A DNA stretch of 64,000 nt from a virus: IMG/VR virus record IMGVR_UViG_3300043409_000680, positions 9,634 through 73,633 of that record; one strand, given 5' to 3'. Made by a program: the position numbers and the translations under genes. Below are positions 1-64,000 of this stretch, one piece after another (position 1 is the first letter of the stretch; each line of letters begins with the position of its first letter). Under the pieces are notes generated by a model, which made no database searches, was not told the origin of the DNA, and worked only from the letters and a program-made list of their open reading frames with translations.

Positions 1-1
1 T

Positions 2-133
2 CCTACAGCAGCATTTACTACCACCACTACAGGCGGCGGAGCAAATATTGGTCTTGCCTCAACTGCGGTAATTAGCAAAGCGTTGATTATGACTTATGAC
101 CCTACTACAACAAAATGGTATCCATCTTACTAA
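2..133 (+). CDS. 3' end of a truncated virion/fiber-like protein
   Basis: Open frame from the window edge, ending ...KALIMTYDPTTTKWYPSY*; Thr-rich; lies among structural genes. Confidence 0.55.
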   Translation, partial: PTAAFTTTTTGGGANIGLASTAVISKALIMTYDPTTTKWYPSY

Positions 134-147
134 GCTAAGGAGCTTAA

Positions 148-474
148 ATGGCAACAGTATACAAAATCCTGGGACAAAGTGCCCCGGCAGCTACTACAGA
201 AACACTAGCATACACAGCAGGTAATCAGGCTGTACTATCTAGTATTACAATCTGTAATCAAGCAGCAACATCTGCTACATTCCGTATTGCTGTTCGCCCA
301 GCTGCAGACCTTACTACAACTCAGAAGCACTGGATTGTTTACGGATCTACAGTAGCAGCTAATGATTCTACTATCATTACTCCAGGCATTACCTTGGCGA
401 CAGGGGATAAGGTATTTGTTTACGCTTCAACTACAACAATGTCTTTCTCTGTATTCGGTACTGAACTCTCCTAA
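148..474 (+). CDS. small beta-rich virion protein
   Basis: SD AAGGAG; resembles 14375-14704 (LGQxAP...Y, SIxxCNQ, C-terminal SFxV(F/Y)GxE). Confidence 0.6.
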   Translation: MATVYKILGQSAPAATTETLAYTAGNQAVLSSITICNQAATSATFRIAVRPAADLTTTQKHWIVYGSTVAANDSTIITPGITLATGDKVFVYASTTTMSFSVFGTELS

Positions 475-478
475 ACTA

Positions 479-916
479 ATGGAAATTAAGTACGTATCAG
501 ATCTGTATGTTAGTGACCAGCCTCCTTTAGGTGAGGTTCCTGACCCACCTAAACAAAAGCCATTTGCTGAGCGCATCGGCACTACTAGAGATGTACGTGT
601 TTATTTCAACCCCTCAGTAACGGGTGGAGTAGCTACGTCGTACTTGGTAACTTCCTATAAGTTGCCATACCTAATTCTTGATACTCCAACTGGAACCGGA
701 GTATCCTCTCCAATTACTGTTACTGGTCTTCCTGATTTTGGGGTATATAAATTTAAGGTTCAAGGGGTAAATGCAAGTGGGGCTGGTCCAGTAAGTAGGC
801 CTACTAACTCAATTGGATATGGTACAGATCAAGGCCAAGATGATCAAAATTCTGGAAACAATAAGGGTGCCGGTTCACGTGATGATCATAAGTACTACTG
901 GCCACCGGAGGTGTAA
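479..916 (+). CDS. fibronectin type III domain protein
   Basis: SSPITVTGL...YKFKVQGVNASG FN3 pattern; ATG at 479 avoids overlap with the upstream gene. Confidence 0.65.
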   Translation: MEIKYVSDLYVSDQPPLGEVPDPPKQKPFAERIGTTRDVRVYFNPSVTGGVATSYLVTSYKLPYLILDTPTGTGVSSPITVTGLPDFGVYKFKVQGVNASGAGPVSRPTNSIGYGTDQGQDDQNSGNNKGAGSRDDHKYYWPPEV

Positions 917-918
917 TT

Positions 919-1272
919 GTGACCGCAATTAAGAGCATTTCACAAAGACAAGTAACACGGGCAAACAATCAAGTTACTACTAAAATTGTTGATGTTACAG
1001 ATATCCCAACTATTGGAACTGCAACAAAGTCAACCACTACCGCATCAGTTACCTTTACTCCAGCGGCTACAGGTGGCGCAGCTACTTCTTTTAAAGTAAG
1101 TGCGTTTACTGCTGGGGTTATTACCTCCCCTCTTCTGAGCCAAACAGGATCCACATCTCCAATTGTAGTAACAGGATTATCAATAGGAACAGCCTATACC
1201 TTTAAAGTACAAGCAATAAATACTAAGGGGACTAGCGGGTATAGCGCCCAATCAAACGCAATTACTCCATGA
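919..1272 (+). CDS. fibronectin type III domain protein
   Basis: PTIGTAT...SPIVVTGL.GTAYTFKVQAIN; SD GGAGG. Confidence 0.7.
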   Translation: MTAIKSISQRQVTRANNQVTTKIVDVTDIPTIGTATKSTTTASVTFTPAATGGAATSFKVSAFTAGVITSPLLSQTGSTSPIVVTGLSIGTAYTFKVQAINTKGTSGYSAQSNAITP

Positions 1273-1484
1273 CCGTACGTCCTTGGGACCTGTTTACTGC
1301 CTACAGGGCAGACTCAGATTCTATAGCGCATCGTATGAAAATTTGTCAAGAATGCGATAGATTTATCAAGTTAACCGCACAATGTAAAGAGTGTGGCTGC
1401 TTTATGAAAGGCAAGACTAAACTTGCCGAAGCCGAATGTCCCCTAGCTAAATGGGGCCCAGTAGAAGCAGTGGAAGAGGACTAG
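1269..1484 (+). CDS. small Cys-rich zinc-binding protein
   Basis: RxxICxxC...CKECGC...K...CPxxKW. Confidence 0.65.
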   Translation: MTVRPWDLFTAYRADSDSIAHRMKICQECDRFIKLTAQCKECGCFMKGKTKLAEAECPLAKWGPVEAVEED

Positions 1485-2210
1485 ATGCGTGGAGAACGTG
1501 TAGACGGGCGCTTTAGTATTGATAGCGAACGCAAATCTATTATCTCTGGAACTAGCAAAGAACTTGTTCGACTTGTAGGCAGCCAATTAGAGTGGTGGTT
1601 CTTTGACCATGAAAATACAGTTGTAGATGGAATTTACGATGTAGGCTATGATGGTGCTGGCGGGGGACGTAAATGGTCTGGGCCTATTATAATACCTGTA
1701 GTAACTGCCAACTTAGATCAAGGCGTTACTGTTCAAAATGACCGTGGTTTTTATAACACTGACGTACTGACAATTACTATTAACATGGACATTATTGATA
1801 GCGGGCGCAATAAAACAAAAATGGGCATTGTTGGAAGTAATGCCGCTACTATCCCACAGCTATCTAAAATTCAAACTAACCCGGACCACTACCTGACAGA
1901 CAGGGTGGTCTTTCGTAATGAAGTTTTTACCCCTATTCAAATTTTTCCAGAGGGAATCATTACAGATCAGTACACCCTTATAACTATTAGGTGTGCTCAA
2001 GTTAACTCTGAAGAGCTAGTCAATGATTCTCAGTTTCAGGTGTATGCTAACTACCTACCGCTTCAGTCTATTACCCCCAGTCTTCAGACAGTTCAAGCAG
2101 TACAAGCAGTTCAAGCAACCCAAGGGGTTCAGGGCGTACAGGGAGTTCAAGGAACTAACCCAGTACAAGATGTCCTCCAAGGCCTAGTAGATCCATGGAA
2201 CATATACTAA
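1485..2210 (+). CDS. putative neck/head-closure protein with C-terminal Gln-tripeptide repeats
   Basis: Position before tail genes; C-terminal (VQA/VQG)n. Confidence 0.5.
   Translation: MRGERVDGRFSIDSERKSIISGTSKELVRLVGSQLEWWFFDHENTVVDGIYDVGYDGAGGGRKWSGPIIIPVVTANLDQGVTVQNDRGFYNTDVLTITINMDIIDSGRNKTKMGIVGSNAATIPQLSKIQTNPDHYLTDRVVFRNEVFTPIQIFPEGIITDQYTLITIRCAQVNSEELVNDSQFQVYANYLPLQSITPSLQTVQAVQAVQATQGVQGVQGVQGTNPVQDVLQGLVDPWNIY
2082..2153 (+). repeat. degenerate 9-bp tandem repeat (GTWCARGSN), about 8 units
   Basis: cttcagaca gttcaagca gtacaagca gttcaagca acccaaggg gttcagggc gtacaggga gttcaagga. Confidence 0.85.
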
Positions 2211-2413
2211 TGGCAAAGATAAAGGTTGACGGGGAAATCCACGTCATTAAGAAAAACACGTCTGGCGAAGTCATTGTTGATCACGCAGGCAATAAAGGTA
2301 AATATGATAAGATTAACCTAACCAAAAAGGCCGGGGCTAAGACCATTAAAGCTGGTGAAAAGGCAACTCGGACTTGGCATAAAAACAACCCAACTAAGAA
2401 GAAAGGCAAGTAA
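2210..2413 (+). CDS. small basic hypothetical protein
   Basis: TAATG overlap with the upstream stop; Lys-rich. Confidence 0.65.
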   Translation: MAKIKVDGEIHVIKKNTSGEVIVDHAGNKGKYDKINLTKKAGAKTIKAGEKATRTWHKNNPTKKKGK

Positions 2414-2414
2414 T

Positions 2415-2540
2415 ATGTGCGCTGTATGCGGATGTGGTAAGAAAAAAGGCGAACCAGGATTTGGTAAGGGCCCAAAGACAAAGTCAAAGAAGGCTTGTAC
2501 TTGCGGTACTTGTAAGGCTTGTAAGGCAAAGAAAAAGTAA
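2415..2540 (+). CDS. Cys/Lys-rich micro-protein
   Basis: MCAVCGCGKKKGEPG...CTCGTCKACKAKKK. Confidence 0.65.
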   Translation: MCAVCGCGKKKGEPGFGKGPKTKSKKACTCGTCKACKAKKK

Positions 2541-2683
2541 TGTGCGCCACCTGTGGCTGCATGAAGCCCAAGGATAAGCACGGCATGAAGACCCTAGATG
2601 CTGCTAATAAAAAGTACGCTAAAAAGTCTGACTCAAAGGGTAAGGCTAAGAAGCCAACAATGGTTAAGAAGAAAGGTATGTAA
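2540..2683 (+). CDS. Cys/Lys-rich micro-protein (not in ORF track)
   Basis: MCATCGCMKPKDKHG...KKKGM; TAATG coupling at both ends. Confidence 0.65.
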   Translation: MCATCGCMKPKDKHGMKTLDAANKKYAKKSDSKGKAKKPTMVKKKGM

Positions 2684-2874
2684 TGGCCAAGTCTGATAAA
2701 GAACAAGATAAAGAGACAATGTCAAAGCTTAGTCCTAAGGGCAAGGCTCGCTTCAAAAAAGAAGACAAAAAAATGGACAAGAAGAACCCCCCTAAGGGCA
2801 AGGATAAAAAGATAGATGAAGCCTTAGCAGACAAGATTGCTAAGGATGAGAAAAAAGGTAAGAAAAAGAAGTAA
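2683..2874 (+). CDS. Lys/Asp-rich small protein
   Basis: TAATG coupling; followed by a terminator. Confidence 0.65.
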   Translation: MAKSDKEQDKETMSKLSPKGKARFKKEDKKMDKKNPPKGKDKKIDEALADKIAKDEKKGKKKK

Positions 2875-2880
2875 CGACTT

Positions 2881-2902
2881 AGCCCCCGTAAGGGGGCTTT
2901 TT
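2881..2902 (+). terminator. intrinsic terminator
   Basis: AGCCCCC-GTAA-GGGGGCT followed by TTTT. Confidence 0.85.
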
Positions 2903-2980
2903 CGTTTATGATTACCTTGACGCCAGAGCAATCTGGAACCCTGAAGCTTTACCTACACACCTTCCTATGGAGGACTTGCT

Positions 2981-3142
2981 ATGAACCTTTTTATTGATCG
3001 TTTATTGCGTGCTGAAACTAGCGCTGACAAAGAAGAGTTTGTCCGTGGTGTTGCAGGTCTAGACAAAAACCCAAGCACTAAAAGAATTCTTATTGGTATT
3101 CTTGCTGGGACATTGCTAGCAGCCGCAAGGCGAAATAAATGA
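2981..3142 (+). CDS. small hypothetical protein (not in ORF track)
   Basis: SD GGAGG; MNLFIDRLLRAE...; ATGA overlap with the next gene. Confidence 0.65.
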   Translation: MNLFIDRLLRAETSADKEEFVRGVAGLDKNPSTKRILIGILAGTLLAAARRNK

Positions 3143-3423
3143 CTCTTGGATTTCTTAGCAAACTAATTGGTGGAGAGTATGTAAGGGCTTCTTTAACTGA
3201 AGAACGCATTCATACACACAATATTCGTCTTGCTGCCCGTAGAGCAGGATGGCCTTCAGAAGCCGTAAACGGGCTTTCTATAAAAGTAGAAGACGGTAAG
3301 TACCACCCACATATTGATCCTACTGTTAAACCTCTGGTGGATAGTATTACCTATGGAAACAGTTCTACCCAATCTTCTCATGTAATTTTAGCCTTCATGC
3401 GTACCTTAGGGCCGGTGGCATAA
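3139..3423 (+). CDS. putative neck/tail-completion protein
   Basis: Position and gene coupling only. Confidence 0.45.
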   Translation: MTLGFLSKLIGGEYVRASLTEERIHTHNIRLAARRAGWPSEAVNGLSIKVEDGKYHPHIDPTVKPLVDSITYGNSSTQSSHVILAFMRTLGPVA

Positions 3424-4022
3424 TGCCATTTATTTTAAATGAAGATAAGGCTCTTAAAGAACTTATATCAAATATCACAGTCTCAGACTCTGGGAACCCA
3501 ACCCGTCCCGTAGGTGTCTGGTTTGGTCAGCCTGACCCACAAATTCGGCAACAGAGTTATCCATATATTACGATAGACTTAGTTGGTGTATCAGAGGCTA
3601 AAGAACGTGTTCATACAGGATTTGGCCCATTGAGCTACACCCCTGAGGGAGTAGATCCTGATCTTGATTTTGAAACTAATAAGCCAATAGCTATTAATCT
3701 TGACTATCAAGTCACTACGTACTCACGACAACCACGTCATGATAGACAACTTATGGCTACATTGCTTGGCGCAGATCGCCTACCGTTTAGATTTGGTGTT
3801 CTAGTTATCCCTGAAGACAATACTGTCCGCAGATTAGATATGCTAGGATTCTCAAAAAGGGATACTACTGAAGGAGACAAGCGTCTTTTTAGTAATGTCT
3901 TTATGTTACAGATTAGCTCGGAAATTCTCCGTGATGATCTGGTAGAAGTACACAAAGTGCTATATCCTCCTACAATTTCGTACACAGTACAAGATACTGA
4001 CTTCACTATACAAGAACTATAA
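3423..4022 (+). CDS. putative tail terminator / Pvc16-like protein
   Basis: YPYITIDL...NLDYQVT pattern; immediately before the sheath gene. Confidence 0.6.
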   Translation: MPFILNEDKALKELISNITVSDSGNPTRPVGVWFGQPDPQIRQQSYPYITIDLVGVSEAKERVHTGFGPLSYTPEGVDPDLDFETNKPIAINLDYQVTTYSRQPRHDRQLMATLLGADRLPFRFGVLVIPEDNTVRRLDMLGFSKRDTTEGDKRLFSNVFMLQISSEILRDDLVEVHKVLYPPTISYTVQDTDFTIQEL

Positions 4023-4071
4023 CATTCGGCCCCAACACAAACACACCCACTTAATTAAGGAGTAATACCGT

Positions 4072-5643
4072 ATGGCTACATATAGTAGACCCGGTGTCTA
4101 TATTCAAGAAATTGAATTGCCACAGACAGTTGCCCTTGCCAATAATGGCACAGCAATTGGAGCCTTCGTAGGCCCACTTGCAAAAGGACTAACATCTGTT
4201 CCAATCCTATTGACATCTTGGACACAGTTCACCAAAACTTTTGGCTCACTAGAAGATGCATACCCAACAACTTGGGCTGCTTATAACTTCTTCGCTAATG
4301 GCGGACGCCAATTATACGTGAAGCGCATTACAGGCTCAGGCGCCCTTGCAGCTTCTACACGCCTAGTAGACAAATCAAATGATGCTCTTGACACACTTGA
4401 TGTCTTTGCTGCTAATGCTGGATCATGGGGAAATGACCTCGGAATCCAAATTAAAGCAGCTGGATCAACAGATCGTTTTACACTTGTTGTATACGGTTCC
4501 CCAACAAATAGCAATGTAGCAACATCAAATGCTTTAGAACAGTTTACTGATCTAAGCATGGACATTACAGACCCACGTTACGCTATTTCAATGATCAACA
4601 CTTCTTCTGCCTATATTCGAGTCGTAGACTTGGAATCAGGCTCAACAGGTGATGAAAAAAATCCTGATGTTACTTCAGCAACTGTACCAGTTGCATTGTC
4701 AAGTGGCGCAGATGGAGCAGCTCCAGTTCGTGCTGATTATTCAAACGCTCTTGCTACATTTGATCCAATTGACAATCCACTAGTATTTAACATTCCAAAT
4801 GCTGCATACTTTTATACAACTTCCGGTTCAGGAACTGAGCGCACACTTGCTGTAAACGTACAGGGAGATGCAGTCAACTACTCAGAACTTCGTGGAGATT
4901 GCTTTGTAGTAGTAGACATTCCTGCTGGTCTTTCATCTACGGATGCACAGACATTTGCAACAGATGTAGTTTCTGCTGCACCTGACTCAGACGGTGGTTG
5001 CGCTGCTGCGTACTACCCATGGTTAAACGTTCCAGACACTCTTCGTGCTGCTCGTGGCGCAGTTCGTTCACAGGCACCGGGTGCTGCAATGGTTGGTCAG
5101 TATCTTGCTACAGACGCTTCTCGTGGCGTATTCAAGACACCAGCTGGCTACAACAACCGTGTAGCCCTTGCAGTCTCTACTGAATTCCAGTTTACAAATA
5201 CTCAATTAGATGCATTGAACGTTAGTGCACATCCAGTAAACGTAATCCGTCAAGTTCCAGGTAATGGAATTGTTGTAATGGGTGGTCGTACTCTTAACAA
5301 CACAACTGGAGACCGCTACATTAACGTTCGTCGTTCTATCATGTACCTTAAGAAAGAACTTACAGACCGCAGTGCTTTTGCAGTATTTGAAAATAATGAT
5401 GAGCGTCTATGGTCTTCTCTTCGTACGGTATTGGGTACGTTCTTACGTACTTATTGGCAAGCTGGTGGTCTTCGTGGAGCGACTACTAATCAAGCATTCT
5501 TTATACGTTGCGACGAGACTACAACAACAGAAGCTGATATCTTGAATGGTTTAGTCAACATTGAAGTTGGCGTAGCTTTAGAGTATCCAGCAGAGTTTGT
5601 GGTTATCAAACTCGGACAAATCACAGGAAACGCTTCGGCGTAA
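4072..5643 (+). CDS. tail sheath protein
   Basis: RPGVYIQE N-terminus, FFANGG, AGSWGN, RYINVRR, VFENND, PAEFV C-terminus. Confidence 0.95.
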   Translation: MATYSRPGVYIQEIELPQTVALANNGTAIGAFVGPLAKGLTSVPILLTSWTQFTKTFGSLEDAYPTTWAAYNFFANGGRQLYVKRITGSGALAASTRLVDKSNDALDTLDVFAANAGSWGNDLGIQIKAAGSTDRFTLVVYGSPTNSNVATSNALEQFTDLSMDITDPRYAISMINTSSAYIRVVDLESGSTGDEKNPDVTSATVPVALSSGADGAAPVRADYSNALATFDPIDNPLVFNIPNAAYFYTTSGSGTERTLAVNVQGDAVNYSELRGDCFVVVDIPAGLSSTDAQTFATDVVSAAPDSDGGCAAAYYPWLNVPDTLRAARGAVRSQAPGAAMVGQYLATDASRGVFKTPAGYNNRVALAVSTEFQFTNTQLDALNVSAHPVNVIRQVPGNGIVVMGGRTLNNTTGDRYINVRRSIMYLKKELTDRSAFAVFENNDERLWSSLRTVLGTFLRTYWQAGGLRGATTNQAFFIRCDETTTTEADILNGLVNIEVGVALEYPAEFVVIKLGQITGNASA

Positions 5644-5657
5644 GGAGATAGAGACAA

Positions 5658-6293
5658 ATGACAATACCAAATATTAATCCGTTATCACACATTGAAACAG
5701 ATCCAATTCGTAACTTTAAGTTTCTAGTAAAGTTTACTCCACTTGACGGCGACGGCGGAGATACAAAGTGGGGAGCACAATTTGGAAAGCTTGGTTTCGT
5801 ATCAGTAAGCGGCCTTAGTGTAACAACTGAGTCTATTGCTTACCGTGAAGGCGGATACAACACGAATCTACACCAGATTCCTGGACAAACTTCTTTCACA
5901 CCAATTACCCTTTCTAAGGGAGTTATGATCGGTAGCGGAAGCGATGTCCACGCTAACTGGATGAAGCGTCTGTTTACTATCATGACATCAACCTCTGCAG
6001 CAGGAGCTGTTGGTAATGACTTCCGTTGCCACGTAGACATTCAAGTGCTAAGCCACCCAAACCCAGCAGGATACAGCGGAAAAGGTGGAGCAGCGGTTGC
6101 TACTGCAGATCTGCAACATACATCTATGCGTTTTAAGGTCTATAATGCATGGATTACAAACTTAACATACAGCAATCTTGATGCCGGAGCAAACTCACTC
6201 ATGGTTGAAGAGATGACTCTAATGCATGAAGGTTTTGATGTAAGTTTTGCTGCAGACTTAAAAACTACAGCAGCAACTCCTTCCGAATACTAA
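5658..6293 (+). CDS. tail tube protein (T4 gp19-like)
   Basis: DPIRNFKF, GFxSVSGL, YREGG, PITLSKG, NAW, E-mTLxHEG. Confidence 0.92.
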   Translation: MTIPNINPLSHIETDPIRNFKFLVKFTPLDGDGGDTKWGAQFGKLGFVSVSGLSVTTESIAYREGGYNTNLHQIPGQTSFTPITLSKGVMIGSGSDVHANWMKRLFTIMTSTSAAGAVGNDFRCHVDIQVLSHPNPAGYSGKGGAAVATADLQHTSMRFKVYNAWITNLTYSNLDAGANSLMVEEMTLMHEGFDVSFAADLKTTAATPSEY

Positions 6294-6305
6294 AACTAAA
6301 CAAAG

Positions 6306-7139
6306 GTGAATAATATGGATACAGAAACAAAAGTAGACGCACAATCTAACCCTGCCTTACTTAATAAGTTAGCGGCAGAAGCTATGGCACCATCTCAGGC
6401 GGAGGTAACAGCCACTAAACCAGTGGCTGTTATCACCCCTCCTGATTTAACAGTTGAACTTCCAGGTGGGTTGTATGACCCATTTGACGGGGTAACAAAA
6501 ACTGCAGAAATCCGTGAATTAAACGGAGCTGACGAAGAAGCTATTGCTCGTATTACAGACGCTGGTAAAGCCTTGCTTACAGTGCTAGAAAGAGCAACAG
6601 TTAAAATTGGTGAAAAACCTGTAAATAAAGAGTCTTTAGATACTTTGTTAGCTGGTGATAGAGAAATGCTATTACTTGCTATTAGAAAAGCAACTTTTGG
6701 TTCTACTGTTGAAGTAGGTCCGGGATTTTGCCCATCATGCGATGCAGAGCAGACCTTTAAAATTGACCTAACTGAAGATGTTACAGTAAAGACACTTAAT
6801 GAAGAAGATCGTGAATTTACTATGAACTGTAAAGTTGGGAAAGTTATAGTCTCTTTACCTAATGGGTATGTACAAAAAAGTATTGTGACTGCAACAAATA
6901 AGAACTCTGCTGAACTTGATACTTTATTATTAAAAGGATGCGTTCTTTCAATCAATGATGGTCCTATAGTCACTATAGATCATATTAAAAAACTAAGTCT
7001 TACAGATCGTAGAGATATTATTACAGAGATTACAAATCGTAACCCAGGACCACAATTAAGTGACATTAAAAAACCATGTATTTCCTGCGGCCTGGAGGTA
7101 CCGCTTCCGCTAACTTTAGCGGATCTATTTCGAGAGTAG
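6306..7139 (+). CDS. tail/baseplate assembly chaperone (T4 gp26-like)
   Basis: IRELNGADEE, GDRxxLLLAIR, two CxxC pairs; lies between tube and tape measure. Confidence 0.75.
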   Translation: MNNMDTETKVDAQSNPALLNKLAAEAMAPSQAEVTATKPVAVITPPDLTVELPGGLYDPFDGVTKTAEIRELNGADEEAIARITDAGKALLTVLERATVKIGEKPVNKESLDTLLAGDREMLLLAIRKATFGSTVEVGPGFCPSCDAEQTFKIDLTEDVTVKTLNEEDREFTMNCKVGKVIVSLPNGYVQKSIVTATNKNSAELDTLLLKGCVLSINDGPIVTIDHIKKLSLTDRRDIITEITNRNPGPQLSDIKKPCISCGLEVPLPLTLADLFRE

Positions 7140-7140
7140 T

Positions 7141-7281
7141 ATAGACTATCAAGAATTGATAGAAATATACTCTATTCTTACGCAGTTTTATAGTGGTTGG
7201 TCTCTTACAGAGATCAAAAGTCTTTCTAACAGAGAAAGGTTTATGTGGCTAGAGATGGCTTTAAATAGACCTAGAAGATAA
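7141..7281 (+). CDS. chaperone extension ORF in the +1 frame (not in ORF track)
   Basis: ...FYSGWSLTEIKSLSNRERFMWL resembles small pre-tape-measure chaperones; no SD before the TTG at 7156. Confidence 0.6.
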   Translation: MDYQELIEIYSILTQFYSGWSLTEIKSLSNRERFMWLEMALNRPRR

Positions 7282-7300
7282 TAATAGGTGGTGAGTTCTA

Positions 7301-10300
7301 ATGGATAACACAGGTAGTAGTCCTTCTGCTGCAGGTAATATGATTACCGCTAGTGACGCTGGGTCACTTGGCTTTGCAGTCGTGGATAAGTCAATTACAT
7401 CTATGAATAAGGGTATTTTTGCCACCCTTAAAAACTCACAACTTATTGAAAAAACATGGAAAAGTATCCATAAGTTTGCTTCCATGTCCGCTAGAATATT
7501 TGGGATAACAGGTAGGGGCGGTGGCGCTAGTAGTCTAGGTATGGGCGCAATGCCTAATACTGGACCACTATCTGGTCAACAAAAACTAGGACTTGCTGCG
7601 GGTATTGGAACAACTGCCGCAGTGGCTGCACCAGCTTTGTTTATGGGCTTAATGCCAAATACAATGGCAGCTGTTACACAGCGCATGGCGGCAGAAACTA
7701 CTGCTGGTGTAAGCGGTATGGCTCCTCGTCAAATGATCCTTGGTGCAAATAAAATCATTGCACGAGGTAATGGAGCCACTAGTGCGTATAGCCCTACAAT
7801 GGCTGCTTCTGCAATGCTCTATCAAGGCGGTGTTGCTTTTGGCTCAAAAGGCTCTAAAAATATCTTTGGTGCTCTTTCAGGTCTTAGTGCGCTTACCGGC
7901 GGTACTAATGAACAAATAGCTGGAGGATACGCTAGTTGGAATAGCAATAATATGTTTAGCCTTGGTATTCGTACTCGTGATTCAAAAGGCGAACAGCGTA
8001 AACCCCACGAAATTATAAATGAACTTTGGAGGGTTATGTATGGGGGCAAAAAGGTAACTAAAGAGCAAGTAGCTATAGTGTTTACCCCCGGATCTCCAAG
8101 CAATCTTACTGTAATGAATGCCGCTAATGGCAGCCCAGAAATGTTTAGCGTTCTTGCTAATGGTCTTTTAGCTAAAGCAACAACTAGCGGTGAAGTTAGA
8201 AACTTAACTGCAAAATCATTAGCTAGCTCAGGTGCTGCATTAGACCTTGCAGGGGTACCTAAAAACTCTATATTTAGAGCTAACTTTAGAAACAATACTG
8301 CACAAAATAAAGCATTAGGGGCAACTGAAAAAGGGCTTTCAGAAGGGTACATGAGTGCAGTAAATCTTAATGCGTCTGCAACTCAAAACATGGCCGGCTT
8401 TGCTCAGGAAATCCAAGGTGCCACTGATGCTCTCATGAAGTTTAAGGGATTTTTACAGACAATGCCATCAACTGGTGGCGTTGGCGGCGGTATAGCTAGC
8501 GCAGTACAAACAGCTGGAAGTTTTGCTTTACAAATGGCAGTTATGAAAAAAATGATGGGCGGAGGACCGTTATTTGTAGGCCCTAAAGGCGGTGGAGGCG
8601 CTAAACCTAGCGGACTCCTAGGACCTAACGGAATGCCTTTAGCTGCAGCGACAACAACAGCTGCTGGTCCTGGATTTATGAGTTTTTTAACTAGAGGAGG
8701 TAAGCTTACTCCAACAGGAGTTTTAGGTGCAGGCTCAGTTGCATCAAAAGTTGGTAGAGCTGGACTTGCTCTTGGAGTCTATGCGGGAGGAGAATTTTTA
8801 CAAAAATGGTTAAATAAAAAAGGAAAAAATTTACCTGGTTGGGCAAAATGGGCAGGTAACTTTGCGTATGATCTTGGTCAAGGTGCTTTAACTGGGCTAG
8901 CAGCTGGAGGATTACCTGGAGCCATTGCTGGAACTGCTGCTGGTGGTATTGGAAACCTTGCTACTGGAACAGGTATGGGTGGAGATAATCCTTCTGCTGG
9001 TAGCTCTAGTGGTGGAAAAACTAGTGGTTTAACTTTACAGCCGCCTGTTAAAGGACCTATTTCATCTGATTTTGGACCAAGACAAGCAGCACATGATAAG
9101 AATCCAGAAGTTAGTGCAAAACATAGCGGAATTGATTATGCTGTACCGGTAGGAACATCAGTTGCAGCTGCTGGTGATGGAATAGTTACTGAAACTGGTC
9201 TTCACAGACAATATGGAAACTATGTGATTATCAAACACGGTAGAAAATCTACTCTATACGCCCACCTAAGTAAGATTATGGTTGGAACAGGTAAAAGAGT
9301 AAAGGGTGGAGAGACAATTGCTTTATCCGGTGGTAGAAAAGGATCTTCGGGTGCTGGTAGTTCTACTGGTCCACACGTTCACTTTGAAGTAAGAAACAAT
9401 GGTGGTGTTGCTGCCCAAGGTCGTGAAAATCCTCATGGATTTTTTGGTCAACTAGTTAGCAGCCTTAAATCAGCAGGCACAACCGGACTCAATATGATTA
9501 AAAAAGCAGTTAATACCGTTACTGGAAAGGATATCTTTTCATATAGTAATACTGCTTCTAACGAAAATCCTTTTGATTTTAGTCGTACCAGCGATGTCAT
9601 TGGTATAAATAATACTAGTATTGCTAGTGCAATGAAGTACGCTTACCGTTCAGGTGCACCAATTTCATTTGCAGATATTCAAGGTTCTACTGAAGGCGGA
9701 GGTGCTGGGTCGTATAGCTTTAATGCTAAGATACCTGGTAAAAACGGAGAATTTATTAATACTAACGTAAATGCTAATGTTGACCCAGGTATCAATAAAG
9801 TTAGCGGAGATAAGGGCGGTATGGGAGGAGGCAGTAGAGCAGGTTTAATTAGGCTTCTTTACAACGCAGGCTTTAAAGGAAAAGCCTTAGAGACAGCTTT
9901 TGCTGTAGCTTTGGCAGAATCCGGTGGGCGAACTCATGCACATAATGGAGTAGCACCTGATGATTCTTACGGCATGTTCCAAATCAATATGATCGGTGAT
10001 TTAAAGGGCGCCCGCCTATCTAAAAAATGGCGTAGTGCTGATGGCTCTAAGTTTAAATTATCCAACGTGGAAGATCTATATGATCCTATGCTGAATGCTA
10101 AAGTGGCCTATCATATGACTAAGCACGGTACTAATTGGTCTAGATGGTCTACGTACACTGGTGGAAAGTTTGTTGAGTTTCTAGATGATGCTCGTACAGC
10201 AGCCATAAAAGCAAAAATTCCATCATATGATGTGGGAACTAAAAGAGTCCCTAAAGATCAAATTGCTACTGTTCACAAAGATGAAATGATTCTTACTGCA

Positions 10301-10480
10301 AAAGAAGCAGAGAAAGTACGCAATGCTGTCTCCCCTTCTGGTGGGAGCACTGCTAATATTAACGTTAATATGAAAGTTACTCTTAACAATTCTTCTCCAC
10401 AACAAGCTCAACAACTTCTAGCCTTCTTTAAAAAGCAGTTGAAGGAAGAACTTAAAAGTGAAGGGTTAGGTATATTCTAA
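7301..10480 (+). CDS. tape measure protein with M23 peptidase and lysozyme-like transglycosylase domains
   Basis: Ala/Gly-rich; HSGID and GPHVHFE (M23); AVALAESGG...GMFQIN...WSTY (SLT-like). Confidence 0.88.
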   Translation: MDNTGSSPSAAGNMITASDAGSLGFAVVDKSITSMNKGIFATLKNSQLIEKTWKSIHKFASMSARIFGITGRGGGASSLGMGAMPNTGPLSGQQKLGLAAGIGTTAAVAAPALFMGLMPNTMAAVTQRMAAETTAGVSGMAPRQMILGANKIIARGNGATSAYSPTMAASAMLYQGGVAFGSKGSKNIFGALSGLSALTGGTNEQIAGGYASWNSNNMFSLGIRTRDSKGEQRKPHEIINELWRVMYGGKKVTKEQVAIVFTPGSPSNLTVMNAANGSPEMFSVLANGLLAKATTSGEVRNLTAKSLASSGAALDLAGVPKNSIFRANFRNNTAQNKALGATEKGLSEGYMSAVNLNASATQNMAGFAQEIQGATDALMKFKGFLQTMPSTGGVGGGIASAVQTAGSFALQMAVMKKMMGGGPLFVGPKGGGGAKPSGLLGPNGMPLAAATTTAAGPGFMSFLTRGGKLTPTGVLGAGSVASKVGRAGLALGVYAGGEFLQKWLNKKGKNLPGWAKWAGNFAYDLGQGALTGLAAGGLPGAIAGTAAGGIGNLATGTGMGGDNPSAGSSSGGKTSGLTLQPPVKGPISSDFGPRQAAHDKNPEVSAKHSGIDYAVPVGTSVAAAGDGIVTETGLHRQYGNYVIIKHGRKSTLYAHLSKIMVGTGKRVKGGETIALSGGRKGSSGAGSSTGPHVHFEVRNNGGVAAQGRENPHGFFGQLVSSLKSAGTTGLNMIKKAVNTVTGKDIFSYSNTASNENPFDFSRTSDVIGINNTSIASAMKYAYRSGAPISFADIQGSTEGGGAGSYSFNAKIPGKNGEFINTNVNANVDPGINKVSGDKGGMGGGSRAGLIRLLYNAGFKGKALETAFAVALAESGGRTHAHNGVAPDDSYGMFQINMIGDLKGARLSKKWRSADGSKFKLSNVEDLYDPMLNAKVAYHMTKHGTNWSRWSTYTGGKFVEFLDDARTAAIKAKIPSYDVGTKRVPKDQIATVHKDEMILTAKEAEKVRNAVSPSGGSTANINVNMKVTLNNSSPQQAQQLLAFFKKQLKEELKSEGLGIF

Positions 10481-12003
10481 TGGCCTATGTGTATGACGTT
10501 ACGGCTCGGGAGTATGATAATACAACCGCCACGCTAGGCGGCACTGCTTTAAATGGAAGCCCTAAAGTAAGCGTAAGCTCTGTAATTAGGTACATAGTTA
10601 AAATCTATGAATCAGATGGTACTACCAGATACAGTGGTACGGGTGTAAGTGTACATTGGGGAGTTGTTGCTAGTCAACCTAAAAATATTACTTGGGAAGA
10701 TTATTTTAAGGTAAAAGGGATGCCGGATAATCTTAACTTTGTGGCAGATATTTCAGGTAAGGGCCCATCTACAATAACCCCAACTTTTACAGTGGAAGTA
10801 AATGGAGACGCAGCTACTTTACAGGGATCAATTGCTACTCCTATCTTTACTTTAGCTACTGTTACTACACTACCTACAGTACCAAGCCAAATTACCGCTG
10901 ATTTAGTTGGTACTAACTCTTCTACAAAGGATGTTTACTATAATCCTTGTCCAGATGCGGTAAATAATGTGTGGGCAGCGGATATTAAAACTTTATCTGG
11001 CCTTACCTATAACCATGTAATTAAGTTTTATAAAAAAGATGGAAGTGCTGGTGCTACAGCAATATCCTATGGAACAGAGTATCAAAGGGTTTTAAAATAC
11101 CTTCTTGATTTTAAATCTGGAATTTTTTGCCCGTCAAATAGAAAAGCTATAACAGGATCTAGTTCTTTTAATACAACAGCCTATACTGGACCTAGATGGA
11201 ATCCCCCTAATCATAAAGGCACACGTGGGGACTCCCATGGAGAACGTACAGCAGGTGGTCATGCAGCAAAAGATACGAGACTTGGATACATGTACTCTAA
11301 TACAGATTATAAGAGCAGTACACTTAATAAGCCTGTTTTAATGTCAACCACTGGCAAATCTCCAATTGCTGAAAACGCTGCGTGGGGATTTAGATTTCAT
11401 TATAATCCTGGTGACTTTAGTTATCAAACTTCTGTAATGGAGGGTTTAAATATAGAATCAATTCAAAAAGACCCTACTCTTATAGTACCTGGTAATACTA
11501 GTATTACTTTAGGTCTTGTATTAAACCGCCAATTAGATATGCACTTGCTGGACCCAGCAAACCCAGAACGTTCTAAATGGGCTAGTCATTATGAAACAAG
11601 CTCTGTTCGTGGATCTTTGACAGAAGATCAATTAAATAACTTTTGGACTAGAGGTACGGAGTATGATTTAGAGTTCTTTTATAGAATTGTGTCTGCTATG
11701 GAACCAACTAAACGAACTCTATTAACAAATGGGGATATTACTTCAGATCTTGGGTTTGTAACCGTACAGCCCTTTTGGTTAACACTCCATGATAATATGA
11801 ACTACTTTGTCAAGTTACAGAATATTAGTGTTTTTCATAGAGCATTTACAAAGAATATGGTTCCATACTTAACTGAAGTTACTTTAACAATGACACGAAT
11901 GATGACACCAGAGCTTAATGTTACAGACATTGTAAATAAAACTACTGTTTCATATGATCCTCGTTCTGGTTTAAAGGTAGATTTTAACGGAGGTACGCCA
12001 TGA
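10480..12003 (+). CDS. baseplate / tube-initiator-like protein
   Basis: GFRFHYNP, RGTEYDLE, FTKNMVP motifs; follows the tape measure. Confidence 0.6.
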   Translation: MAYVYDVTAREYDNTTATLGGTALNGSPKVSVSSVIRYIVKIYESDGTTRYSGTGVSVHWGVVASQPKNITWEDYFKVKGMPDNLNFVADISGKGPSTITPTFTVEVNGDAATLQGSIATPIFTLATVTTLPTVPSQITADLVGTNSSTKDVYYNPCPDAVNNVWAADIKTLSGLTYNHVIKFYKKDGSAGATAISYGTEYQRVLKYLLDFKSGIFCPSNRKAITGSSSFNTTAYTGPRWNPPNHKGTRGDSHGERTAGGHAAKDTRLGYMYSNTDYKSSTLNKPVLMSTTGKSPIAENAAWGFRFHYNPGDFSYQTSVMEGLNIESIQKDPTLIVPGNTSITLGLVLNRQLDMHLLDPANPERSKWASHYETSSVRGSLTEDQLNNFWTRGTEYDLEFFYRIVSAMEPTKRTLLTNGDITSDLGFVTVQPFWLTLHDNMNYFVKLQNISVFHRAFTKNMVPYLTEVTLTMTRMMTPELNVTDIVNKTTVSYDPRSGLKVDFNGGTP

Positions 12004-12281
12004 TAACTAGACTTTCACGCTATTTTAATGGAAAGTTATTTCAACCAAAACACAAGTATACAAGTGTACAAAATATTGTTGTAGACCGAACGTTTCCTTA
12101 CTTTCAAAAAATAAGTTATCTTGATTACACCTGGATTTATGGAGATAGTTTAGGAGCATTAGCAGAAAAATATTTAGGGAATTCAAAGCTATGGTGGAGA
12201 ATTATGGAGATTAATCAAGAGATTAGTGATCCATTCTCTATAGCTCCCGGCACTGTAATTAGGATTCCATATGGCTCTTGA
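12000..12281 (+). CDS. LysM/gpX-like baseplate protein
   Basis: GDSLGALAEKYLG...WWRIMEIN...PGTVIRIP. Confidence 0.85.
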   Translation: MITRLSRYFNGKLFQPKHKYTSVQNIVVDRTFPYFQKISYLDYTWIYGDSLGALAEKYLGNSKLWWRIMEINQEISDPFSIAPGTVIRIPYGS

Positions 12282-13110
12282 TCCAAAACTTGCTGCCAAG
12301 ATTACCGTAACTGATGCGGATGATAGTGCTTTTGCTGTTGAATTTCCTAAATCACCTGATATTCAGTTTTTCTTAGTAAGTGCTAACTTGCATCAAGCTG
12401 CCGAAAGACATGAACGCCTTACTCTATACTTTAAAGGTGTTCCAACAGATCAAACTATGTCAATAGCTGCAGATGACCCTGTAATTTTTAAATACAGACG
12501 TGGTTTAGAGAGCGCTACTTTTAACGGCTATGTTCACAGTATCACACAGGAAAACACTCAAAATAATAATGAGACCTCTGTGACTTGTGTAGGCGCAACA
12601 TACTATATGAAAGACACAGATCAGCAAATCTATAAGAATGTTAGCGCTGATCAAGTTGTATCAAAAATTGCAAGGAAATACGGGTTTACACCAATTACTC
12701 AAATACACCCTAGAAAGAGAAAATCTATTGTTCAAGCTGGATTAACCGACTGGCAAATGCTTACTAGCCTTGCTAGACAAACTGGTTATGCCCTATATTC
12801 ATCTAATACATTTCTTGTCTTTATGTCTAAGGACAAGATTTATAATGATAAAAAAGTTAACGCCCCATACTTTTTTTATGTATCAGAAGAAGATGCTCCT
12901 ACTACACCTTTTGGATTGCGTATGTACGGAACTATTCTTAATTATACTATTGAAGTATCAGATCAATCACCAGAGTCAGGAAGAGTAGTTGATCGAGTTC
13001 TTACTGGACGCAACAATCTTACAGGCACTGCTATTAAAGACACAATAGTATACACAAAACCTGCTTCTGGAACAAGTGCTGCTATACCTGGGGAGACTTA
13101 CTTTGAATAA
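12271..13110 (+). CDS. baseplate hub (gpD/gp27-like), N-terminal part
   Basis: FNGYV, YKNVSADQVVSKIA, Q..TDWQML..LA..GY. Confidence 0.75.
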   Translation: MALDPKLAAKITVTDADDSAFAVEFPKSPDIQFFLVSANLHQAAERHERLTLYFKGVPTDQTMSIAADDPVIFKYRRGLESATFNGYVHSITQENTQNNNETSVTCVGATYYMKDTDQQIYKNVSADQVVSKIARKYGFTPITQIHPRKRKSIVQAGLTDWQMLTSLARQTGYALYSSNTFLVFMSKDKIYNDKKVNAPYFFYVSEEDAPTTPFGLRMYGTILNYTIEVSDQSPESGRVVDRVLTGRNNLTGTAIKDTIVYTKPASGTSAAIPGETYFE

Positions 13111-14371
13111 ATCTCCTTTTACAAATGTCTTACCTAATGCTACGCCAAAGGCAAAGTTTAAACGGCATCAAGTTCATGAGGTCATTGATAACTTAAGTGA
13201 TGCTAGGCATATAGGTAGAGACTACGCTTTAGCTACTAGATACACTCACCGTATGTTAGTAACTATTGCCGCTTCTCCTAATATTCGCCCTTACGACCCA
13301 ATTTACCTAGACGGTTTATTAAATGGTTTATCAGGATATTGGACAGTATTAGAAGTTCAACATCTTTTTAACTCTCCACAAGCTAACTACACTATGAAAC
13401 TACTAGTGGGAGCAGATGTACTTGGTGATGTCAACCCAAATGCTGGGGAAGCTTCTCAATTAAGAAACCTAAATGATTCTTTAATAAACCAAAATATCAC
13501 AGAAAGCGCCTCTACTTTACTAGACACTTCCTTTAGTACTCCAGTAGATGCTGCTAACACATCTTCTTTATCTTTAATCACTAGTGATGTAGTTGCTCCT
13601 GTGGGGATGTTTATGATTAGTAGTACCCCTACCACTGAACTGGTTTCAACACCTACACCTGATTTCTCTATTGTTAAACGCCCAGTTTCCTGGCAAAGCC
13701 CTACACAAACAACTCTTACAACAACACCAACAGCCTCTGCGATGCCTAGCACATCTGCTACGGCAACAGTACCGACTCTTACAAGCGTATCTGCCGTAGT
13801 CAATACCGGTACAACCTATAATGCCGGCACAGTAACAGTAACTGTAGCCCCACAGACTACTGGTGGCTCAGACATTACCCTATACACCGTTACGACTACA
13901 CCTACAACAAGCACATTTACAAGCACTACCTCAACTGTTACTGTTACTGGCCTGTCTTCTAATACTTCATATGTATTTAAAGGCAAGGCAACTAACGCAG
14001 TAGGTAACTCGACTATCCTTTCAAGCTCTAATACATTAGTAACAACTACGCCTCAGGCACCTACTATTGGTGCAGCTACTAAGATTAATGGGACTACGGT
14101 GACCGTAGCCTACACCGCAGGAAACACAGGGGGCTCTGCAATAACTGGATACACTGTGGTATCAAGCCCAAGCGTGAGTGGACTTATAGTTACTGGGGGA
14201 TCTGGTATACTGAGTGTGTCTGGGGCATTTGCTAAAAATACGTCGTATACTTTTACCGTTGCTGCAGTAAATGCAAACGGCACGGGGGCGTATAGTGGCT
14301 CTTCTAATGCAGTTACAGGATTAGGGTCATCTAGTATGACCAACGCTAAAGTTTACTTTATGAAGGGATAG
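13103..14371 (+). CDS. hub C-terminal barrel fused to a Thr-rich linker and two FN3 domains
   Basis: IRPYDPIYLDG...SGYWTVLEVQH, then FN3 motifs; TTG at 13103 preceded by GGGAG. Confidence 0.65.
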   Translation: MNKSPFTNVLPNATPKAKFKRHQVHEVIDNLSDARHIGRDYALATRYTHRMLVTIAASPNIRPYDPIYLDGLLNGLSGYWTVLEVQHLFNSPQANYTMKLLVGADVLGDVNPNAGEASQLRNLNDSLINQNITESASTLLDTSFSTPVDAANTSSLSLITSDVVAPVGMFMISSTPTTELVSTPTPDFSIVKRPVSWQSPTQTTLTTTPTASAMPSTSATATVPTLTSVSAVVNTGTTYNAGTVTVTVAPQTTGGSDITLYTVTTTPTTSTFTSTTSTVTVTGLSSNTSYVFKGKATNAVGNSTILSSSNTLVTTTPQAPTIGAATKINGTTVTVAYTAGNTGGSAITGYTVVSSPSVSGLIVTGGSGILSVSGAFAKNTSYTFTVAAVNANGTGAYSGSSNAVTGLGSSSMTNAKVYFMKG

Positions 14372-14374
14372 AAG

Positions 14375-14704
14375 ATGGCTAGCGGACTTTTAGGAAAAGC
14401 TATACCGGCTCTTAATACGTGGAATAACGTATACACCGTTCCAACAGGAACATTAGCTAGTATAAGCATTAATGCGTGTAATCAGTCAACTACTGTTCCG
14501 GCAACCATTGATATAGTAATTTCTACCTCCTCTACTTTAGGAGGAATAACAACTAGCGAATATCTAATGGCTGCTACTGCTCTACCTGTATCCTCGGTAA
14601 TTGAGCGTAGCGGTCTTGTTACTGATGATGTAAACGGAAAATACGTTTGGGTCAGGGCGTCTACTGCAAACGTATCATTTCAAGTATACGGGTATGAGGA
14701 GTAA
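14375..14704 (+). CDS. small beta-rich virion protein, paralog-like of 148-474
   Basis: MASGLLG...VYTVP...SINACNQ...VSFQVYGYEE. Confidence 0.6.
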   Translation: MASGLLGKAIPALNTWNNVYTVPTGTLASISINACNQSTTVPATIDIVISTSSTLGGITTSEYLMAATALPVSSVIERSGLVTDDVNGKYVWVRASTANVSFQVYGYEE

Positions 14705-14706
14705 AA

Positions 14707-15144
14707 ATGAATGAGCTTGAATATAACCTAGATCCTCAAGGCCGTATACGTTTTCCCGGAGTATATTCTGCTAAAGTTATTTCTATTAACGACCCTTTAA
14801 ATAAAAGCCGTATTCAAGTAACAGTTGACCAGCCTACTGGTTCAAAGGTAACCTCTTGGGCACAGGCTTGTTTACCCGTTCATCAAAACGCTATTCACCC
14901 TGATCACAACCCCCACTTAGCTACTTTTACTACCACTTCTGCTGGAGATCCCTCTCATACCCATAGCGTAACAGTATCTTTTGATAACCATGCCCACGTA
15001 GCCTCAACAGATCCCCAAGAAACTGATACCGTGAACGAGCATACAGCACACCGAATTATCCCTAGAATAGGACAATTAGTATGGGTCATGTTTATAGCAG
15101 GAGACCCTGATCACCCAGTCTGGATAGGAGTGCAGCATGACTAA
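14707..15144 (+). CDS. baseplate spike (gp5/gpV OB fold) with His-rich insert
   Basis: GVYSAKV...DPLNKSRI...P.IGQLVWVMFIAGDPDHPVWIG. Confidence 0.85.
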   Translation: MNELEYNLDPQGRIRFPGVYSAKVISINDPLNKSRIQVTVDQPTGSKVTSWAQACLPVHQNAIHPDHNPHLATFTTTSAGDPSHTHSVTVSFDNHAHVASTDPQETDTVNEHTAHRIIPRIGQLVWVMFIAGDPDHPVWIGVQHD

Positions 15145-15529
15145 AGCGATAAACTTTCCGTTTAACTTTAGAGGCAATGGCACACTTATTGAAACTGAGG
15201 ACATAGCTAAGATTTATGTAGACAGAGTACTGACACTCTTGTCTACAAATACCGGTCAGCGCCCCATGGCTCAAACCTATGGCACAGACCTTTCTGAGGC
15301 GTTATTTGAAAATGATAACAAATTAGAAGCAGCTGTAAAGGAAGCGGTTACCTCTTCTTTAAATAGATGGATTCCAGAGGTTGTGGCAGAGGAAATCATA
15401 GTCGGAATGCCTGATGAAACAGGCATTGCTGAAGTAGATATTCGGTTGCGTTTACCAAATAACGTAACTACAGCTGTACAGATAAACACTGCTATTTTCT
15501 ATGCTGACGGGAAGATTACACAACAATGA
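15137..15529 (+). CDS. baseplate wedge protein, gp25/gpW family
   Basis: LLSTNTGQRPM..YGT.L...LFE...RWIPEV. Confidence 0.9.
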   Translation: MTKAINFPFNFRGNGTLIETEDIAKIYVDRVLTLLSTNTGQRPMAQTYGTDLSEALFENDNKLEAAVKEAVTSSLNRWIPEVVAEEIIVGMPDETGIAEVDIRLRLPNNVTTAVQINTAIFYADGKITQQ

Positions 15530-17064
15530 CCAAATATCAGATTGACTACACCTCTAGAGACTTTGAGTCTATTAAAGCTGATCTAATTAAGATCATTAAC
15601 TACCGCACCAATAATGAGTGGGATTTGAATGACCCATCAGATTTGGGAGCAATTCTTATTGAGTCATTTGCTTATATGGGCGATATGGTTTCCTACTATA
15701 TTGATCGTGTTGCAAATGAGTCCTCTGTTATGACGGCTACAAAAGAAGAAAACCTTCTTAACTTTGCAACTCTTTATGGGTATAAACCATCTGGTCCTAC
15801 ATCAGCTACCGCAGACGTGACATTTACTAATATTGGAATAGCAAATATCGATATTCCTGTTGGAACTCAGGTTATTGGAAAGATCAACTATAACTCTTAT
15901 ACTGAAATTTATTTTGAAACTATTAACTCTGCCATTGGTCTTTTACCTGGTCAGAGCGTAACTCTTACTTGTCAAGAAGGTAAAACAGTAAATACTGATC
16001 GTCCTGATCTTATTGACCCAACAACAAATAAAGCCTTGCCAATTTCCTTAGGTACTTCCTCAGGAGCAGCTAATCAAGAGCTATCTCTCATTGATCTTAA
16101 TGTTGTTGATACATCCTTAAAAGTGTACGTAGGACAAGGCTCAGCATTTGTTGGTTGGACCTATGTAGATTCCTTACTAGATCATGGTCCTGGGGAGACA
16201 GTATTTACCACCCGCCGTAACTCTGATGGAACTGTTGTTGTTATCTTTGGAGATAGCGTTAATGGCGCTATTCCTCAAGCAAATGCTTTAATTAGTGCTG
16301 TGTATAAAGTAAGCGCTGGCTTTGTAGGAAATATTGGAAGTAACGTTCTTGCTGAAGTTACTTACCTTCCAGGAAATACAAATTCAGAAGCGGTTACTTA
16401 TCTTGAGGTTAATAACTCTGAAGCGGCTTATGGCGGAGCAGATGCGGACTCTTTTGACCAGTTACGAACAAAAATCAAAGCCGCTATTGCTACAAAAAGA
16501 CGTGCAATCACTCTTATTGACTATGAGTATCTGGCTTCTTTAGTTCCACAAGTAGGAAAAGTAAAGGCAGATTCTTCTGTTTATAGCTCTGTACAGATTT
16601 ACTTACAGACTCAAAATGATGGAAGTACCACCCCTGGAATTGTTAACAACGTTACTACTACTGTATGGGAAGATATCGCTACAAATATTTCTAGCTTTTT
16701 ATCTGATAAGATTCCTGCAGGAACAACAGTGTCAGTTCTTCCCCCTACATATTCTCCTATTTATTTAGATTTAAATATTACTATAGATAACGCGTACAAG
16801 CAAGCAACTGTAAAGCAAGATGTATATCGAGGACTTATCGGTTCAGAGGGACTATTTTCATATGACATGAATACCTTTGGCAGATCAATTACGTTATCCA
16901 GTGTAATTTCAAAGATTTCAGCAATTCCTGGAGTGACAGATGTTGAGATTACCCGTATGGATACTGGGTATGCTATTGTATTAGGCAATATAAACCTAGC
17001 TGTTGGGGAAATTGGATACCTTATTCCAGGCAATATAACCTTAACATCTACAGGGGGAATGTAA
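15526..17064 (+). CDS. baseplate wedge J/gp6-like protein
   Basis: DYTSRDF, FGDSVNGAIP, GGAD, RAITLIDYE, IPGV. Confidence 0.9.
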   Translation: MTKYQIDYTSRDFESIKADLIKIINYRTNNEWDLNDPSDLGAILIESFAYMGDMVSYYIDRVANESSVMTATKEENLLNFATLYGYKPSGPTSATADVTFTNIGIANIDIPVGTQVIGKINYNSYTEIYFETINSAIGLLPGQSVTLTCQEGKTVNTDRPDLIDPTTNKALPISLGTSSGAANQELSLIDLNVVDTSLKVYVGQGSAFVGWTYVDSLLDHGPGETVFTTRRNSDGTVVVIFGDSVNGAIPQANALISAVYKVSAGFVGNIGSNVLAEVTYLPGNTNSEAVTYLEVNNSEAAYGGADADSFDQLRTKIKAAIATKRRAITLIDYEYLASLVPQVGKVKADSSVYSSVQIYLQTQNDGSTTPGIVNNVTTTVWEDIATNISSFLSDKIPAGTTVSVLPPTYSPIYLDLNITIDNAYKQATVKQDVYRGLIGSEGLFSYDMNTFGRSITLSSVISKISAIPGVTDVEITRMDTGYAIVLGNINLAVGEIGYLIPGNITLTSTGGM

Positions 17065-17097
17065 TAATGATCATCTATAGAACGATAAGGAACTAAT

Positions 17098-17655
17098 ATG
17101 GTAGCCCAATTTCCAACACAGGTAAGAGTTTTTTCTAATAAAAAAGACTTAACTAATACTGTTATGGCAGATCACGTAAACGCTCTGCAAGAAGAAGTAA
17201 CAGCGATAGAAAACACACTTACTACTGATATCCTAACTTCTACCTATACTGGGGCTTTTGTTGCTACTACGGCTTGGACTACTTTACAGCAAAGACTGGT
17301 AAACATTGAAAAAGGTCTTGTTAATGGAGTACCTAATTCTCCATATGTAAGAACTGCTGGTGGCAGTACTCTAGCAAATAGTAGCGGTTTCGTAGGACTT
17401 AGCCTATCTACTAGTACTGGAACCAATAACTTAATATCAGCATTTGCATATGAGAATATTCCTGGGTTTAATGCTGGGGCATTAACATTTAACCTTAACT
17501 ATAATGGTATTCCAAAAGTAGGTACTGGAAATGTACTTTATGTAGGTGGAATGGACTATAATGCTTTATTAGCGTTAATAGCTGCGGCTCAAAACACAGC
17601 AGATTCTGCAATAATTTCGGGAGCTATCCACCCATTTGTATTATCAGGTATGTGA
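17098..17655 (+). CDS. putative tail fiber/structural protein
   Basis: ADHVNALQEEV.AIE N-terminal motif common in fiber-like proteins; SD AAGGA. Confidence 0.55.
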   Translation: MVAQFPTQVRVFSNKKDLTNTVMADHVNALQEEVTAIENTLTTDILTSTYTGAFVATTAWTTLQQRLVNIEKGLVNGVPNSPYVRTAGGSTLANSSGFVGLSLSTSTGTNNLISAFAYENIPGFNAGALTFNLNYNGIPKVGTGNVLYVGGMDYNALLALIAAAQNTADSAIISGAIHPFVLSGM

Positions 17656-17663
17656 TATAAAAA

Positions 17664-20600
17664 ATGGCAAAATATTCATATGATAAGTATGGTAATTTTA
17701 TATACGGAGAATCAAATCCGGAAACAAGCCCATACTATCAAGCTAATATAGTTGCAGAGTCGGTAGACTATAATACTATTAGAATTTTGTGGCAACCTAT
17801 AAGCCCAAATCCTGTAATTGGTACCCCTACCTGTTGGGCTTTAGTAAAAACATTTACTGGAAAACCAGATGATCCATATGATGGTCGTATTGTTATTGCA
17901 GATTCTATGGAAAGATATCAAACTTCATGGGTAGAAACCTTTGTAAATACTACTGATATAGAGATTAACTACTCTGTATGGGTATTTACTGAAGGATATG
18001 GTTGGACATTTTGTGGTAGTGCAAATGCACTTATTATTGCAAAGACTACTACTCCAGATTTAGTATCTAAATGGATACCTCGTGCATGGCAAAATGATAA
18101 AGAAGGTGTTGGAGATTCTGTAGGCGAGTACGAACTACAAGATCTTATGACAGCGATTACTGCGTACTCAATTGAATATGACAAATTTCGTTTAATGTCA
18201 AAAATGCTAGAAAAGGTAAATACTTCCAAGTATATTACTAATAACTATGCTTCTACTAAACTATTAGATTTTGGCTTTTCTTATGAGCCTAATTTGGGTG
18301 ACCCTTACTATCGAACTTTAGCTATTTCTGGTGAAAAAATTAACAGCCTTAAGGGAACAACAGAAGGTATTTCTCAATACATAACTGCTCTTACCCACAT
18401 ACAAAACAAAATAGAAATTGGCCATAACTTAATTCTTGACTACAATGACTCCTCTTTTGAAGAGAGCACTGGTAGATGGGGACCCAATATTGCTTGGACA
18501 ACCTATACGATAGAAGGCATTACCCCTCCTTCCCCAAATCTTTATGATATTGAAGCATTGCCTAGATCAGTAGGTTTAGGAAAAGTAACGTCAGGATCAA
18601 ATTTAGTATTGGAACTTCCTTATTTACCATTAGCTACAACAATAGGTGGAGTTATTGATGGGTATTCCCAAATGATTCCAGTAAATCCAGGAACTAGGTA
18701 TATATTTACTGGGTGGATTAAATCTGCTTCCTCATTTTCAATTCGAACAGAAATTCAATGGTATAACTCTAAAGGACAGGGTATTTCTACCACTCCAGTT
18801 AATTCTACTACTACTATTGCTGCAGGTAGTTGGACAGAGTTTAAGTCAGTATCTGATGCATATAGAAATGGTCAAATAGCGCCACCTGGTGCAAGATTTG
18901 CTTTAATTTCCCTTAGTACTACGGGAGCATATCCAACTTTTTATATAGACATGTGTCAGTTCTGTGAATGGCAGCACAGCCTTTCATATGAAGACCCAAG
19001 ACTTATTAAAATTTACCTTCGTGGACAAGAAGAAAACTTACTGCTTAATTCGTCTTTTAAAGAGGGTATTGGTGGTTGGTTTGGAAAAAATGTTCAGCTA
19101 ACTCATGACCAAAGCTCTGGATCTGGTTCTTTAGGAATATATCCTCTTGAAACAATACAACCTTGGGGATATTGGAATCAAATAAGTTCATTAATTCCTT
19201 ATACAGGATCAATTGTTTGGTCAGATTGGGTGGAAGTAGACCCTGGCATTTCTTATACTTTTAGTATTAATAAAGATCAAAATCTTACAAACAAAATTAT
19301 ATTGGGTATTGAATTTTCTAACGTTAGCAGTGAAGAAAATCAATCCTATGTTACTTTACTTGGCGATACTCTTTACTATGATAGTTTTGAAACAGCAAAC
19401 AAAAATAAACTTGAGGAACTATTTTATGATGTAACTACTCATACTATTAAAGCTTCTCCAAATGTTTTTTTTCAAGCTGGTGATTCTGTAACTATTATTG
19501 GTGCTAGTAACGCACTATTTAATGGAACTTGGACGGTTTCTAGTGCTGACACAACAGGTTTTTACATAAATAACGTATATTATGCTATTAATGCTAATTT
19601 ACTTGAAGTTACTAATGCATATGCTGTCGGCACTACAAAAATTTACGGTAATGTTAATGAAGAGGTATATCGTTATAATAATGAGATATCTCCGGATACT
19701 ACATCTGTTACGGCAGTCGCCCCACCCAAGACAAAAGATTCTGGAAAACCATACGCTCGTGTGTACATGCTTGGTGTTAATCAGTATGAATATCTAACTA
19801 TAAAAAATGCTAGGTTTGCCCCTACTCTTATTGAAGACCGTAGTCAAGTAAAGGGTGATATTGTTTCACTTAATCCAACGTATAATACTATTTATTTTGA
19901 TGGTAACGGAAATGATCCAGACGATATAGTTACTGGTTTTGATCCTATAACTACTCAATATTTTAATACAGAAGGCTGTTTTTGGGAAACATCTAAGCGA
20001 TATAACTTTGTTAACAATTCTAATTTTGAAACTAACATTACTGGATGGTCTGCTGTAGGAAGTAGCGTACTATCTAGCAACACATCCTCTGGATATAGTG
20101 GAACAAAATCTCTTAAGGTAACTGGTAGCTCAGGAAGTGCTGGTGGAGCAACTACTACGGTTTATCTTCCATATCCTGCAGTTGGTGGAGAATCTGTAGC
20201 TATCTCAGCTTATGTAAAAGGTGCGTTAGGAACATTTTCTATAACAAGCCCAGATGCAAATGCTTTTCCTTATTCAGGAGATAAGTCTTTTTATTTAGAC
20301 GCAACTCAAGCAACCTCATGGACAAGAATTGATAATGTTATTACATTAAATCAAAACCAAACTAGTTTTACATTAAATGTCAACTCTGTTCTTGATTCTG
20401 GCTCTACTATTTATAGTATTGATGCAGTACAGGCTGAGTGGGGTCAGGTGCCATCACACTTTATTACACTAACTGATCCTGGAACTTTTTCTTTCCCTAA
20501 TCCAAATCAGACATCTAATACACTATGGTCTGCTTATAATCAAAATATTAATAACGGTAAAAGCTCATACATCTCAGAATGGGGCGTTAAGTTTAATCGT

Positions 20601-21593
20601 TTATTTGCAACTCTTCCTAATTTTGTTCCTACTGGAAGTAGTTGGACTATTAAAACTGGTTGGCCTAAACAACCTAGTGCAGACCTAGAGGAATCATTAA
20701 TTCCTTCTTCTTCATTTGAGAATGATCTTGGAGACTGGAATAGTGATACAGCTCATTTGAAACGTGTTCCATATATGGGGTTGCACGTTGACTATGTAAC
20801 ACATGGAATTGCATATGCTGAAGTAACAACTCTTAGATCAGTAACTGATGAAAAGTATAATTTTGGTATCTCTTCGGACAAGATATATGTAAATCCAAAT
20901 AAAGGATATTATGGATCTGTTGCTGTGCGCCCTGTTCCTGGAACCTCTGCTTCTGGATTTTACGGTATTGTAGTTGAAGCTTACAATGAAAATGATGTAC
21001 TAATTCAAACATTTAATAATACTCTTAGAGTAAATACAGACCTTATTACTAATGGTATTGCCTTTACATCTAGCACAACAGCTCCAACGACTCCAGTTGA
21101 GGGCGATCGTTGGTTAGAGCCAGACAGTGGACGAATGTACACTTGGGTAATAGATGGAGACTCTTCTCAGTGGGCAGAAGTTGATGAGTATAACTATTAT
21201 GTAGGTTCTAACCTAAACATTGATTCTCGCTATGCGTACAGCGCTACCCCACCAATTAATCCTATCGTAGGAAGCCGTTGGATAGATACAGATACCCAAA
21301 TTGGCTACACATGGTTTGATGATGGAGATACCCAACAGTGGGTAGAGTTTGCAGTAATTTATTCAGATTCTTCTTCATACGTTGATGAAACATACTCTCC
21401 TCGTTGGGCCTACCTAAATATCGTTATTCCTAAGGGAGAACTACTTATCCCAATCTATGGTGGCAGCCCAACTCTGGTACCTCCTACATCTTTGGAGACT
21501 GCTGCATATGTTAAATTTAAAGTAGAGTGTACTCCTGACGTATTTGCTACAGGACAAGCGTTCCAGATAGATAGGGCTATTTTCCGAGAGTAA
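17664..21593 (+). CDS. large baseplate/tail protein with carbohydrate-binding-like modules
   Basis: KGTTEG (gpI-like); repeated N(L/F)xxNS(S/N)FE...GW CBM-like starts; duplicated C-terminal unit. Confidence 0.75.
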   Translation: MAKYSYDKYGNFIYGESNPETSPYYQANIVAESVDYNTIRILWQPISPNPVIGTPTCWALVKTFTGKPDDPYDGRIVIADSMERYQTSWVETFVNTTDIEINYSVWVFTEGYGWTFCGSANALIIAKTTTPDLVSKWIPRAWQNDKEGVGDSVGEYELQDLMTAITAYSIEYDKFRLMSKMLEKVNTSKYITNNYASTKLLDFGFSYEPNLGDPYYRTLAISGEKINSLKGTTEGISQYITALTHIQNKIEIGHNLILDYNDSSFEESTGRWGPNIAWTTYTIEGITPPSPNLYDIEALPRSVGLGKVTSGSNLVLELPYLPLATTIGGVIDGYSQMIPVNPGTRYIFTGWIKSASSFSIRTEIQWYNSKGQGISTTPVNSTTTIAAGSWTEFKSVSDAYRNGQIAPPGARFALISLSTTGAYPTFYIDMCQFCEWQHSLSYEDPRLIKIYLRGQEENLLLNSSFKEGIGGWFGKNVQLTHDQSSGSGSLGIYPLETIQPWGYWNQISSLIPYTGSIVWSDWVEVDPGISYTFSINKDQNLTNKIILGIEFSNVSSEENQSYVTLLGDTLYYDSFETANKNKLEELFYDVTTHTIKASPNVFFQAGDSVTIIGASNALFNGTWTVSSADTTGFYINNVYYAINANLLEVTNAYAVGTTKIYGNVNEEVYRYNNEISPDTTSVTAVAPPKTKDSGKPYARVYMLGVNQYEYLTIKNARFAPTLIEDRSQVKGDIVSLNPTYNTIYFDGNGNDPDDIVTGFDPITTQYFNTEGCFWETSKRYNFVNNSNFETNITGWSAVGSSVLSSNTSSGYSGTKSLKVTGSSGSAGGATTTVYLPYPAVGGESVAISAYVKGALGTFSITSPDANAFPYSGDKSFYLDATQATSWTRIDNVITLNQNQTSFTLNVNSVLDSGSTIYSIDAVQAEWGQVPSHFITLTDPGTFSFPNPNQTSNTLWSAYNQNINNGKSSYISEWGVKFNRLFATLPNFVPTGSSWTIKTGWPKQPSADLEESLIPSSSFENDLGDWNSDTAHLKRVPYMGLHVDYVTHGIAYAEVTTLRSVTDEKYNFGISSDKIYVNPNKGYYGSVAVRPVPGTSASGFYGIVVEAYNENDVLIQTFNNTLRVNTDLITNGIAFTSSTTAPTTPVEGDRWLEPDSGRMYTWVIDGDSSQWAEVDEYNYYVGSNLNIDSRYAYSATPPINPIVGSRWIDTDTQIGYTWFDDGDTQQWVEFAVIYSDSSSYVDETYSPRWAYLNIVIPKGELLIPIYGGSPTLVPPTSLETAAYVKFKVECTPDVFATGQAFQIDRAIFRE

Positions 21594-21603
21594 TCTCGCA
21601 AAG

Positions 21604-21632
21604 TTGACAAATCCAAACTAAACGAGTAAAAT
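21604..21632 (+). promoter_or_regulatory. sigma70/SigA-type promoter, probably leaderless
   Basis: TTGACA-17 nt-TAAAAT; ATG 7 nt downstream with no SD. Confidence 0.75.
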
Positions 21633-21639
21633 AAAATCT

Positions 21640-21915
21640 ATGGGCATAATTCTAATAGCAGCATTAGCGACAGCATTTATCCTAACCGCAGTTGAAAGCC
21701 TCCTCATTCCTTTAGGAAAATGGCGGGGGCTACTTGCGCTGGGCATATCAATGTTAGCGCTTATAAACCTTGAAGTCAAATGGTTGTACTTAGTCGTTTA
21801 TGCCTTTGCGTCAACCTTTGTCGGACTCACCCTTTCTATTCTTGTAGACCAAATTTTTGCAGGTTCTACACGTAGAGATTTCCGTGATTTGCCAAGAAGG
21901 GTCGACGTACGCTAA
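21640..21915 (+). CDS. small membrane protein
   Basis: About three hydrophobic segments. Confidence 0.7.
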   Translation: MGIILIAALATAFILTAVESLLIPLGKWRGLLALGISMLALINLEVKWLYLVVYAFASTFVGLTLSILVDQIFAGSTRRDFRDLPRRVDVR

Positions 21916-21937
21916 TATAGTATATAAGGAGGGTTAT

Positions 21938-22903
21938 ATGTTAAAACCTATTGTTAACCCAGGACTATCGTTACGTGCAAGATCTTTGTTCTACTACTTC
22001 CTTGAGAAGGGTAGACTCATGTCTGCAGATGAGTTGTGGGCGAGTAAAGAATTTCCCGAGGGCCGTGATGCTCTCGTCAACGCCTTGAATGAGCTAAAAG
22101 CCTTCAAGTACGTTCGTGCTGTCCGCACGAATGTCAATGGTCGCTGGGTCCACCAGCTTAAATTTACCGACGCCGCCCTGAAGTTATTGGGCGATTCCGT
22201 GCCCGGATTCTCAGGGCATATGTATATCTATAGAGATGTGTCTGTCAATACTAGTACTAGTACTAGTGACTTAACCACTAGTAGCAAGCATATAGATACA
22301 GTTACTAACGTAACTGTATCTATACCCGAGCAAGCTCGGGAAGAAGGAGAAGCAATGGCATGGAATCTTGATGGAGAAGAAACACCCGATGGCGACTTTA
22401 AAAGCAAGTCTCAGTTACGCAGAGCTAATATTATGCAGGAGGCCGAAGATACTCCTGGCGCTGTTGGCAAACTTGAAGATCGTCAAAAGAAGCTTAACAA
22501 TAAATACAAGCGTGCTACCAAAGCACAACACGCTGGGCGTAACCGCAGAGATGTTCCAGAGGCCGATTGGACTACAACAGATCTAATCGCAGAGTTCTAT
22601 GCGTTAACTGATGAGAAGGCTCCAGGTGTACCTGGGCAGGTTAATCAGGTTCGCATGGCAGGCTGGATTAATCAACAGGTTGGGCTTGGTACAGAGCGTG
22701 CAGTAATCCTTGCAGCGATTCGTATGTTCTTTGCGGATCCACGAATGCTTCACGATGCTGGAGTAGGCAAGCCACTCTACCAGCGCTTCTTTGGCTACTA
22801 TCTCACAGTTCACGGGGTGGTTACTAAGAAAGCAACTGTTTACGAAGACGAAGAGTTCCTAGCTCACCAAGAAAAGATGTTACGACTACTGAGAGGCGAA
22901 TAA
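21938..22903 (+). CDS. putative replication initiator (N-terminal wHTH)
   Basis: LSLRARSLF...GRDALVNALNELK..KY; directly upstream of a DnaC-like ATPase; SD AAGGAGG. Confidence 0.6.
   Translation: MLKPIVNPGLSLRARSLFYYFLEKGRLMSADELWASKEFPEGRDALVNALNELKAFKYVRAVRTNVNGRWVHQLKFTDAALKLLGDSVPGFSGHMYIYRDVSVNTSTSTSDLTTSSKHIDTVTNVTVSIPEQAREEGEAMAWNLDGEETPDGDFKSKSQLRRANIMQEAEDTPGAVGKLEDRQKKLNNKYKRATKAQHAGRNRRDVPEADWTTTDLIAEFYALTDEKAPGVPGQVNQVRMAGWINQQVGLGTERAVILAAIRMFFADPRMLHDAGVGKPLYQRFFGYYLTVHGVVTKKATVYEDEEFLAHQEKMLRLLRGE
22249..22340. repeat. TACTAG x3 plus 15-bp and 7-bp inverted repeats; candidate origin
   Basis: TATAGATACAGTTAC-TAAC-GTAACTGTATCTATA; CCCGAGC-AA-GCTCGGG. Confidence 0.7.
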
Positions 22904-23583
22904 TGTTTGACCTAAAAAGCTTAGCGCCCAGCCGTCGTTCTCAGATTATGACAGCAGGACTGCCAATGAAAACTATCGGTATGGAGTTCTCAGATTTGGA
23001 TCCAACTCCAGCTTTGGAGATTGTGAAGAACTGGGTAGCCTCAGTCATCGAAGGTAACGTTATCCAAGCAGTCGGAAAAGGCTCCTGCGGGGTCGGATTA
23101 CTCCTGGTAGGCAATCCAGGTCACGGCAAGACTACTATGGCCTCTACGGCCCTCCAGGAGCTTATTAGGGGTATTCCAGGGGACGCCTCCGGTGTACTGC
23201 CAAGGCACTTTGGGGGGTTTATGGACTACCCCAAGTTTTTAAGGCTACAACAGAAAAACTGGGGCAATGACGTAGACGACCAAAGTGAGATTTCTTTCCG
23301 ACTTGACAGCATACGGGGTGATGCTGGTAATATGAATAATACAAGAGTATTTATTCTCGATGACTTAGGTAAAGAATACAGAACCCAGTCTGGATGGTCA
23401 GAGAACCAGTTTGATGCTTTGTTGCGTTCAAGATTTAATGCGGGGTTACCCACAATTGTCACAACAAACGTACCAAAACAAGATTGGGGAAAGGTTTACG
23501 GAGAACCCATGGGTAGTTTCGTAAACGAAGCGTTTATTCCAGTTGTAGTATCGTCTAGTGAAGGGGATCGTCGAGGAAAATGA
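22903..23583 (+). CDS. DnaC/IstB-like helicase loader ATPase
   Basis: GNPGHGKT, ILDDLGKE, R...PTIVTTN. Confidence 0.85.
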   Translation: MFDLKSLAPSRRSQIMTAGLPMKTIGMEFSDLDPTPALEIVKNWVASVIEGNVIQAVGKGSCGVGLLLVGNPGHGKTTMASTALQELIRGIPGDASGVLPRHFGGFMDYPKFLRLQQKNWGNDVDDQSEISFRLDSIRGDAGNMNNTRVFILDDLGKEYRTQSGWSENQFDALLRSRFNAGLPTIVTTNVPKQDWGKVYGEPMGSFVNEAFIPVVVSSSEGDRRGK

Positions 23584-23876
23584 GAGAGACTACAATGACC
23601 TGGCAAACCACACAGTTGTTTTTATCTACTACAGGTGTACATGAAGTTCAAATTAACCTTGACAACCAAAAACTTCGATGCAACTGTCAAGGAGCAAGTT
23701 CTCGCAGTTACTGCAAACATATGGTTTTTGTTGATAAGCGTATGGAGCGTAACGGTGGGGTTTATCCTGTTGAAATTTCTAAAAATGCAAAAATGGAAGA
23801 CGCAGCAATTGCTAATTTAGATCCAGAAGCATTTAGAGAATTTTTAGTTAGGTACGGCAAGATTGAAGTAGTTTAG
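23580..23876 (+). CDS. SWIM-type zinc finger protein
   Basis: CNC...CKH. Confidence 0.75.
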   Translation: MRETTMTWQTTQLFLSTTGVHEVQINLDNQKLRCNCQGASSRSYCKHMVFVDKRMERNGGVYPVEISKNAKMEDAAIANLDPEAFREFLVRYGKIEVV

Positions 23877-23878
23877 AT

Positions 23879-24298
23879 ATGAGAGGGGGCGACATATCAA
23901 ATGAGGTTCCAGCTCGTATGCTTGTCGCTCTTGACTGCATATTAAACCGAGAAATTAAAATAACTAAAGTTTTAGGTATTCCAGTACCTAAAGAAGAAGT
24001 TACATATAGTCGCATCTCGTTAGCAATGTTTTGGCGATTTGCAGAGAAGTATGGTTATACGCTAGAATTAGTAGGGTTCGGTCATTCTCAAAAAGAAATG
24101 GATGATGTACTTGAGGATCTTCATAATTTAGGTACTAACCCATTTAGTTATTCTACCGCCTATAACGTAGTGGCTGACTTAGTAGCAGAGTTGCCTTATA
24201 GACCTGAAGTAAAAAACGTAATTGATATACCCAGTCGTAGTTTGCGTTATGGGCATTGGTATTTGGATTTGGAGGCATTAAATAATGGCAGCAGATAA
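23879..24298 (+). CDS. hypothetical protein, possibly degenerate HAD fold
   Basis: MRGGDISNE...; coupled to the helicase gene. Confidence 0.5.
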   Translation: MRGGDISNEVPARMLVALDCILNREIKITKVLGIPVPKEEVTYSRISLAMFWRFAEKYGYTLELVGFGHSQKEMDDVLEDLHNLGTNPFSYSTAYNVVADLVAELPYRPEVKNVIDIPSRSLRYGHWYLDLEALNNGSR

Positions 24299-25520
24299 TG
24301 AAGAGCGGTTACTTTCTCGTGTTATCAAAACAAGAGATCTTTCCCGTGCATTAGAAGCTGGTGTAACAGAGGAATGGTTTTACGTAGACGAGAATCGTGC
24401 TATGTGGAAGTTCTTAGTTGCTCACTGGTCTAAGTACCAAGAAGTACCTACCGCAGTAACAGTTAAAGATAACTTCCCAACTTACCGGTTACTTGCTGTA
24501 GAAGACTCCGCTGAGTACTTAGTAGACCAGCTTGCTGAATACAGACGACGCCAAAAAGCTATTGAAGTAATCCAGAACGCAGCTGAATTTATTGCGGAGG
24601 GAAACCACGATGAGGCTATTGCTGAAATGGGCCGTGGGCTTTCTGCTATCCATGATGAGACTAGCGGAGAATCAGAAGATGAGAACCTTAGCAAAGATGC
24701 ACTAAAGCGTTACGATGAGTACCTTGCAATTAAGACCCGTCCTAACGGATTACTTGGTATCTCCACCGGATTTAAAACTATTGATGATATTACGGCAGGT
24801 ATCTTAAAGCAGCAGCTTTGGACAATCATCGCACCGCCTAAGACAGGTAAATCTGTGTTAGCTATGCAGATGGCAATTAGAGCACAAGATGAAGATCTTA
24901 AAGTTCTCTTTCAGTCTTTTGAAATGACTGCTCGTGAAATGAAAACTCGTTATGATGCTATGCGTGCCCACATCTCTCATGCTCGTCACATTCGTGGTGC
25001 GTTAACTTCCGTTGAAGAAGAGCGGCTACTTGCTCACTTAAATACTGAGCGTAATGATTTTATTATGCCTGATGCAATCTCTGCCCGTACAGTCTCTGGC
25101 TTGTCAGCAAAGATTGAAAAATTTACCCCTGATATTGTTTTTGTAGACGGTGTTTACCTTATGCACGATGAGGCAACAGGTGAAACAGAGACAGAGCGTG
25201 CTCTACGTAGCTTAACACGTAGCTTAAAGCGCCTAGCACAGCGCTATGATCTTCCAGTAATTATCAGTACTCAGTCTCTTCGTTCTAAAATGCGTGGTGG
25301 CAAAGTAACTTCTGATTCTATTGGGTACACTTCTTCGTTTGCTCAAGACTCGGATATGATCCTAGCTTTGCAGCGTCAAGACGAAGAGGACGACAGTTCT
25401 CGTTCATTGTCTATTGTAGAAAGCCGTATTTCCGGTAAAGGAAGTACTGATCTTCTATGGGACTGGGAGGAGGGCCGCTTTGAAGAATATGGCACCTTTG
25501 GTCAACAAATCACCTTTTGA
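24285..25520 (+). CDS. dnaB: replicative DNA helicase
   Basis: GISTGF..ID, APPKTGKS, SFEM, VFVDG, LKRLA, QDSD. Confidence 0.9.
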   Translation: MAADNEERLLSRVIKTRDLSRALEAGVTEEWFYVDENRAMWKFLVAHWSKYQEVPTAVTVKDNFPTYRLLAVEDSAEYLVDQLAEYRRRQKAIEVIQNAAEFIAEGNHDEAIAEMGRGLSAIHDETSGESEDENLSKDALKRYDEYLAIKTRPNGLLGISTGFKTIDDITAGILKQQLWTIIAPPKTGKSVLAMQMAIRAQDEDLKVLFQSFEMTAREMKTRYDAMRAHISHARHIRGALTSVEEERLLAHLNTERNDFIMPDAISARTVSGLSAKIEKFTPDIVFVDGVYLMHDEATGETETERALRSLTRSLKRLAQRYDLPVIISTQSLRSKMRGGKVTSDSIGYTSSFAQDSDMILALQRQDEEDDSSRSLSIVESRISGKGSTDLLWDWEEGRFEEYGTFGQQITF

Positions 25521-25749
25521 TGGTACTCAGCTATGCGTAGATGCGGATCCGGAAATCTTTTTTCCTCAAACGTATACATACCTAGATAAGGATACTGTAA
25601 ACGCTGCTAAAGCAGTGTGCGGTGATTGTTGGATGCAGAAGGACTGTTTAGAATATGCACTAAACGAACCAGGTCTAGAAGGGATCTGGGGAGGAACAAC
25701 CCCACTAGAAAGAAAGCGGTTAAAAAAATTAAACATATTAACGATGTAA
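25480..25749 (+). CDS. whiB: WhiB family transcription factor
   Basis: C...DPEIFFP...AKAVCGDC...C...GIWGG. Confidence 0.9.
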   Translation: MKNMAPLVNKSPFDGTQLCVDADPEIFFPQTYTYLDKDTVNAAKAVCGDCWMQKDCLEYALNEPGLEGIWGGTTPLERKRLKKLNILTM

Positions 25750-25949
25750 AACCTGACTACAAAAATGCACTAGATGTACGTGGTGAGCCAACAATGGTTT
25801 GTCCATGTGGATGTTATGTGTGGAATCTTAAAGTAAGCTTTGATGAAGAAGGCGTGATCAATACCTACTTTACAGATATGGAATGTATTGAGTGCGGAAC
25901 ACTAGCTACGGCACCAATGCCAGGAGTTAATATCGGTTTGGAGGACTAA
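25626..25949 (+). CDS. zinc-ribbon protein (true start probably downstream)
   Basis: CPCGC...CIECG; N-terminal overlap with whiB is probably spurious. Confidence 0.55.
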   Translation: MLDAEGLFRICTKRTRSRRDLGRNNPTRKKAVKKIKHINDVKPDYKNALDVRGEPTMVCPCGCYVWNLKVSFDEEGVINTYFTDMECIECGTLATAPMPGVNIGLED

Positions 25950-26923
25950 TGTATCGTCAGGGTGATGTAGAGAGCGCATTACTCCGTCTTGGTATTGAAG
26001 TAGACCAGCGGGGAGATGAGCTATTAGGCCTGTGCCCAATGCACTTAGAGCGCACAGGAAAATCAGATTCAAATCCTTCCTGGTCTATGAATTCAGAGAC
26101 TGGTGTTCATCACTGCTTCTCTTGTGGTTACAAAGGAACGCTCCTTACTTTAGTTGCTGAAGTTAAAGACTTCAACACTCAGTGGGATCGTCTTGACTTT
26201 GATGCTGCAAAGGATTGGCTACGTAGCAATATCGAGGTTAACTTCGAACTACTAGCTAAGCAGTTAGATGAAGCTAAAGAAGCTTACATTCCTGTCCAAC
26301 GTTTGTTGGAGATGAGTGAGGCACGTCTTGCAGTCTTTGCAGACATTCCACCACAGTGGGCGCTAGACGCCCGTAATTTAACTGCGGATGCGTGTGTTAC
26401 TCACAAAGTTAAGTGGGATACCAAACAGAATGCGTGGATCACCCCTATTAGAAATCCTGAAACCCACTCCCTATTGGGGTGGCAAGAAAAGGGACAGAGC
26501 AATAGGTACTTCCGCAATCGCCCTGCCGGTGTAGAAAAGTCTAGAACCTTATTTGGTCTCGATGTCTGGAAGGGAGGCTCTATGATCGTAGTAGAGTCTC
26601 CTTTAGACGTCGTACGACTCTCATCATTGGGAATATCTGGTGGTGTCTCAACCTATGGGGCGTCAATTAGCGAAACACAAAAGAACTACATGCGTCAAGC
26701 TGAGAAGTTGATTATTGCCTTTGATAACGCTATAATGGATAGTGCGGGGTTAAAAGCCTCGCAAGATATGCTTGCCTACGGTAAGAAGACTGGCCTTGAG
26801 TGCTACTTCTTTAACTATGGTAAGAGTGAGTACAAAGATATAGGAGATATGCCAGAGCAAGAAGTTTGGGATGGAATACGTACATCTAAACATTCAGTAT
26901 TTGGAGAGGCGGCATTTGTATGA
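25949..26923 (+). CDS. dnaG: DNA primase
   Basis: CPMH...CFSCG zinc finger; TOPRIM VVESPLD, AFDN, KDIGD. Confidence 0.9.
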   Translation: MYRQGDVESALLRLGIEVDQRGDELLGLCPMHLERTGKSDSNPSWSMNSETGVHHCFSCGYKGTLLTLVAEVKDFNTQWDRLDFDAAKDWLRSNIEVNFELLAKQLDEAKEAYIPVQRLLEMSEARLAVFADIPPQWALDARNLTADACVTHKVKWDTKQNAWITPIRNPETHSLLGWQEKGQSNRYFRNRPAGVEKSRTLFGLDVWKGGSMIVVESPLDVVRLSSLGISGGVSTYGASISETQKNYMRQAEKLIIAFDNAIMDSAGLKASQDMLAYGKKTGLECYFFNYGKSEYKDIGDMPEQEVWDGIRTSKHSVFGEAAFV

Positions 26924-27153
26924 CACACGATGAACTGCTGGCAGAAATAAATCTAGCATCAATAGGTGAGTATGCCAGCCTTGCTGTAGCCCTAATTGCA
27001 GTAGTGGAATTGCATAAGCCAAAAGAAGAAGATGGCAAACTGTGGTGCATACACGAGGTTTGTTACAACCACGTAGAGTTTCTTGAACGAAATGACTGTG
27101 ACTGTTCCTATCCCTGCCCAACTATTGAGGCAATAATTGAGGAACTTAAATGA
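26920..27153 (+). CDS. small hypothetical protein
   Basis: [14 protein letters not shown]...[13 protein letters not shown]. Confidence 0.7.
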
Positions 27154-27317
27154 GTAAAGCAACTTGGGAAGAATGGATGGATGTACCCAAAGAAGTGCAA
27201 GATGTTATTGCAAAAAATATTGCTCGCAAACTAAGGGAAGAATACCCTCATCCATCTGAAGAGGCTAAGGCTTGGGCATATGCCTATGCAGAAGTAATTG
27301 AAAAGGAGTTGCAATGA
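27150..27317 (+). CDS. small hypothetical protein (not in ORF track)
   Basis: MSKATWEEW...EVIEKELQ; ATGA overlaps at both ends. Confidence 0.7.
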
Positions 27318-27505
27318 GAGGTGTATGTAGCATTAATACGTGCGAAATGTATATGGACAAACGCACAAAAATCACCAGAAAAGTAATACCAATTCCAAAC
27401 AAAATTCACGAATCATTTGAGTGGGCTGCGGTTGATAGTAATATTAATATATGCTGGCATTGCGGTGACAAAATATTAAAGGCTATCGAGAAGGAGTTGG
27501 GATGA
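27314..27505 (+). CDS. small Cys-containing hypothetical protein
   Basis: Ends KAIEKELG; ATGA overlaps. Confidence 0.65.
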
Positions 27506-28053
27506 TTATAGGACTAACAGGTTACGCTCAGTCCGGTAAGGACACCGTAGCTAGTACCTTAGTAAATAACTACGGGTTTACTCGTGTTGCTTTTGCAGAT
27601 AAGATTCGTGACTACCTTTATGAAATGAATCCTATGGTAGATAACATGTCTGGACAACCAATTTATCTTAAAGAATTGGTTGATATTGCAGGTTGGGAAA
27701 ACGCTAAAAAATCTCCTCATGTACGCCGTGCATTACAGAATGCTGGTGTTGCTGCCCGTACAATATTTGGACCTCAATTTTGGGTGCACGAGGCCATGAA
27801 AACTATGCTTAATGATCCTAGACCAGATCTTAACTACGTCATAACAGATGTTAGATTCCTAAATGAGGCAGATATGATACGTGCTAATAAAGGCCAACTT
27901 TGGCGCATAAAGCGTTTAGGCATAGAAGCAGTAAATAGTCATGTGTCAGAACATGAACTAGATAACTATGCGGTTGATCAAATCTTTACAAATAATGGTA
28001 CCCTAGAAGACCTAGAGGCTATGATTAATGCAAGAATGGTGGCGTTAGTCTAA
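27502..28053 (+). CDS. deoxynucleoside monophosphate kinase
   Basis: [31 protein letters not shown]. Confidence 0.92.
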   Translation: MIIGLTGYAQSGKDTVASTLVNNYGFTRVAFADKIRDYLYEMNPMVDNMSGQPIYLKELVDIAGWENAKKSPHVRRALQNAGVAARTIFGPQFWVHEAMKTMLNDPRPDLNYVITDVRFLNEADMIRANKGQLWRIKRLGIEAVNSHVSEHELDNYAVDQIFTNNGTLEDLEAMINARMVALV

Positions 28054-28259
28054 TGTGGTCTTGGATATTAGCTATTATTGGAGTAACTGGTATTTACTTT
28101 GTAGGGCGTAAAACCCTCTGGGGTTGGTTTGTGCTCTTGTTTAACGAATGCCTATGGATTACCTATGCCATTATTACAGACCAATATGGATTTATATTCT
28201 CTGCTTTAGCATACGCAGCAGTTTACATACGATCATATTTACATTGGAAAGCTGAGTAA
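28053..28259 (+). CDS. small membrane protein, PnuC-like fragment
   Basis: Three hydrophobic helices, Trp-rich. Confidence 0.55.
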   Translation: MWSWILAIIGVTGIYFVGRKTLWGWFVLLFNECLWITYAIITDQYGFIFSALAYAAVYIRSYLHWKAE

Positions 28260-29818
28260 TGTCATTCACTGGAACTTTATTACCCTACCAGGTTGAGGCT
28301 GTAGATGCCATGGTGGCACGCAAGAAAATGCTTGTTGCCTATGACCTGGGTTTAGGTAAGACTGTTCTAACTATTGCAGCAATAGAAGAGTTGAATTTAG
28401 AAGAGCCTGGTATTGTTATATGCCTATCCAGCCTTAAATATCAGTGGGCTGAACAAATCAGAAAGTTTACTGATGTTGGAAATCCTTTGGTCATTGATGG
28501 CACCCCCAAGCAAAGAGCCCTCCAGTATGAGCAAGCGCTCACTGGAGAGTACACTCATATCATTATCAACTACGAGCAAGTTGTTAACGACTGGGAGCAA
28601 GTACGACTACTCCCACAGGGATTCATTGTCTGCGACGAAGCAACCGCAATTAAATCTTTCAGGTCTAAACGATCAAAGCAAGTAAAGAAGTTAGAAAGTA
28701 AAGTTAAATTTGCACTTACCGGAACTCCTATTGAGAATGGTAAGCCTGAAGAGCTGTATAGCATTATGCAGTTTATTGACCCTAAGATCTTAGGGCGTTT
28801 TGATTTATTTGACCAAACCTTTATTGTACGTAATCGTTTTGGTGGGGTAGAGCGTTACCGTAACTTACCTACATTAAGCAAGACACTTGCTACAGCGACA
28901 GTACGCAAACGCCAACAAGACCCAGACGTTGCACCATATCTTCCAGATACTATCTTTGCAGAACCTATTTTAGTATCTTTTGATAAAGCTGGATCAGCGC
29001 TATATAAGCAAATAGCAAATGAAATACTAAATGATTTAGATGATGCTTTAGATAGTTACGGCAGCTCCTTTGACTTATTTTCACACTACTCTGGTGAACA
29101 TCAAGATGAGGCTGCCAATGCTCTTAAAGGAAAGATTATGTCTAAGCTTACTGCATTACGCATGCTTTGCGATAGTCCGTCTTTGTTGTCTAACTCTGCT
29201 GGTAAATACCGTAAAGATCCTGACAATGGGTCTAAATATGTTAATGATTTAGATGAGGCAGGCAAGTTAGCTGTGCTTAAAGCAAGTCCTAAAGCTAAAG
29301 CACTTGAGTCTTACGTAGTTGACTTCTTAGATAGTTATGAAGGCAACAAGCTAGTAATCTTTACCAGTTATGTGCATATGGTAAAATTATTGCACAAATC
29401 TTTAGAAAACTATTCACCACAAATGTATACAGGAGAAATGAATGCAAAAGACAAAGAAGCTGCTAAAGTTACTTTCCAAACTGATCCAGGTTGTCGTATT
29501 CTTATTAGTTCTGATGCCGGTGGCTATGGTGTGGATCTGCCTCAAGCTAATCTCCTTATTAATTACGACCTTCCGTGGAACGCCGGTTTGGCTCTCCAAC
29601 GCAATGGCCGTATACGAAGAGCCTCTAGTACTTGGCCTACAATTGTTATTCAAGACTTCTTAATGGAAGGATCCATTGAGGAACGTCAACATGCTATGCT
29701 TGTACAAAAGATGGCTGTGGCTAATGCCGTACTTGATGGGGAAGGAATAAATGATGCAGGTGGAGTTACCCTAACTGCGGGTACACTTAGGGCTTTTTTA
29801 ACGGCTATTTCAGTCTAA
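28259..29818 (+). CDS. SNF2-family helicase
   Basis: DLGLGKT, CDEA, LTGTPIEN, PWN, QRNGRIRR. Confidence 0.92.
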   Translation: MSFTGTLLPYQVEAVDAMVARKKMLVAYDLGLGKTVLTIAAIEELNLEEPGIVICLSSLKYQWAEQIRKFTDVGNPLVIDGTPKQRALQYEQALTGEYTHIIINYEQVVNDWEQVRLLPQGFIVCDEATAIKSFRSKRSKQVKKLESKVKFALTGTPIENGKPEELYSIMQFIDPKILGRFDLFDQTFIVRNRFGGVERYRNLPTLSKTLATATVRKRQQDPDVAPYLPDTIFAEPILVSFDKAGSALYKQIANEILNDLDDALDSYGSSFDLFSHYSGEHQDEAANALKGKIMSKLTALRMLCDSPSLLSNSAGKYRKDPDNGSKYVNDLDEAGKLAVLKASPKAKALESYVVDFLDSYEGNKLVIFTSYVHMVKLLHKSLENYSPQMYTGEMNAKDKEAAKVTFQTDPGCRILISSDAGGYGVDLPQANLLINYDLPWNAGLALQRNGRIRRASSTWPTIVIQDFLMEGSIEERQHAMLVQKMAVANAVLDGEGINDAGGVTLTAGTLRAFLTAISV

Positions 29819-29830
29819 TATATAACTACT

Positions 29831-29992
29831 ATGCCTAATGCGCCTAAAACCCCGACACGTACTATACGTGTGTCAAACGATCTTTGGACTGCTGTTAAAG
29901 ACAAAGCCGCTATTGAAGAACGTACCGTTACGGACGTTATTATTCAGGCTCTAAAAGCCTATATTAAGGATTTGCATTCTACGGATTTATAG
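29831..29992 (+). CDS. ribbon-helix-helix DNA-binding protein (not in ORF track)
   Basis: RTIRVSNDLWTAVKDKAAIEERTVTDVIIQALKAY; probably leaderless. Confidence 0.8.
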   Translation: MPNAPKTPTRTIRVSNDLWTAVKDKAAIEERTVTDVIIQALKAYIKDLHSTDL

Positions 29993-30000
29993 TCTATAAT
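29972..30000 (+). promoter_or_regulatory. SigA-type promoter
   Basis: TTGCAT-17 nt-TATAAT. Confidence 0.7.
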
Positions 30001-30020
30001 ATTACTATAAGGGGGTAAAA

Positions 30021-30458
30021 ATGCCAAAAGTTATAAGCAAAGAACCAAGCAAAGTTGAAGACCCATTTTTGGGTAAAGTCCGAGAATTCCTTGGGCTTCG
30101 TAGTCGTGTAAAAGACCTAACAGCGCAGCAAGATGCTATTAAATCAGAGCTGTCTGATATTGTAGATACTGACGGTGAACCTGACGAAAAAGGTAGCCTG
30201 TATGTTTATTTACCTGAAGAAATTGATGGGTATGTTGCACTAAAACGTGAGCGCAAAGTTTCACAGTCTCTTGACGCAGACACAGCAGAAAAGCTTTTAA
30301 AAGAAAAGGGCTTATTTGACCGATGCTACATACTGGAGCCCGTTCTTAAAGAAGATGAAGTTATGGCTTGTCTATACGACGGGTTGCTTTCTGAAGAAGA
30401 AATTGATATAATGTTTCCTAAGAGAGTTTCATACGCTTTTATTCCAGTAAAGTCTTAA
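30021..30458 (+). CDS. hypothetical protein, N-terminal coiled coil
   Basis: Clean ORF after a promoter. Confidence 0.65.
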   Translation: MPKVISKEPSKVEDPFLGKVREFLGLRSRVKDLTAQQDAIKSELSDIVDTDGEPDEKGSLYVYLPEEIDGYVALKRERKVSQSLDADTAEKLLKEKGLFDRCYILEPVLKEDEVMACLYDGLLSEEEIDIMFPKRVSYAFIPVKS

Positions 30459-30460
30459 CA

Positions 30461-30934
30461 ATGTCCGACAAGGTCGAAGAGTTCTTTGGAAGCCTGGATG
30501 ATTACTACCCAGGCTCTAAACGTAAACGTCGCCCTATTGATCCAATTGTTTCAGATAAGAAAAAGAAAAAAGAAGAAGCAAATTCCTGGGATGCAAATCC
30601 TCAGGTAAAAACCTTACCTAACGGTAAGACAGTAGAGCTGTTTAGTGCAGGGTCATTGTGCCAAGCATTAGGCAGACCGATAGTAACTCTACGGCTGTGG
30701 GAACGTAAAGGTTATATACCGCGTGCACCTTACAGACTGCGGTCTATGATTATAGATGGAGTAAAGAAGCCAGGTTGGCGTATGTACTCTAGAGCTATGA
30801 TCGAGACTACTATCAAAAGTTTCGAGTCCAGGAAGCTACTTAATGCTCCCCGGATTGATTGGAATAAGTTTCCAGACTTATCATTTGAATTAATGGAAGA
30901 CTGGAAACAAATTCACGATCAAGAAACTGCTTAA
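30461..30934 (+). CDS. MerR/Xis-like HTH DNA-binding protein
   Basis: LGRPIVTLRLWERKGYIP...RMYS. Confidence 0.75.
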   Translation: MSDKVEEFFGSLDDYYPGSKRKRRPIDPIVSDKKKKKEEANSWDANPQVKTLPNGKTVELFSAGSLCQALGRPIVTLRLWERKGYIPRAPYRLRSMIIDGVKKPGWRMYSRAMIETTIKSFESRKLLNAPRIDWNKFPDLSFELMEDWKQIHDQETA

Positions 30935-30993
30935 TCAACTTAGCGCAAAAGCTCACCCGAGCTTAGCTATCAACCTACAACCGAAAGGACGCC

Positions 30994-31689
30994 ATGAGCG
31001 CCGCATCACTAAAGCTAAAGAAAGAAACACCTAATGTAGATTCATACGGATCTGCAGACCTTGAAGAAGAACTCTTTGAGGTAGAAGATGAAAATGAAAC
31101 TCCTGCTCGTTCATCTTCAGTACAATCAGGCTGGGCTGCTGCTAAAAAAGTAGCAAGCTCACAATCTAAGTCTTTTGCAACTGATTTCAAGTTTGACGAA
31201 GACGTGCAACTAATCAAGTTTATCTCTGATGAACCAATGGCTTTTATGCAACACTGGGTTAATCGCCCAGGTAAAAAGTCATTCATCAGCATCGGTGAAG
31301 ATGATCCACTACTAAAGGTTGGAAGTGTTCCTTCCCCTAAGTTTGCATTCACCGTACTAAATATCTCTGATGAAGAACCAGAGGTACAGTTAATGACCGT
31401 TGGGGTGCGCCTTTGTGGTCAGCTAGAGAAGCTTGCTTCGAATCCGAAGACAGGTCCTCTAAATCGTGCTGATCTCTATTGGGCAGTAAGCAAGTCTGGT
31501 CAAGGCACCAAAACTTCTTACTCTGTAGTTCCTGTAAAGGAACGAGACCTCGCTGAAGAATGGGAACTTGATCCCGTTGCTGTTGCTGAGTTGGTCAAAA
31601 CTGCTAAGCCTCTAGGGTCTGAAGCTCTCCAGACTTCTACCAAGGCCGAGTTGGCAGAGATTGCTCGTGAAATCGCAGCAAGCATCTAA
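30994..31689 (+). CDS. single-stranded DNA-binding protein (gp32-like)
   Basis: IKF..EP...QHWV; KSGQGTKTSYSV; position before the polymerase. Confidence 0.7.
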   Translation: MSAASLKLKKETPNVDSYGSADLEEELFEVEDENETPARSSSVQSGWAAAKKVASSQSKSFATDFKFDEDVQLIKFISDEPMAFMQHWVNRPGKKSFISIGEDDPLLKVGSVPSPKFAFTVLNISDEEPEVQLMTVGVRLCGQLEKLASNPKTGPLNRADLYWAVSKSGQGTKTSYSVVPVKERDLAEEWELDPVAVAELVKTAKPLGSEALQTSTKAELAEIAREIAASI

Positions 31690-31702
31690 GTAACCCATAA
31701 AC

Positions 31703-31749
31703 GTTGTGGGGGCCTGGTTTTTAACCTCCTTTCTACAGGCCCCCACAGC
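31703..31749 (+). promoter_or_regulatory. 14-bp hairpin with anti-SD loop upstream of the polymerase gene
   Basis: GTTGTGGGGGCCTG-[GTTTTTAACCTCCTTTCTA]-CAGGCCCCCACAGC. Confidence 0.7.
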
Positions 31750-31767
31750 ACCTATTTAAGGAGAGCA

Positions 31768-33756
31768 ATGAACATTATTACTACCACAGAACAGCTTGAT
31801 GAGTTTGTTGCTGCCTACGATAAAGTAGATGCATTTGTCTATGACGTAGAAACTGTTGGAGTACACCGAGGAGATCCACGACAGAATATTGTTACGTGGA
31901 TTGCTTTTGCTACTAACGGCCGTGTAGATGTTATTCCTATGGGTCATCCAAATGGTGATTATATTCGTACCAATTTTCCCCTCTTGCCTTCTGCTCAAGA
32001 CCGTATTATAAAAGGACTTGCTATTCGTCCATCAGACTACAGCAAAGATGAGCGCAAAGCAACTAAAGTATTTACAGAAGCACCAGAGCAATTAACTACT
32101 GGTGAAGTATTCAAGGCTCTTAAGCCTTTGTTTAGAAGTGATAAACTAAAGATCGGACACAACTTAAAGTTCGATCTGCAGAGTGTAACCAAGTACCTTG
32201 GTGCCCTGCCAGCGCAGCCGTACGCTTGTACCCTCAATGCTGCGTTTATTATTAATAGCCAGAACCGTCTCAACTTAGGTCTTGATGATTGCCTAAAGCG
32301 TGAGTTTGGTTACGAAATGGTTAAGGGTGTGGGTAAAGAAGTCGAAGTCTACAGCTTTGATGAGGTTGCTACCTACGCTGCCTTAGATGCTGAGTGGACG
32401 TGGAAACTGTGGCAAAAGTACTCCCAAGATCTTGACAATGATAACTTGCGTGGACTATTCCGTCTTGAAATGGATGTGCTTGAGGTTATCTCTAATATGG
32501 AGCTTCATGGCGCTAACATTGACGTAAGCCAGTTAACAAAGCTTAAAGCGGAGCTTGAGGTACAGCTGGAGACTACAAAAGCTACTATCTACAGGCTAGC
32601 AGGTAAGGCTTTTAATATTAATAGTATTCCTGAAAAGCAAAGACTTGTTTTTGGCGCTAAGAAAGATGGCGGACGAGGTTTAAAACCTAAGGGACGTAAT
32701 GCGTTAACTCCAAAAGGTACAAAGAATGAAGAAAGCGGAAACGCTCTTTCTATTACAGATTACTCTGTATCTGAGCCAGCATTAAAAATCTTTCAAGGCA
32801 AAGATGCTTTAGTAGATGCTCTACTTAACTATGCTGATTTAAATAAACTATTAACTACATATGTTATTCCATACTTAGGTGGAGACATTACCCGTACAAC
32901 TTCAGGTAAAGCTAAGATTGTTGCTAAGAAGAGTCTGTTAGTTAAGGGAAAGATCCATACTGATTTTATACAGTATGGTGCTGAAACGGGTCGCTTTGCT
33001 TCACGCAACCCTAACCTTCAAAATATCCCTAACTCTAAAAGTGTCAACGGTAAGGCGATCCGTAACCTCTTCGTTGCTCCGGATGGTTACAAAATGATTG
33101 TGGCTGACTACTCACAGATCGAACCACGTGTCACCGCTTCCTTCAGCGGGGATCGCCTTATGTGTGAGGGTTACTTAAATGGTGAAGATGTGTACGTAAC
33201 CATGGGTAAGCTTATGGGTATTGATGATCGTCCCAAGTGTAAGACCTTGTTTCTTGCTGTTATGTACGGAGTTGGCCCAGATAAAGTAGCAGCAGATATT
33301 GGCTGCTCTGTTAGCGAGGCTCGTGACTTGTTAGATCAGTTTGCAGGTAAATTTCCTACTGTTATGCGTTATAAGAAGCAAGTCATTTCTGACTCACGTC
33401 GACGTGGCCCAATACCTTACGCCAAGACTTATTTAGGACGCCGCCGTTACTTGCCTAATCTTCGTTCTGGTGTAATGTGGGAGCGTGCCCAGGCAGAGCG
33501 CCAGGCGTTTAACACTGTTATACAAGGGTCTTCAGCAGATCTTATAAAGCTTGCTATGATTAGGGCACATAAGCTAATCCCGGATAAAGCAAGCCTTATC
33601 CTTACCATCCACGATGAACTTGTAACTGTTACTCCAGAGAATTTGGTAGAAGAAACAGAAGCAGCAATTCGTGAGGCTATGGAAGGAATTACCGCTCTCA
33701 GCATTCCGTTGTTAGCAGAAGTAAGTATTGCTAATAGATGGGGAGATGCTAAATAA
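31768..33756 (+). CDS. polA: family A DNA polymerase with 3'-5' exonuclease
   Basis: DVET/HNLKFD/YAALDA exonuclease motifs; TGR..S..PNLQN, ADYSQIE, K..FL...YG, IHDEL. Confidence 0.95.
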   Translation: MNIITTTEQLDEFVAAYDKVDAFVYDVETVGVHRGDPRQNIVTWIAFATNGRVDVIPMGHPNGDYIRTNFPLLPSAQDRIIKGLAIRPSDYSKDERKATKVFTEAPEQLTTGEVFKALKPLFRSDKLKIGHNLKFDLQSVTKYLGALPAQPYACTLNAAFIINSQNRLNLGLDDCLKREFGYEMVKGVGKEVEVYSFDEVATYAALDAEWTWKLWQKYSQDLDNDNLRGLFRLEMDVLEVISNMELHGANIDVSQLTKLKAELEVQLETTKATIYRLAGKAFNINSIPEKQRLVFGAKKDGGRGLKPKGRNALTPKGTKNEESGNALSITDYSVSEPALKIFQGKDALVDALLNYADLNKLLTTYVIPYLGGDITRTTSGKAKIVAKKSLLVKGKIHTDFIQYGAETGRFASRNPNLQNIPNSKSVNGKAIRNLFVAPDGYKMIVADYSQIEPRVTASFSGDRLMCEGYLNGEDVYVTMGKLMGIDDRPKCKTLFLAVMYGVGPDKVAADIGCSVSEARDLLDQFAGKFPTVMRYKKQVISDSRRRGPIPYAKTYLGRRRYLPNLRSGVMWERAQAERQAFNTVIQGSSADLIKLAMIRAHKLIPDKASLILTIHDELVTVTPENLVEETEAAIREAMEGITALSIPLLAEVSIANRWGDAK

Positions 33757-34187
33757 TGTTTGGTAGAAAAAAGAAACAGTCAGAACAGCTGTCTAGGCTA
33801 TTGAGTGTGCCGTTGCCTGTTTTAATTAGACAAGTTATTTACGATTCTATGTTAGAGCCAGCAGAAGACATTGCTGAAGCTTTAGGCTTACCTCCAATTT
33901 CTGATGAGGTATCTGAAATGGAAGAGCGTGCAAGTCAAGATCGTTTGCAATTCTTTTCTCAACTACTTCCTTTTATTGACTCACATGCAGATATTGCAGC
34001 AAAGATTGCTTCAGCAGCATATGTGTTTTCTGATGAAATTGACACAGAAGAAAAAGTAGAGAGCATTGATTTAGAGGAAATGACTAAGTTATTTAGGCTT
34101 GTATCGTTGTCTGCGTCAGTATCTTGCATCTCTACATTATTTAGTTTAGACCTAATACACTTGAATGGAGCAAAGCATGGCAAATAA
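33756..34187 (+). CDS. hypothetical protein
   Basis: TAATG-coupled ORF. Confidence 0.65.
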   Translation: MFGRKKKQSEQLSRLLSVPLPVLIRQVIYDSMLEPAEDIAEALGLPPISDEVSEMEERASQDRLQFFSQLLPFIDSHADIAAKIASAAYVFSDEIDTEEKVESIDLEEMTKLFRLVSLSASVSCISTLFSLDLIHLNGAKHGK

Positions 34188-34572
34188 TGATTGGTGGGCT
34201 AACAAGTTAGGTGGAAAAACCGGTTCTTCAAGTTCTACACCTGCAGTAGGTCCTGCACCCAACGTGCCATACAGCCCTCCTGCACAGCAACCAAATGTAC
34301 AGGTTAACTATGATCCTGAAAATGATCAGTTAGTTTCTAAAGCTAGGACATCACGCATGTCTGATCGTTGTCCTGAATGCAACAGTGGTAACTATTTTGC
34401 TCCACAAGGTACGCAACGAATGCGTTGTTACGACTGCGGGTACCCTGTAATGCAGTCTGGTTCAGGTGCAGGAATGCCTAGTGGAAGTAGCGCAGGGCCT
34501 ACTCAAGCTGCAAAGCAAGTGGGACAAAAGGGCGGGTTTAATCCAAACATAATTGTAGATAGGATCGGGTAA
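34177..34572 (+). CDS. zinc-ribbon protein
   Basis: CPECNSGNY...RCYDCGYP. Confidence 0.7.
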   Translation: MANNDWWANKLGGKTGSSSSTPAVGPAPNVPYSPPAQQPNVQVNYDPENDQLVSKARTSRMSDRCPECNSGNYFAPQGTQRMRCYDCGYPVMQSGSGAGMPSGSSAGPTQAAKQVGQKGGFNPNIIVDRIG

Positions 34573-35633
34573 TGAAACTTAACGCAGAAGCTTTAAAAGT
34601 TGTAGCAAACATTAACAAAAAGGTTGGTGCGGGCACTGTGTTACTTGCTAGTCAAGTGCGATTGCCTGAACGTATCACTACCGGATCACTTACTTTAGAT
34701 GTAGTTCTTGGCGGCGGTTGGCCAATGAATCATTGGGTAGAACTAGTTGGAGAAGCATCACATGGTAAGACTGCTCTTGCTCTACGTACTATTGGTGCTA
34801 ACCAACAAAACAATCCAGACTTTACCGCTGTTTGGATTGCAGCTGAAGCGTTTGACGCACAGTATGCAGAATTATGCGGGGTTGACACAGAGCGTGTCAT
34901 TCTTGTAGAGACAAATAGTATGGAGGATGCTTTCGATGCAGTTATTCAATTCATGGAAAGTAAAGCTGTTGATATGGTCGTTGTTGATTCTCTTCCTGCC
35001 CTGGTTCCTAGTGCAGAGGACGAGAAGCACATGGAAGAGTTCACCGTTGGACGAGGAGCACTCATCACCAACAAGTTCTTCCGTAAAGTAGCCTCAGCTA
35101 CTAAACGTGACTTAATAGAAGCAGAGCGCCCTGTATTAGGGCTTATGATCAATCAGTATCGAATGAAAATTGGAGTTATGCATGGAGATCCACGTACCAC
35201 CCCAGGTGGTCTTGGAAAAGACTACGCCTATAGTATCCGAGCAGAAGTCAAGCGCGATGACTGGCTGGAGGTTGGGACTGGGCAGGATAAGCGTCGCATT
35301 GGACAGACTATCCGAGTTAGAACCATTAAGAATAAGACCTTCCCGCCACAACAAACGGCGTACCTAGACTTTTACTTTGCAGACGGCGGCCCAATTGATG
35401 CTGGAAGCTATGACACTGGCAAAGAGATTGTTGCCCTAGGTATACTAAACGGTATCATTGACCGCAGGGGTGGCTGGATGTATTACGGGGACCGTAAGTG
35501 GCAAGGTGCTCAAGCGTTGATCGAATCCCTTCGTGAGGAGGTAGACTTAGCTAGTGAGATTAGCACAGCCGTAATGGATACGCTAAGATCTGCTCCAATC
35601 TTGTTGCTTAACAAAGATGACAGTGAAGAGTGA
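34572..35633 (+). CDS. recA: RecA/UvsX recombinase
   Basis: TGSLTLD..LGGG, GEASHGKT, VVVDS, INQ.R.KIGVMHGDP.TTPGG, KNK. Confidence 0.95.
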   Translation: MKLNAEALKVVANINKKVGAGTVLLASQVRLPERITTGSLTLDVVLGGGWPMNHWVELVGEASHGKTALALRTIGANQQNNPDFTAVWIAAEAFDAQYAELCGVDTERVILVETNSMEDAFDAVIQFMESKAVDMVVVDSLPALVPSAEDEKHMEEFTVGRGALITNKFFRKVASATKRDLIEAERPVLGLMINQYRMKIGVMHGDPRTTPGGLGKDYAYSIRAEVKRDDWLEVGTGQDKRRIGQTIRVRTIKNKTFPPQQTAYLDFYFADGGPIDAGSYDTGKEIVALGILNGIIDRRGGWMYYGDRKWQGAQALIESLREEVDLASEISTAVMDTLRSAPILLLNKDDSEE

Positions 35634-35940
35634 AGGACAAAAGCAATCTCTTAAACATGAAAAACGTTTAGAGAAAGCAATAGGCGGCCAGCGCAGTGCC
35701 GCTTCCGGTGCATTTTGGTCTCGTAAGGGGGACGTCAGAAGTGACGACCTTCTTATTGAACACAAATGGACGGGAAAGAAACAAGTTACTATTAAGTCTG
35801 ACGTACTTAAGAAAATAACTATTGAAGCAATCTTAGATAGCAGAATGCCTGTTCTTGGGTTGCATCTTGACGGTGAGAATTATGTTGTTCTATGTGAGGA
35901 GGATTTCTTTGAGTTACGTAACTCAGTAAAAGGTGAATAA
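35617..35940 (+). CDS. PD-(D/E)xK Holliday junction resolvase-like protein
   Basis: E...SGA...KGDV...IEHK. Confidence 0.75.
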   Translation: MTVKSEGQKQSLKHEKRLEKAIGGQRSAASGAFWSRKGDVRSDDLLIEHKWTGKKQVTIKSDVLKKITIEAILDSRMPVLGLHLDGENYVVLCEEDFFELRNSVKGE

Positions 35941-36272
35941 TGCGATATAGCGATGACCCGTCATGGACATGGCGGTATGAGGCTAAGTGTAGGGGCGAAG
36001 ACACAGAGTTATTTTTTCCACCCCGTGATAAGGCTTTATACAAACCTATCGCAGATAAAGCTAAAGCAATTTGCTTAGGCAAGGATGGGCGACCAGTTTG
36101 CCCAGTTAGACAAGAGTGCCTTAAAGAGGCTATAATGAATGAAGAGCTTCACGGAATATTTGGTGGGATGTCCCACAGAGAACGGAATGCAGTAAAACGT
36201 AAAATTACAAAGCAGGGGATTACCCTTGATGAGTGGTTAGAGAAAGAGGGCAGAAAGTATGGGAAAACCTAG
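35940..36272 (+). CDS. whiB: WhiB family transcription factor
   Basis: W...AKC...FFP...AKAIC...CPVRQEC...GIFGG...ER. Confidence 0.9.
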   Translation: MRYSDDPSWTWRYEAKCRGEDTELFFPPRDKALYKPIADKAKAICLGKDGRPVCPVRQECLKEAIMNEELHGIFGGMSHRERNAVKRKITKQGITLDEWLEKEGRKYGKT

Positions 36273-37119
36273 AACTATTGCTAGCAAGGACTTAAAAGCG
36301 TTCCTTGATGCTAACAAGCGTACCACTAGACTTATGGGCGCTATTGAACGACATGTAATTTCTAAACCATTTGATAACCGCAATATGAAGGTTATCCACC
36401 CCTCAGATATTATTAAAGATGAGTGGTGCGGTCTTGCACAATACCACGCATTACTTGGGAACTATAAAGAAGTAAGAGATAAGCCAGCACTGCGTATGTC
36501 ATCTATCTTTGCTGAGGGTCACGTGATCCATGCTAAGTGGCAGCAATGGCTGCAAGAAATGGGTGTGCTCTATGGTTATTGGAAAAAGGGCAACAAGAAA
36601 GTTGGCCCGGTACTAGCTTCTGAAGTATCTAAAACTCACACGTATGCTGAGTTCCCACTGACTAGTGCTAAACATATGATGGCCGGTCACACTGATGGTT
36701 GGGTCAAAGGAATTGGTGAAGATTTCTTAATTGAGATTAAGTCTATTGGATCAGGCACACTGCGTTATGAAGCGCCTGCAATTCTTGCACAAGCTGAAGG
36801 TGACATTGAGAAGGCATGGAAAAATATTAAGATGCCTTTCCGTGCACACCAATTGCAAGGTCAAGTTTATTTGCACTTATGCCATTTAATGGTAGAAGAA
36901 GGGTTGATCCCCTCAGCACCAAATGAGATTGTTTTTATCTACGAGCTTAAAGCCAACCAGGATTATAAAGAGTTTGTAGTTCAGTACTCTCCTGAGTTTA
37001 CTGCTGAAATCTTTGAAAAAGCCAGAGATGTAGCATGGGCTGTAGAAAATAGCCGACCACCTGTTTGTTCAACCGACCCAGAGAAGGGATGTAAACGCTG
37101 TGAGCCTTTCCGTATCTAA
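36259..37119 (+). CDS. Cas4-like PD-(D/E)xK exonuclease
   Basis: HPS...C, G..IH, GHTDG, IEIKS, Q.QVY, C-terminal C..C..C. Confidence 0.8.
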   Translation: MGKPRTIASKDLKAFLDANKRTTRLMGAIERHVISKPFDNRNMKVIHPSDIIKDEWCGLAQYHALLGNYKEVRDKPALRMSSIFAEGHVIHAKWQQWLQEMGVLYGYWKKGNKKVGPVLASEVSKTHTYAEFPLTSAKHMMAGHTDGWVKGIGEDFLIEIKSIGSGTLRYEAPAILAQAEGDIEKAWKNIKMPFRAHQLQGQVYLHLCHLMVEEGLIPSAPNEIVFIYELKANQDYKEFVVQYSPEFTAEIFEKARDVAWAVENSRPPVCSTDPEKGCKRCEPFRI

Positions 37120-37591
37120 GAGAGCTTTAGACACCATTACTGAGTTAGGCTTCCCACTAAGCCCTAAACCTAAGTACGATATACCTGGTTTGCCCCGTGA
37201 CATTACAGAGTTAGACGATGAAGGCCTTATGGATCTTTTTGTTCAGTTCACACAGTGGAATGATCATTTAGCTGGTGCACACGCTATTGCTATTATTAAT
37301 GAGAGAGAATCTCAAAGAGCGTTAGATAATGCTGAAGATGCAGCTATGATGGCTAACTGGACTGGTGCAAAAGGCGGGGACAAAATTACTATTATTAAGG
37401 CCATTATTGGGGCCAGCCAATCCATTCAAGATCTTAAACAAGACGCAGATATTAAATACGCTTTTCGTAAGCTTATAGAGACCAAGACCCAGTGTGTAGA
37501 GCGTGACTCTCAACTAGTATCTCGTGAATTAACTCGTCGTACCTCAGACGGAGGCGGCATGCGATCTAGAACAAGAAAGTTTAACACATGA
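37100..37591 (+). CDS. helical protein, possible UvsY-like recombination mediator
   Basis: Helical; ends VSRELTRR; sits in the recombination block. Confidence 0.45.
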   Translation: MSLSVSKRALDTITELGFPLSPKPKYDIPGLPRDITELDDEGLMDLFVQFTQWNDHLAGAHAIAIINERESQRALDNAEDAAMMANWTGAKGGDKITIIKAIIGASQSIQDLKQDADIKYAFRKLIETKTQCVERDSQLVSRELTRRTSDGGGMRSRTRKFNT

Positions 37592-37710
37592 GTCACGAAT
37601 GTTCTTTTACGTTAGACCTTGACGGACAGGTAACTTGTTTGCATTGTGGTGCCATGGATGATGTTACTCCTCCTTCTTGGGGAGACATTCCAGTTAGTTT
37701 TGAGGAATAA
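37588..37710 (+). CDS. micro-protein (not in ORF track)
   Basis: MSHECSFTLDLDGQVTCLHCGAMDD; ATGA overlap. Confidence 0.55.
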   Translation: MSHECSFTLDLDGQVTCLHCGAMDDVTPPSWGDIPVSFEE

Positions 37711-37800
37711 ATGAAAAAAGCATATCCTGAAGAATGGATTGGAATTTGCGGTAAATGGCATCATGCCTATTCTAATAATGAATGTGAGGACTGTAAATGA
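37711..37800 (+). CDS. micro-protein (not in ORF track)
   Basis: SD GAGG; 29 aa with Cys/His; ATGA overlap with the next gene. Confidence 0.45.
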   Translation: MKKAYPEEWIGICGKWHHAYSNNECEDCK

Positions 37801-38048
37801 GTAAGCGCCAAGAAAAGATTGCTGGTCGTAAAGAAGAGCAGGCTGCTTTCTTAACAGCTCGCCGCCAAGATAATATGGCTAAGTTTGCAGCTAGGGTTGA
37901 AATGGGCAAGATGCTTCTCAATGATAATAGGGACAAGATTCCTGCTGAAGAGTTAGCTCTCCTAGAAGCTGAGCTTGCACAGAATGAAAAGATAATTGCT
38001 GATTATTTGGAGGAAATAAAGAATGCCGAGTCAACACAGGAAGCATAG
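37797..38048 (+). CDS. hypothetical protein
   Basis: Coupled ORF. Confidence 0.65.
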   Translation: MSKRQEKIAGRKEEQAAFLTARRQDNMAKFAARVEMGKMLLNDNRDKIPAEELALLEAELAQNEKIIADYLEEIKNAESTQEA

Positions 38049-38370
38049 AGGTTACCGCTCACAGAAAGTAGTAGCTAACTACTTAGCTGAGCACGGGTTT
38101 CCATTTGCTGAGTCTACTGGTGCAGGCCGTCCCGGTACAGATATTACTGGCACTGTTGGTATTGACTGGGAAGTAAAAGCACGTAAGGATTTCAGCCCTA
38201 GCACGGTAATTAAACAGCTTAAGGATCGTTCTAATGGAAAAGATCTACCCGTTGCTGTACTGCGCTTAAATGGGCAAGGAGAGGCTTCTATTGGGGAGTG
38301 GGTGACCATCCTTAGACTAGAAGACTTTGTAAAGCTACTTAAGGATGCGGGATACGGCGATACACCTTAG
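38023..38370 (+). CDS. PD-(D/E)xK nuclease / resolvase-like protein
   Basis: RG...VA.YL, G.DI, EVKAR. Confidence 0.75.
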   Translation: MPSQHRKHRGYRSQKVVANYLAEHGFPFAESTGAGRPGTDITGTVGIDWEVKARKDFSPSTVIKQLKDRSNGKDLPVAVLRLNGQGEASIGEWVTILRLEDFVKLLKDAGYGDTP

Positions 38371-38420
38371 AATAGTACTTAGGTGGGCGACTATAAATCG
38401 AACCTAAAGGACTACAAATT

Positions 38421-38699
38421 GTGACTGAAATTCAAGAAGAAAACATCCTGCGTGCAGGAGCCGGCTCAAATGCTCAATCATTAGGGTCTGCAATAGCACA
38501 CGCTTTATATGAATCCCCACAGGTTAAGGTAAGGGCCGTAGGCGCCTCAGCCGTAAACCAAGCAGTGAAGGCAATTGCTATCGCTAGTGGCTACGTAGCC
38601 CCTAGAGGAATGCGATTAGCTACTATCCCCGGGTTTACCACAGTGGACTCTAGAGATGGAAAAATCTCAGCAATAGTATTTACAATTTTCTCTATTTGA
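38421..38699 (+). CDS. spoVS: SpoVS-family (Alba-like) protein
   Basis: SAIAHAL...RAVGASAVNQAVKAIAIASGYVAP.G..L..IPGF...ISAIVF. Confidence 0.88.
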   Translation: MTEIQEENILRAGAGSNAQSLGSAIAHALYESPQVKVRAVGASAVNQAVKAIAIASGYVAPRGMRLATIPGFTTVDSRDGKISAIVFTIFSI

Positions 38700-38747
38700 T
38701 ATACTCTTAGGGCAAGAGCTCGAGCTCTCTAACAGTTAGGTACCAAC

Positions 38748-39107
38748 ATGGCAAAGTCAGATCTAGACACTGCGGTAGCCGCAGGAAACACACAGGGTCG
38801 TTCTACTATGGGTAGCGAAGGCGTGAAGTTTTCTTCACCGTCTGCCTCACCAGCATCAGGAACACTTGTAGAAAAGAAGAACACAGCAGCTGGGGACCCA
38901 ACAGCTTCTGGAACAAAAGCAAATCGTGTGAACGTACAGCAGACTCCAGCAATGGAGCGTAATGGTGCGGCTAACACAATTAAAGGTATGTATATGAAGC
39001 AAACCGATCCCGCAGCAGGACTAACACAGGCTAATGGCCGTATTGTTTCTCCTTCAGTAGTTCGTAGCACACAAAGCTTTGATCAAGGAATTGGCACTTC
39101 GTACTAA
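38748..39107 (+). CDS. low-complexity hypothetical protein
   Basis: Ala/Thr/Ser/Gly-rich ORF. Confidence 0.6.
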   Translation: MAKSDLDTAVAAGNTQGRSTMGSEGVKFSSPSASPASGTLVEKKNTAAGDPTASGTKANRVNVQQTPAMERNGAANTIKGMYMKQTDPAAGLTQANGRIVSPSVVRSTQSFDQGIGTSY

Positions 39108-39155
39108 AATATGTTATAATAAGTAATAGGGCCTGACTAACCTCGGGCCCTATTA
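39091..39155 (+). promoter_or_regulatory. promoter with extended -10 followed by a 13-bp inverted repeat
   Basis: TTGGCA...TGTTATAAT; TAATAGGGCCTGA-CTAACC-TCGGGCCCTATTA. Confidence 0.6.
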
Positions 39156-39170
39156 AAATTAGGAGGCGCA

Positions 39171-39401
39171 ATGCTAGAACAGTTATATGAAAAAGCAAAA
39201 CTAGAAAGCGTAGCTAACCGCTGCGTTGTAGCACAATGGGGCCAGCAATTTACAGGCTCTGACAAAGAAGCCTTTAATGCATCTATTGCAGATGATGACT
39301 TCTCTAATAAAAACCTGTTTAACTTATACAAAGATGCCGGGGCCAACTTTAGTTTAACTTCTCTCCGTGCTCATAGAGTAGGAGAATGTGGATGTCGCTA
39401 G
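39171..39401 (+). CDS. hypothetical protein
   Basis: SD AGGAGG; ends HRxGECGC. Confidence 0.65.
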   Translation: MLEQLYEKAKLESVANRCVVAQWGQQFTGSDKEAFNASIADDDFSNKNLFNLYKDAGANFSLTSLRAHRVGECGCR

Positions 39402-40537
39402 GTGATGCATACAGTGAGGCAAAGACAGACGCTACGTCGTCTAATGGAATTAACTCCATTGAAAAATTACTTAAGGCCAATGGCCTAACCCCTGAAGATG
39501 TAGGGAAGATTAGCAAGGTTAGCCTTTCTAATAACCCTGATGATACAAAAATTATTCTTTCTCCTAAGTGGAGTGAAGGACCAAAATGGCAACCTGTACA
39601 GCAGGCTGCACCTACAGTAGTTACCCCTAAAGAACGAACACCTGCACTTATATCAAGTGATTGGAAAGTTGCAGTAGCGCTTCCAGATCCTCAGATAGGA
39701 TATCGTCGCTATGAAGATGGTTCTTTAGATCCGTTTCACGATGAAGCAGCTATGGATGTGGCCCTACAAGTTGTAGGACTAGACCATGGCCACCCTCTTG
39801 CTCAGGTAATTAACCTCGGGGATTTCTTAGATCTCCCTATGTATGGTACTTACGAGCAAGAGGCTGTGTTTGCAATGACTGCACAGAAGGCCATTGACCG
39901 TGGACACTTGTTCCTTGCCCAGCAACGTGCTGAAGCTGGTGCAGATGCGCGTATTATCTTATTAGAGGGTAACCACGATAAGCGTCTGTCCCGTTTTATT
40001 AACACAAATGCAGCAGCAGCTTACGGCCTTAAAGTGGCTAATATGCCAGATTCATGGCCTGTAAACAGTTTGCAAAATTTATTACGTTGCGATGAACTAG
40101 GAGTTGAGTTTATTGATGGATATCCTGCAGCAGCACACTGGATTAACAAACGTCTTCGTGCTATGCACGGTGATCGTGCTAATAGCGCTGGTTCGACTGC
40201 TGCACAGTATGCAAATTCAAATCCAAATATATCCACACTTTTCGGCCATACACATCGCATGGAGCAACAGTCCAAGACTGTATTTGATCGTGACCAAGCA
40301 ATTAAGAGTGTGTCTTTTAGCCCGGGATGCCTCTGCAGAGTTGATGGGGCCGTACCCTCTGTTAAGGGCGGTGTGGATGTCAAGGGTCAAGCTTTACAGT
40401 ACTTTGAAAACTGGCAACAAGGAGTAAGTGTTATCTTCTTTAAAGACGGGGATGACGACAGCTTCCACTTTGACCAGGTACATATACATAAAGGTAAAAC
40501 TATGTACCGTGGACAAGAAATACAGGCTAAAATGTAG
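39392..40537 (+). CDS. calcineurin-like metallophosphoesterase
   Basis: PDPQ, GDFLD, GNHD, HG, GHTH. Confidence 0.88.
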   Translation: MSLGDAYSEAKTDATSSNGINSIEKLLKANGLTPEDVGKISKVSLSNNPDDTKIILSPKWSEGPKWQPVQQAAPTVVTPKERTPALISSDWKVAVALPDPQIGYRRYEDGSLDPFHDEAAMDVALQVVGLDHGHPLAQVINLGDFLDLPMYGTYEQEAVFAMTAQKAIDRGHLFLAQQRAEAGADARIILLEGNHDKRLSRFINTNAAAAYGLKVANMPDSWPVNSLQNLLRCDELGVEFIDGYPAAAHWINKRLRAMHGDRANSAGSTAAQYANSNPNISTLFGHTHRMEQQSKTVFDRDQAIKSVSFSPGCLCRVDGAVPSVKGGVDVKGQALQYFENWQQGVSVIFFKDGDDDSFHFDQVHIHKGKTMYRGQEIQAKM

Positions 40538-40553
40538 CGCATTTAGCAGTACG

Positions 40554-40599
40554 AAAAGTCCGGTGTAATGCATACTATGTGCATACGCCGGCTTTTTCA
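40554..40599 (+). terminator. intrinsic terminator
   Basis: CCGGTGTA-A-TGCA...TGCA-TACGCCGG followed by CTTTTT. Confidence 0.65.
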
Positions 40600-40620
40600 T
40601 TGTAAAGGACTATATGTACC

Positions 40621-40932
40621 GTGAATATCAATAATGTTTCTATGTGGGCTACAGCAATAAGTGGTTATTTATTTATAGTATTAACTTTCTTAGCTGGCGC
40701 TAGATGGGCATTTAAACACTATTTACAAAACATACTTCAAGACTTTAAAGAAGCTATTCTTCCTATACAAGAACTTAAACCAAATGGCGGTAATTCTTTA
40801 AATGATAGAATTAATAAACAAATTATTCCTATGCTAGATACGCTTATAGAAAAACAACAGACAATTGCTGTAGATCTAGCCACATTAGATGGTAAGTTTG
40901 AGCAGCACATAAGAGAGCATAACAAATCATGA
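40621..40932 (+). CDS. membrane protein of the lysis region
   Basis: N-terminal TM; ELKPNGGNSL.D motif; coiled coil. Confidence 0.7.
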   Translation: MNINNVSMWATAISGYLFIVLTFLAGARWAFKHYLQNILQDFKEAILPIQELKPNGGNSLNDRINKQIIPMLDTLIEKQQTIAVDLATLDGKFEQHIREHNKS

Positions 40933-41420
40933 GTGACGAAGCATACGTTCCACGCCCCGGTGATTTTGGTGTAGTAAAAACTGACGGCATTATTGGTAGA
41001 CTTATTCGTGTTGGTACAGCATCTAGATGGAATCATGCTTTTATTTATCTAGGTGATGGACTTATTGTAGAGGCTAATCCCACCGGAGTAGCTATCAGCT
41101 CTGTAAGTAAGTACCCTCAAATTGCTTGGAATCGCCACACAAATATACCAGCAAAGACTAGAGATAAGATTGTAGAAGCTGCTTATAAAGAAGTAGGTAA
41201 GCCATATGCTTTCTTAGATATCATCGTTATATTTCTTAGGATTATAGGATTAAGATTTATTCGTCCAAACACTTTTTGGAAGAAGCTTTCAGATATAAAT
41301 GGTTGGTTTTGCTCTGAACTCGTGTCGTATTGTTACAGAACCTCTGGAATACCTATTCTTAAAAAGAAAGATGATCTGGTTACCCCAGGAGATTTAGCTG
41401 AGTTTTTGGTTTATCAATGA
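40929..41420 (+). CDS. permuted NlpC/P60 (YiiX/YaeF-like) hydrolase
   Basis: PGD, WNHAFIY, IVEA, GKPY, FCSELV. Confidence 0.85.
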   Translation: MSDEAYVPRPGDFGVVKTDGIIGRLIRVGTASRWNHAFIYLGDGLIVEANPTGVAISSVSKYPQIAWNRHTNIPAKTRDKIVEAAYKEVGKPYAFLDIIVIFLRIIGLRFIRPNTFWKKLSDINGWFCSELVSYCYRTSGIPILKKKDDLVTPGDLAEFLVYQ

Positions 41421-42265
41421 GCAGCGCCGCGGAGGTACTTGAGGCCGCTCGTACTCAAATAGGAACCATAGAAGGTAAGAATAACGACAGTAAGTATGGC
41501 AAGTGGTATGGATTAAACCATGAACCTTATTGCGCTATGTTTGTTTCTTGGTGTTTTAATGAGGTTGGTATAGCTTCTATTGTGGCTGCACAAAGCAAAA
41601 AAGGTTTTGCTTCCTGTAGTGCGGGTTTGACTTGGTTTCAGAAAAAAGGACTTGTTGTAGATAAGTACAAAGCTCAACCAGGAGACATTGTATTTTTCCA
41701 GTTTGACAGAGATGCACAGCCTGACCATGTTGGCATTATAGAAAACGCCAGCAAAGATGGAATCACTACCATTGAAGGAAATACTTCTCCAGATCATTCA
41801 CTTGGATCCCAATCTAACGGTGGGGGCGTATATCGCCGTCATCGCTCTTATCTTCAAGTTATGGCTATAGTTCGACCTAAGTACCCTGTTGTGTCTAAAC
41901 CCTCATCTTCTTTACTGCAAAGTAAAAAACTAGCTGGTGGCGTAGCTGCAGTTACCGCTCTTGGTGGGGGTAGTGCAGCCACTCTCAATAATAATAGTAC
42001 AACAGATACAAAAGCCCCCACAGTAATTGCAGCACCCCAATTTCCAGGAGTATCAGCATTTAAAATAGGGTCTAAAAATGCAGCTGTACTAGCTGTAGAA
42101 ACTGCCCTTGCTAAAAAAGGTCTACTCCCAAAGAACTTAGCAGAGGGCGTGTACACTAAAGAAACCACAGCCGCAATTAAAAAATACCAGGCATCCCATT
42201 TGACTCTAGGTAAAGCTGATGGTATAATTGGTATTAAGACGTACCGTTCAATTACAAAGGGGTAG
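41417..42265 (+). CDS. endolysin, CHAP domain plus C-terminal peptidoglycan-binding domain
   Basis: YCAMFVSW, GDIVFF, HVGI, TIEGN; G.Y..ET.AAIKKYQ...DGIIG.KT. Confidence 0.9.
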   Translation: MSSAAEVLEAARTQIGTIEGKNNDSKYGKWYGLNHEPYCAMFVSWCFNEVGIASIVAAQSKKGFASCSAGLTWFQKKGLVVDKYKAQPGDIVFFQFDRDAQPDHVGIIENASKDGITTIEGNTSPDHSLGSQSNGGGVYRRHRSYLQVMAIVRPKYPVVSKPSSSLLQSKKLAGGVAAVTALGGGSAATLNNNSTTDTKAPTVIAAPQFPGVSAFKIGSKNAAVLAVETALAKKGLLPKNLAEGVYTKETTAAIKKYQASHLTLGKADGIIGIKTYRSITKG

Positions 42266-42269
42266 ATAA

Positions 42270-42500
42270 ATGGGAGTAAAGTTAAACTTAACTAACCCAG
42301 TATCTATGGGAATTGCGGGGAGTGCTGGAATGACTACCTGGGCAGCTATGGGTTACCCAACAGATCCAAAACAACTAATAGCAGTAGCAACCACTGTGCT
42401 TGCTGGTTCAGCCCAGACTACTAGTTACTCTTCAAAGCCAAACGTCTCAGCGGATTCACATATTGTGACTCCATACGTAAACAACATCGAAAGCGAGTAA
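42270..42500 (+). CDS. holin-like small membrane protein
   Basis: Hydrophobic; follows the endolysin. Confidence 0.5.
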   Translation: MGVKLNLTNPVSMGIAGSAGMTTWAAMGYPTDPKQLIAVATTVLAGSAQTTSYSSKPNVSADSHIVTPYVNNIESE

Positions 42501-42503
42501 TAC

Positions 42504-42680
42504 ATGAACGCAAAGACAAAAACACTAGTAGAATACTATCTAATTGCCGTTGCAGCAGCCGGCGTAGCTATTTATCAGGGCGGAAACCACGATGTAAAAC
42601 AGGTCGCATGGGCAGCTGTTATTGGTGTACTTGGTCCAGTTGCTAAAGCAGCTTGGGATAAAGTCAAACCATCAAAGTAA
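42504..42680 (+). CDS. holin-like two-TM protein (not in ORF track)
   Basis: YYLIAVAAAGVAIY...VAWAAVIGVLGPV. Confidence 0.6.
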   Translation: MNAKTKTLVEYYLIAVAAAGVAIYQGGNHDVKQVAWAAVIGVLGPVAKAAWDKVKPSK

Positions 42681-42693
42681 GTATTTAACACCA

Positions 42694-42725
42694 AGGCCCC
42701 GGGGATTACACCTCGGGGTTTTGTT
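42694..42725 (+). terminator. intrinsic terminator
   Basis: GGCCCCGGGG-ATTACA-CCTCGGGGTT followed by TTG TT. Confidence 0.8.
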
Positions 42726-42761
42726 ATTTGCGGTATGATAGGAAGGGTCTAAGGAGTATAT

Positions 42762-43307
42762 ATGGCACAGTCGCATCAAAACTGGCAGTATCTCGGTGCT
42801 AGCGGTTATATTGGAGCGTACACTACAACAGGTGGTGGCGGTACTCCTGTCGTACCACGAAGTGGTATGGACTTCATCCGTATGGGTGTTGGTCGTGCTC
42901 CGCAAGCAGAGTATCCAGATGGCTACCTAGGAACTATTCGTTCACGTCGTGACGATAAGGGTAAACCTTATGCTATGTCCGACACAGTATTAGACTCACT
43001 AAAGAATCGCCAGAACCAGCGGGCGTATCAACGTGGAGTTCACAAAGGTGAGCGCATTGATCCAGGTTCATATATGTGGCCAGAAGGTCTAGAACCAGAT
43101 CGTCGCTTAAACCCAAAGAAATATAAATTTGAAGACAATGACGGTGGAATTACTATGGTGACTGCACGCTATGCTCCAGAAGCTAAATTAGCTCCTCCTC
43201 CACATCTTGTTAATGATGGTAAAGCAAACATTTCTGCTAACGTACCAGCAGAATTTAATCCTCGCACAGCACAGTACTTTACACACTTAAAACCACGGTG
43301 GAAGTAA
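42762..43307 (+). CDS. hypothetical protein
   Basis: SD TAAGGAG; AEYPDGYLGTI, YQRGVHKGERID. Confidence 0.7.
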   Translation: MAQSHQNWQYLGASGYIGAYTTTGGGGTPVVPRSGMDFIRMGVGRAPQAEYPDGYLGTIRSRRDDKGKPYAMSDTVLDSLKNRQNQRAYQRGVHKGERIDPGSYMWPEGLEPDRRLNPKKYKFEDNDGGITMVTARYAPEAKLAPPPHLVNDGKANISANVPAEFNPRTAQYFTHLKPRWK

Positions 43308-43951
43308 TGGCTCGTATATCTAACAGAGCAGTAACTGGGTTTTCTACACCCGACAATCCAGTAACTGGCCCAAGACATGGTAGACCCGTAAACTTTACTA
43401 TTGATAGTGAAAAAGCTCCGCCTCCCGTAGATGATGAAGGCATAGAAATGCTTAGCAATCATGAAGTTGGTGAAATATTTGGCTGGAATAATCATAATTC
43501 AAAACGTATTAGTTATAATAAACCTATAAAACAGTATAAAGTTTACCCTACTAAAGAAAAAATTGAAAATTCAGAAAACACTGGACAAGGTGCACGTACT
43601 TGGTTTAGCTTATCTCATGTTGTAGAACATTTAGAGGACGCAGCAAAAGATGACCCTAAATGGAAAGGCGCACATACTTTTCATTCAAACAGGCTAAAAC
43701 AAGCTCGCAAAATAGAAAAAACTCGCATTAAAAATGGCGGGGAAGTTTTTAATACTACTAATCAACCGCACCCAGCTAATAAAGTTAAAGGTATCTTTGG
43801 GCCTGATATCCGTAAATGGACTGAACAACGTGTAGGTATGACTAAGGGGCAATATGCGCCTTCAACAGAAAATGATTTAAGTTCAAATTTAGATAACCCC
43901 TATAACAATGGATTATTTACTTCAGTAGAAGACAGAGGAAACCCATCATGA
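43307..43951 (+). CDS. hypothetical protein
   Basis: TAATG-coupled ORF. Confidence 0.6.
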   Translation: MARISNRAVTGFSTPDNPVTGPRHGRPVNFTIDSEKAPPPVDDEGIEMLSNHEVGEIFGWNNHNSKRISYNKPIKQYKVYPTKEKIENSENTGQGARTWFSLSHVVEHLEDAAKDDPKWKGAHTFHSNRLKQARKIEKTRIKNGGEVFNTTNQPHPANKVKGIFGPDIRKWTEQRVGMTKGQYAPSTENDLSSNLDNPYNNGLFTSVEDRGNPS

Positions 43952-44304
43952 TGAACCAAGACAGCGTTTATGATCATAGCAAAGGTCGTGCCATAGTTGG
44001 AGATGAGCCAGAACCAAATCTTCTCCGGTATGACTTCATGGGTCCATTTGCTAACATTCAAGAGGCAAACATGGCCAGAGCCCTTAAATCTGTTACTATG
44101 CCAGCACAGCTGCTTCCAGACTTAGTACGACCACCCCTTCCTAACTTAGTTTTGTTTCCACCACGTTTTGGGTATCGTACTCGTGAATTAGGAATCCTAG
44201 ATGTAATGGATGTTAATGAAGAGTTCCAGCCAACCCGTGTAGACTTTACACGTGAACCCGGCGGTTACCAGGGAACTGTTAGAAATGGATCCCTAGGAGT
44301 ATAA
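43948..44304 (+). CDS. hypothetical protein
   Basis: ATGA-coupled ORF. Confidence 0.6.
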   Translation: MMNQDSVYDHSKGRAIVGDEPEPNLLRYDFMGPFANIQEANMARALKSVTMPAQLLPDLVRPPLPNLVLFPPRFGYRTRELGILDVMDVNEEFQPTRVDFTREPGGYQGTVRNGSLGV

Positions 44305-44474
44305 TGAAAGAAGAGATTTCTACTGAGACTATCTATGAGGGTAGTGTTCAATGCCCTAAATGCGACCGGATTATGACCCCTCTAGAGGTTATGTACGCTG
44401 GTGGTAAACTATGTCCAGACTGTAGAAATCGCCAGTATGAATACCACACAAAGAATAAGATGGTAAATGACTAA
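44304..44474 (+). CDS. small zinc-finger protein (not in ORF track)
   Basis: CPKC...CPDC; SD AGGAG; TAATG coupling. Confidence 0.65.
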   Translation: MKEEISTETIYEGSVQCPKCDRIMTPLEVMYAGGKLCPDCRNRQYEYHTKNKMVND

Positions 44475-44787
44475 GCCCGTTACTAGTCGGGGAAGATCCC
44501 CTAGGCCTAAGAAAGTTCCTAGTCCTAAAGTATCCAAACCAAATACTAGTGCTTCTAGAAGTCAGGCTCATGAGACTTCACACGTTAAAAAAGAGTTCCA
44601 TAGCTCAGATAACTGGAAAAAAGTAGTTCGGGATGCCCCATGGGTCGGTGGACAATCCTCTGATTTAAACCCAGGCAGTACTGGAGCAATAGGTCGCAGA
44701 AAGAATAGCTCTAAGTTTAAAGCAAGGGGCAAAAAAGTAATTCGCCCTAGAATACAAAAACACCGCAAACAGACAGACAAGAAATAA
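44467..44787 (+). CDS. highly basic hypothetical protein
   Basis: Lys/Arg/Ser-rich. Confidence 0.55.
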   Translation: MTKPVTSRGRSPRPKKVPSPKVSKPNTSASRSQAHETSHVKKEFHSSDNWKKVVRDAPWVGGQSSDLNPGSTGAIGRRKNSSKFKARGKKVIRPRIQKHRKQTDKK

Positions 44788-44808
44788 AAATAGGGGGATA
44801 CTTACACC

Positions 44809-44985
44809 ATGGCTACTCATAGAATCATGACCCCAGACGGCAAGAAAGCCGACGGAGTTATTGTTAAGAAGGCTGTAGCTAAGACTTCTGAGCAGAAGAT
44901 TAGACAGAAGATTAGAGAAGAGTTAAAGGCAAAAGCAGATGCTAAGCCTAAGGCAAAAAAACTACCAGGAAAGAAGAAAAAATAA
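44809..44985 (+). CDS. Lys-rich small protein (not in ORF track)
   Basis: MATHRIMTPDGKK...; internal CAGAAGATTAGA duplication. Confidence 0.6.
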   Translation: MATHRIMTPDGKKADGVIVKKAVAKTSEQKIRQKIREELKAKADAKPKAKKLPGKKKK

Positions 44986-45245
44986 TGGGACTATTAAGTT
45001 TTGTTCGTAACCGTAAGGCGGTAGTTGCTTCACGTGCTACAACGTCGGGAATACCTGATAATTGGGACGAGCCCTATGTTCACCCAACAGGGCCTAGCAA
45101 TAAAGAATTAATGGCAGCTAAAGATGCAAAAACAGCTGCAAAAAATGAAGCAAATAACACACCGAGGAAACCAGTAACTTTTTCACAACCAGATATGACA
45201 AATGACCCACACAAGTATCGTTTAACAAGTTATGGTGATGATTAA
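44985..45245 (+). CDS. hypothetical protein, paralog family A
   Basis: MGLLSFVRNRKAVVASRA. Confidence 0.65.
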   Translation: MGLLSFVRNRKAVVASRATTSGIPDNWDEPYVHPTGPSNKELMAAKDAKTAAKNEANNTPRKPVTFSQPDMTNDPHKYRLTSYGDD

Positions 45246-45246
45246 C

Positions 45247-45543
45247 ATGGGACTAGGTAGTTTTGTACGTTCTCGTAAAGCTGTAAAAGCTTCACGCGCT
45301 TCTTTAAATGGTATTGCTGGTCATCAAGCTGCTATGAAAGCATTAGGTAACCAGATGTCTAGAAAAAGCCGTGATCGCATGAGCTCAGAAAATATTGCAA
45401 AACGAAGTGTTCAGATTGACTCAGATAATGCTTCTCGTAACATTAAACCTATTACAGTAGATAACAGCCCAGAGTCAAAAATAAGAGTAACTCACTCTAT
45501 AGATAACCTAGCAGCAAAGTATGCGGAAGAAGGACCACTATAA
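45247..45543 (+). CDS. hypothetical protein, paralog family A
   Basis: MGLGSFVRSRKAVKASRA. Confidence 0.65.
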   Translation: MGLGSFVRSRKAVKASRASLNGIAGHQAAMKALGNQMSRKSRDRMSSENIAKRSVQIDSDNASRNIKPITVDNSPESKIRVTHSIDNLAAKYAEEGPL

Positions 45544-45824
45544 TGGCAACTAACGAATCACGTTCTCTTAATGAGAGCCTATCAGAGGGATCAACAGACG
45601 GTAAGTACCGTAAAGTTGCTCCTAACCGTACTGTAGATCCAGGCATGGGTGATGAAATCACTACAGCTAACCGCCGTGGTCTACACCCATATTGGAACTA
45701 TGATTTTATTGATCAAGAAGCTCCTATTAAGGTAGAGCCAGGTAAGATGGACGCTCCTTCAAAGAAGCGCTCTCCTATGCCTGTAGCTGATATCTCTAAC
45801 AATCAGATGCTTGGTACATACTAG
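45543..45824 (+). CDS. hypothetical protein
   Basis: TAATG-coupled; SRSL..SL.EGSTDGKYRK. Confidence 0.65.
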   Translation: MATNESRSLNESLSEGSTDGKYRKVAPNRTVDPGMGDEITTANRRGLHPYWNYDFIDQEAPIKVEPGKMDAPSKKRSPMPVADISNNQMLGTY

Positions 45825-45828
45825 TACT

Positions 45829-46020
45829 ATGGGAAACTATGTATACAACAGAAACAAAAGTCGTAGAACTTTTGGCCGTAATCCTCAAGAAATAGGGGAT
45901 GCTGTAACGGCTTCTGGTATACCTGATGATGTAAGCTCCCCTAATGTTAAACCACTCAGAGATACTGCTGAGTTAAGAAAAATTGCTGCTGATTTAAAAG
46001 ACCCTAAAAGGAAAAAATAA
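45829..46020 (+). CDS. small basic hypothetical protein
   Basis: Shares SGIPD with 44985-45245. Confidence 0.55.
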   Translation: MGNYVYNRNKSRRTFGRNPQEIGDAVTASGIPDDVSSPNVKPLRDTAELRKIAADLKDPKRKK

Positions 46021-46021
46021 C

Positions 46022-46402
46022 ATGGCTAAAAAGTCTGCTAAAATGATTATGCAACAAAGAAAGAACTTTGCTGTCGCAAAATCTAAATTAGTAGACACAG
46101 TAAAAAAGAATTACATAGACCCTGTTAGGCGTGACCCCAACACTCCTAAAGAACCTAGAGCTAAGTTTGGCTCATGGGAAGGTAGAACATCTACTTTTTT
46201 TGGTCTTTCTCCAAGTCAAAATGAAAATAGAGAAATACAGCCAGTACAAGGCGCACTAGATAACCATATACAAAATGCACAGGCCAATGCACCTGAATCT
46301 TTGGGGTTAAAGAGGGTCAATCATTTTAATACAGGTGGTTCTGAGCATCTAGCTACTGTTACTGACATAGGTCCAGATAGCGCAATTCGAAACCGTAAGT
46401 AA
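46022..46402 (+). CDS. basic hypothetical protein
   Basis: Tightly packed ORF. Confidence 0.6.
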   Translation: MAKKSAKMIMQQRKNFAVAKSKLVDTVKKNYIDPVRRDPNTPKEPRAKFGSWEGRTSTFFGLSPSQNENREIQPVQGALDNHIQNAQANAPESLGLKRVNHFNTGGSEHLATVTDIGPDSAIRNRK

Positions 46403-46409
46403 TAGTATA

Positions 46410-47297
46410 ATGGCATCTACAGATAAACCCAATCCTGGTAGAGGTGTAGATAAAAAACCTGTTCTCGTAGAGCGTGGGCACGTTGTACCTGTTGCTCCCT
46501 ATGATCAAACTAATCCAAATACCTCAGGTCCTGCATACTCTCCTGTAACAGGGGATAGGGCAGAAAACCAAGAGTGGATCAATACCCCACTTAGATGTGA
46601 TCATGGTGCTCCCCATAAAACAACTCCTATTTACCGTGTATCTCAAACAGGTAAAGAAAAACCTCAAAATCTTTGTGGATTTCATTATGAAAGAGCAAAG
46701 AACAACGGGCTAATTGACTCTAGTAGACCACCAATAGAACTGACTAATGACCCTGAGCACATTAAAAGTATTAACCTTGAAGATTATCAGATTAAGTTAG
46801 GACAAAAAAATAGAGACGCCGCAATAGTTTTTGAAAACACAGGTTTACTAAGAAATGTTAGAACTGTTGGACGTCCTGCCACCCCCTCTTCAGATACACA
46901 AGCAGCCTTAGATAGAGCAAATACTGGCGGAGGACATTTACCTAAAGACCACGAAGAAATTTTAAGTAAGGCATATACTGCATTGTTACACTCTAAGAAA
47001 GAAAATGATGACGTACCACACTATCCTACTTACGCCAAGAAAGCATTAAGTTTAGGGGTACACCCTTCTCATGTATCTAAATACTTTGATTATGCTGTCG
47101 CTTACCATAAAAAATTAACCGGGGAATCTGCTGTACCCCCAGTTAGCCGTGAAATAAAGATCCGTAAAGCCCAACTTGACTTTGCTAGTAGCGATTCTCC
47201 AGTTGAATCAACAGAGACACTTATGCAGTCTGATATCCCGGCAGCCGTAGATGAACAAGGTAACTCAAGTAGATCCCCTAAACCTCGCTACGATTAG
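46410..47297 (+). CDS. hypothetical protein
   Basis: Long ORF, Pro-rich, CDH...CGFH. Confidence 0.65.
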   Translation: MASTDKPNPGRGVDKKPVLVERGHVVPVAPYDQTNPNTSGPAYSPVTGDRAENQEWINTPLRCDHGAPHKTTPIYRVSQTGKEKPQNLCGFHYERAKNNGLIDSSRPPIELTNDPEHIKSINLEDYQIKLGQKNRDAAIVFENTGLLRNVRTVGRPATPSSDTQAALDRANTGGGHLPKDHEEILSKAYTALLHSKKENDDVPHYPTYAKKALSLGVHPSHVSKYFDYAVAYHKKLTGESAVPPVSREIKIRKAQLDFASSDSPVESTETLMQSDIPAAVDEQGNSSRSPKPRYD

Positions 47298-47353
47298 CAT
47301 TTCTAGTCAAAATATAGTATAATAGGAACATAACGTATTAGGAGGAGCACTCT

Positions 47354-47935
47354 ATGGCCGTCCCTATTTTGGGTGGAAGTTCGCAACCAGCGGATGAAGG
47401 AACATACACAGAGATCAAGGACGATGGTCCTAAGATTCGTCTGCTGTATTGCTATAACTGTAAGAGCATTGAAGAACTGCCTGATTATGAAGGCCACCCA
47501 GATGATGATGTAACCCTACAAGTATTAATTGATCGCCACGAATCTGCCGGTATTCCACATAACGGATTCCTATCTAAAGTGGGAGTTAAGTTATACTCAC
47601 GCCCTGAAGTTAAGAAACAGATTGTAGAAAACCTACGCAATAAAGTAGGTGGAGGTCTTGCTGATATTGACCCAGACTACTACACTACTAAAGCTACATT
47701 CTACGATGATGCAATGAAGTGCTTTAACCTTCATCTACGTCCTGTAGAGGGCTGTTATGATTGGAAGAGCGAAACAAAGCGCCTAGTTCCAAAGAGCACA
47801 GCAGAGGCACGTAAAGAATTAGGTCTAGAATCAGCAGCAAAGTCCGGCGGTACAAAAGTGTACCTCTGCGATTTTTGTCCTGCTAAAACTTATGTAGTTG
47901 AACAAAACCGTAAAAAACTCGGACTATACGAATAG
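47354..47935 (+). CDS. Cys/His zinc-binding hypothetical protein
   Basis: SD AGGAGG; CYNC, YLCDFCP; upstream TAGCAT-17-TATAAT. Confidence 0.7.
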   Translation: MAVPILGGSSQPADEGTYTEIKDDGPKIRLLYCYNCKSIEELPDYEGHPDDDVTLQVLIDRHESAGIPHNGFLSKVGVKLYSRPEVKKQIVENLRNKVGGGLADIDPDYYTTKATFYDDAMKCFNLHLRPVEGCYDWKSETKRLVPKSTAEARKELGLESAAKSGGTKVYLCDFCPAKTYVVEQNRKKLGLYE

Positions 47936-47943
47936 GATATAAA

Positions 47944-48210
47944 ATGACAGAAGAAACAACCACAGATACTCCAGTAGATGCAACAAACCTACCAGTTCTT
48001 AAGTATGGTTTTGCCGTACTAGTAGATGAAGATGCAAATGTTTTCATTGAAAAGAACCCATCAGTATTCTCAATTCCAGTAGAGCGTGAATCTACATTAG
48101 TAGAGGTTCGCCGCTATATGTCAGAAATCCTTATGGATCTTCAGGCACAAGCCGCTGCAGAATACACAGTTCTACGACTAAATGCAAGTAAAGAAGAGAC
48201 AGCCTCTTAA
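47944..48210 (+). CDS. hypothetical protein
   Basis: Clean ORF. Confidence 0.65.
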   Translation: MTEETTTDTPVDATNLPVLKYGFAVLVDEDANVFIEKNPSVFSIPVERESTLVEVRRYMSEILMDLQAQAAAEYTVLRLNASKEETAS

Positions 48211-48265
48211 TATTCATATCCACCAAGCCGAGACGTAATGACGATTGAGATGGAAGAATACGGGT

Positions 48266-49180
48266 ATGGAATACGCAGAGTTTGGAAAGGCCCCGGAGAT
48301 TACTCCTGGGGCAACGTCCTACTTCAGCGCACCTTCATCTGAACTAGACCCCACATTATTCCAAGACCAGGAGTTAAGGCCGTGGGTACGCACAGGCGTG
48401 CTCTCTATGCTCTTTGCCTATCTGGCTACTAGATTTTCTAACCCACACCAGTGGACACACGTCTGGTTAGCTGGATCTGGAATCTCATATCAATGGGAAG
48501 CTCAACGTTCTCCAGGAGACTTAGACTGCTTAGTTGGTATTGAGTATGTTAAGTTTCGTCAAAGTAACCCAGAATATGTTGGTTACTCCAATGTTGAAAT
48601 TTCTAAAGAACTCAATGAAGGATTTAATGCTGAGCTTATGCCTAAAACCCGTAACTGGGAAGGCTATGAGCTTACATACTATGTAAATACACAGAGTGAT
48701 ATAAGAGATATCAATCCGTATGCAGCTTATGATCTAACGGCTGATGTTTGGACTGTAAAACCAGATATGAATCCGCAACCTCCTTACAGCAGAGCATGGG
48801 AACATCGCACGCAACGTGATCATGACATGGCTGTAGATATGTTGGGTAAGTATAACTCTGCTATTGATGAGATTAGAAGTACAAATAACCCTGCTTACCG
48901 CACTAATGCTGAGCGAAAGCTTAAATTAGCAATGGAGCAGGCAGTTGCTTTCTATGATGATATTCATGCAGCACGGCACATTGCATTCAGTAGTACAGGA
49001 TCCGGGTATTCAGATTATAACAACTATCGTTGGCAAGCTGGAAAACGTTCTGGGGCAATACAGGCACTAAGATCTCTCAAAGATCTTAAGACTAATGCAG
49101 AGCGTGTTAACCAGGTACAGACATATGGTGTAGAATTACCGGACGCATCAACTTTGATTAGGAGAACGCTACGTGGGTAG
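48266..49180 (+). CDS. Pol-beta-superfamily nucleotidyltransferase-like protein
   Basis: WLAGSGISYQW...GDLDC (GS...DxD), ELTYYV, AYD. Confidence 0.7.
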   Translation: MEYAEFGKAPEITPGATSYFSAPSSELDPTLFQDQELRPWVRTGVLSMLFAYLATRFSNPHQWTHVWLAGSGISYQWEAQRSPGDLDCLVGIEYVKFRQSNPEYVGYSNVEISKELNEGFNAELMPKTRNWEGYELTYYVNTQSDIRDINPYAAYDLTADVWTVKPDMNPQPPYSRAWEHRTQRDHDMAVDMLGKYNSAIDEIRSTNNPAYRTNAERKLKLAMEQAVAFYDDIHAARHIAFSSTGSGYSDYNNYRWQAGKRSGAIQALRSLKDLKTNAERVNQVQTYGVELPDASTLIRRTLRG

Positions 49181-49283
49181 TACTGTTTTTTGTAGAAAGT
49201 GTGGGCATGAGTTAGATCATGGAACATGTGTTTCAAATATTTGTAAATGTATTTGTGAAAAAGTAGGTACACCGGAGGATTAA
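49173..49283 (+). CDS. Cys-rich micro-protein (not in ORF track)
   Basis: SD AGGAG; GTG start; CRKCGH...C...CKC.C. Confidence 0.45.
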   Translation: MGSTVFCRKCGHELDHGTCVSNICKCICEKVGTPED

Positions 49284-49748
49284 ATGGCAACAGCACTCGT
49301 AGCACTAGAAGGCGTACTTATGACGGAGGTCGGGGATCCAATCCCTGAGGGCATTCGTTTATTCCGCATACTCTCAGCTAGCTATCGTGTTGTAATTTGC
49401 TCTGATATGTCACAGGCACACACAGAACATTGGTTACGCTCCCACTTGATTACAGGTCAAGGAGATGTCTATGATAATAGGTACTTCTTTGAGGGCCAAG
49501 ACCTACGCTCCCGCCAGCTAGCTGTAGCTCTTAATGGTGGTCGTGTGGATCTATTTGTAGATCCGGACGCTGATAGATGTGCTGAAGCAGTTGCTATGGG
49601 AATAACCGCCCTTCTATTTGCAGCACCTAAATTTGTAAGAACTAAGCGCCAAGTAAAACCATGGGAAGATGTGGTTAATGAGGTTGAACGCCAGAAACTC
49701 GCCCTACTAGAAGCAGAGCTCGGTAGCTCAGTTAAGAGATATGAATGA
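49284..49748 (+). CDS. HAD-fold protein with degenerate motif I
   Basis: LVALEGVL (DxD replaced), PIPEG, WL, FVDPD. Confidence 0.6.
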   Translation: MATALVALEGVLMTEVGDPIPEGIRLFRILSASYRVVICSDMSQAHTEHWLRSHLITGQGDVYDNRYFFEGQDLRSRQLAVALNGGRVDLFVDPDADRCAEAVAMGITALLFAAPKFVRTKRQVKPWEDVVNEVERQKLALLEAELGSSVKRYE

Positions 49749-51238
49749 ACATAGTATTCCTAGGTGGAGAGGTTCCCTCTCACCGTAACCTCTTGGTTAA
49801 TGCTGGTGTAAAGCATATTGGCGTAAGCTATTACCGTCTAGTAAAGCGTGGTTTGCCTAAGTCTAAACCCTACCTATTATCAGAGAGATTTCCTGATGAT
49901 GTAAAGATTTACGTAGATGGCGGCGGCCACCAGCTCAATGACCTAAACATGACAGAGCGAGAGCTCGAAGAGTATGCTGCCGACTATCAAGACTGGCTTA
50001 TTCTCAATGAAGATAGAGTTACCCTAGCCAGTGAATTGGATATTAAATCCCTGGGATCTAACTGGATCAACCATGAGCGCCGTACATTTTGGGAAGACTT
50101 TGGTTTAGATAAATTTATTGCAATTTGGCACCAAGAAACCGGGCATGCAGCCCTATATGGCCTTGCTCAGCGTTACACCCACGTAGGAATACTCGGAGAG
50201 TCTATTGAGGACGACACGAGCCTTGCAGCCCGTTCTAAGGCCATCCTACAGGAGTTCCCTGAAGTCTCATTTCATGGAATCGCTTGTGCTCGCCCGGACA
50301 ATCTACGCCAGGTATCTTTAACAACTGCCAGCACCCTATCTTGGCTCAGCCCAATGATGAGAGGGGAAACAATTGTGTGGGACGGCACTCGTCTGGTTCG
50401 TTACCAGAAGAAGATGAAGGATCAGGCTCGCCCACGATACAAAGCAGTTATTGAGAAAGTCGGTTTGGACTTTGAGAAGATTCTTAATGATGATAGTAAC
50501 GAAGTTACTAAGTTAGCCATATGGTCATACCTGCAGCTAGAAAATTCTTTAAACAAGAAATCACACCTTTCAGTAGTTAATCAAGAGAAGTTATCTGATA
50601 ACAGTGCGGATAAGGATGACCCCGGAAGTGCGGAAACCATGGGTCCCGACCCTGATAATAGAGGGGTAGAGGTGCGGAAAGAATTTAAACTTAAACAGCC
50701 TAAAGAGACCTATACCCTTCCAGTTTTTGGCGTAACTTCTAAAACTATTATGGAAAAAGATGAACTTGGAAGGGATGTTATTAAAGATGTTCCCATCATC
50801 GTCAGCACACAGAATTCCTTTCGTCAATGTAATACTTGTTTTGTTGCATCGAATTGCCCAGCATTTACTCCTAATAGTGCATGCGCTTTTAACCTCCCAG
50901 TGGAAATTAAGACTAAAGACCAACTCAAGAGTTTATTGAACGCAATTATTGAAATGCAGGGCGCTAGAGTCGCTTTTGCACGTTTTGCTGAAGAATTGAA
51001 CGGCGGATACCCTGATCCAAATACCGGCCAAGAGATTGATCGACTCTTTAAGATCATAGGAGAACTTAAGAAAATGGAAGAGAACAAGGAGTTTGTTCGC
51101 ATGACCGTAGAGCGTCAAACCTCTAGCGGTGTAATGTCAGCACTCTTTGGAGATAAAGCAAACACTTTAAGGGAACTTCCGATTGGACTTACCGAGGGTG
51201 AATCTGCTAGAATAATCAATGACACATTAGAAGGATAG
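49745..51238 (+). CDS. TGT/DpdA-like TIM-barrel protein with C-terminal Cys cluster
   Basis: VSYY, IYVDGGG, ELD, IWH, FHG, STLSW..MRG pattern; CNTC...CPAF...C. Confidence 0.55.
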   Translation: MNIVFLGGEVPSHRNLLVNAGVKHIGVSYYRLVKRGLPKSKPYLLSERFPDDVKIYVDGGGHQLNDLNMTERELEEYAADYQDWLILNEDRVTLASELDIKSLGSNWINHERRTFWEDFGLDKFIAIWHQETGHAALYGLAQRYTHVGILGESIEDDTSLAARSKAILQEFPEVSFHGIACARPDNLRQVSLTTASTLSWLSPMMRGETIVWDGTRLVRYQKKMKDQARPRYKAVIEKVGLDFEKILNDDSNEVTKLAIWSYLQLENSLNKKSHLSVVNQEKLSDNSADKDDPGSAETMGPDPDNRGVEVRKEFKLKQPKETYTLPVFGVTSKTIMEKDELGRDVIKDVPIIVSTQNSFRQCNTCFVASNCPAFTPNSACAFNLPVEIKTKDQLKSLLNAIIEMQGARVAFARFAEELNGGYPDPNTGQEIDRLFKIIGELKKMEENKEFVRMTVERQTSSGVMSALFGDKANTLRELPIGLTEGESARIINDTLEG

Positions 51239-51302
51239 TACTTCCCCGCTATCCTTGCTTTACCTGATAACAGTCAATTACTATTAGAAATGAGAGTCTA
51301 TT

Positions 51303-53333
51303 TTGTTTTCCTTCAAGCTCACCGAAGATTTTGTAAATTCATATAAAGAAAAAACTGTACCATGGGGATATAAAGATGCCGCAGGTAACTCAGTCGGTGA
51401 GATTATCTTTCTAAGGACCTACTCTCGTCTTAAAGAGGACGGGACAAAGGAGACTTGGACTGAAGTATGCGAACGTGTCATCAATGGCATGTACTCCTTG
51501 CAGAAAGACCACGCCAAGCAGAACCGCCTACCATGGAATGACGCCAAAGCACAAGCTTCAGCCAAAGAAGCATTCCAGCGTCTATTTGAATTGAAGTGGA
51601 CACCTCCAGGTCGAGGCCTATGGGTAATGGGTACTGACATTGTGAATGTTCAAAGGAACTCAGCCGCACTTCAGAACTGCTCATTCGTATCTACAAACTC
51701 AATGACCAAGCTAGATCCTGCCAAGCCATTTGCATTCCTAATGGAGGCTTCTATGCTGGGAGTGGGAGTTGGCTTTGACGACAAGGGTGCAGACAAAGAC
51801 TTCACAATCTACGAACCACAGAAGGGAGATGACTATGTCATCCCAGATACCAGAGAAGGATGGGTCGAATCCACATCCGCTCTCATCAATGCTTACCTCA
51901 GAGCAGATACAAAGGCTCCAGTATTTCGTTACGAAGAAATTAGACCAGCAGGCACGCCAATTAAAACTTTCGGGGGAACAGCCGCCGGATCCGAACCTCT
52001 AGAGAAACTTCATGCCTATATCTCTAAGATCTTTGGGGGACGTGCTGGACAAAAAGTTACTCGCAAGGACATCGCAGATCTAGGAAATCTAATTGGAGTC
52101 TGTGTCGTTTCCGGTAACGTTCGCCGTTCAGCTGAGCTACTCATTGGTCGTATTGACGATGATGAGTTCCTTAACCTAAAGAATGCAGATGTATTCCCGG
52201 AGCGTAATTCTTATGATCCAAAGGCTCCAGGTTGGGGTTGGATGTCAAACAACTCGGTAGAGGCTAGTGTAGGTACAGACCTCTCAAAGATCATAGACGG
52301 CATTTCTCGTAATGGAGAGCCAGGCGTGGTCTGGATGGATGTAACTCGTAAATACGGTCGACTTGCTGATCCAATAAATAATAAAGACTGGAGAGCTGCC
52401 GGGTATAACCCGTGTGCAGAACAATCCCTAGAATCAATGGAGTGCTGTACTTTGGTAGAGACCTACCTCAATCGTCATACAGACCTAGATGACTACAAGC
52501 GTACGCTTAAGTTTGCTTACCTCTATGCAAAGACTGTAACTCTTCTTCCTACTCATTGGGAAGAGACAAACGCAATCATGCAGCGTAATCGCCGTATTGG
52601 AACATCAATGTCAGGTGTTGCAAACTTTGCGGATTTGAAGGGGCTTCCAACTCTACGTGAGTGGATGGATGCAGGTTATCAGACAGTTACTGCCTATGAT
52701 AAGAGTTACTCTGAATGGCTTGGTATTCGTGAATCAATTAAAACTACAACTGTAAAACCATCCGGCACTGTATCTATTCTCGCAGGAGAATCACCAGGAG
52801 TACATTGGACCCCCGGTGGTAAGTATTTCCTACGTACTATTCGCTTTGCTAATAGTGATGCAATGCTCCCATTGTTCAAAATGGCTAACTACCGTATTGA
52901 ACCAGCGTTAGAATCCCCCGGTACAACATCGGTGGTGTACTTCCCAATTAAGAGTGAAGCGATACGTTCTGAGAGAGAAGTATCTATTTACGAAAAGATG
53001 GCGCTTGCTGCAACTGCACAACGCTATTGGTCAGACAACTCTGTAAGTGTAACGATCAGCTTTGATCCTGCTACAGAGGCTAAAGCAATCGGCACAGCAC
53101 TTCACATGTACGACGGACAACTTAAGACTGTATCATTTCTACCGATGGACCCGAATAGTTACCAACAAATGCCGTATACACAGAGCACTGAAGCTGAGTA
53201 TGCGGACGGTACTATGAAACTCTTTCCCATTGATTTTAGTGGAATCTATAATGGGTTGGGATCGGACGCTATCGGAGAAGCATACTGTACGACCGATGCA
53301 TGTGAAGTAAAGCTAATCAAAGATAATATCTAA
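51303..53333 (+). CDS. nrdJ: class II (B12-dependent, monomeric RTPR-type) ribonucleotide reductase
   Basis: PPGRGLW, GNVRRSA, NPCAEQ, TVKPSGT, C-terminal CTTDAC. Confidence 0.95.
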   Translation: MFSFKLTEDFVNSYKEKTVPWGYKDAAGNSVGEIIFLRTYSRLKEDGTKETWTEVCERVINGMYSLQKDHAKQNRLPWNDAKAQASAKEAFQRLFELKWTPPGRGLWVMGTDIVNVQRNSAALQNCSFVSTNSMTKLDPAKPFAFLMEASMLGVGVGFDDKGADKDFTIYEPQKGDDYVIPDTREGWVESTSALINAYLRADTKAPVFRYEEIRPAGTPIKTFGGTAAGSEPLEKLHAYISKIFGGRAGQKVTRKDIADLGNLIGVCVVSGNVRRSAELLIGRIDDDEFLNLKNADVFPERNSYDPKAPGWGWMSNNSVEASVGTDLSKIIDGISRNGEPGVVWMDVTRKYGRLADPINNKDWRAAGYNPCAEQSLESMECCTLVETYLNRHTDLDDYKRTLKFAYLYAKTVTLLPTHWEETNAIMQRNRRIGTSMSGVANFADLKGLPTLREWMDAGYQTVTAYDKSYSEWLGIRESIKTTTVKPSGTVSILAGESPGVHWTPGGKYFLRTIRFANSDAMLPLFKMANYRIEPALESPGTTSVVYFPIKSEAIRSEREVSIYEKMALAATAQRYWSDNSVSVTISFDPATEAKAIGTALHMYDGQLKTVSFLPMDPNSYQQMPYTQSTEAEYADGTMKLFPIDFSGIYNGLGSDAIGEAYCTTDACEVKLIKDNI

Positions 53334-53342
53334 GGAGATATA

Positions 53343-53483
53343 ATGACAGAGCCAGAGATCAATCCAGACCTATTTGAAGAAGACTTTGAGGATGACTTTG
53401 AAGACTTCGAGTTTGATGAAGAAGACCTAGAGGACATTGATGATTTGTTCCTAGAGGAAGACTCAGAAGAGACGGCAGAATAA
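53343..53483 (+). CDS. extremely acidic micro-protein (not in ORF track)
   Basis: SD AAGGAG; MTEPEINPDLFEEDFEDDFEDFEFDEEDLEDIDDLFLEEDSEETAE. Confidence 0.7.
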   Translation: MTEPEINPDLFEEDFEDDFEDFEFDEEDLEDIDDLFLEEDSEETAE

Positions 53484-53508
53484 CGCCCAAACGCCCAACA
53501 CAAACATT

Positions 53509-53538
53509 TGGCCCCGACTCAATTAAGAGCCGGGGCCA
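53509..53538. terminator. convergent (bidirectional) terminator
   Basis: TGGCCCCGACTC-AATTAA-GAGCCGGGGCCA at the strand switch. Confidence 0.75.
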
Positions 53539-53549
53539 TTTGCTTTGTC

Positions 53550-53705
53550 TTATTCGTCTTCGCATTCTTGATTTAAATAGTCAATCTCTGAATAGATATC
53601 ATTGATATGCCACTCAAGATTAGTTATACGCCGTGAATTTATACGGTCATACCACATGTCGACGCCTACGTATAATATAATCCCTATGATTATAAGCCAG
53701 TTCAT
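53550..53705 (-). CDS. small membrane protein (not in ORF track)
   Basis: SD AAGGAG; MNWLIIIGIILYVGVDMW. Confidence 0.6.
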   Translation of the reverse strand: MNWLIIIGIILYVGVDMWYDRINSRRITNLEWHINDIYSEIDYLNQECEDE

Positions 53706-53714
53706 TTGTTCTCC

Positions 53715-53927
53715 TTAATCGGATAGTTGCTTACCTTGTCCGTTACGTAATTCATAGAAGCTTTGATTGCTATCCTCTATACTATCATGTGCATCATCAA
53801 GGTCTGCTTCGTATATATCACCATCTAATAGGGCCTCATACATTTCTAATGCATGAGCATCATCGTCAGCCGTGAATGTTATTGTTCCTGATCTTTCTGT
53901 ACTGTACATTACTGAGTAGTTAGGCAT
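53715..53927 (-). CDS. acidic hypothetical protein
   Basis: SD GGAGG. Confidence 0.65.
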   Translation of the reverse strand: MPNYSVMYSTERSGTITFTADDDAHALEMYEALLDGDIYEADLDDAHDSIEDSNQSFYELRNGQGKQLSD

Positions 53928-54114
53928 TTTCTTTATCCTCCATTTTCATTTCCATTTCGTCATACGCATCAGCAGCTAGGATGTTATTGCTTCCCGCCTC
54001 ATCATTGCATTCTTCGCAAGGTTGAATATCCCATTCTTCCTCGTCACCGAAGTAGATATAGCCCCGTCCATGACACTCTGTACATGTCCGGGGCAGCACT
54101 GTTTCCATATCCAT
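53920..54114 (-). CDS. DnaJ-type zinc-finger micro-protein
   Basis: CTECHGRG...PCEEC. Confidence 0.6.
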   Translation of the reverse strand: MDMETVLPRTCTECHGRGYIYFGDEEEWDIQPCEECNDEAGSNNILAADAYDEMEMKMEDKENA

Positions 54115-54215
54115 TACTCTTCCCCTGTATCCCAACCACAATCAGAACATGCCCAAGTACCGTTCTCGGACATGCTCTCGTATGTGATTTTAGCTCCGCA
54201 TTCTTTACATCTCAT
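54114..54215 (-). CDS. zinc-ribbon micro-protein (not in ORF track)
   Basis: MRCKECG...CSDCG; TAATG coupling at both ends. Confidence 0.55.
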   Translation of the reverse strand: MRCKECGAKITYESMSENGTWACSDCGWDTGEE

Positions 54216-54502
54216 TATGCACCAACCTTCCAACTTAACAGACCTACCAAATGTGTTGGTTTGCCAGCATCATTGGTTGATTCAACCACCATCTTAATAG
54301 ATTTGCGTGGAGTGGTTTCAATGACATGGGCTTTAAGATACCGCTTAGCTGCAGACGGATTAGCCCATGCAGAATGTGTAACCATTTCATGAGGTTCTTC
54401 TACTGGATCTAGATCTGTTATGGTCAAGAGCCAGGCCCCGCCTTTTTCTACTGATGTGTTTTTTGTTAGTGTTGCTTCTAGTGTTCTTGTTGCTTTAGCC
54501 AT
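54215..54502 (-). CDS. hypothetical protein
   Basis: SD AAGGAG. Confidence 0.7.
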   Translation of the reverse strand: MAKATRTLEATLTKNTSVEKGGAWLLTITDLDPVEEPHEMVTHSAWANPSAAKRYLKAHVIETTPRKSIKMVVESTNDAGKPTHLVGLLSWKVGA

Positions 54503-54511
54503 GATTGCTCC

Positions 54512-54748
54512 TTATAGTTTTATATCTTGAGTAAAACCTACATGTTTTAGGTCACGCAGGATGTTCTTTCCAGCTCTACGGTCTCCTAAGGACTGAGGCC
54601 CAAAGAATACAGTTTTCCTGGTATCAGGGTTAACCACCTTGATATGGTGTTTACCTGTAGTTATAGAGACTTGTAAGCCAGCTTCCTCCAAAGCATCCAC
54701 TAGCTTTCTTATCTCCTTAGTTTTTATATTAAGGCTTGCAAATTGCAT
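54512..54748 (-). CDS. HicA-like dsRBD-fold protein
   Basis: LVDALEEAGLQV..TGKHHIKV..P. Confidence 0.55.
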   Translation of the reverse strand: MQFASLNIKTKEIRKLVDALEEAGLQVSITTGKHHIKVVNPDTRKTVFFGPQSLGDRRAGKNILRDLKHVGFTQDIKL

Positions 54749-54848
54749 CTCACTATTTTCTCCTTTCTAGTGTATCATTATGGGCGTAAGCTCTCATAGA
54801 ACAGAGTTCACGCCCTCAAGTCCCCTCGGGTTGCGCCCCGGGGGGATT

Positions 54849-55058
54849 TTACATATATTCTGTTAGATCTTCTACGTCTTCTATATACGTTTCTTCACCC
54901 GGTCTATCTAGATCTTCCGACGTTTGAATCCACTTCTTTTGTACCTTGTCGTATAGCCATAAAGACCAATCCCAATTGGCTGGATCACTTTGATCGTCTA
55001 TACGCCATTTAGCTACTTTGACGCTAAAGGTTACGGTCAGGTCATAATTGTCTTCCAT
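54849..55058 (-). CDS. hypothetical protein
   Basis: SD AAGGAGG. Confidence 0.65.
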   Translation of the reverse strand: MEDNYDLTVTFSVKVAKWRIDDQSDPANWDWSLWLYDKVQKKWIQTSEDLDRPGEETYIEDVEDLTEYM

Positions 55059-55071
55059 TTGCCCTCCTTAT

Positions 55072-55179
55072 TTAGTTGTCGCAGTCGTGTATACCTGTAT
55101 AACAGATAATACATACGTCTACGTTTTTCTTACCACATTTACATGTGATACTGGATATTACAGTATTGTGTTCATGCAT
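55072..55179 (-). CDS. Cys/His micro-protein (not in ORF track)
   Basis: SD GGAGG; CKCG...CIIC...HDC. Confidence 0.55.
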   Translation of the reverse strand: MHEHNTVISSITCKCGKKNVDVCIICYTGIHDCDN

Positions 55180-55224
55180 GATTCCTCCCCTTCTTTATTA
55201 GTATAGCGATTTGTTTGTGTTGGG

Positions 55225-55419
55225 TCAAATTACTTCTTCACCAAACTCATCGTACACAGTACCTACATCAATCCAGCCAGCCATGTTGTCTACAGTCCAA
55301 CTGTTAAAGCCATTGGATATATCTTCTTCGGCTAGCTTTATTGCTTCTTCTTTATTGTCTGCTTCTACCCAAAGGTCACCTAGTACGTGTTCATGGATAG
55401 TTATTTGGTATTTGGCCAT
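55225..55419 (-). CDS. acidic hypothetical protein
   Basis: SD AAGGAG; MAKYQI...VEADNKEEAIKLA. Confidence 0.65.
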   Translation of the reverse strand: MAKYQITIHEHVLGDLWVEADNKEEAIKLAEEDISNGFNSWTVDNMAGWIDVGTVYDEFGEEVI

Positions 55420-55871
55420 TATTTCTCCTTTTTGATTACTACACGAAACAATTTGTCTGGTGTAGGCCATTTGTATGGAAGATCCCCACGTACACGAAAC
55501 CGGTACCAAACCGGATCTTTACGTTTTAGGTTAGAGCGATGTGACTTATGAATTTCATCATTGCCCCACCACCAGGGTGGATCCCAACCCTGTAGGTCAT
55601 GCTCTGCATAGATTTCTTGCAGTCGTATTTGTACATTGTCTTCAAAGCCACGTTGTCTCCACTCTATGCACATAGCGTTCGTGTACATATATAGATAACC
55701 TTCGTGACCACGCCACATCACAGCTGCGGGGTGATTCCGCCATCCACTAGTTAGACCTAAGTTAGCCCTCAGAATTTGCAACGCTTCTACACGTTGCTTG
55801 CCGAGTCTCTTATTGTCTAAGGATTTAGCTGTGCGTGTTATGTCCGGCCAGGGCAGGAATGTATTAACCAT
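55419..55871 (-). CDS. pyrimidine dimer DNA glycosylase (T4 DenV / MSMEG_6728-like)
   Basis: TFLP...LD.KRLGKQRVEALQI...HPAAVMW.G...EW..RGF...SHRSNL.RKDP. Confidence 0.88.
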   Translation of the reverse strand: MVNTFLPWPDITRTAKSLDNKRLGKQRVEALQILRANLGLTSGWRNHPAAVMWRGHEGYLYMYTNAMCIEWRQRGFEDNVQIRLQEIYAEHDLQGWDPPWWWGNDEIHKSHRSNLKRKDPVWYRFRVRGDLPYKWPTPDKLFRVVIKKEK

Positions 55872-56029
55872 TAGTCCTCCAGTAACATAGGTATTAGGTC
55901 TTCTGCATCATGTGTGATCAGTAGTTCTCTAACTATTTCCTTATTGTCTGCATAGCGTTGCTCCTCACGTTGCTTTAGAACTTCGCTAATCCATATGTCT
56001 GGCCTATCTTGCCTTAGCTTATCTAAGCT
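55871..56029 (-). CDS. small hypothetical protein
   Basis: MSLDKLRQ... start overlapping the upstream stop. Confidence 0.55.
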   Translation of the reverse strand, partial: SLDKLRQDRPDIWISEVLKQREEQRYADNKEIVRELLITHDAEDLIPMLLED

Positions 56030-56220
56030 CATACAGATAGAGTCATAGTTAGCTGGTTGTCTTGTACCCATTCCATTGGTTCAGAGATAGATTCAATGGT
56101 TAGGTTTGCGCCCCCATCTGCAATATCTTCTGAGGCATGCAACAAGAACATCTGTGCAGATTCATAGTCATTGAATGGCCCTATCAGAGTCTCTGTGAGA
56201 CTGTCGAATATAACGTACAT
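56029..56220 (-). CDS. small hypothetical protein
   Basis: SD AAGGAG preceded by CCAACACAAAC. Confidence 0.65.
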   Translation of the reverse strand: MYVIFDSLTETLIGPFNDYESAQMFLLHASEDIADGGANLTIESISEPMEWVQDNQLTMTLSV

Positions 56221-56244
56221 TTTGTGCTCCTTTGTTTGTGTTGG

Positions 56245-58116
56245 TTACCGGCCACGCTTCTTGATGGCTCCGGATACTACAGACTTGGCAAATGGCACCA
56301 AGTCACGTGCTGATTTGATACGAGCAAAGATCTCAGCACCATGACGGAACTCATCCATTACATTGCCACGATCCTCGTAGTACTGCACATCACGATCACT
56401 CATGATAAGTGTCACGGCAGTTAGAATGCCACGCTTCTGGATACGTCCGATAATTTCATCGTTCTTGTTGGCATCGAACGCACCGTCAGTAATAATGAAC
56501 AGCATCTTATTCTTCTTACGAGAAGACATAAGTAACTGTTCAGCAGCAAGCAATGTTGGATACGGATTAGTACCACCATTGCCATAGATAAACTTGTAAT
56601 GAGTTTTGCTTGCTAACTCATCACGCTTGTAGGCTGTCTCAGCCTTATCATCGAATGCATACACAGTCACCGGAGCGCCAATGCTTTCAAGTGCACGCTT
56701 GATAGTCCAGCTCGCAATAGATGCGTCACGGTCATTGTGATAACTAGACATACTGCCTGACCTATCAACCATGATGACCGCTTCAACGTCAGCACCATCT
56801 GTGCCTTCATCCCAACGATCAAAGGCTTCATCAATCTCACAGCCTCTGAATACACGTTGCATGTTGAGTCGACCACTGGCTTCCTCACGGTGCCATGCGG
56901 GTTCACACTCATCACGCAGACGAGATAGTTCCTTAGCGAACTTGCGGTAATTCATCATTGCCTCTGGTGGCACTGTAGTTTTATCGAACTTACCTACACG
57001 CAGAGTATCGTTATGCTTACCATCTCCACCGACAATTACTTTCTGCTTGACTTTGATGTCTTGCTGAACGTCCTTACGGTCTAGTACATCTTGGATAATG
57101 TTATTTAACATATCGTTGATGTTATCAGGAATACCACCAGCACTAGCGATGTGACCTTCACCTGCGCTTAGTCCTGGAGTATTGTTTGTCTGTTGTGATT
57201 GTTCACGTGCTTCCAATGCTTCCTCTGCAGTATTGCTTTCAGTAGGAGGCGGAGGCGGCGTGTTTGTGTTGGATGCACTTGGATTACTTGCTTGTTCCTC
57301 AAGTGATTTACGCGGAGTCCAGTCTGGTTCCTTGGTACCCATATTGCCAGCTTTAGCGGCATCACGTTCCTGTGCCTTACCTGGTTCAGGGCGACCTTTA
57401 GATACTGGATCACGACTAGTGCATCCATTGGTACCTGAAGGTGGCTTACCCATGTCTTTGACTACTTCATCATTGAACCGCTTGATTAACTCCTTGGCTA
57501 ACGCATAGTCTCGGGGAAATGCAAGCACACGATACTGATCAACAATATCTGTAATGGCTGGAATTAGATCAGGCGCTCCGAATAGATCACGGAACGCTTG
57601 ACGCATTTCAACAGGTAGATACCTACGGCCACGAATCACTGCATAGTTACCTGCAGCATCTTCGGGTGTACCTGCAAGCCACCTAGCTACTGTGGCTGTT
57701 AGATACGGAGCGATACTAGGATAACGTGCTACTAACAATGTCTCGATACGCTGATCCTCTAGCATATTCATAGATTGCATGTAGTTATTTTCCAAGACCC
57801 ACTTCATTAGGTCTGTACCCTTGCGAGGTGTATACAAGTGATGCGCTAGCTCATGATAATTAAGGCCATTGACCTGGGTTAATGATTCCAAGTCCATCTC
57901 CTCAATCTGACTAGCATTGATAGTAATAGATGCACCATCAGACCAAGCCGGAGCTGGACCATCGGACGCTACATTAACTATCACTGGATCACCACTGAGT
58001 ACACGGTCAGCCTGTTCATATACACGACAAAGCGCATTGAGTCGCACAGATCGTTCTTGTGTGTCCTCATCACGTTCTTTCACGTACCAGGCGTCGTTCA
58101 AGTCCTCATCGAACAT
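56245..58116 (-). CDS. VWA domain protein with N-terminal HExxH (CobT-like MoxR partner)
   Basis: NYHELAH, NMLED.RIE, SGRLN, VDRSGSM, GGT, ITDG. Confidence 0.88.
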   Translation of the reverse strand: MFDEDLNDAWYVKERDEDTQERSVRLNALCRVYEQADRVLSGDPVIVNVASDGPAPAWSDGASITINASQIEEMDLESLTQVNGLNYHELAHHLYTPRKGTDLMKWVLENNYMQSMNMLEDQRIETLLVARYPSIAPYLTATVARWLAGTPEDAAGNYAVIRGRRYLPVEMRQAFRDLFGAPDLIPAITDIVDQYRVLAFPRDYALAKELIKRFNDEVVKDMGKPPSGTNGCTSRDPVSKGRPEPGKAQERDAAKAGNMGTKEPDWTPRKSLEEQASNPSASNTNTPPPPPTESNTAEEALEAREQSQQTNNTPGLSAGEGHIASAGGIPDNINDMLNNIIQDVLDRKDVQQDIKVKQKVIVGGDGKHNDTLRVGKFDKTTVPPEAMMNYRKFAKELSRLRDECEPAWHREEASGRLNMQRVFRGCEIDEAFDRWDEGTDGADVEAVIMVDRSGSMSSYHNDRDASIASWTIKRALESIGAPVTVYAFDDKAETAYKRDELASKTHYKFIYGNGGTNPYPTLLAAEQLLMSSRKKNKMLFIITDGAFDANKNDEIIGRIQKRGILTAVTLIMSDRDVQYYEDRGNVMDEFRHGAEIFARIKSARDLVPFAKSVVSGAIKKRGR

Positions 58117-58125
58117 TGTGCCCCC

Positions 58126-59514
58126 TTAGTTGTTTGTGTTGACTAACCATTTAGCCATCTCAGCTTCTGGTGAGATGTCGGCTTCCTTCTCAAGCTCGAC
58201 TGGTATTTCAATACCAAAGTCAGACTTAATGTTGTGTTCGTGTGTCTGAAATACTAAACGCACGCTTGGTTGCTCATCAGCACCGAAGTGAGCGATGAAG
58301 TTCTCGATTGCAAACTCATAGCCTAGGTCAGCATCTTTGATGAACTGCTCGATCTCGATGAGCATGTTAGTAGAGATTGGAGTTTCATACTGACCTTTGG
58401 CTGCTTCAGAACGAAGCTGCTTAGTTACAAGCAACAGAGCCTTAGATGAGATGAGCTTGGACTCAACCGCATCATCGTAATCCCATGACAGTTGAATGTC
58501 AAAGCGGTTACGCATTGCAAAGTTGAGCGGAGTTGTACCAATGTAGTCTGGGTTCATCGTAGCAAAGATTGTAAGGTCTTGGTGAGCGATGATTGTTTCA
58601 CCCATGTGGTCTAGCAATGTAATGCTACGACGACCATCAGTGAGCGGATAGAGAGTAGTGTAAATCTTAGGGCTGATGAAGTTCATCTCATCAAGCAGTA
58701 AGACACCACCGTTACGAACTACGTCAGTGACTGGACCATCAATCCATCCATAGCCACCGTTGCCATCAGGAATGAAACCACCGAACAACTGGCGTGATTC
58801 CATAGATGCATTACCAGATACTGTAGCCATACGTAAGCCACGAGCAGCGGCCCACGCTTCTACAGCGGTTGTCTTACCAGGACCAGTTGGACCATAGATA
58901 AGAACGTTGATGCTATCAGCACGAGCCTTATCGAAAGCCTTGAAGTCTTCGACTCCATAGACCTTACGATGAACGTAGCGTTCAGCTAGTCTCATTGGTG
59001 GCACTGTAGCCAGCGACACATTGAATGCGGGCTGGGCTGTTGTTGTTTGTGTTGGCAACTCATGCACAGGTACTATCAGTGGGACTGTAGTACTAGATGC
59101 TGAGCGGTTGTCTTTAACGAATGTATCCAAGCCATCGTCTCCTTCGATTATGCGTTGGTAGATATCGTAGATGATATCTGTCAACGGTCGGTCATCTGTA
59201 TTTGGATCAGCTTTAGTATGTGCTTGGCACGCCTTTGTACCTAACACAGGGGAATAGCCTTTGGCAGTCATTGCTTTATCATCTGCCGGGGTAACATACA
59301 CACCAGACATCTGACGTGTTAGTTTCTCAGCATCATTGATATCTGATACCAGACTGTCTAAGTTTGTTTCTACCCATGCATTGTGATGACCTTTAGTGCC
59401 ATCAGTCTTGCGTGAATAGATACGAACATCATTACCGTGAGGAGTTACTATCACCTGACGGCGAGAGGCTCCCATTGATGGTTCGTATGATTCTGTGAAC
59501 ACTGCTATGTTCAT
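58126..59514 (-). CDS. MoxR/CbbQ-type AAA+ ATPase
   Basis: GPTGPGKT, WIDGP, LLLDEMN, ATMNP.Y.GT..LN, NRF. Confidence 0.9.
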   Translation of the reverse strand: MNIAVFTESYEPSMGASRRQVIVTPHGNDVRIYSRKTDGTKGHHNAWVETNLDSLVSDINDAEKLTRQMSGVYVTPADDKAMTAKGYSPVLGTKACQAHTKADPNTDDRPLTDIIYDIYQRIIEGDDGLDTFVKDNRSASSTTVPLIVPVHELPTQTTTAQPAFNVSLATVPPMRLAERYVHRKVYGVEDFKAFDKARADSINVLIYGPTGPGKTTAVEAWAAARGLRMATVSGNASMESRQLFGGFIPDGNGGYGWIDGPVTDVVRNGGVLLLDEMNFISPKIYTTLYPLTDGRRSITLLDHMGETIIAHQDLTIFATMNPDYIGTTPLNFAMRNRFDIQLSWDYDDAVESKLISSKALLLVTKQLRSEAAKGQYETPISTNMLIEIEQFIKDADLGYEFAIENFIAHFGADEQPSVRLVFQTHEHNIKSDFGIEIPVELEKEADISPEAEMAKWLVNTNN

Positions 59515-59532
59515 AGGTTCCCTTTCTGTTGG

Positions 59533-59772
59533 TTATTGATTTTTATCAAGGAGGCGATCCTCCATGACTGTTGCAAACGTGAACATTGCTTGCTTCTCAG
59601 CAGGCCATTCCGTTATTAGTTCAAACAGAATGTCATGTTGAATTGCTTTCTCCATGACTTTTCTGAATTTATCTTGAGCAAAGACTAGGAACTCTTCCTG
59701 CTCTGCTTCTGGAATATCATTGAGACTAAACTCTTGAGATTCCATTCCTTCATCTTCACATTCATGACACAT
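59533..59772 (-). CDS. acidic hypothetical protein
   Basis: SD AAGGAG. Confidence 0.65.
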   Translation of the reverse strand: MCHECEDEGMESQEFSLNDIPEAEQEEFLVFAQDKFRKVMEKAIQHDILFELITEWPAEKQAMFTFATVMEDRLLDKNQ

Positions 59773-59791
59773 GTTATTCTCCTTTTGTTAG

Positions 59792-59963
59792 TAGTTTGGT
59801 TGGCTTACCCTCGTTGCCTTGCAGGGACAATCTGATATGCCTGCACCGTTTGAAAGGCAGTCCAACACTGGTTGTTACACGCAACTGTGTCGCTGTTCGC
59901 TTCGTAATCGGGATCTAGGGGGATCTGAGGTATGCTTGGAGATAGGCTTAGCCAACCAAACTA
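59792..59963. ncRNA. candidate structured RNA closed by a 14-bp inverted repeat
   Basis: TAGTTTGGTTGGCT...AGCCAACCAAACTA enclosing three internal hairpins. Confidence 0.45.
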
Positions 59964-60031
59964 GTGAACTAACATCTACAAGGGAAAGGGAGGTTTTTAC
60001 ACACAGTGTTATCACCTCCTAGCAGTCCTTG

Positions 60032-60346
60032 TTAGAGGTTAGTGTATTCACTCGCATCATTGAATGGTTCACTGGGATCGTTATAGATCGCATTGAGCCA
60101 TGGCTTGAAACGATTTGATATTGCTTTAGGTTTGTCACTAGGTCGTGTAGACTCATAACACCCTAAATAGCTTTCGTGATAGTGTTCATAGCTTTTGTAT
60201 CGAGTATTAAATACCTCGAGACTCTTTTGATGTGGTTGAATACGACGACCACAGTTACCACATGATGTGCGGTCGTTTATTACATCAGACATGGTTGGAC
60301 TATCTGCTATGTCTGGTTCGTAGCTTGGCCTTTTTTTAGTAGGCAT
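60032..60346 (-). CDS. hypothetical protein, zinc-binding
   Basis: SD GGAGG; CGNC...H...C. Confidence 0.65.
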   Translation of the reverse strand: MPTKKRPSYEPDIADSPTMSDVINDRTSCGNCGRRIQPHQKSLEVFNTRYKSYEHYHESYLGCYESTRPSDKPKAISNRFKPWLNAIYNDPSEPFNDASEYTNL

Positions 60347-60370
60347 TGCTCCTCCGTTTGTTTGTGTTGG

Positions 60371-60886
60371 TTAGTTGTTTGGATATAGCACTGGACGTTC
60401 AAGTTGTGTCCAGGTATCAACTGCATTTCGTGTGCTGTTCTGGATAAGCTCATTGAATGCATTACCAGGCATTGACTTACTGATTGCCATAGCAATACTT
60501 TTAAGGAAATTACTTGCTGTTGACATATTGTTACGTTTGATTATTTTGGCTGCAATAGTTTTCTCACCTAATACAGTTGCAAATACAGCAGCGTATTCAC
60601 TGTAGCCAAGTAATCTAGGATCTCCATCATCTAAAGATGAGATTACTGTAGATAATGTTCTCAGTGCTATTTCAATATCATTCCTACTTGATTGCTCTAA
60701 TAGGTAATTGATAACAGCATCTCTAAAGTTGCTGCTTTGTGCACCAACATCTAGAATTGTGCTAGAAATATTACCCCGTGTAAGAAGAAATGCTGTTCTG
60801 TTATGAGTAGCGTCCCCATCAACATACAAAGCATCCGCTTGCAACAGAACTGTTGGATCATAGGCTATCTTGATATCATCCAGCAT
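60371..60886 (-). CDS. hypothetical protein
   Basis: Helical ORF with start overlapping the upstream gene end. Confidence 0.65.
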   Translation of the reverse strand: MLDDIKIAYDPTVLLQADALYVDGDATHNRTAFLLTRGNISSTILDVGAQSSNFRDAVINYLLEQSSRNDIEIALRTLSTVISSLDDGDPRLLGYSEYAAVFATVLGEKTIAAKIIKRNNMSTASNFLKSIAMAISKSMPGNAFNELIQNSTRNAVDTWTQLERPVLYPNN

Positions 60887-61628
60887 ATTGTTGTACCATC
60901 CTTTCAAGTTCACTCATCGCAGGCATTGTTACCTGAGTGAGCGGGTTGATTGTTATTATCTTTCTATCCTTTACCCTGAGTGGGGAACCATCCCAGTCTA
61001 AAGAAATTGGTTTGTTACCGTAGTCACGTTTACCCGTGCCACTACATGCGTTACATTCATGTGCACGTTTTACTTTATGAGCATCTAACAAGCCATGTTC
61101 ACATGGTAAGGTATGATATGAGCGGTATGGATGTGTTTGTGTTGAGCCAGGATGTTCGGGGCATGAGAACACGCCGTTACTATCTTTGTCTCCTTTATAG
61201 CACGGCACAGCATTGCACCAGCCATCTACTTTGCCTGTTTTAGCACAGATACGACAGCCTTGTATTTTAGAAGGAGTAAGTGCAGGATCCATTTCAATCA
61301 CTTTAATTTGATAGTTACGTTGATAAACTTCAATGCCTGTGTACTTCCATATGCGATAACGAACACCTTGAGATTTTAAGATTTGGTATGAGCCACCCCA
61401 ACCGGTAGTAACTATTTCACCTTTAAGCGTGAATGAATCATCATTGTGTACTGTGATGAATGGGAAGTTACCTGCCCATGTAGCAATGATTTGTAAGTCA
61501 CCGCCAGCTGGTTGCCATTTGTTAGCCTTTTGAATTCTCATCCCATATTCATACAACGGGCGCATATACTTCTTACGACCACCGTCTAAGTAATCAGACC
61601 AGTAATCGTATGTATGCATTCTATACAT
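60876..61628 (-). CDS. protein with DnaJ-like zinc-finger repeats
   Basis: CRICAKTG, CPEH, CEHG, CNACSGTG. Confidence 0.65.
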   Translation of the reverse strand: MYRMHTYDYWSDYLDGGRKKYMRPLYEYGMRIQKANKWQPAGGDLQIIATWAGNFPFITVHNDDSFTLKGEIVTTGWGGSYQILKSQGVRYRIWKYTGIEVYQRNYQIKVIEMDPALTPSKIQGCRICAKTGKVDGWCNAVPCYKGDKDSNGVFSCPEHPGSTQTHPYRSYHTLPCEHGLLDAHKVKRAHECNACSGTGKRDYGNKPISLDWDGSPLRVKDRKIITINPLTQVTMPAMSELERMVQQYAG

Positions 61629-61939
61629 TAGTTAGCCTCCGCAGTCTCAAACAATCCAGCCATGCATCCTACTGCAGGCTCATCGTCTAAGTCAACATAG
61701 TGAAGTTCGATAACGCGTTCGCGGTCTCGTTCCAGTGTTTGTGTTGGCTCATCGTCATACCACACAGAGGTGAGTGATATCACAGATGATAACGGCTTGA
61801 GTAACTTAAGCGCAAAGCCTAAGCCATCCATAAGCCCACTGTAATATGCACGGGCATTTTGTTGCTCAAGCCCATGTAATTCAGCATGCTCTTCAAGTAT
61901 CTGCTGTTCTATAGCAGCTACTATCTTCTTTTTACGCAT
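61628..61939 (-). CDS. hypothetical protein
   Basis: SD AAAGG; TAATG coupling. Confidence 0.65.
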   Translation of the reverse strand: MRKKKIVAAIEQQILEEHAELHGLEQQNARAYYSGLMDGLGFALKLLKPLSSVISLTSVWYDDEPTQTLERDRERVIELHYVDLDDEPAVGCMAGLFETAEAN

Positions 61940-62199
61940 TGCTATGTCCTTTCTACTATAGTCTCTACACTACTGTGCAGAGTATCAATGCCGTCATTCC
62001 ACAGCATTAAAGCTTCTTTACGTGTTAGACCATGAAATAGTTGTGCTTTAACTATAAATAGGGAACGGTCAATAAAAGTATTTGTAGCTATTTTTAGTTT
62101 CATTTCTTATGTGCTCCATAATTAAACGCTAGTACTATAAACAACAGCACTGCGTACACGATGATCCATTTGATCATTTGTTATCCTTTCTGTTAGTGT

Positions 62200-62301
62200 G
62201 CACACATACGTCGGGTTTCTCAAGGCATAGCCGTTCGCTATGCTCCCCTGTCGAGGTCCTCTATTACGACAACCCCTCCCATCTGCCACCCGTATGTATG
62301 C
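62200..62301 (-). ncRNA. candidate multibranch RNA
   Basis: 11-bp closing stem GCAUACAUACG/CGUAUGUGUGC with two internal hairpins. Confidence 0.45.
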
Positions 62302-62340
62302 GTTGGGAGTATCTCCGTGCTTGCGCGAGGGAGAATAATA

Positions 62341-62430
62341 GTGAGCAGTTTGTATTCCTCATACTCAGGAGGCGTCCTGTTGGACAGGCAACATTAGTAA
62401 GCAGTTTATCCTTCACATGCTTAGGTGAGG
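62341..62430 (-). ncRNA. two tandem H-type pseudoknot motifs
   Basis: CCUCAC-CUAAGCAU-GUGA...AAAC-UGCUUA and CCUC-CUGAGUAU-GAGG...AAAC-UGCUCA; compensatory changes between copies. Confidence 0.6.
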
Positions 62431-62478
62431 AGTTCTTTTACCTCAGGAAGAACTTTAGAAACCAACCAGCGTTAACTG

Positions 62479-62928
62479 TTAGCGAAGATACTGGAAGAAT
62501 CCACTCTTCATTGACACCTTGATGTCAGTATCTATGCAGCCCTTGAACATAGCAATAGCATTCTCAATCTCTTCCAGAGGTGCAACCTTTTGGTTGTAGT
62601 TAGTCTGGTCATATTGAGGCCGCATATTTTGATCATCTGGGCATGGTCCAATAGCATCAGCAAGCACTGACATATCTACAACCAAATCAATGGTTACAGT
62701 ATGTCTTCGGTAATTGCGGACAGATACGTCGCTATCATCTTCAATCAATGACACAGCGTTCTTCTTGAACCAAGCACGGGCTTTCTTATCCCATGCTTTT
62801 TGCTTGGCTGGAAGTTTGCTTGATGCCTCTTCCCAGTCAGCTATCTCTTTCTTCATGCGGTCACGAGTTGCCTCTAACTGCTTGATAAGAGACTTGGTGT
62901 TGTATGTAACTGATGCGGTTGTAGCCAC
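62479..62928 (-). CDS. hypothetical protein
   Basis: SD GGAGG; GTG start. Confidence 0.7.
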   Translation of the reverse strand: MATTASVTYNTKSLIKQLEATRDRMKKEIADWEEASSKLPAKQKAWDKKARAWFKKNAVSLIEDDSDVSVRNYRRHTVTIDLVVDMSVLADAIGPCPDDQNMRPQYDQTNYNQKVAPLEEIENAIAMFKGCIDTDIKVSMKSGFFQYLR

Positions 62929-62969
62929 GTCAGCCTCCCTTGTCTAGTGTGTGGTTTGTTTGTGTTGGT

Positions 62970-63257
62970 GGTGCTATGCATGGTTTATACTCCCCATACT
63001 ATGTGAGTTAACAGGCTACCGAGTATTTTTTTATCAGAGTAATAGCGGCCAAGTAATGCTGAGCCCACGAAGTCTCAACGATATACAGGGGTAAGGACCA
63101 TGGGGTCGAATACATATAATAGGGTTACCTATTCTCATAGGAATGCCGTTCTAAGTCTTAGCACATGCCTTTCCTAACTACTTATAGCCTCTGTCAGTTG
63201 CACTTTGGATCGCTATGCAATCCGATAGACACGCATCACGTACCTATCGCATGGCAT
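62970..63257 (-). ncRNA. candidate ~290-nt structured RNA
   Basis: At least five stems, several with G-U pairs only on the - strand; no long ORF. Confidence 0.45.
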
Positions 63258-63259
63258 AG

Positions 63260-63300
63260 AAAACTAGACTGGGTAGCAGCCCCTCAACTGCTACCCAGCC
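63260..63300 (-). terminator. intrinsic terminator-like hairpin
   Basis: GGCTGGGTAGCAG-TTGAGGGG-CTGCTACCCAGTC followed by TAGTTTT. Confidence 0.65.
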
Positions 63301-63321
63301 TGTGACTAGGGGATAACGGCC

Positions 63322-63549
63322 CTAGTCCTGCGCAGGTGCAACGCCAAAGTCAGTAACGACGTGGCGTGCTACCTCCAAATATATTTCAGCGTTAGAGAAT
63401 AAATCCTCGGGGTGATACAACTCATCAGGCTTACAGCCCCAGTTGTGTTTGAGATAGTCTTTAAGTCCGGGGACTAACCTATCTACAAACTCAGCAGGTG
63501 TCATGTATCCATTAGCACGCAAGTCTTTTGGTGAACCTTTTTTAGCCAT
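63322..63549 (-). CDS. hypothetical protein
   Basis: SD GGAG; TAATG start. Confidence 0.65.
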   Translation of the reverse strand: MAKKGSPKDLRANGYMTPAEFVDRLVPGLKDYLKHNWGCKPDELYHPEDLFSNAEIYLEVARHVVTDFGVAPAQD

Positions 63550-63669
63550 TAGTTTTTCTCCAGTATCTTGTTAATTAGTTTGAGCATATGTATCTCAGCT
63601 TGTAAAACAGCAAGCTTTGCCTGTATAGCAGCAAGCCGGTCTGATATATCTTTTAAGTTTTCTGTACTT

Positions 63670-63930
63670 TCAGGCACTTTTTTTCCTTTCTATTACCATA
63701 GAAGGTATGTATCCTAGGCCTTCGTATCTTTTGCCACCCCAAATGCCATACAGCCCTGGAGTAGTCTCAGCGTATGTTTTACACGCTGAAAGTAATGGAC
63801 ATGCTTTACATAGTTTTATAGCTAAGCGTATATTTGGGTCGTTTTTTAAGACTGGAAAGAATATTTCCGGGTCAGTTTGGGCACACAATTGTGAGCCATC
63901 TGGATTAAAGTCTTTTACTTTTTTACTCAT
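63670..63930 (-). CDS. whiB: WhiB family transcription factor
   Basis: DGSQLCAQTDPEIFFP...CKACP...C...GIWGG; SD GAGGAGG. Confidence 0.88.
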   Translation of the reverse strand: MSKKVKDFNPDGSQLCAQTDPEIFFPVLKNDPNIRLAIKLCKACPLLSACKTYAETTPGLYGIWGGKRYEGLGYIPSMVIERKKSA

Positions 63931-64000
63931 AGTCTTCCTCCTCATCTGATTGGAATTGATTGAACTCCTCATCAATAAGAAACTGCTTACCAATGAGTAG

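Follow-up and report, generated by a model that had tools for sequence, protein, structure and literature searches.

Why should a phage repeat one short word along a single block of genes, always in the direction in which those genes are transcribed? The question is raised by a 64,000-nt stretch of DNA, hereafter the window, from a myophage contig whose three WhiB genes support an actinobacterial host, in line with the actinophage origin proposed in an earlier note on this DNA. That note described an 11-mer with nine exact and two one-mismatch copies and regarded it as a regulatory code spread over the whole phage. We find the copies exactly as described, yet the element is one base longer and much more confined.

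The element and its setting

The exact copies of the 11-mer CCAACACAAAC lie at 4032 and 53495 on the plus strand and at 55213, 56234, 57262, 59045, 60360, 61737 and 62958 on the minus strand. Dinucleotide-preserving shuffles give an expectation of 0.03, and none of 100 reached nine, so the count is far above chance, as had been claimed. A scan allowing one mismatch returned 12 sites in the window versus 1.4 expected; these include TCAACACAAAC at 58132 and 61135, as well as CCTACACAAAC at 13700 (+), which was absent from the earlier list and is probably a chance match. In 11 of 11 copies the next base is A. The full element is thus the 12-mer YCAACAYAAACA, with 11 copies in the window; it is composed of A and C only, with no G, and spans 12-13 nt as YCAACAYAAACA(A). 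It also tops the k-mer ranking of the whole 73.6-kb contig, where CAACACAAACA (11 occurrences) is the most over-represented 10-12-mer.

Ten of the copies fall within 53495-62968, confirming their concentration near the window end. They belong to a leftward CobS/CobT-like-DenV-WhiB arm and its convergent terminator, and the remaining copy lies upstream of the tail sheath gene. The features are given below; gene coordinates are ORF-based calls made in this analysis, and the window ends with the contig, so that the arm is incomplete. Hyphens in the quoted junctions mark the start of the motif.

4032..4043, plus strand: copy of CCAACACAAACA, 10 nt past the stop of ORF 3423-4022 and 29 nt 5' of the tail sheath ATG (4072-5643)
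53495..53506, plus strand: motif copy, sense for the RNR operon, 3 nt ahead of the convergent hairpin
53509..53538, no strand assigned: predicted hairpin terminator with a 12-bp stem, meeting point of the two arms
53550..64000, minus strand: leftward gene arm bearing the array, cut by the contig end
55200..55228, minus strand: sigma-70/sigA-type promoter TTGACC-N17-TATACT (10/12 match) enclosing the next copy
55212..55223, minus strand: motif copy within the promoter spacer, 1 nt past a TGA stop (TGAc-CCAAC)
56233..56244, minus strand: motif copy abutting the TAA stop of the VWA/CobT-like gene (TAA-CCAAC), with the next gene's SD directly after
57261..57272, minus strand: copy inside the VWA/CobT-like gene (56245-58116), where a linker is rich in indels (SNTN)
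58131..58142, minus strand: variant TCAACACAAACA within the final codons (VNTN) of the AAA_5/CobS-like gene and 12 nt 5' of the next SD
59044..59055, minus strand: intragenic copy (PTQT) in a hypervariable linker of the CobS-like gene (58126-59514)
60359..60370, minus strand: motif copy abutting a TAA stop (TAA-CCAAC), directly 5' of the SD of ORF 60032-60346
61134..61145, minus strand: variant TCAACACAAACA (STQT) within a 250-aa ORF (60876-61628)
61736..61747, minus strand: intragenic copy (PTQT) within a 103-aa ORF (61628-61939)
62957..62968, minus strand: first array copy in the window, 29 nt 5' of the start codon (GTG) of ORF 62479-62928, closing a conserved non-coding region at its 3' end

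The arm encodes WhiB (63670-63930), the CobS-like AAA_5 and VWA proteins, DenV (55419-55871) and many small ORFans. Six of the 11 copies are intergenic and 4-5 lie inside genes. Our reading frames agree with those given earlier for five intragenic copies (SNTN, PTQT, VNTN, STQT), and the tendency of copies to follow stops and precede an SD is equally clear: those at 55213, 56234 and 60360 abut stop codons (1 nt intervenes at the first), and an SD follows within 0-16 nt at 56234, 58132, 60360, 62958 and 4032. The orientation does flip at the convergent hairpin. Ahead of the first array copy come a strong hairpin (63301-63266) and a non-coding region that is conserved and structured. No Rfam family reached its gathering score in the window, and only a chance-level match (E 0.33) was found around this first copy.

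Polarity, conservation and spacing in related loci

The same word with the same polarity was found in 24 of 24 related loci, with 8-12 copies per arm. The sense strand of the arm carries 142 exact copies compared to 22 on the opposite strand; the latter occur once per locus (22/24), past the convergence point, where they are sense for the RNR operon. The strand bias noted in the window is therefore a transcriptional orientation in relatives too. Sense-strand variation is narrow: 39 copies have one of two C-to-T changes and only four show any other single mismatch. In complete relatives of ~100 kb, copies are confined to one 10-12-kb arm (10-12 % of the genome), plus the convergent-terminator copy and 0-3 elsewhere, which contradicts a phage-wide code. 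The isolated copies outside the arm follow the local gene direction, and G014 and G015, two distant relatives, also have the one upstream of the sheath gene at this place. Even phages with sheath proteins of only 35-50 % identity share an unchanged word.

The intragenic copies fall where the protein has variable linkers, and their synonymous positions do not differ. For the CobS-like linker copy (59044..59055), motif columns are 96-100 % identical compared to a mean third-position identity of 65 % (24 sequences). The copy in the 103-aa ORF is exact in 14 of 22 orthologues, and the other eight encode a different peptide there. This agrees with the earlier view that the word is not a peptide motif. 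Spacing is also constrained: the 165 inter-copy gaps measure 1246 nt in the median and never fall below 502 nt, and the spacing in the window (coefficient of variation 0.22) was as even in a fraction of only 0.0002 of 5000 random placements. Since synonymous positions are invariant and the spacing is even, these comparisons indicate that selection acts on the nucleotides and on the spacing.

In 16 of 25 loci the copy embedded in the promoter keeps the layout TTGAC..motif..N6-7..TAnnnT, which none of 165 other sites shows. The − 10 of this promoter varies (TAGAAT, TATACT, TACACT, TAAACT, TAGACT) while TAnnnT is always kept.

We also looked for the word in 401 actinobacterial genomes, a sample outside which the host may lie, and found no enrichment: any copy was present in 33 of 401, mostly as a single one. 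One cluster of seven copies corresponds to repeated PKS-like modules of an Actinomycetia genome of 69 % G + C. A host Chi-like or DNA-entry word, one of the options raised earlier, is consequently unlikely. The reverse complement, a possible base-pairing partner, occurs in the phage genomes only as the inverted copies and is rare in the 401 genomes.

How the sites might be read

Our preferred explanation, to which we give a probability of about 0.4, is that the YCAACAYAAACA copies are putative operators and roadblocks, read by a DNA-binding regulator that the phage encodes. Such a regulator would bind double-stranded YCAACAYAAACA sequence-specifically and asymmetrically, probably as a monomer, and the bound copies would have two effects on the host RNA polymerase. 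Within the TTGACC-N17-TAnnnT spacer, the copy would be the operator of an internal promoter, while the arm copies, about one kb apart, would be orientation-dependent roadblocks to polymerase moving in the sense direction. The CobS/CobT-DenV-WhiB block could in this way be switched off as one unit, with the copy at the RNR operon end sealing it against convergent read-through. The purpose would be to silence one gene block, presumably an early one, at a certain time and not to confer immunity, because these phages give no sign of lysogeny. They look lytic since neither a tyrosine or serine recombinase nor ParB was found in up to nine records, and the immunity rationale of stoperators would then not apply. 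The earlier note had likewise seen no integrase or repressor, and none is detectable.

Several observations argue for reading the site as DNA. A near-invariant asymmetric site of 12-13 nt matches the description of stoperators. The promoter-spacer copy is in an operator position and has no obvious meaning as an RNA signal, and most other copies sit in minimal stop-motif-SD gaps. The near-complete polarity with transcription, the selection on nucleotides and spacing, and a word that is not genome-wide in hosts all fit, as does the lack of extra accessibility of the motif in predicted mRNA, where the opening energy is 2.7 kcal/mol compared to 2.0 with shuffled flanks (70 sites). Gordonia phage GMA6, described below, has a different polar word, as co-evolution of word and reader would predict. 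Other observations argue against a DNA operator. Pfam gave no HTH, RHH or MerR domain in 74 small ORFs from the window (E<=0.001), and none of the arm ORFans could be matched to PDB or Pfam entries. In relatives, no copy was seen at the arm's main divergent promoter region, and the first ~2 kb of the arm is free of copies as well. A phage repressor and its operators would not usually stay so constant while the sheath diverges, and the copies directly flanking hairpins or preceding the sheath gene fit a roadblock no better than an RNA signal.

Total sense polarity, which needs a special mechanism on DNA, would be automatic if the word acted in the mRNA and its reader were an RNA-binding protein or an endoribonuclease, of phage or host origin. 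It might then direct processing or decay of the arm transcript, downstream translation, or formation of the adjacent terminator hairpin, comparable to TRAP or PyrR. The many copies 0-16 nt 5' of an SD fit such a role, as do the recurrent layouts stop-motif-(2-6 nt)-terminator hairpin and hairpin-motif-SD, which extend to distant relatives, and kilobase spacing would suit cleavage entry sites. The arm also has a weakly HicA-like ORF (54512-54748, below the Pfam cut-off), and the phages carry a SpoVS protein, which is 70-81 % identical across distant relatives compared to 52-53 % for the DNA polymerase and which parts of two articles link with the Alba DNA/RNA-binding domain (PMC2732212, PMC11621453). 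Brevibacterium phage Cantare moreover has CA-rich CACCAACA words, polar by 10:1, in several 5' leaders. However, 12 near-invariant bases go far beyond the usual specificity of bacterial RNA-binding proteins and RNases, the opening energies give no sign of selection for accessibility, and the conserved promoter-spacer copy lies outside the transcript of that promoter. Nor is there a pairing partner, given the rarity of the reverse complement and a longest complementary run of 8 nt in two rRNA operons. An RNA-level role is possible but, on balance, doubtful. Between RNA and DNA lies the loading of an elongation-complex modifier, as at ops for RfaH or nut for N, in which the non-template strand or nascent RNA would be recognised and the polymerase re-armed along the arm for processive antitermination. 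A strictly polar, evenly repeated word of 12 nt would suit this; the first array copy lies in a leader after the hairpin and the structured region, the first sub-operon (WhiB and neighbours) is free of copies, and some copies are immediately 5' of terminator hairpins. We nevertheless consider it unlikely: no NusG/RfaH-like domain was found among the small ORFs scanned and no boxA-type partner was seen, which also speaks against the boxA-type antitermination suggested earlier; ~ten sites per arm contrast with one or two per operon in the known ops and nut systems; there is no strong internal terminator to suppress in the window's motif-rich 8 kb; and the promoter-embedded copy is left unexplained.

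The even ~1.2-kb spacing with its 500-nt minimum suggests a processive machine, and the word could accordingly be a signal for one that tracks DNA, in the single block whose transcription runs counter to that of the remaining genome. It might promote recombination or fend off nucleases in the manner of Chi, be nicked site-specifically, serve for priming or form a polar barrier to forks. The phage encodes RecA with an adjoining small nuclease-like protein, a DnaB-like helicase and a DnaG-type primase, and two copies in G015 are antisense to genes. In the ~1.6 Mb examined, however, chance could account for about one antisense copy in total, and the orientation of isolated copies with local genes, the absence of enrichment in any sampled host-class genome and the restriction to one arm all weigh against DNA metabolism, as does the much shorter length of the known Chi and priming words; we think this improbable. 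A promoter for a phage-specific or phage-modified RNA polymerase, which polar intergenic copies 5' of SDs, including that of the highly expressed sheath gene, might suggest, is very improbable. The motif has no partner element at a fixed distance, the 10 nt downstream are T-poor, the start point at stop-motif-SD sites would fall inside the motif, and copies directly before terminators would be senseless. Neither a polymerase of family PF00940 (which the control genomes also lacked) nor a sigma-70 region 2 was found, and the D[FY]DGD motif is absent from six-frame translations of G000 and G001.

A second polar word and comparison with known systems

The cultured Gordonia phage GMA6 carries a polar word, GCTCCGGGT, in eight copies, all sense and all at 48.4-65 kb, inside the CobS and VWA genes and just past the VWA stop, with the first six copies 0.7-1.6 kb apart. 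With 0.5 copies expected per strand it is statistically less secure, and the congeneric phage DalanDe lacks it. While it marks the same CobS/VWA block in the same sense orientation, the word differs from YCAACAYAAACA, being only 9-10 nt long and G + C-rich. This array has apparently not been described so far. We speculate, with some doubt, on a wider rule for large lytic actinophages. A transcription-polar 'ruler' word would recur at even intervals along one gene block, be retained even where it falls in coding linkers, and differ between lineages (CCAACACAAACA here, GCTCCGGGT in GMA6); through it a dedicated reader would govern the fate of polymerase or transcript over the whole block. The highly conserved SpoVS/Alba-like protein or an ORFan would be a candidate reader, and the word may work together with the conserved structured RNA before the first copy. 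If true, this would be a principle of block-level control distinct from immunity stoperators.

In the known ops/RfaH and nut/N systems, the start of the operon has one or two sites nearby, of 12 nt in the case of ops, and a NusG paralogue or the N protein is needed. They resemble the present case as short polar words in transcribed DNA or RNA that are read during elongation, and differ from it in site number and in the NusG family, which has no match among the small ORFs here. Chi, KOPS and DNA uptake sequences are genome-wide words of the host. Like YCAACAYAAACA they are short, polar or frequent, and tolerated about once per kb at permissive intragenic positions; unlike them, YCAACAYAAACA is nearly absent from the Actinomycetia genomes sampled and limited to one phage arm, which makes it an unlikely member of this class. 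The start-associated sequences (SAS) of Cluster K mycobacteriophages, in the sections of PMC3203893 that concern them, are asymmetric, 13 bp long, in one orientation, in the non-structural part of the genome and absent from the host, with an SD core AGGAG 3-7 bp from start codons and a function that is not known. YCAACAYAAACA shares the single orientation, the non-structural region and not being a host word, but has no G and no SD core, and its copies lie 12-36 nt from starts, inside genes or beside terminators. The comparison with start-associated sequences, which the earlier note named among known repeats, fails on these grounds.

The stoperators of Cluster A mycobacteriophages, as portrayed in part of PMC9283540, are asymmetric 13-mer sites oriented with transcription, in promoters and short intergenic gaps. 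Compared to these operators and stoperators (L5, TipsytheTRex), theirs are genome-wide while YCAACAYAAACA is confined to one arm, evenly spaced, intragenic in 4-5 of 11 copies and built of A and C alone. Their reader is a monomeric immunity repressor of a temperate phage, with an HTH and a stoperator domain; here no HTH family appeared among the 74 small ORFs of the window, and no integrase, recombinase or ParB was found in the records searched. We know of no repressor homologue for them. The stoperator comparison drawn at the outset nonetheless still provides the closest analogue: an asymmetric site of 12-13 bp, in many copies, oriented with transcription and placed in a promoter and in short gaps.

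A polar 12-mer and the phage that carries it

The 11-mer CCAACACAAAC is found in nine exact copies in the window compared to 0.03 expected from 100 dinucleotide-preserving shuffles, none of which reaches nine. All nine copies lie where the earlier note had located them by eye, and its claim that the 11-mer is far commoner than chance is borne out. Allowing one mismatch yields 12 sites in the window against 1.4 expected. The extra sites are two TCAACACAAAC copies, which were already part of the eleven described in that note, and CCTACACAAAC at 13700, which was not and is probably a chance occurrence. The element is one base longer than first described: the next base is A in all copies, resulting in the 12-mer CAACACAAACA (n = 11) that we define as the word. 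With simple codon repeats excluded, it is the commonest 10-12-mer of the entire contig. A logo built from 167 distinct sites, those of the window and of its relatives, reveals a self-contained YCAACACAAACA followed mostly by A, with an information content for the word of 22 bits, T-poor sequence over the next ten bases 3' and no second conserved block at a fixed distance.

The window covers bases 9634-73633 of an IMG/VR contig of 73,633 bp (estimated completeness 75 %) and has a G+C content of about 42 %. The virion genes are those of a contractile tail (sheath at 4072-5643, tube, baseplate and tape measure) and the replication genes comprise a DnaB-like helicase, a DnaG-type primase, a family A DNA polymerase and RecA. 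Nearly all genes read rightward; those between the hairpin at 53509-53538 and the contig end read leftward, and we refer to this leftward block, which contains many small ORFans besides the genes listed here, as the arm.

Features of the window (gene coordinates are from our own ORF calls)
25528-25722 (+), 35970-36191 (+) and 63670-63930 (-, arm copy, with 63727-63891 inside it): three WhiB paralogues
35617-35940 (+): 107-aa ORF adjoining RecA, 64-76 % identity in distant relatives, no Pfam match
38421-38699 (+): SpoVS-family protein, Pfam E 3e-23
49745-51238 (+): queuine tRNA-ribosyltransferase/DpdA-like (DpdA/TGT-like) protein, 497 aa, PHROG E 1e-56
51303-53333: class II ribonucleotide reductase (RNR)
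54215-54502 (-): conserved 95-aa ORF, after the HicA-like ORF
54512-54748 (-): HicA-like ORF, basic, 78 aa, sub-threshold HicA_toxin match (E 8e-5)
55419-55871 (-): DenV glycosylase, arm
56245-58116 (-): CobT-like VWA gene, arm
58126-59514 (-): CobS-like AAA_5 gene, arm
62985-63265 (-): conserved non-coding region of about 280 nt, between a 16-bp hairpin (63301-63266) and the first word copy

The WhiB genes indicate an actinobacterial host, and an uncultured WhiB myophage of about 100 kb with a G+C of about 42 % probably has the abundant low-G+C freshwater actinobacteria as hosts. The WhiB arm copy is absent from some relatives with a complete word array (for example the phage genome G002). 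The DpdA/TGT-like protein suggests 7-deazaguanine modification of the phage DNA. The window and distant relatives share 70-81 % identity in SpoVS, an unusual find for a phage of actinobacteria, compared to 52-53 % for the DNA polymerase (two distant relatives) and 56 % for the helicase. The HicA-like and 95-aa ORFs are both kept in more than 20 relatives and may form a HicAB-like pair, at scores below the curated cut-offs. The 107-aa ORF, considered as a regulator, was set aside: a GDV..LIEHK motif recognized by eye indicates that it is probably a small PD-(D/E)xK resolvase or nuclease. The relative G001 has near its portal gene a 1142-aa low-complexity, highly charged ORFan (L034:16284-19712) with no PHROG, Pfam or PDB match; the corresponding region is beyond the window. 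Other repeats of the contig are the 14-mer CAAGGTACCCAAGG, present four times, and the frequent GGTGGTGGTGG-type repeats, which probably lie in coding repeats of a glycine-rich or collagen-like kind. No cultured phage matched the arm by megablast.

Contexts of the word copies
3 nt before the convergent hairpin 53509-53538 (+)
29 nt before the sheath start codon (+)
55213 (-): one base after TGA, within a promoter
56234 and 60360 (-): directly after a TAA stop with no spacer, the SD of the next gene immediately after
58132 (-): across the final codons of the CobS-like gene, with the next SD 12 nt further on
Leader of ORF 62479-62928 (-): first copy of the array
Four copies within genes in differing frames: PTQT twice, SNTN and STQT

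All eleven copies are in the sense orientation, nine on the minus strand in the arm and two on the plus strand alongside rightward genes. The flip of orientation that had been placed at the convergent terminator coincides with the change in gene direction at the hairpin. The placement of copies just after stops (56234, 60360 and 55213) and before SDs (56234 and 60360) likewise stands, as does the use of different frames by the intragenic copies, five if 58132 is counted.

Conservation, spacing and candidate leader of the array

A search with the CobS-like protein identified 24 related loci in IMG/VR (protein identity 65-83 %), all of which have the word. Over their 450,860 bases, which are non-independent samples, the exact 12-mer occurs 142 times in the sense of the arm and 22 times on the other strand; the latter copies, one per locus, lie past the convergence point and are sense for the RNR operon. 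The strand bias described in the earlier note extends to the relatives. One-mismatch sense copies number 43, with T at position 1 in 23, T at position 7 in 16 and other changes in 4. Within the CobS-like gene the word falls in a linker rich in indels, yet all 12 of its positions are 96-100 % identical in 24 sequences, compared to a mean identity of 65 % at the third codon positions of this gene, the synonymous-site conservation that had been proposed as a check. The VWA gene copy is also in an indel-rich linker and is kept in most relatives. In the 103-aa ORF the copy is exact in 14 of 22 orthologues and the other eight encode a different peptide at this position; it is thus not the peptide itself that is conserved, as the earlier note had argued. 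Taken together, the copy statistics and the codon-level conservation rule out chance or a peptide repeat as the source of the word.

The same note had called the word phage-wide. This does not hold: five complete or near-complete relatives of 89-104 kb have the word only in an arm of 10-12 kb, plus the inverted copy and zero or one other. The relative G003 has just four copies. More distant relatives keep the identical word at 35-50 % sheath identity and 24-27 % CobS-like identity, and at the landmarks seen in the window, namely after the VWA stop, at the RNR terminator and before the sheath gene; it is often immediately 5' or 3' of a hairpin. In the relative G015, eight copies are scattered over the genome and two are antisense to genes.

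The spacing is regular. Across the family, the 165 gaps between consecutive copies have a minimum of 502 nt and a median of 1246 nt, with 156 gaps within 500-2000 nt. The coefficient of variation is 0.22 in the window, a regularity found in a fraction of 0.0002 of 5000 random placements, and values in most relatives are similar. Since arm genes average about 300 nt, gene boundaries do not impose this even spacing. Copies are placed wherever coding allows and both long arm genes hold one internal copy each: the word is forced into protein linkers to maintain intervals of about 1.2 kb.

At 55213, the final copy in the arm, TTGACC precedes the word and TATACT follows it after six bases; nothing else on this strand of the arm matches a sigma-70-type promoter as well. 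The arrangement TTGAC..word..N6-7..TAnnnT is found in 16 of 25 loci, with variation in the -10 hexamer and the spacer bases, compared to none of the 165 other copies.

At the opposite end of the array, at least 11 relatives share the non-coding region 62985-63265 at 68-85 % identity. Of the 36 pairs in its RNAalifold prediction, 22 show compensatory changes, as where the hairpin GGATTG..CAATCC is replaced by GGGTTG..CAACCC or TGGTTG..CAACCA, and TGCTAAG and ACTTCGTGGG are invariant. The region matches no Rfam family and is a candidate new structured RNA or leader. The window ends before the divergent region at the start of the arm, which in relatives (loci L009, about 4460-4530, and L025, about 3090-3180) displays a tRNA-like T-arm (GGTTCGATTCC-type) and G-rich blocks with no ARAGORN or Rfam call.

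Candidate readers and competing explanations

We regard the arm as presumably early on the basis of its gene content. The site is asymmetric, near-invariant over 12-13 nt and fully polar, with spacing of about a kb, a copy in operator position and no host-wide use, a combination that favours double-stranded DNA sites for a regulator. Among described systems, such a profile belongs only to the operators and stoperators of Cluster A mycobacteriophages. We therefore propose tentatively, with a probability of about 40 %, that a putative phage-encoded regulator binds the word. At the promoter-embedded copy it would repress the internal promoter, at the arm copies it would halt the elongating polymerase, and at the RNR terminator it would exclude convergent transcription, providing a timed shut-off of a block read against the rest of the genome. 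This proposal is weakened in that no DNA-binding protein was identified as a reader in searches of the small phage ORFs and the arm ORFans, and in relatives the divergent promoter region of the arm showed no copy. PDB sequence searches with three arm ORFans found no match and a 250-aa arm ORF gave only sub-threshold matches in a protein atlas.

A further weakness is that a signal read in the RNA accounts just as well for the copies adjoining hairpins and for the one that precedes the sheath gene. Polarity would then come free, the SD-adjacent copies would fit too, and two readers are conceivable, the conserved SpoVS/Alba-like protein and the HicA-like ORF; such a signal would nevertheless require unusual specificity and leave the promoter-embedded copy unexplained, and we consider it unlikely. 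The predicted mRNA accessibility of the word is not above that of shuffled flanks, giving no sign of selection for an unpaired word. The word's region matches no Rfam family, and its reverse complement is present only as the inverted copies, leaving no complementary partner. Pairing with rRNA was rejected, the longest complementary run in the rRNA operons of two small actinobacterial genomes being 8 nt (23S gene), which is chance level. A loading site of the ops or nut type would suit a first copy placed in a leader, behind a strong hairpin and a structured region that is conserved, but a NusG-like factor did not turn up and this explanation is improbable. Slightly more improbable is a signal for DNA metabolism, which fits the data less well. 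That the word is itself a promoter is also a poorer fit and very improbable. The contig of the window and up to eight relatives yielded no tyrosine integrase (in line with the earlier note), serine recombinase/resolvase, ParB, T7-type polymerase (the PF00940 search having no positive control) or sigma-70 region 2, and a two-barrel polymerase signature was not detected either.

A host genome-wide word is ruled out for a sample of 401 actinobacterial genomes spanning the class to which an Actinotalea genome belongs, since 33 have any copy and nearly all of these only one, in a sample that may miss the true host. The small genomes have their copies scattered, apart from a single repeat common to three of them (G153, G107 and G032) with no rRNA gene alongside. 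Seven copies in the 69 % G+C genome G244 (C1:2854728-2899637), all in one orientation, were rejected as an analogue: they lie in near-identical repeats of giant PKS-like ORFs (4300-4700 aa), a coincidence that arises from repeated modules and has no relation to the phage element. Searching genome contigs for the RNR, as a route to the host, gave only likely mis-binned phage contigs and distant Actinomycetes. The contig JBDNFI010000028.1 (L174, 106 kb, labelled as a Cyclobacteriaceae MAG) has an RNR 78 % identical to that of the phage and is about as long as the genomes of these phages. Its place in a bacterial MAG is probably a binning error for a phage contig.

Comparison with cultured phages and known systems

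Judged by the CobS-like protein (42-48 % identity along part of its length), the closest cultured phages are phages of Gordonia and Brevibacterium, 83-93 kb in size. The Gordonia phage GMA6 (NC_030906.1, L196-L198) is without the word and has eight copies of GCTCCGGGT, then (G), compared to 0.5 expected per strand. All are sense and within 48375-64966, placed in the CobS and VWA genes, just past the VWA stop and in three intergenic gaps. GMA6 may have the same arrangement built on a different word, and this would favour a co-evolving, phage-encoded reader. Its congener DalanDe has no GCTCCGGGT array, and DalanDe's polar GACCCCGA was discarded as an analogue, being an in-frame Asp-Pro-Glu/Asp codon word. 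In the Brevibacterium phage Cantare (NC_071014.1, L199), CACCAACA has 10 sense copies and 1 antisense copy in 28.8 kb, several in 5' leaders just 5' of SDs, a loose CA-rich bias resembling the window's word. With DalanDe lacking the array and Cantare having only a loose bias, we treat the GMA6 parallel, and with it reader-word co-evolution, as a lead.

Among the literature matches listed, none describes the word, its occurrences being unrelated primers or sequences, and none on stoperators, start-associated sequences or freshwater actinophages describes a similar element, supplements aside. A 22-bit word unchanged at 35-50 % structural-protein identity is a strong handle on gene regulation. 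Whatever reads it, the word is a simple target: it calls for one oligonucleotide and few proteins, and GMA6, whose array is possibly analogous, is a relative in culture. The candidate readers are SpoVS, the three WhiB paralogues and conserved arm ORFans at 60876-61628, 60032-60346, 59533-59772, 61942-62103, 54512-54748 and 54215-54502. If read in RNA or by another machine, it would be a new kind of signal.

The word does not fit the definition of host polar words, nor that of start-associated sequences, whose SD core lies 3-7 bp from the start codon (PMC3203893). PMC9283540 describes for Cluster A mycobacteriophages a monomeric two-domain repressor that binds more than 20 asymmetric 13-mers, located at promoters and in the short gaps between genes, and functions in one orientation only. 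The word shares the site-level features of stoperators. Lacking their genome-wide spread and lysogeny context, it differs in being confined to the arm, evenly spaced, often intragenic and kept across very divergent, lytic-looking phages. If the proposed regulator is real, a roadblock and operator in a lytic phage would widen the stoperator principle past lysogenic immunity.
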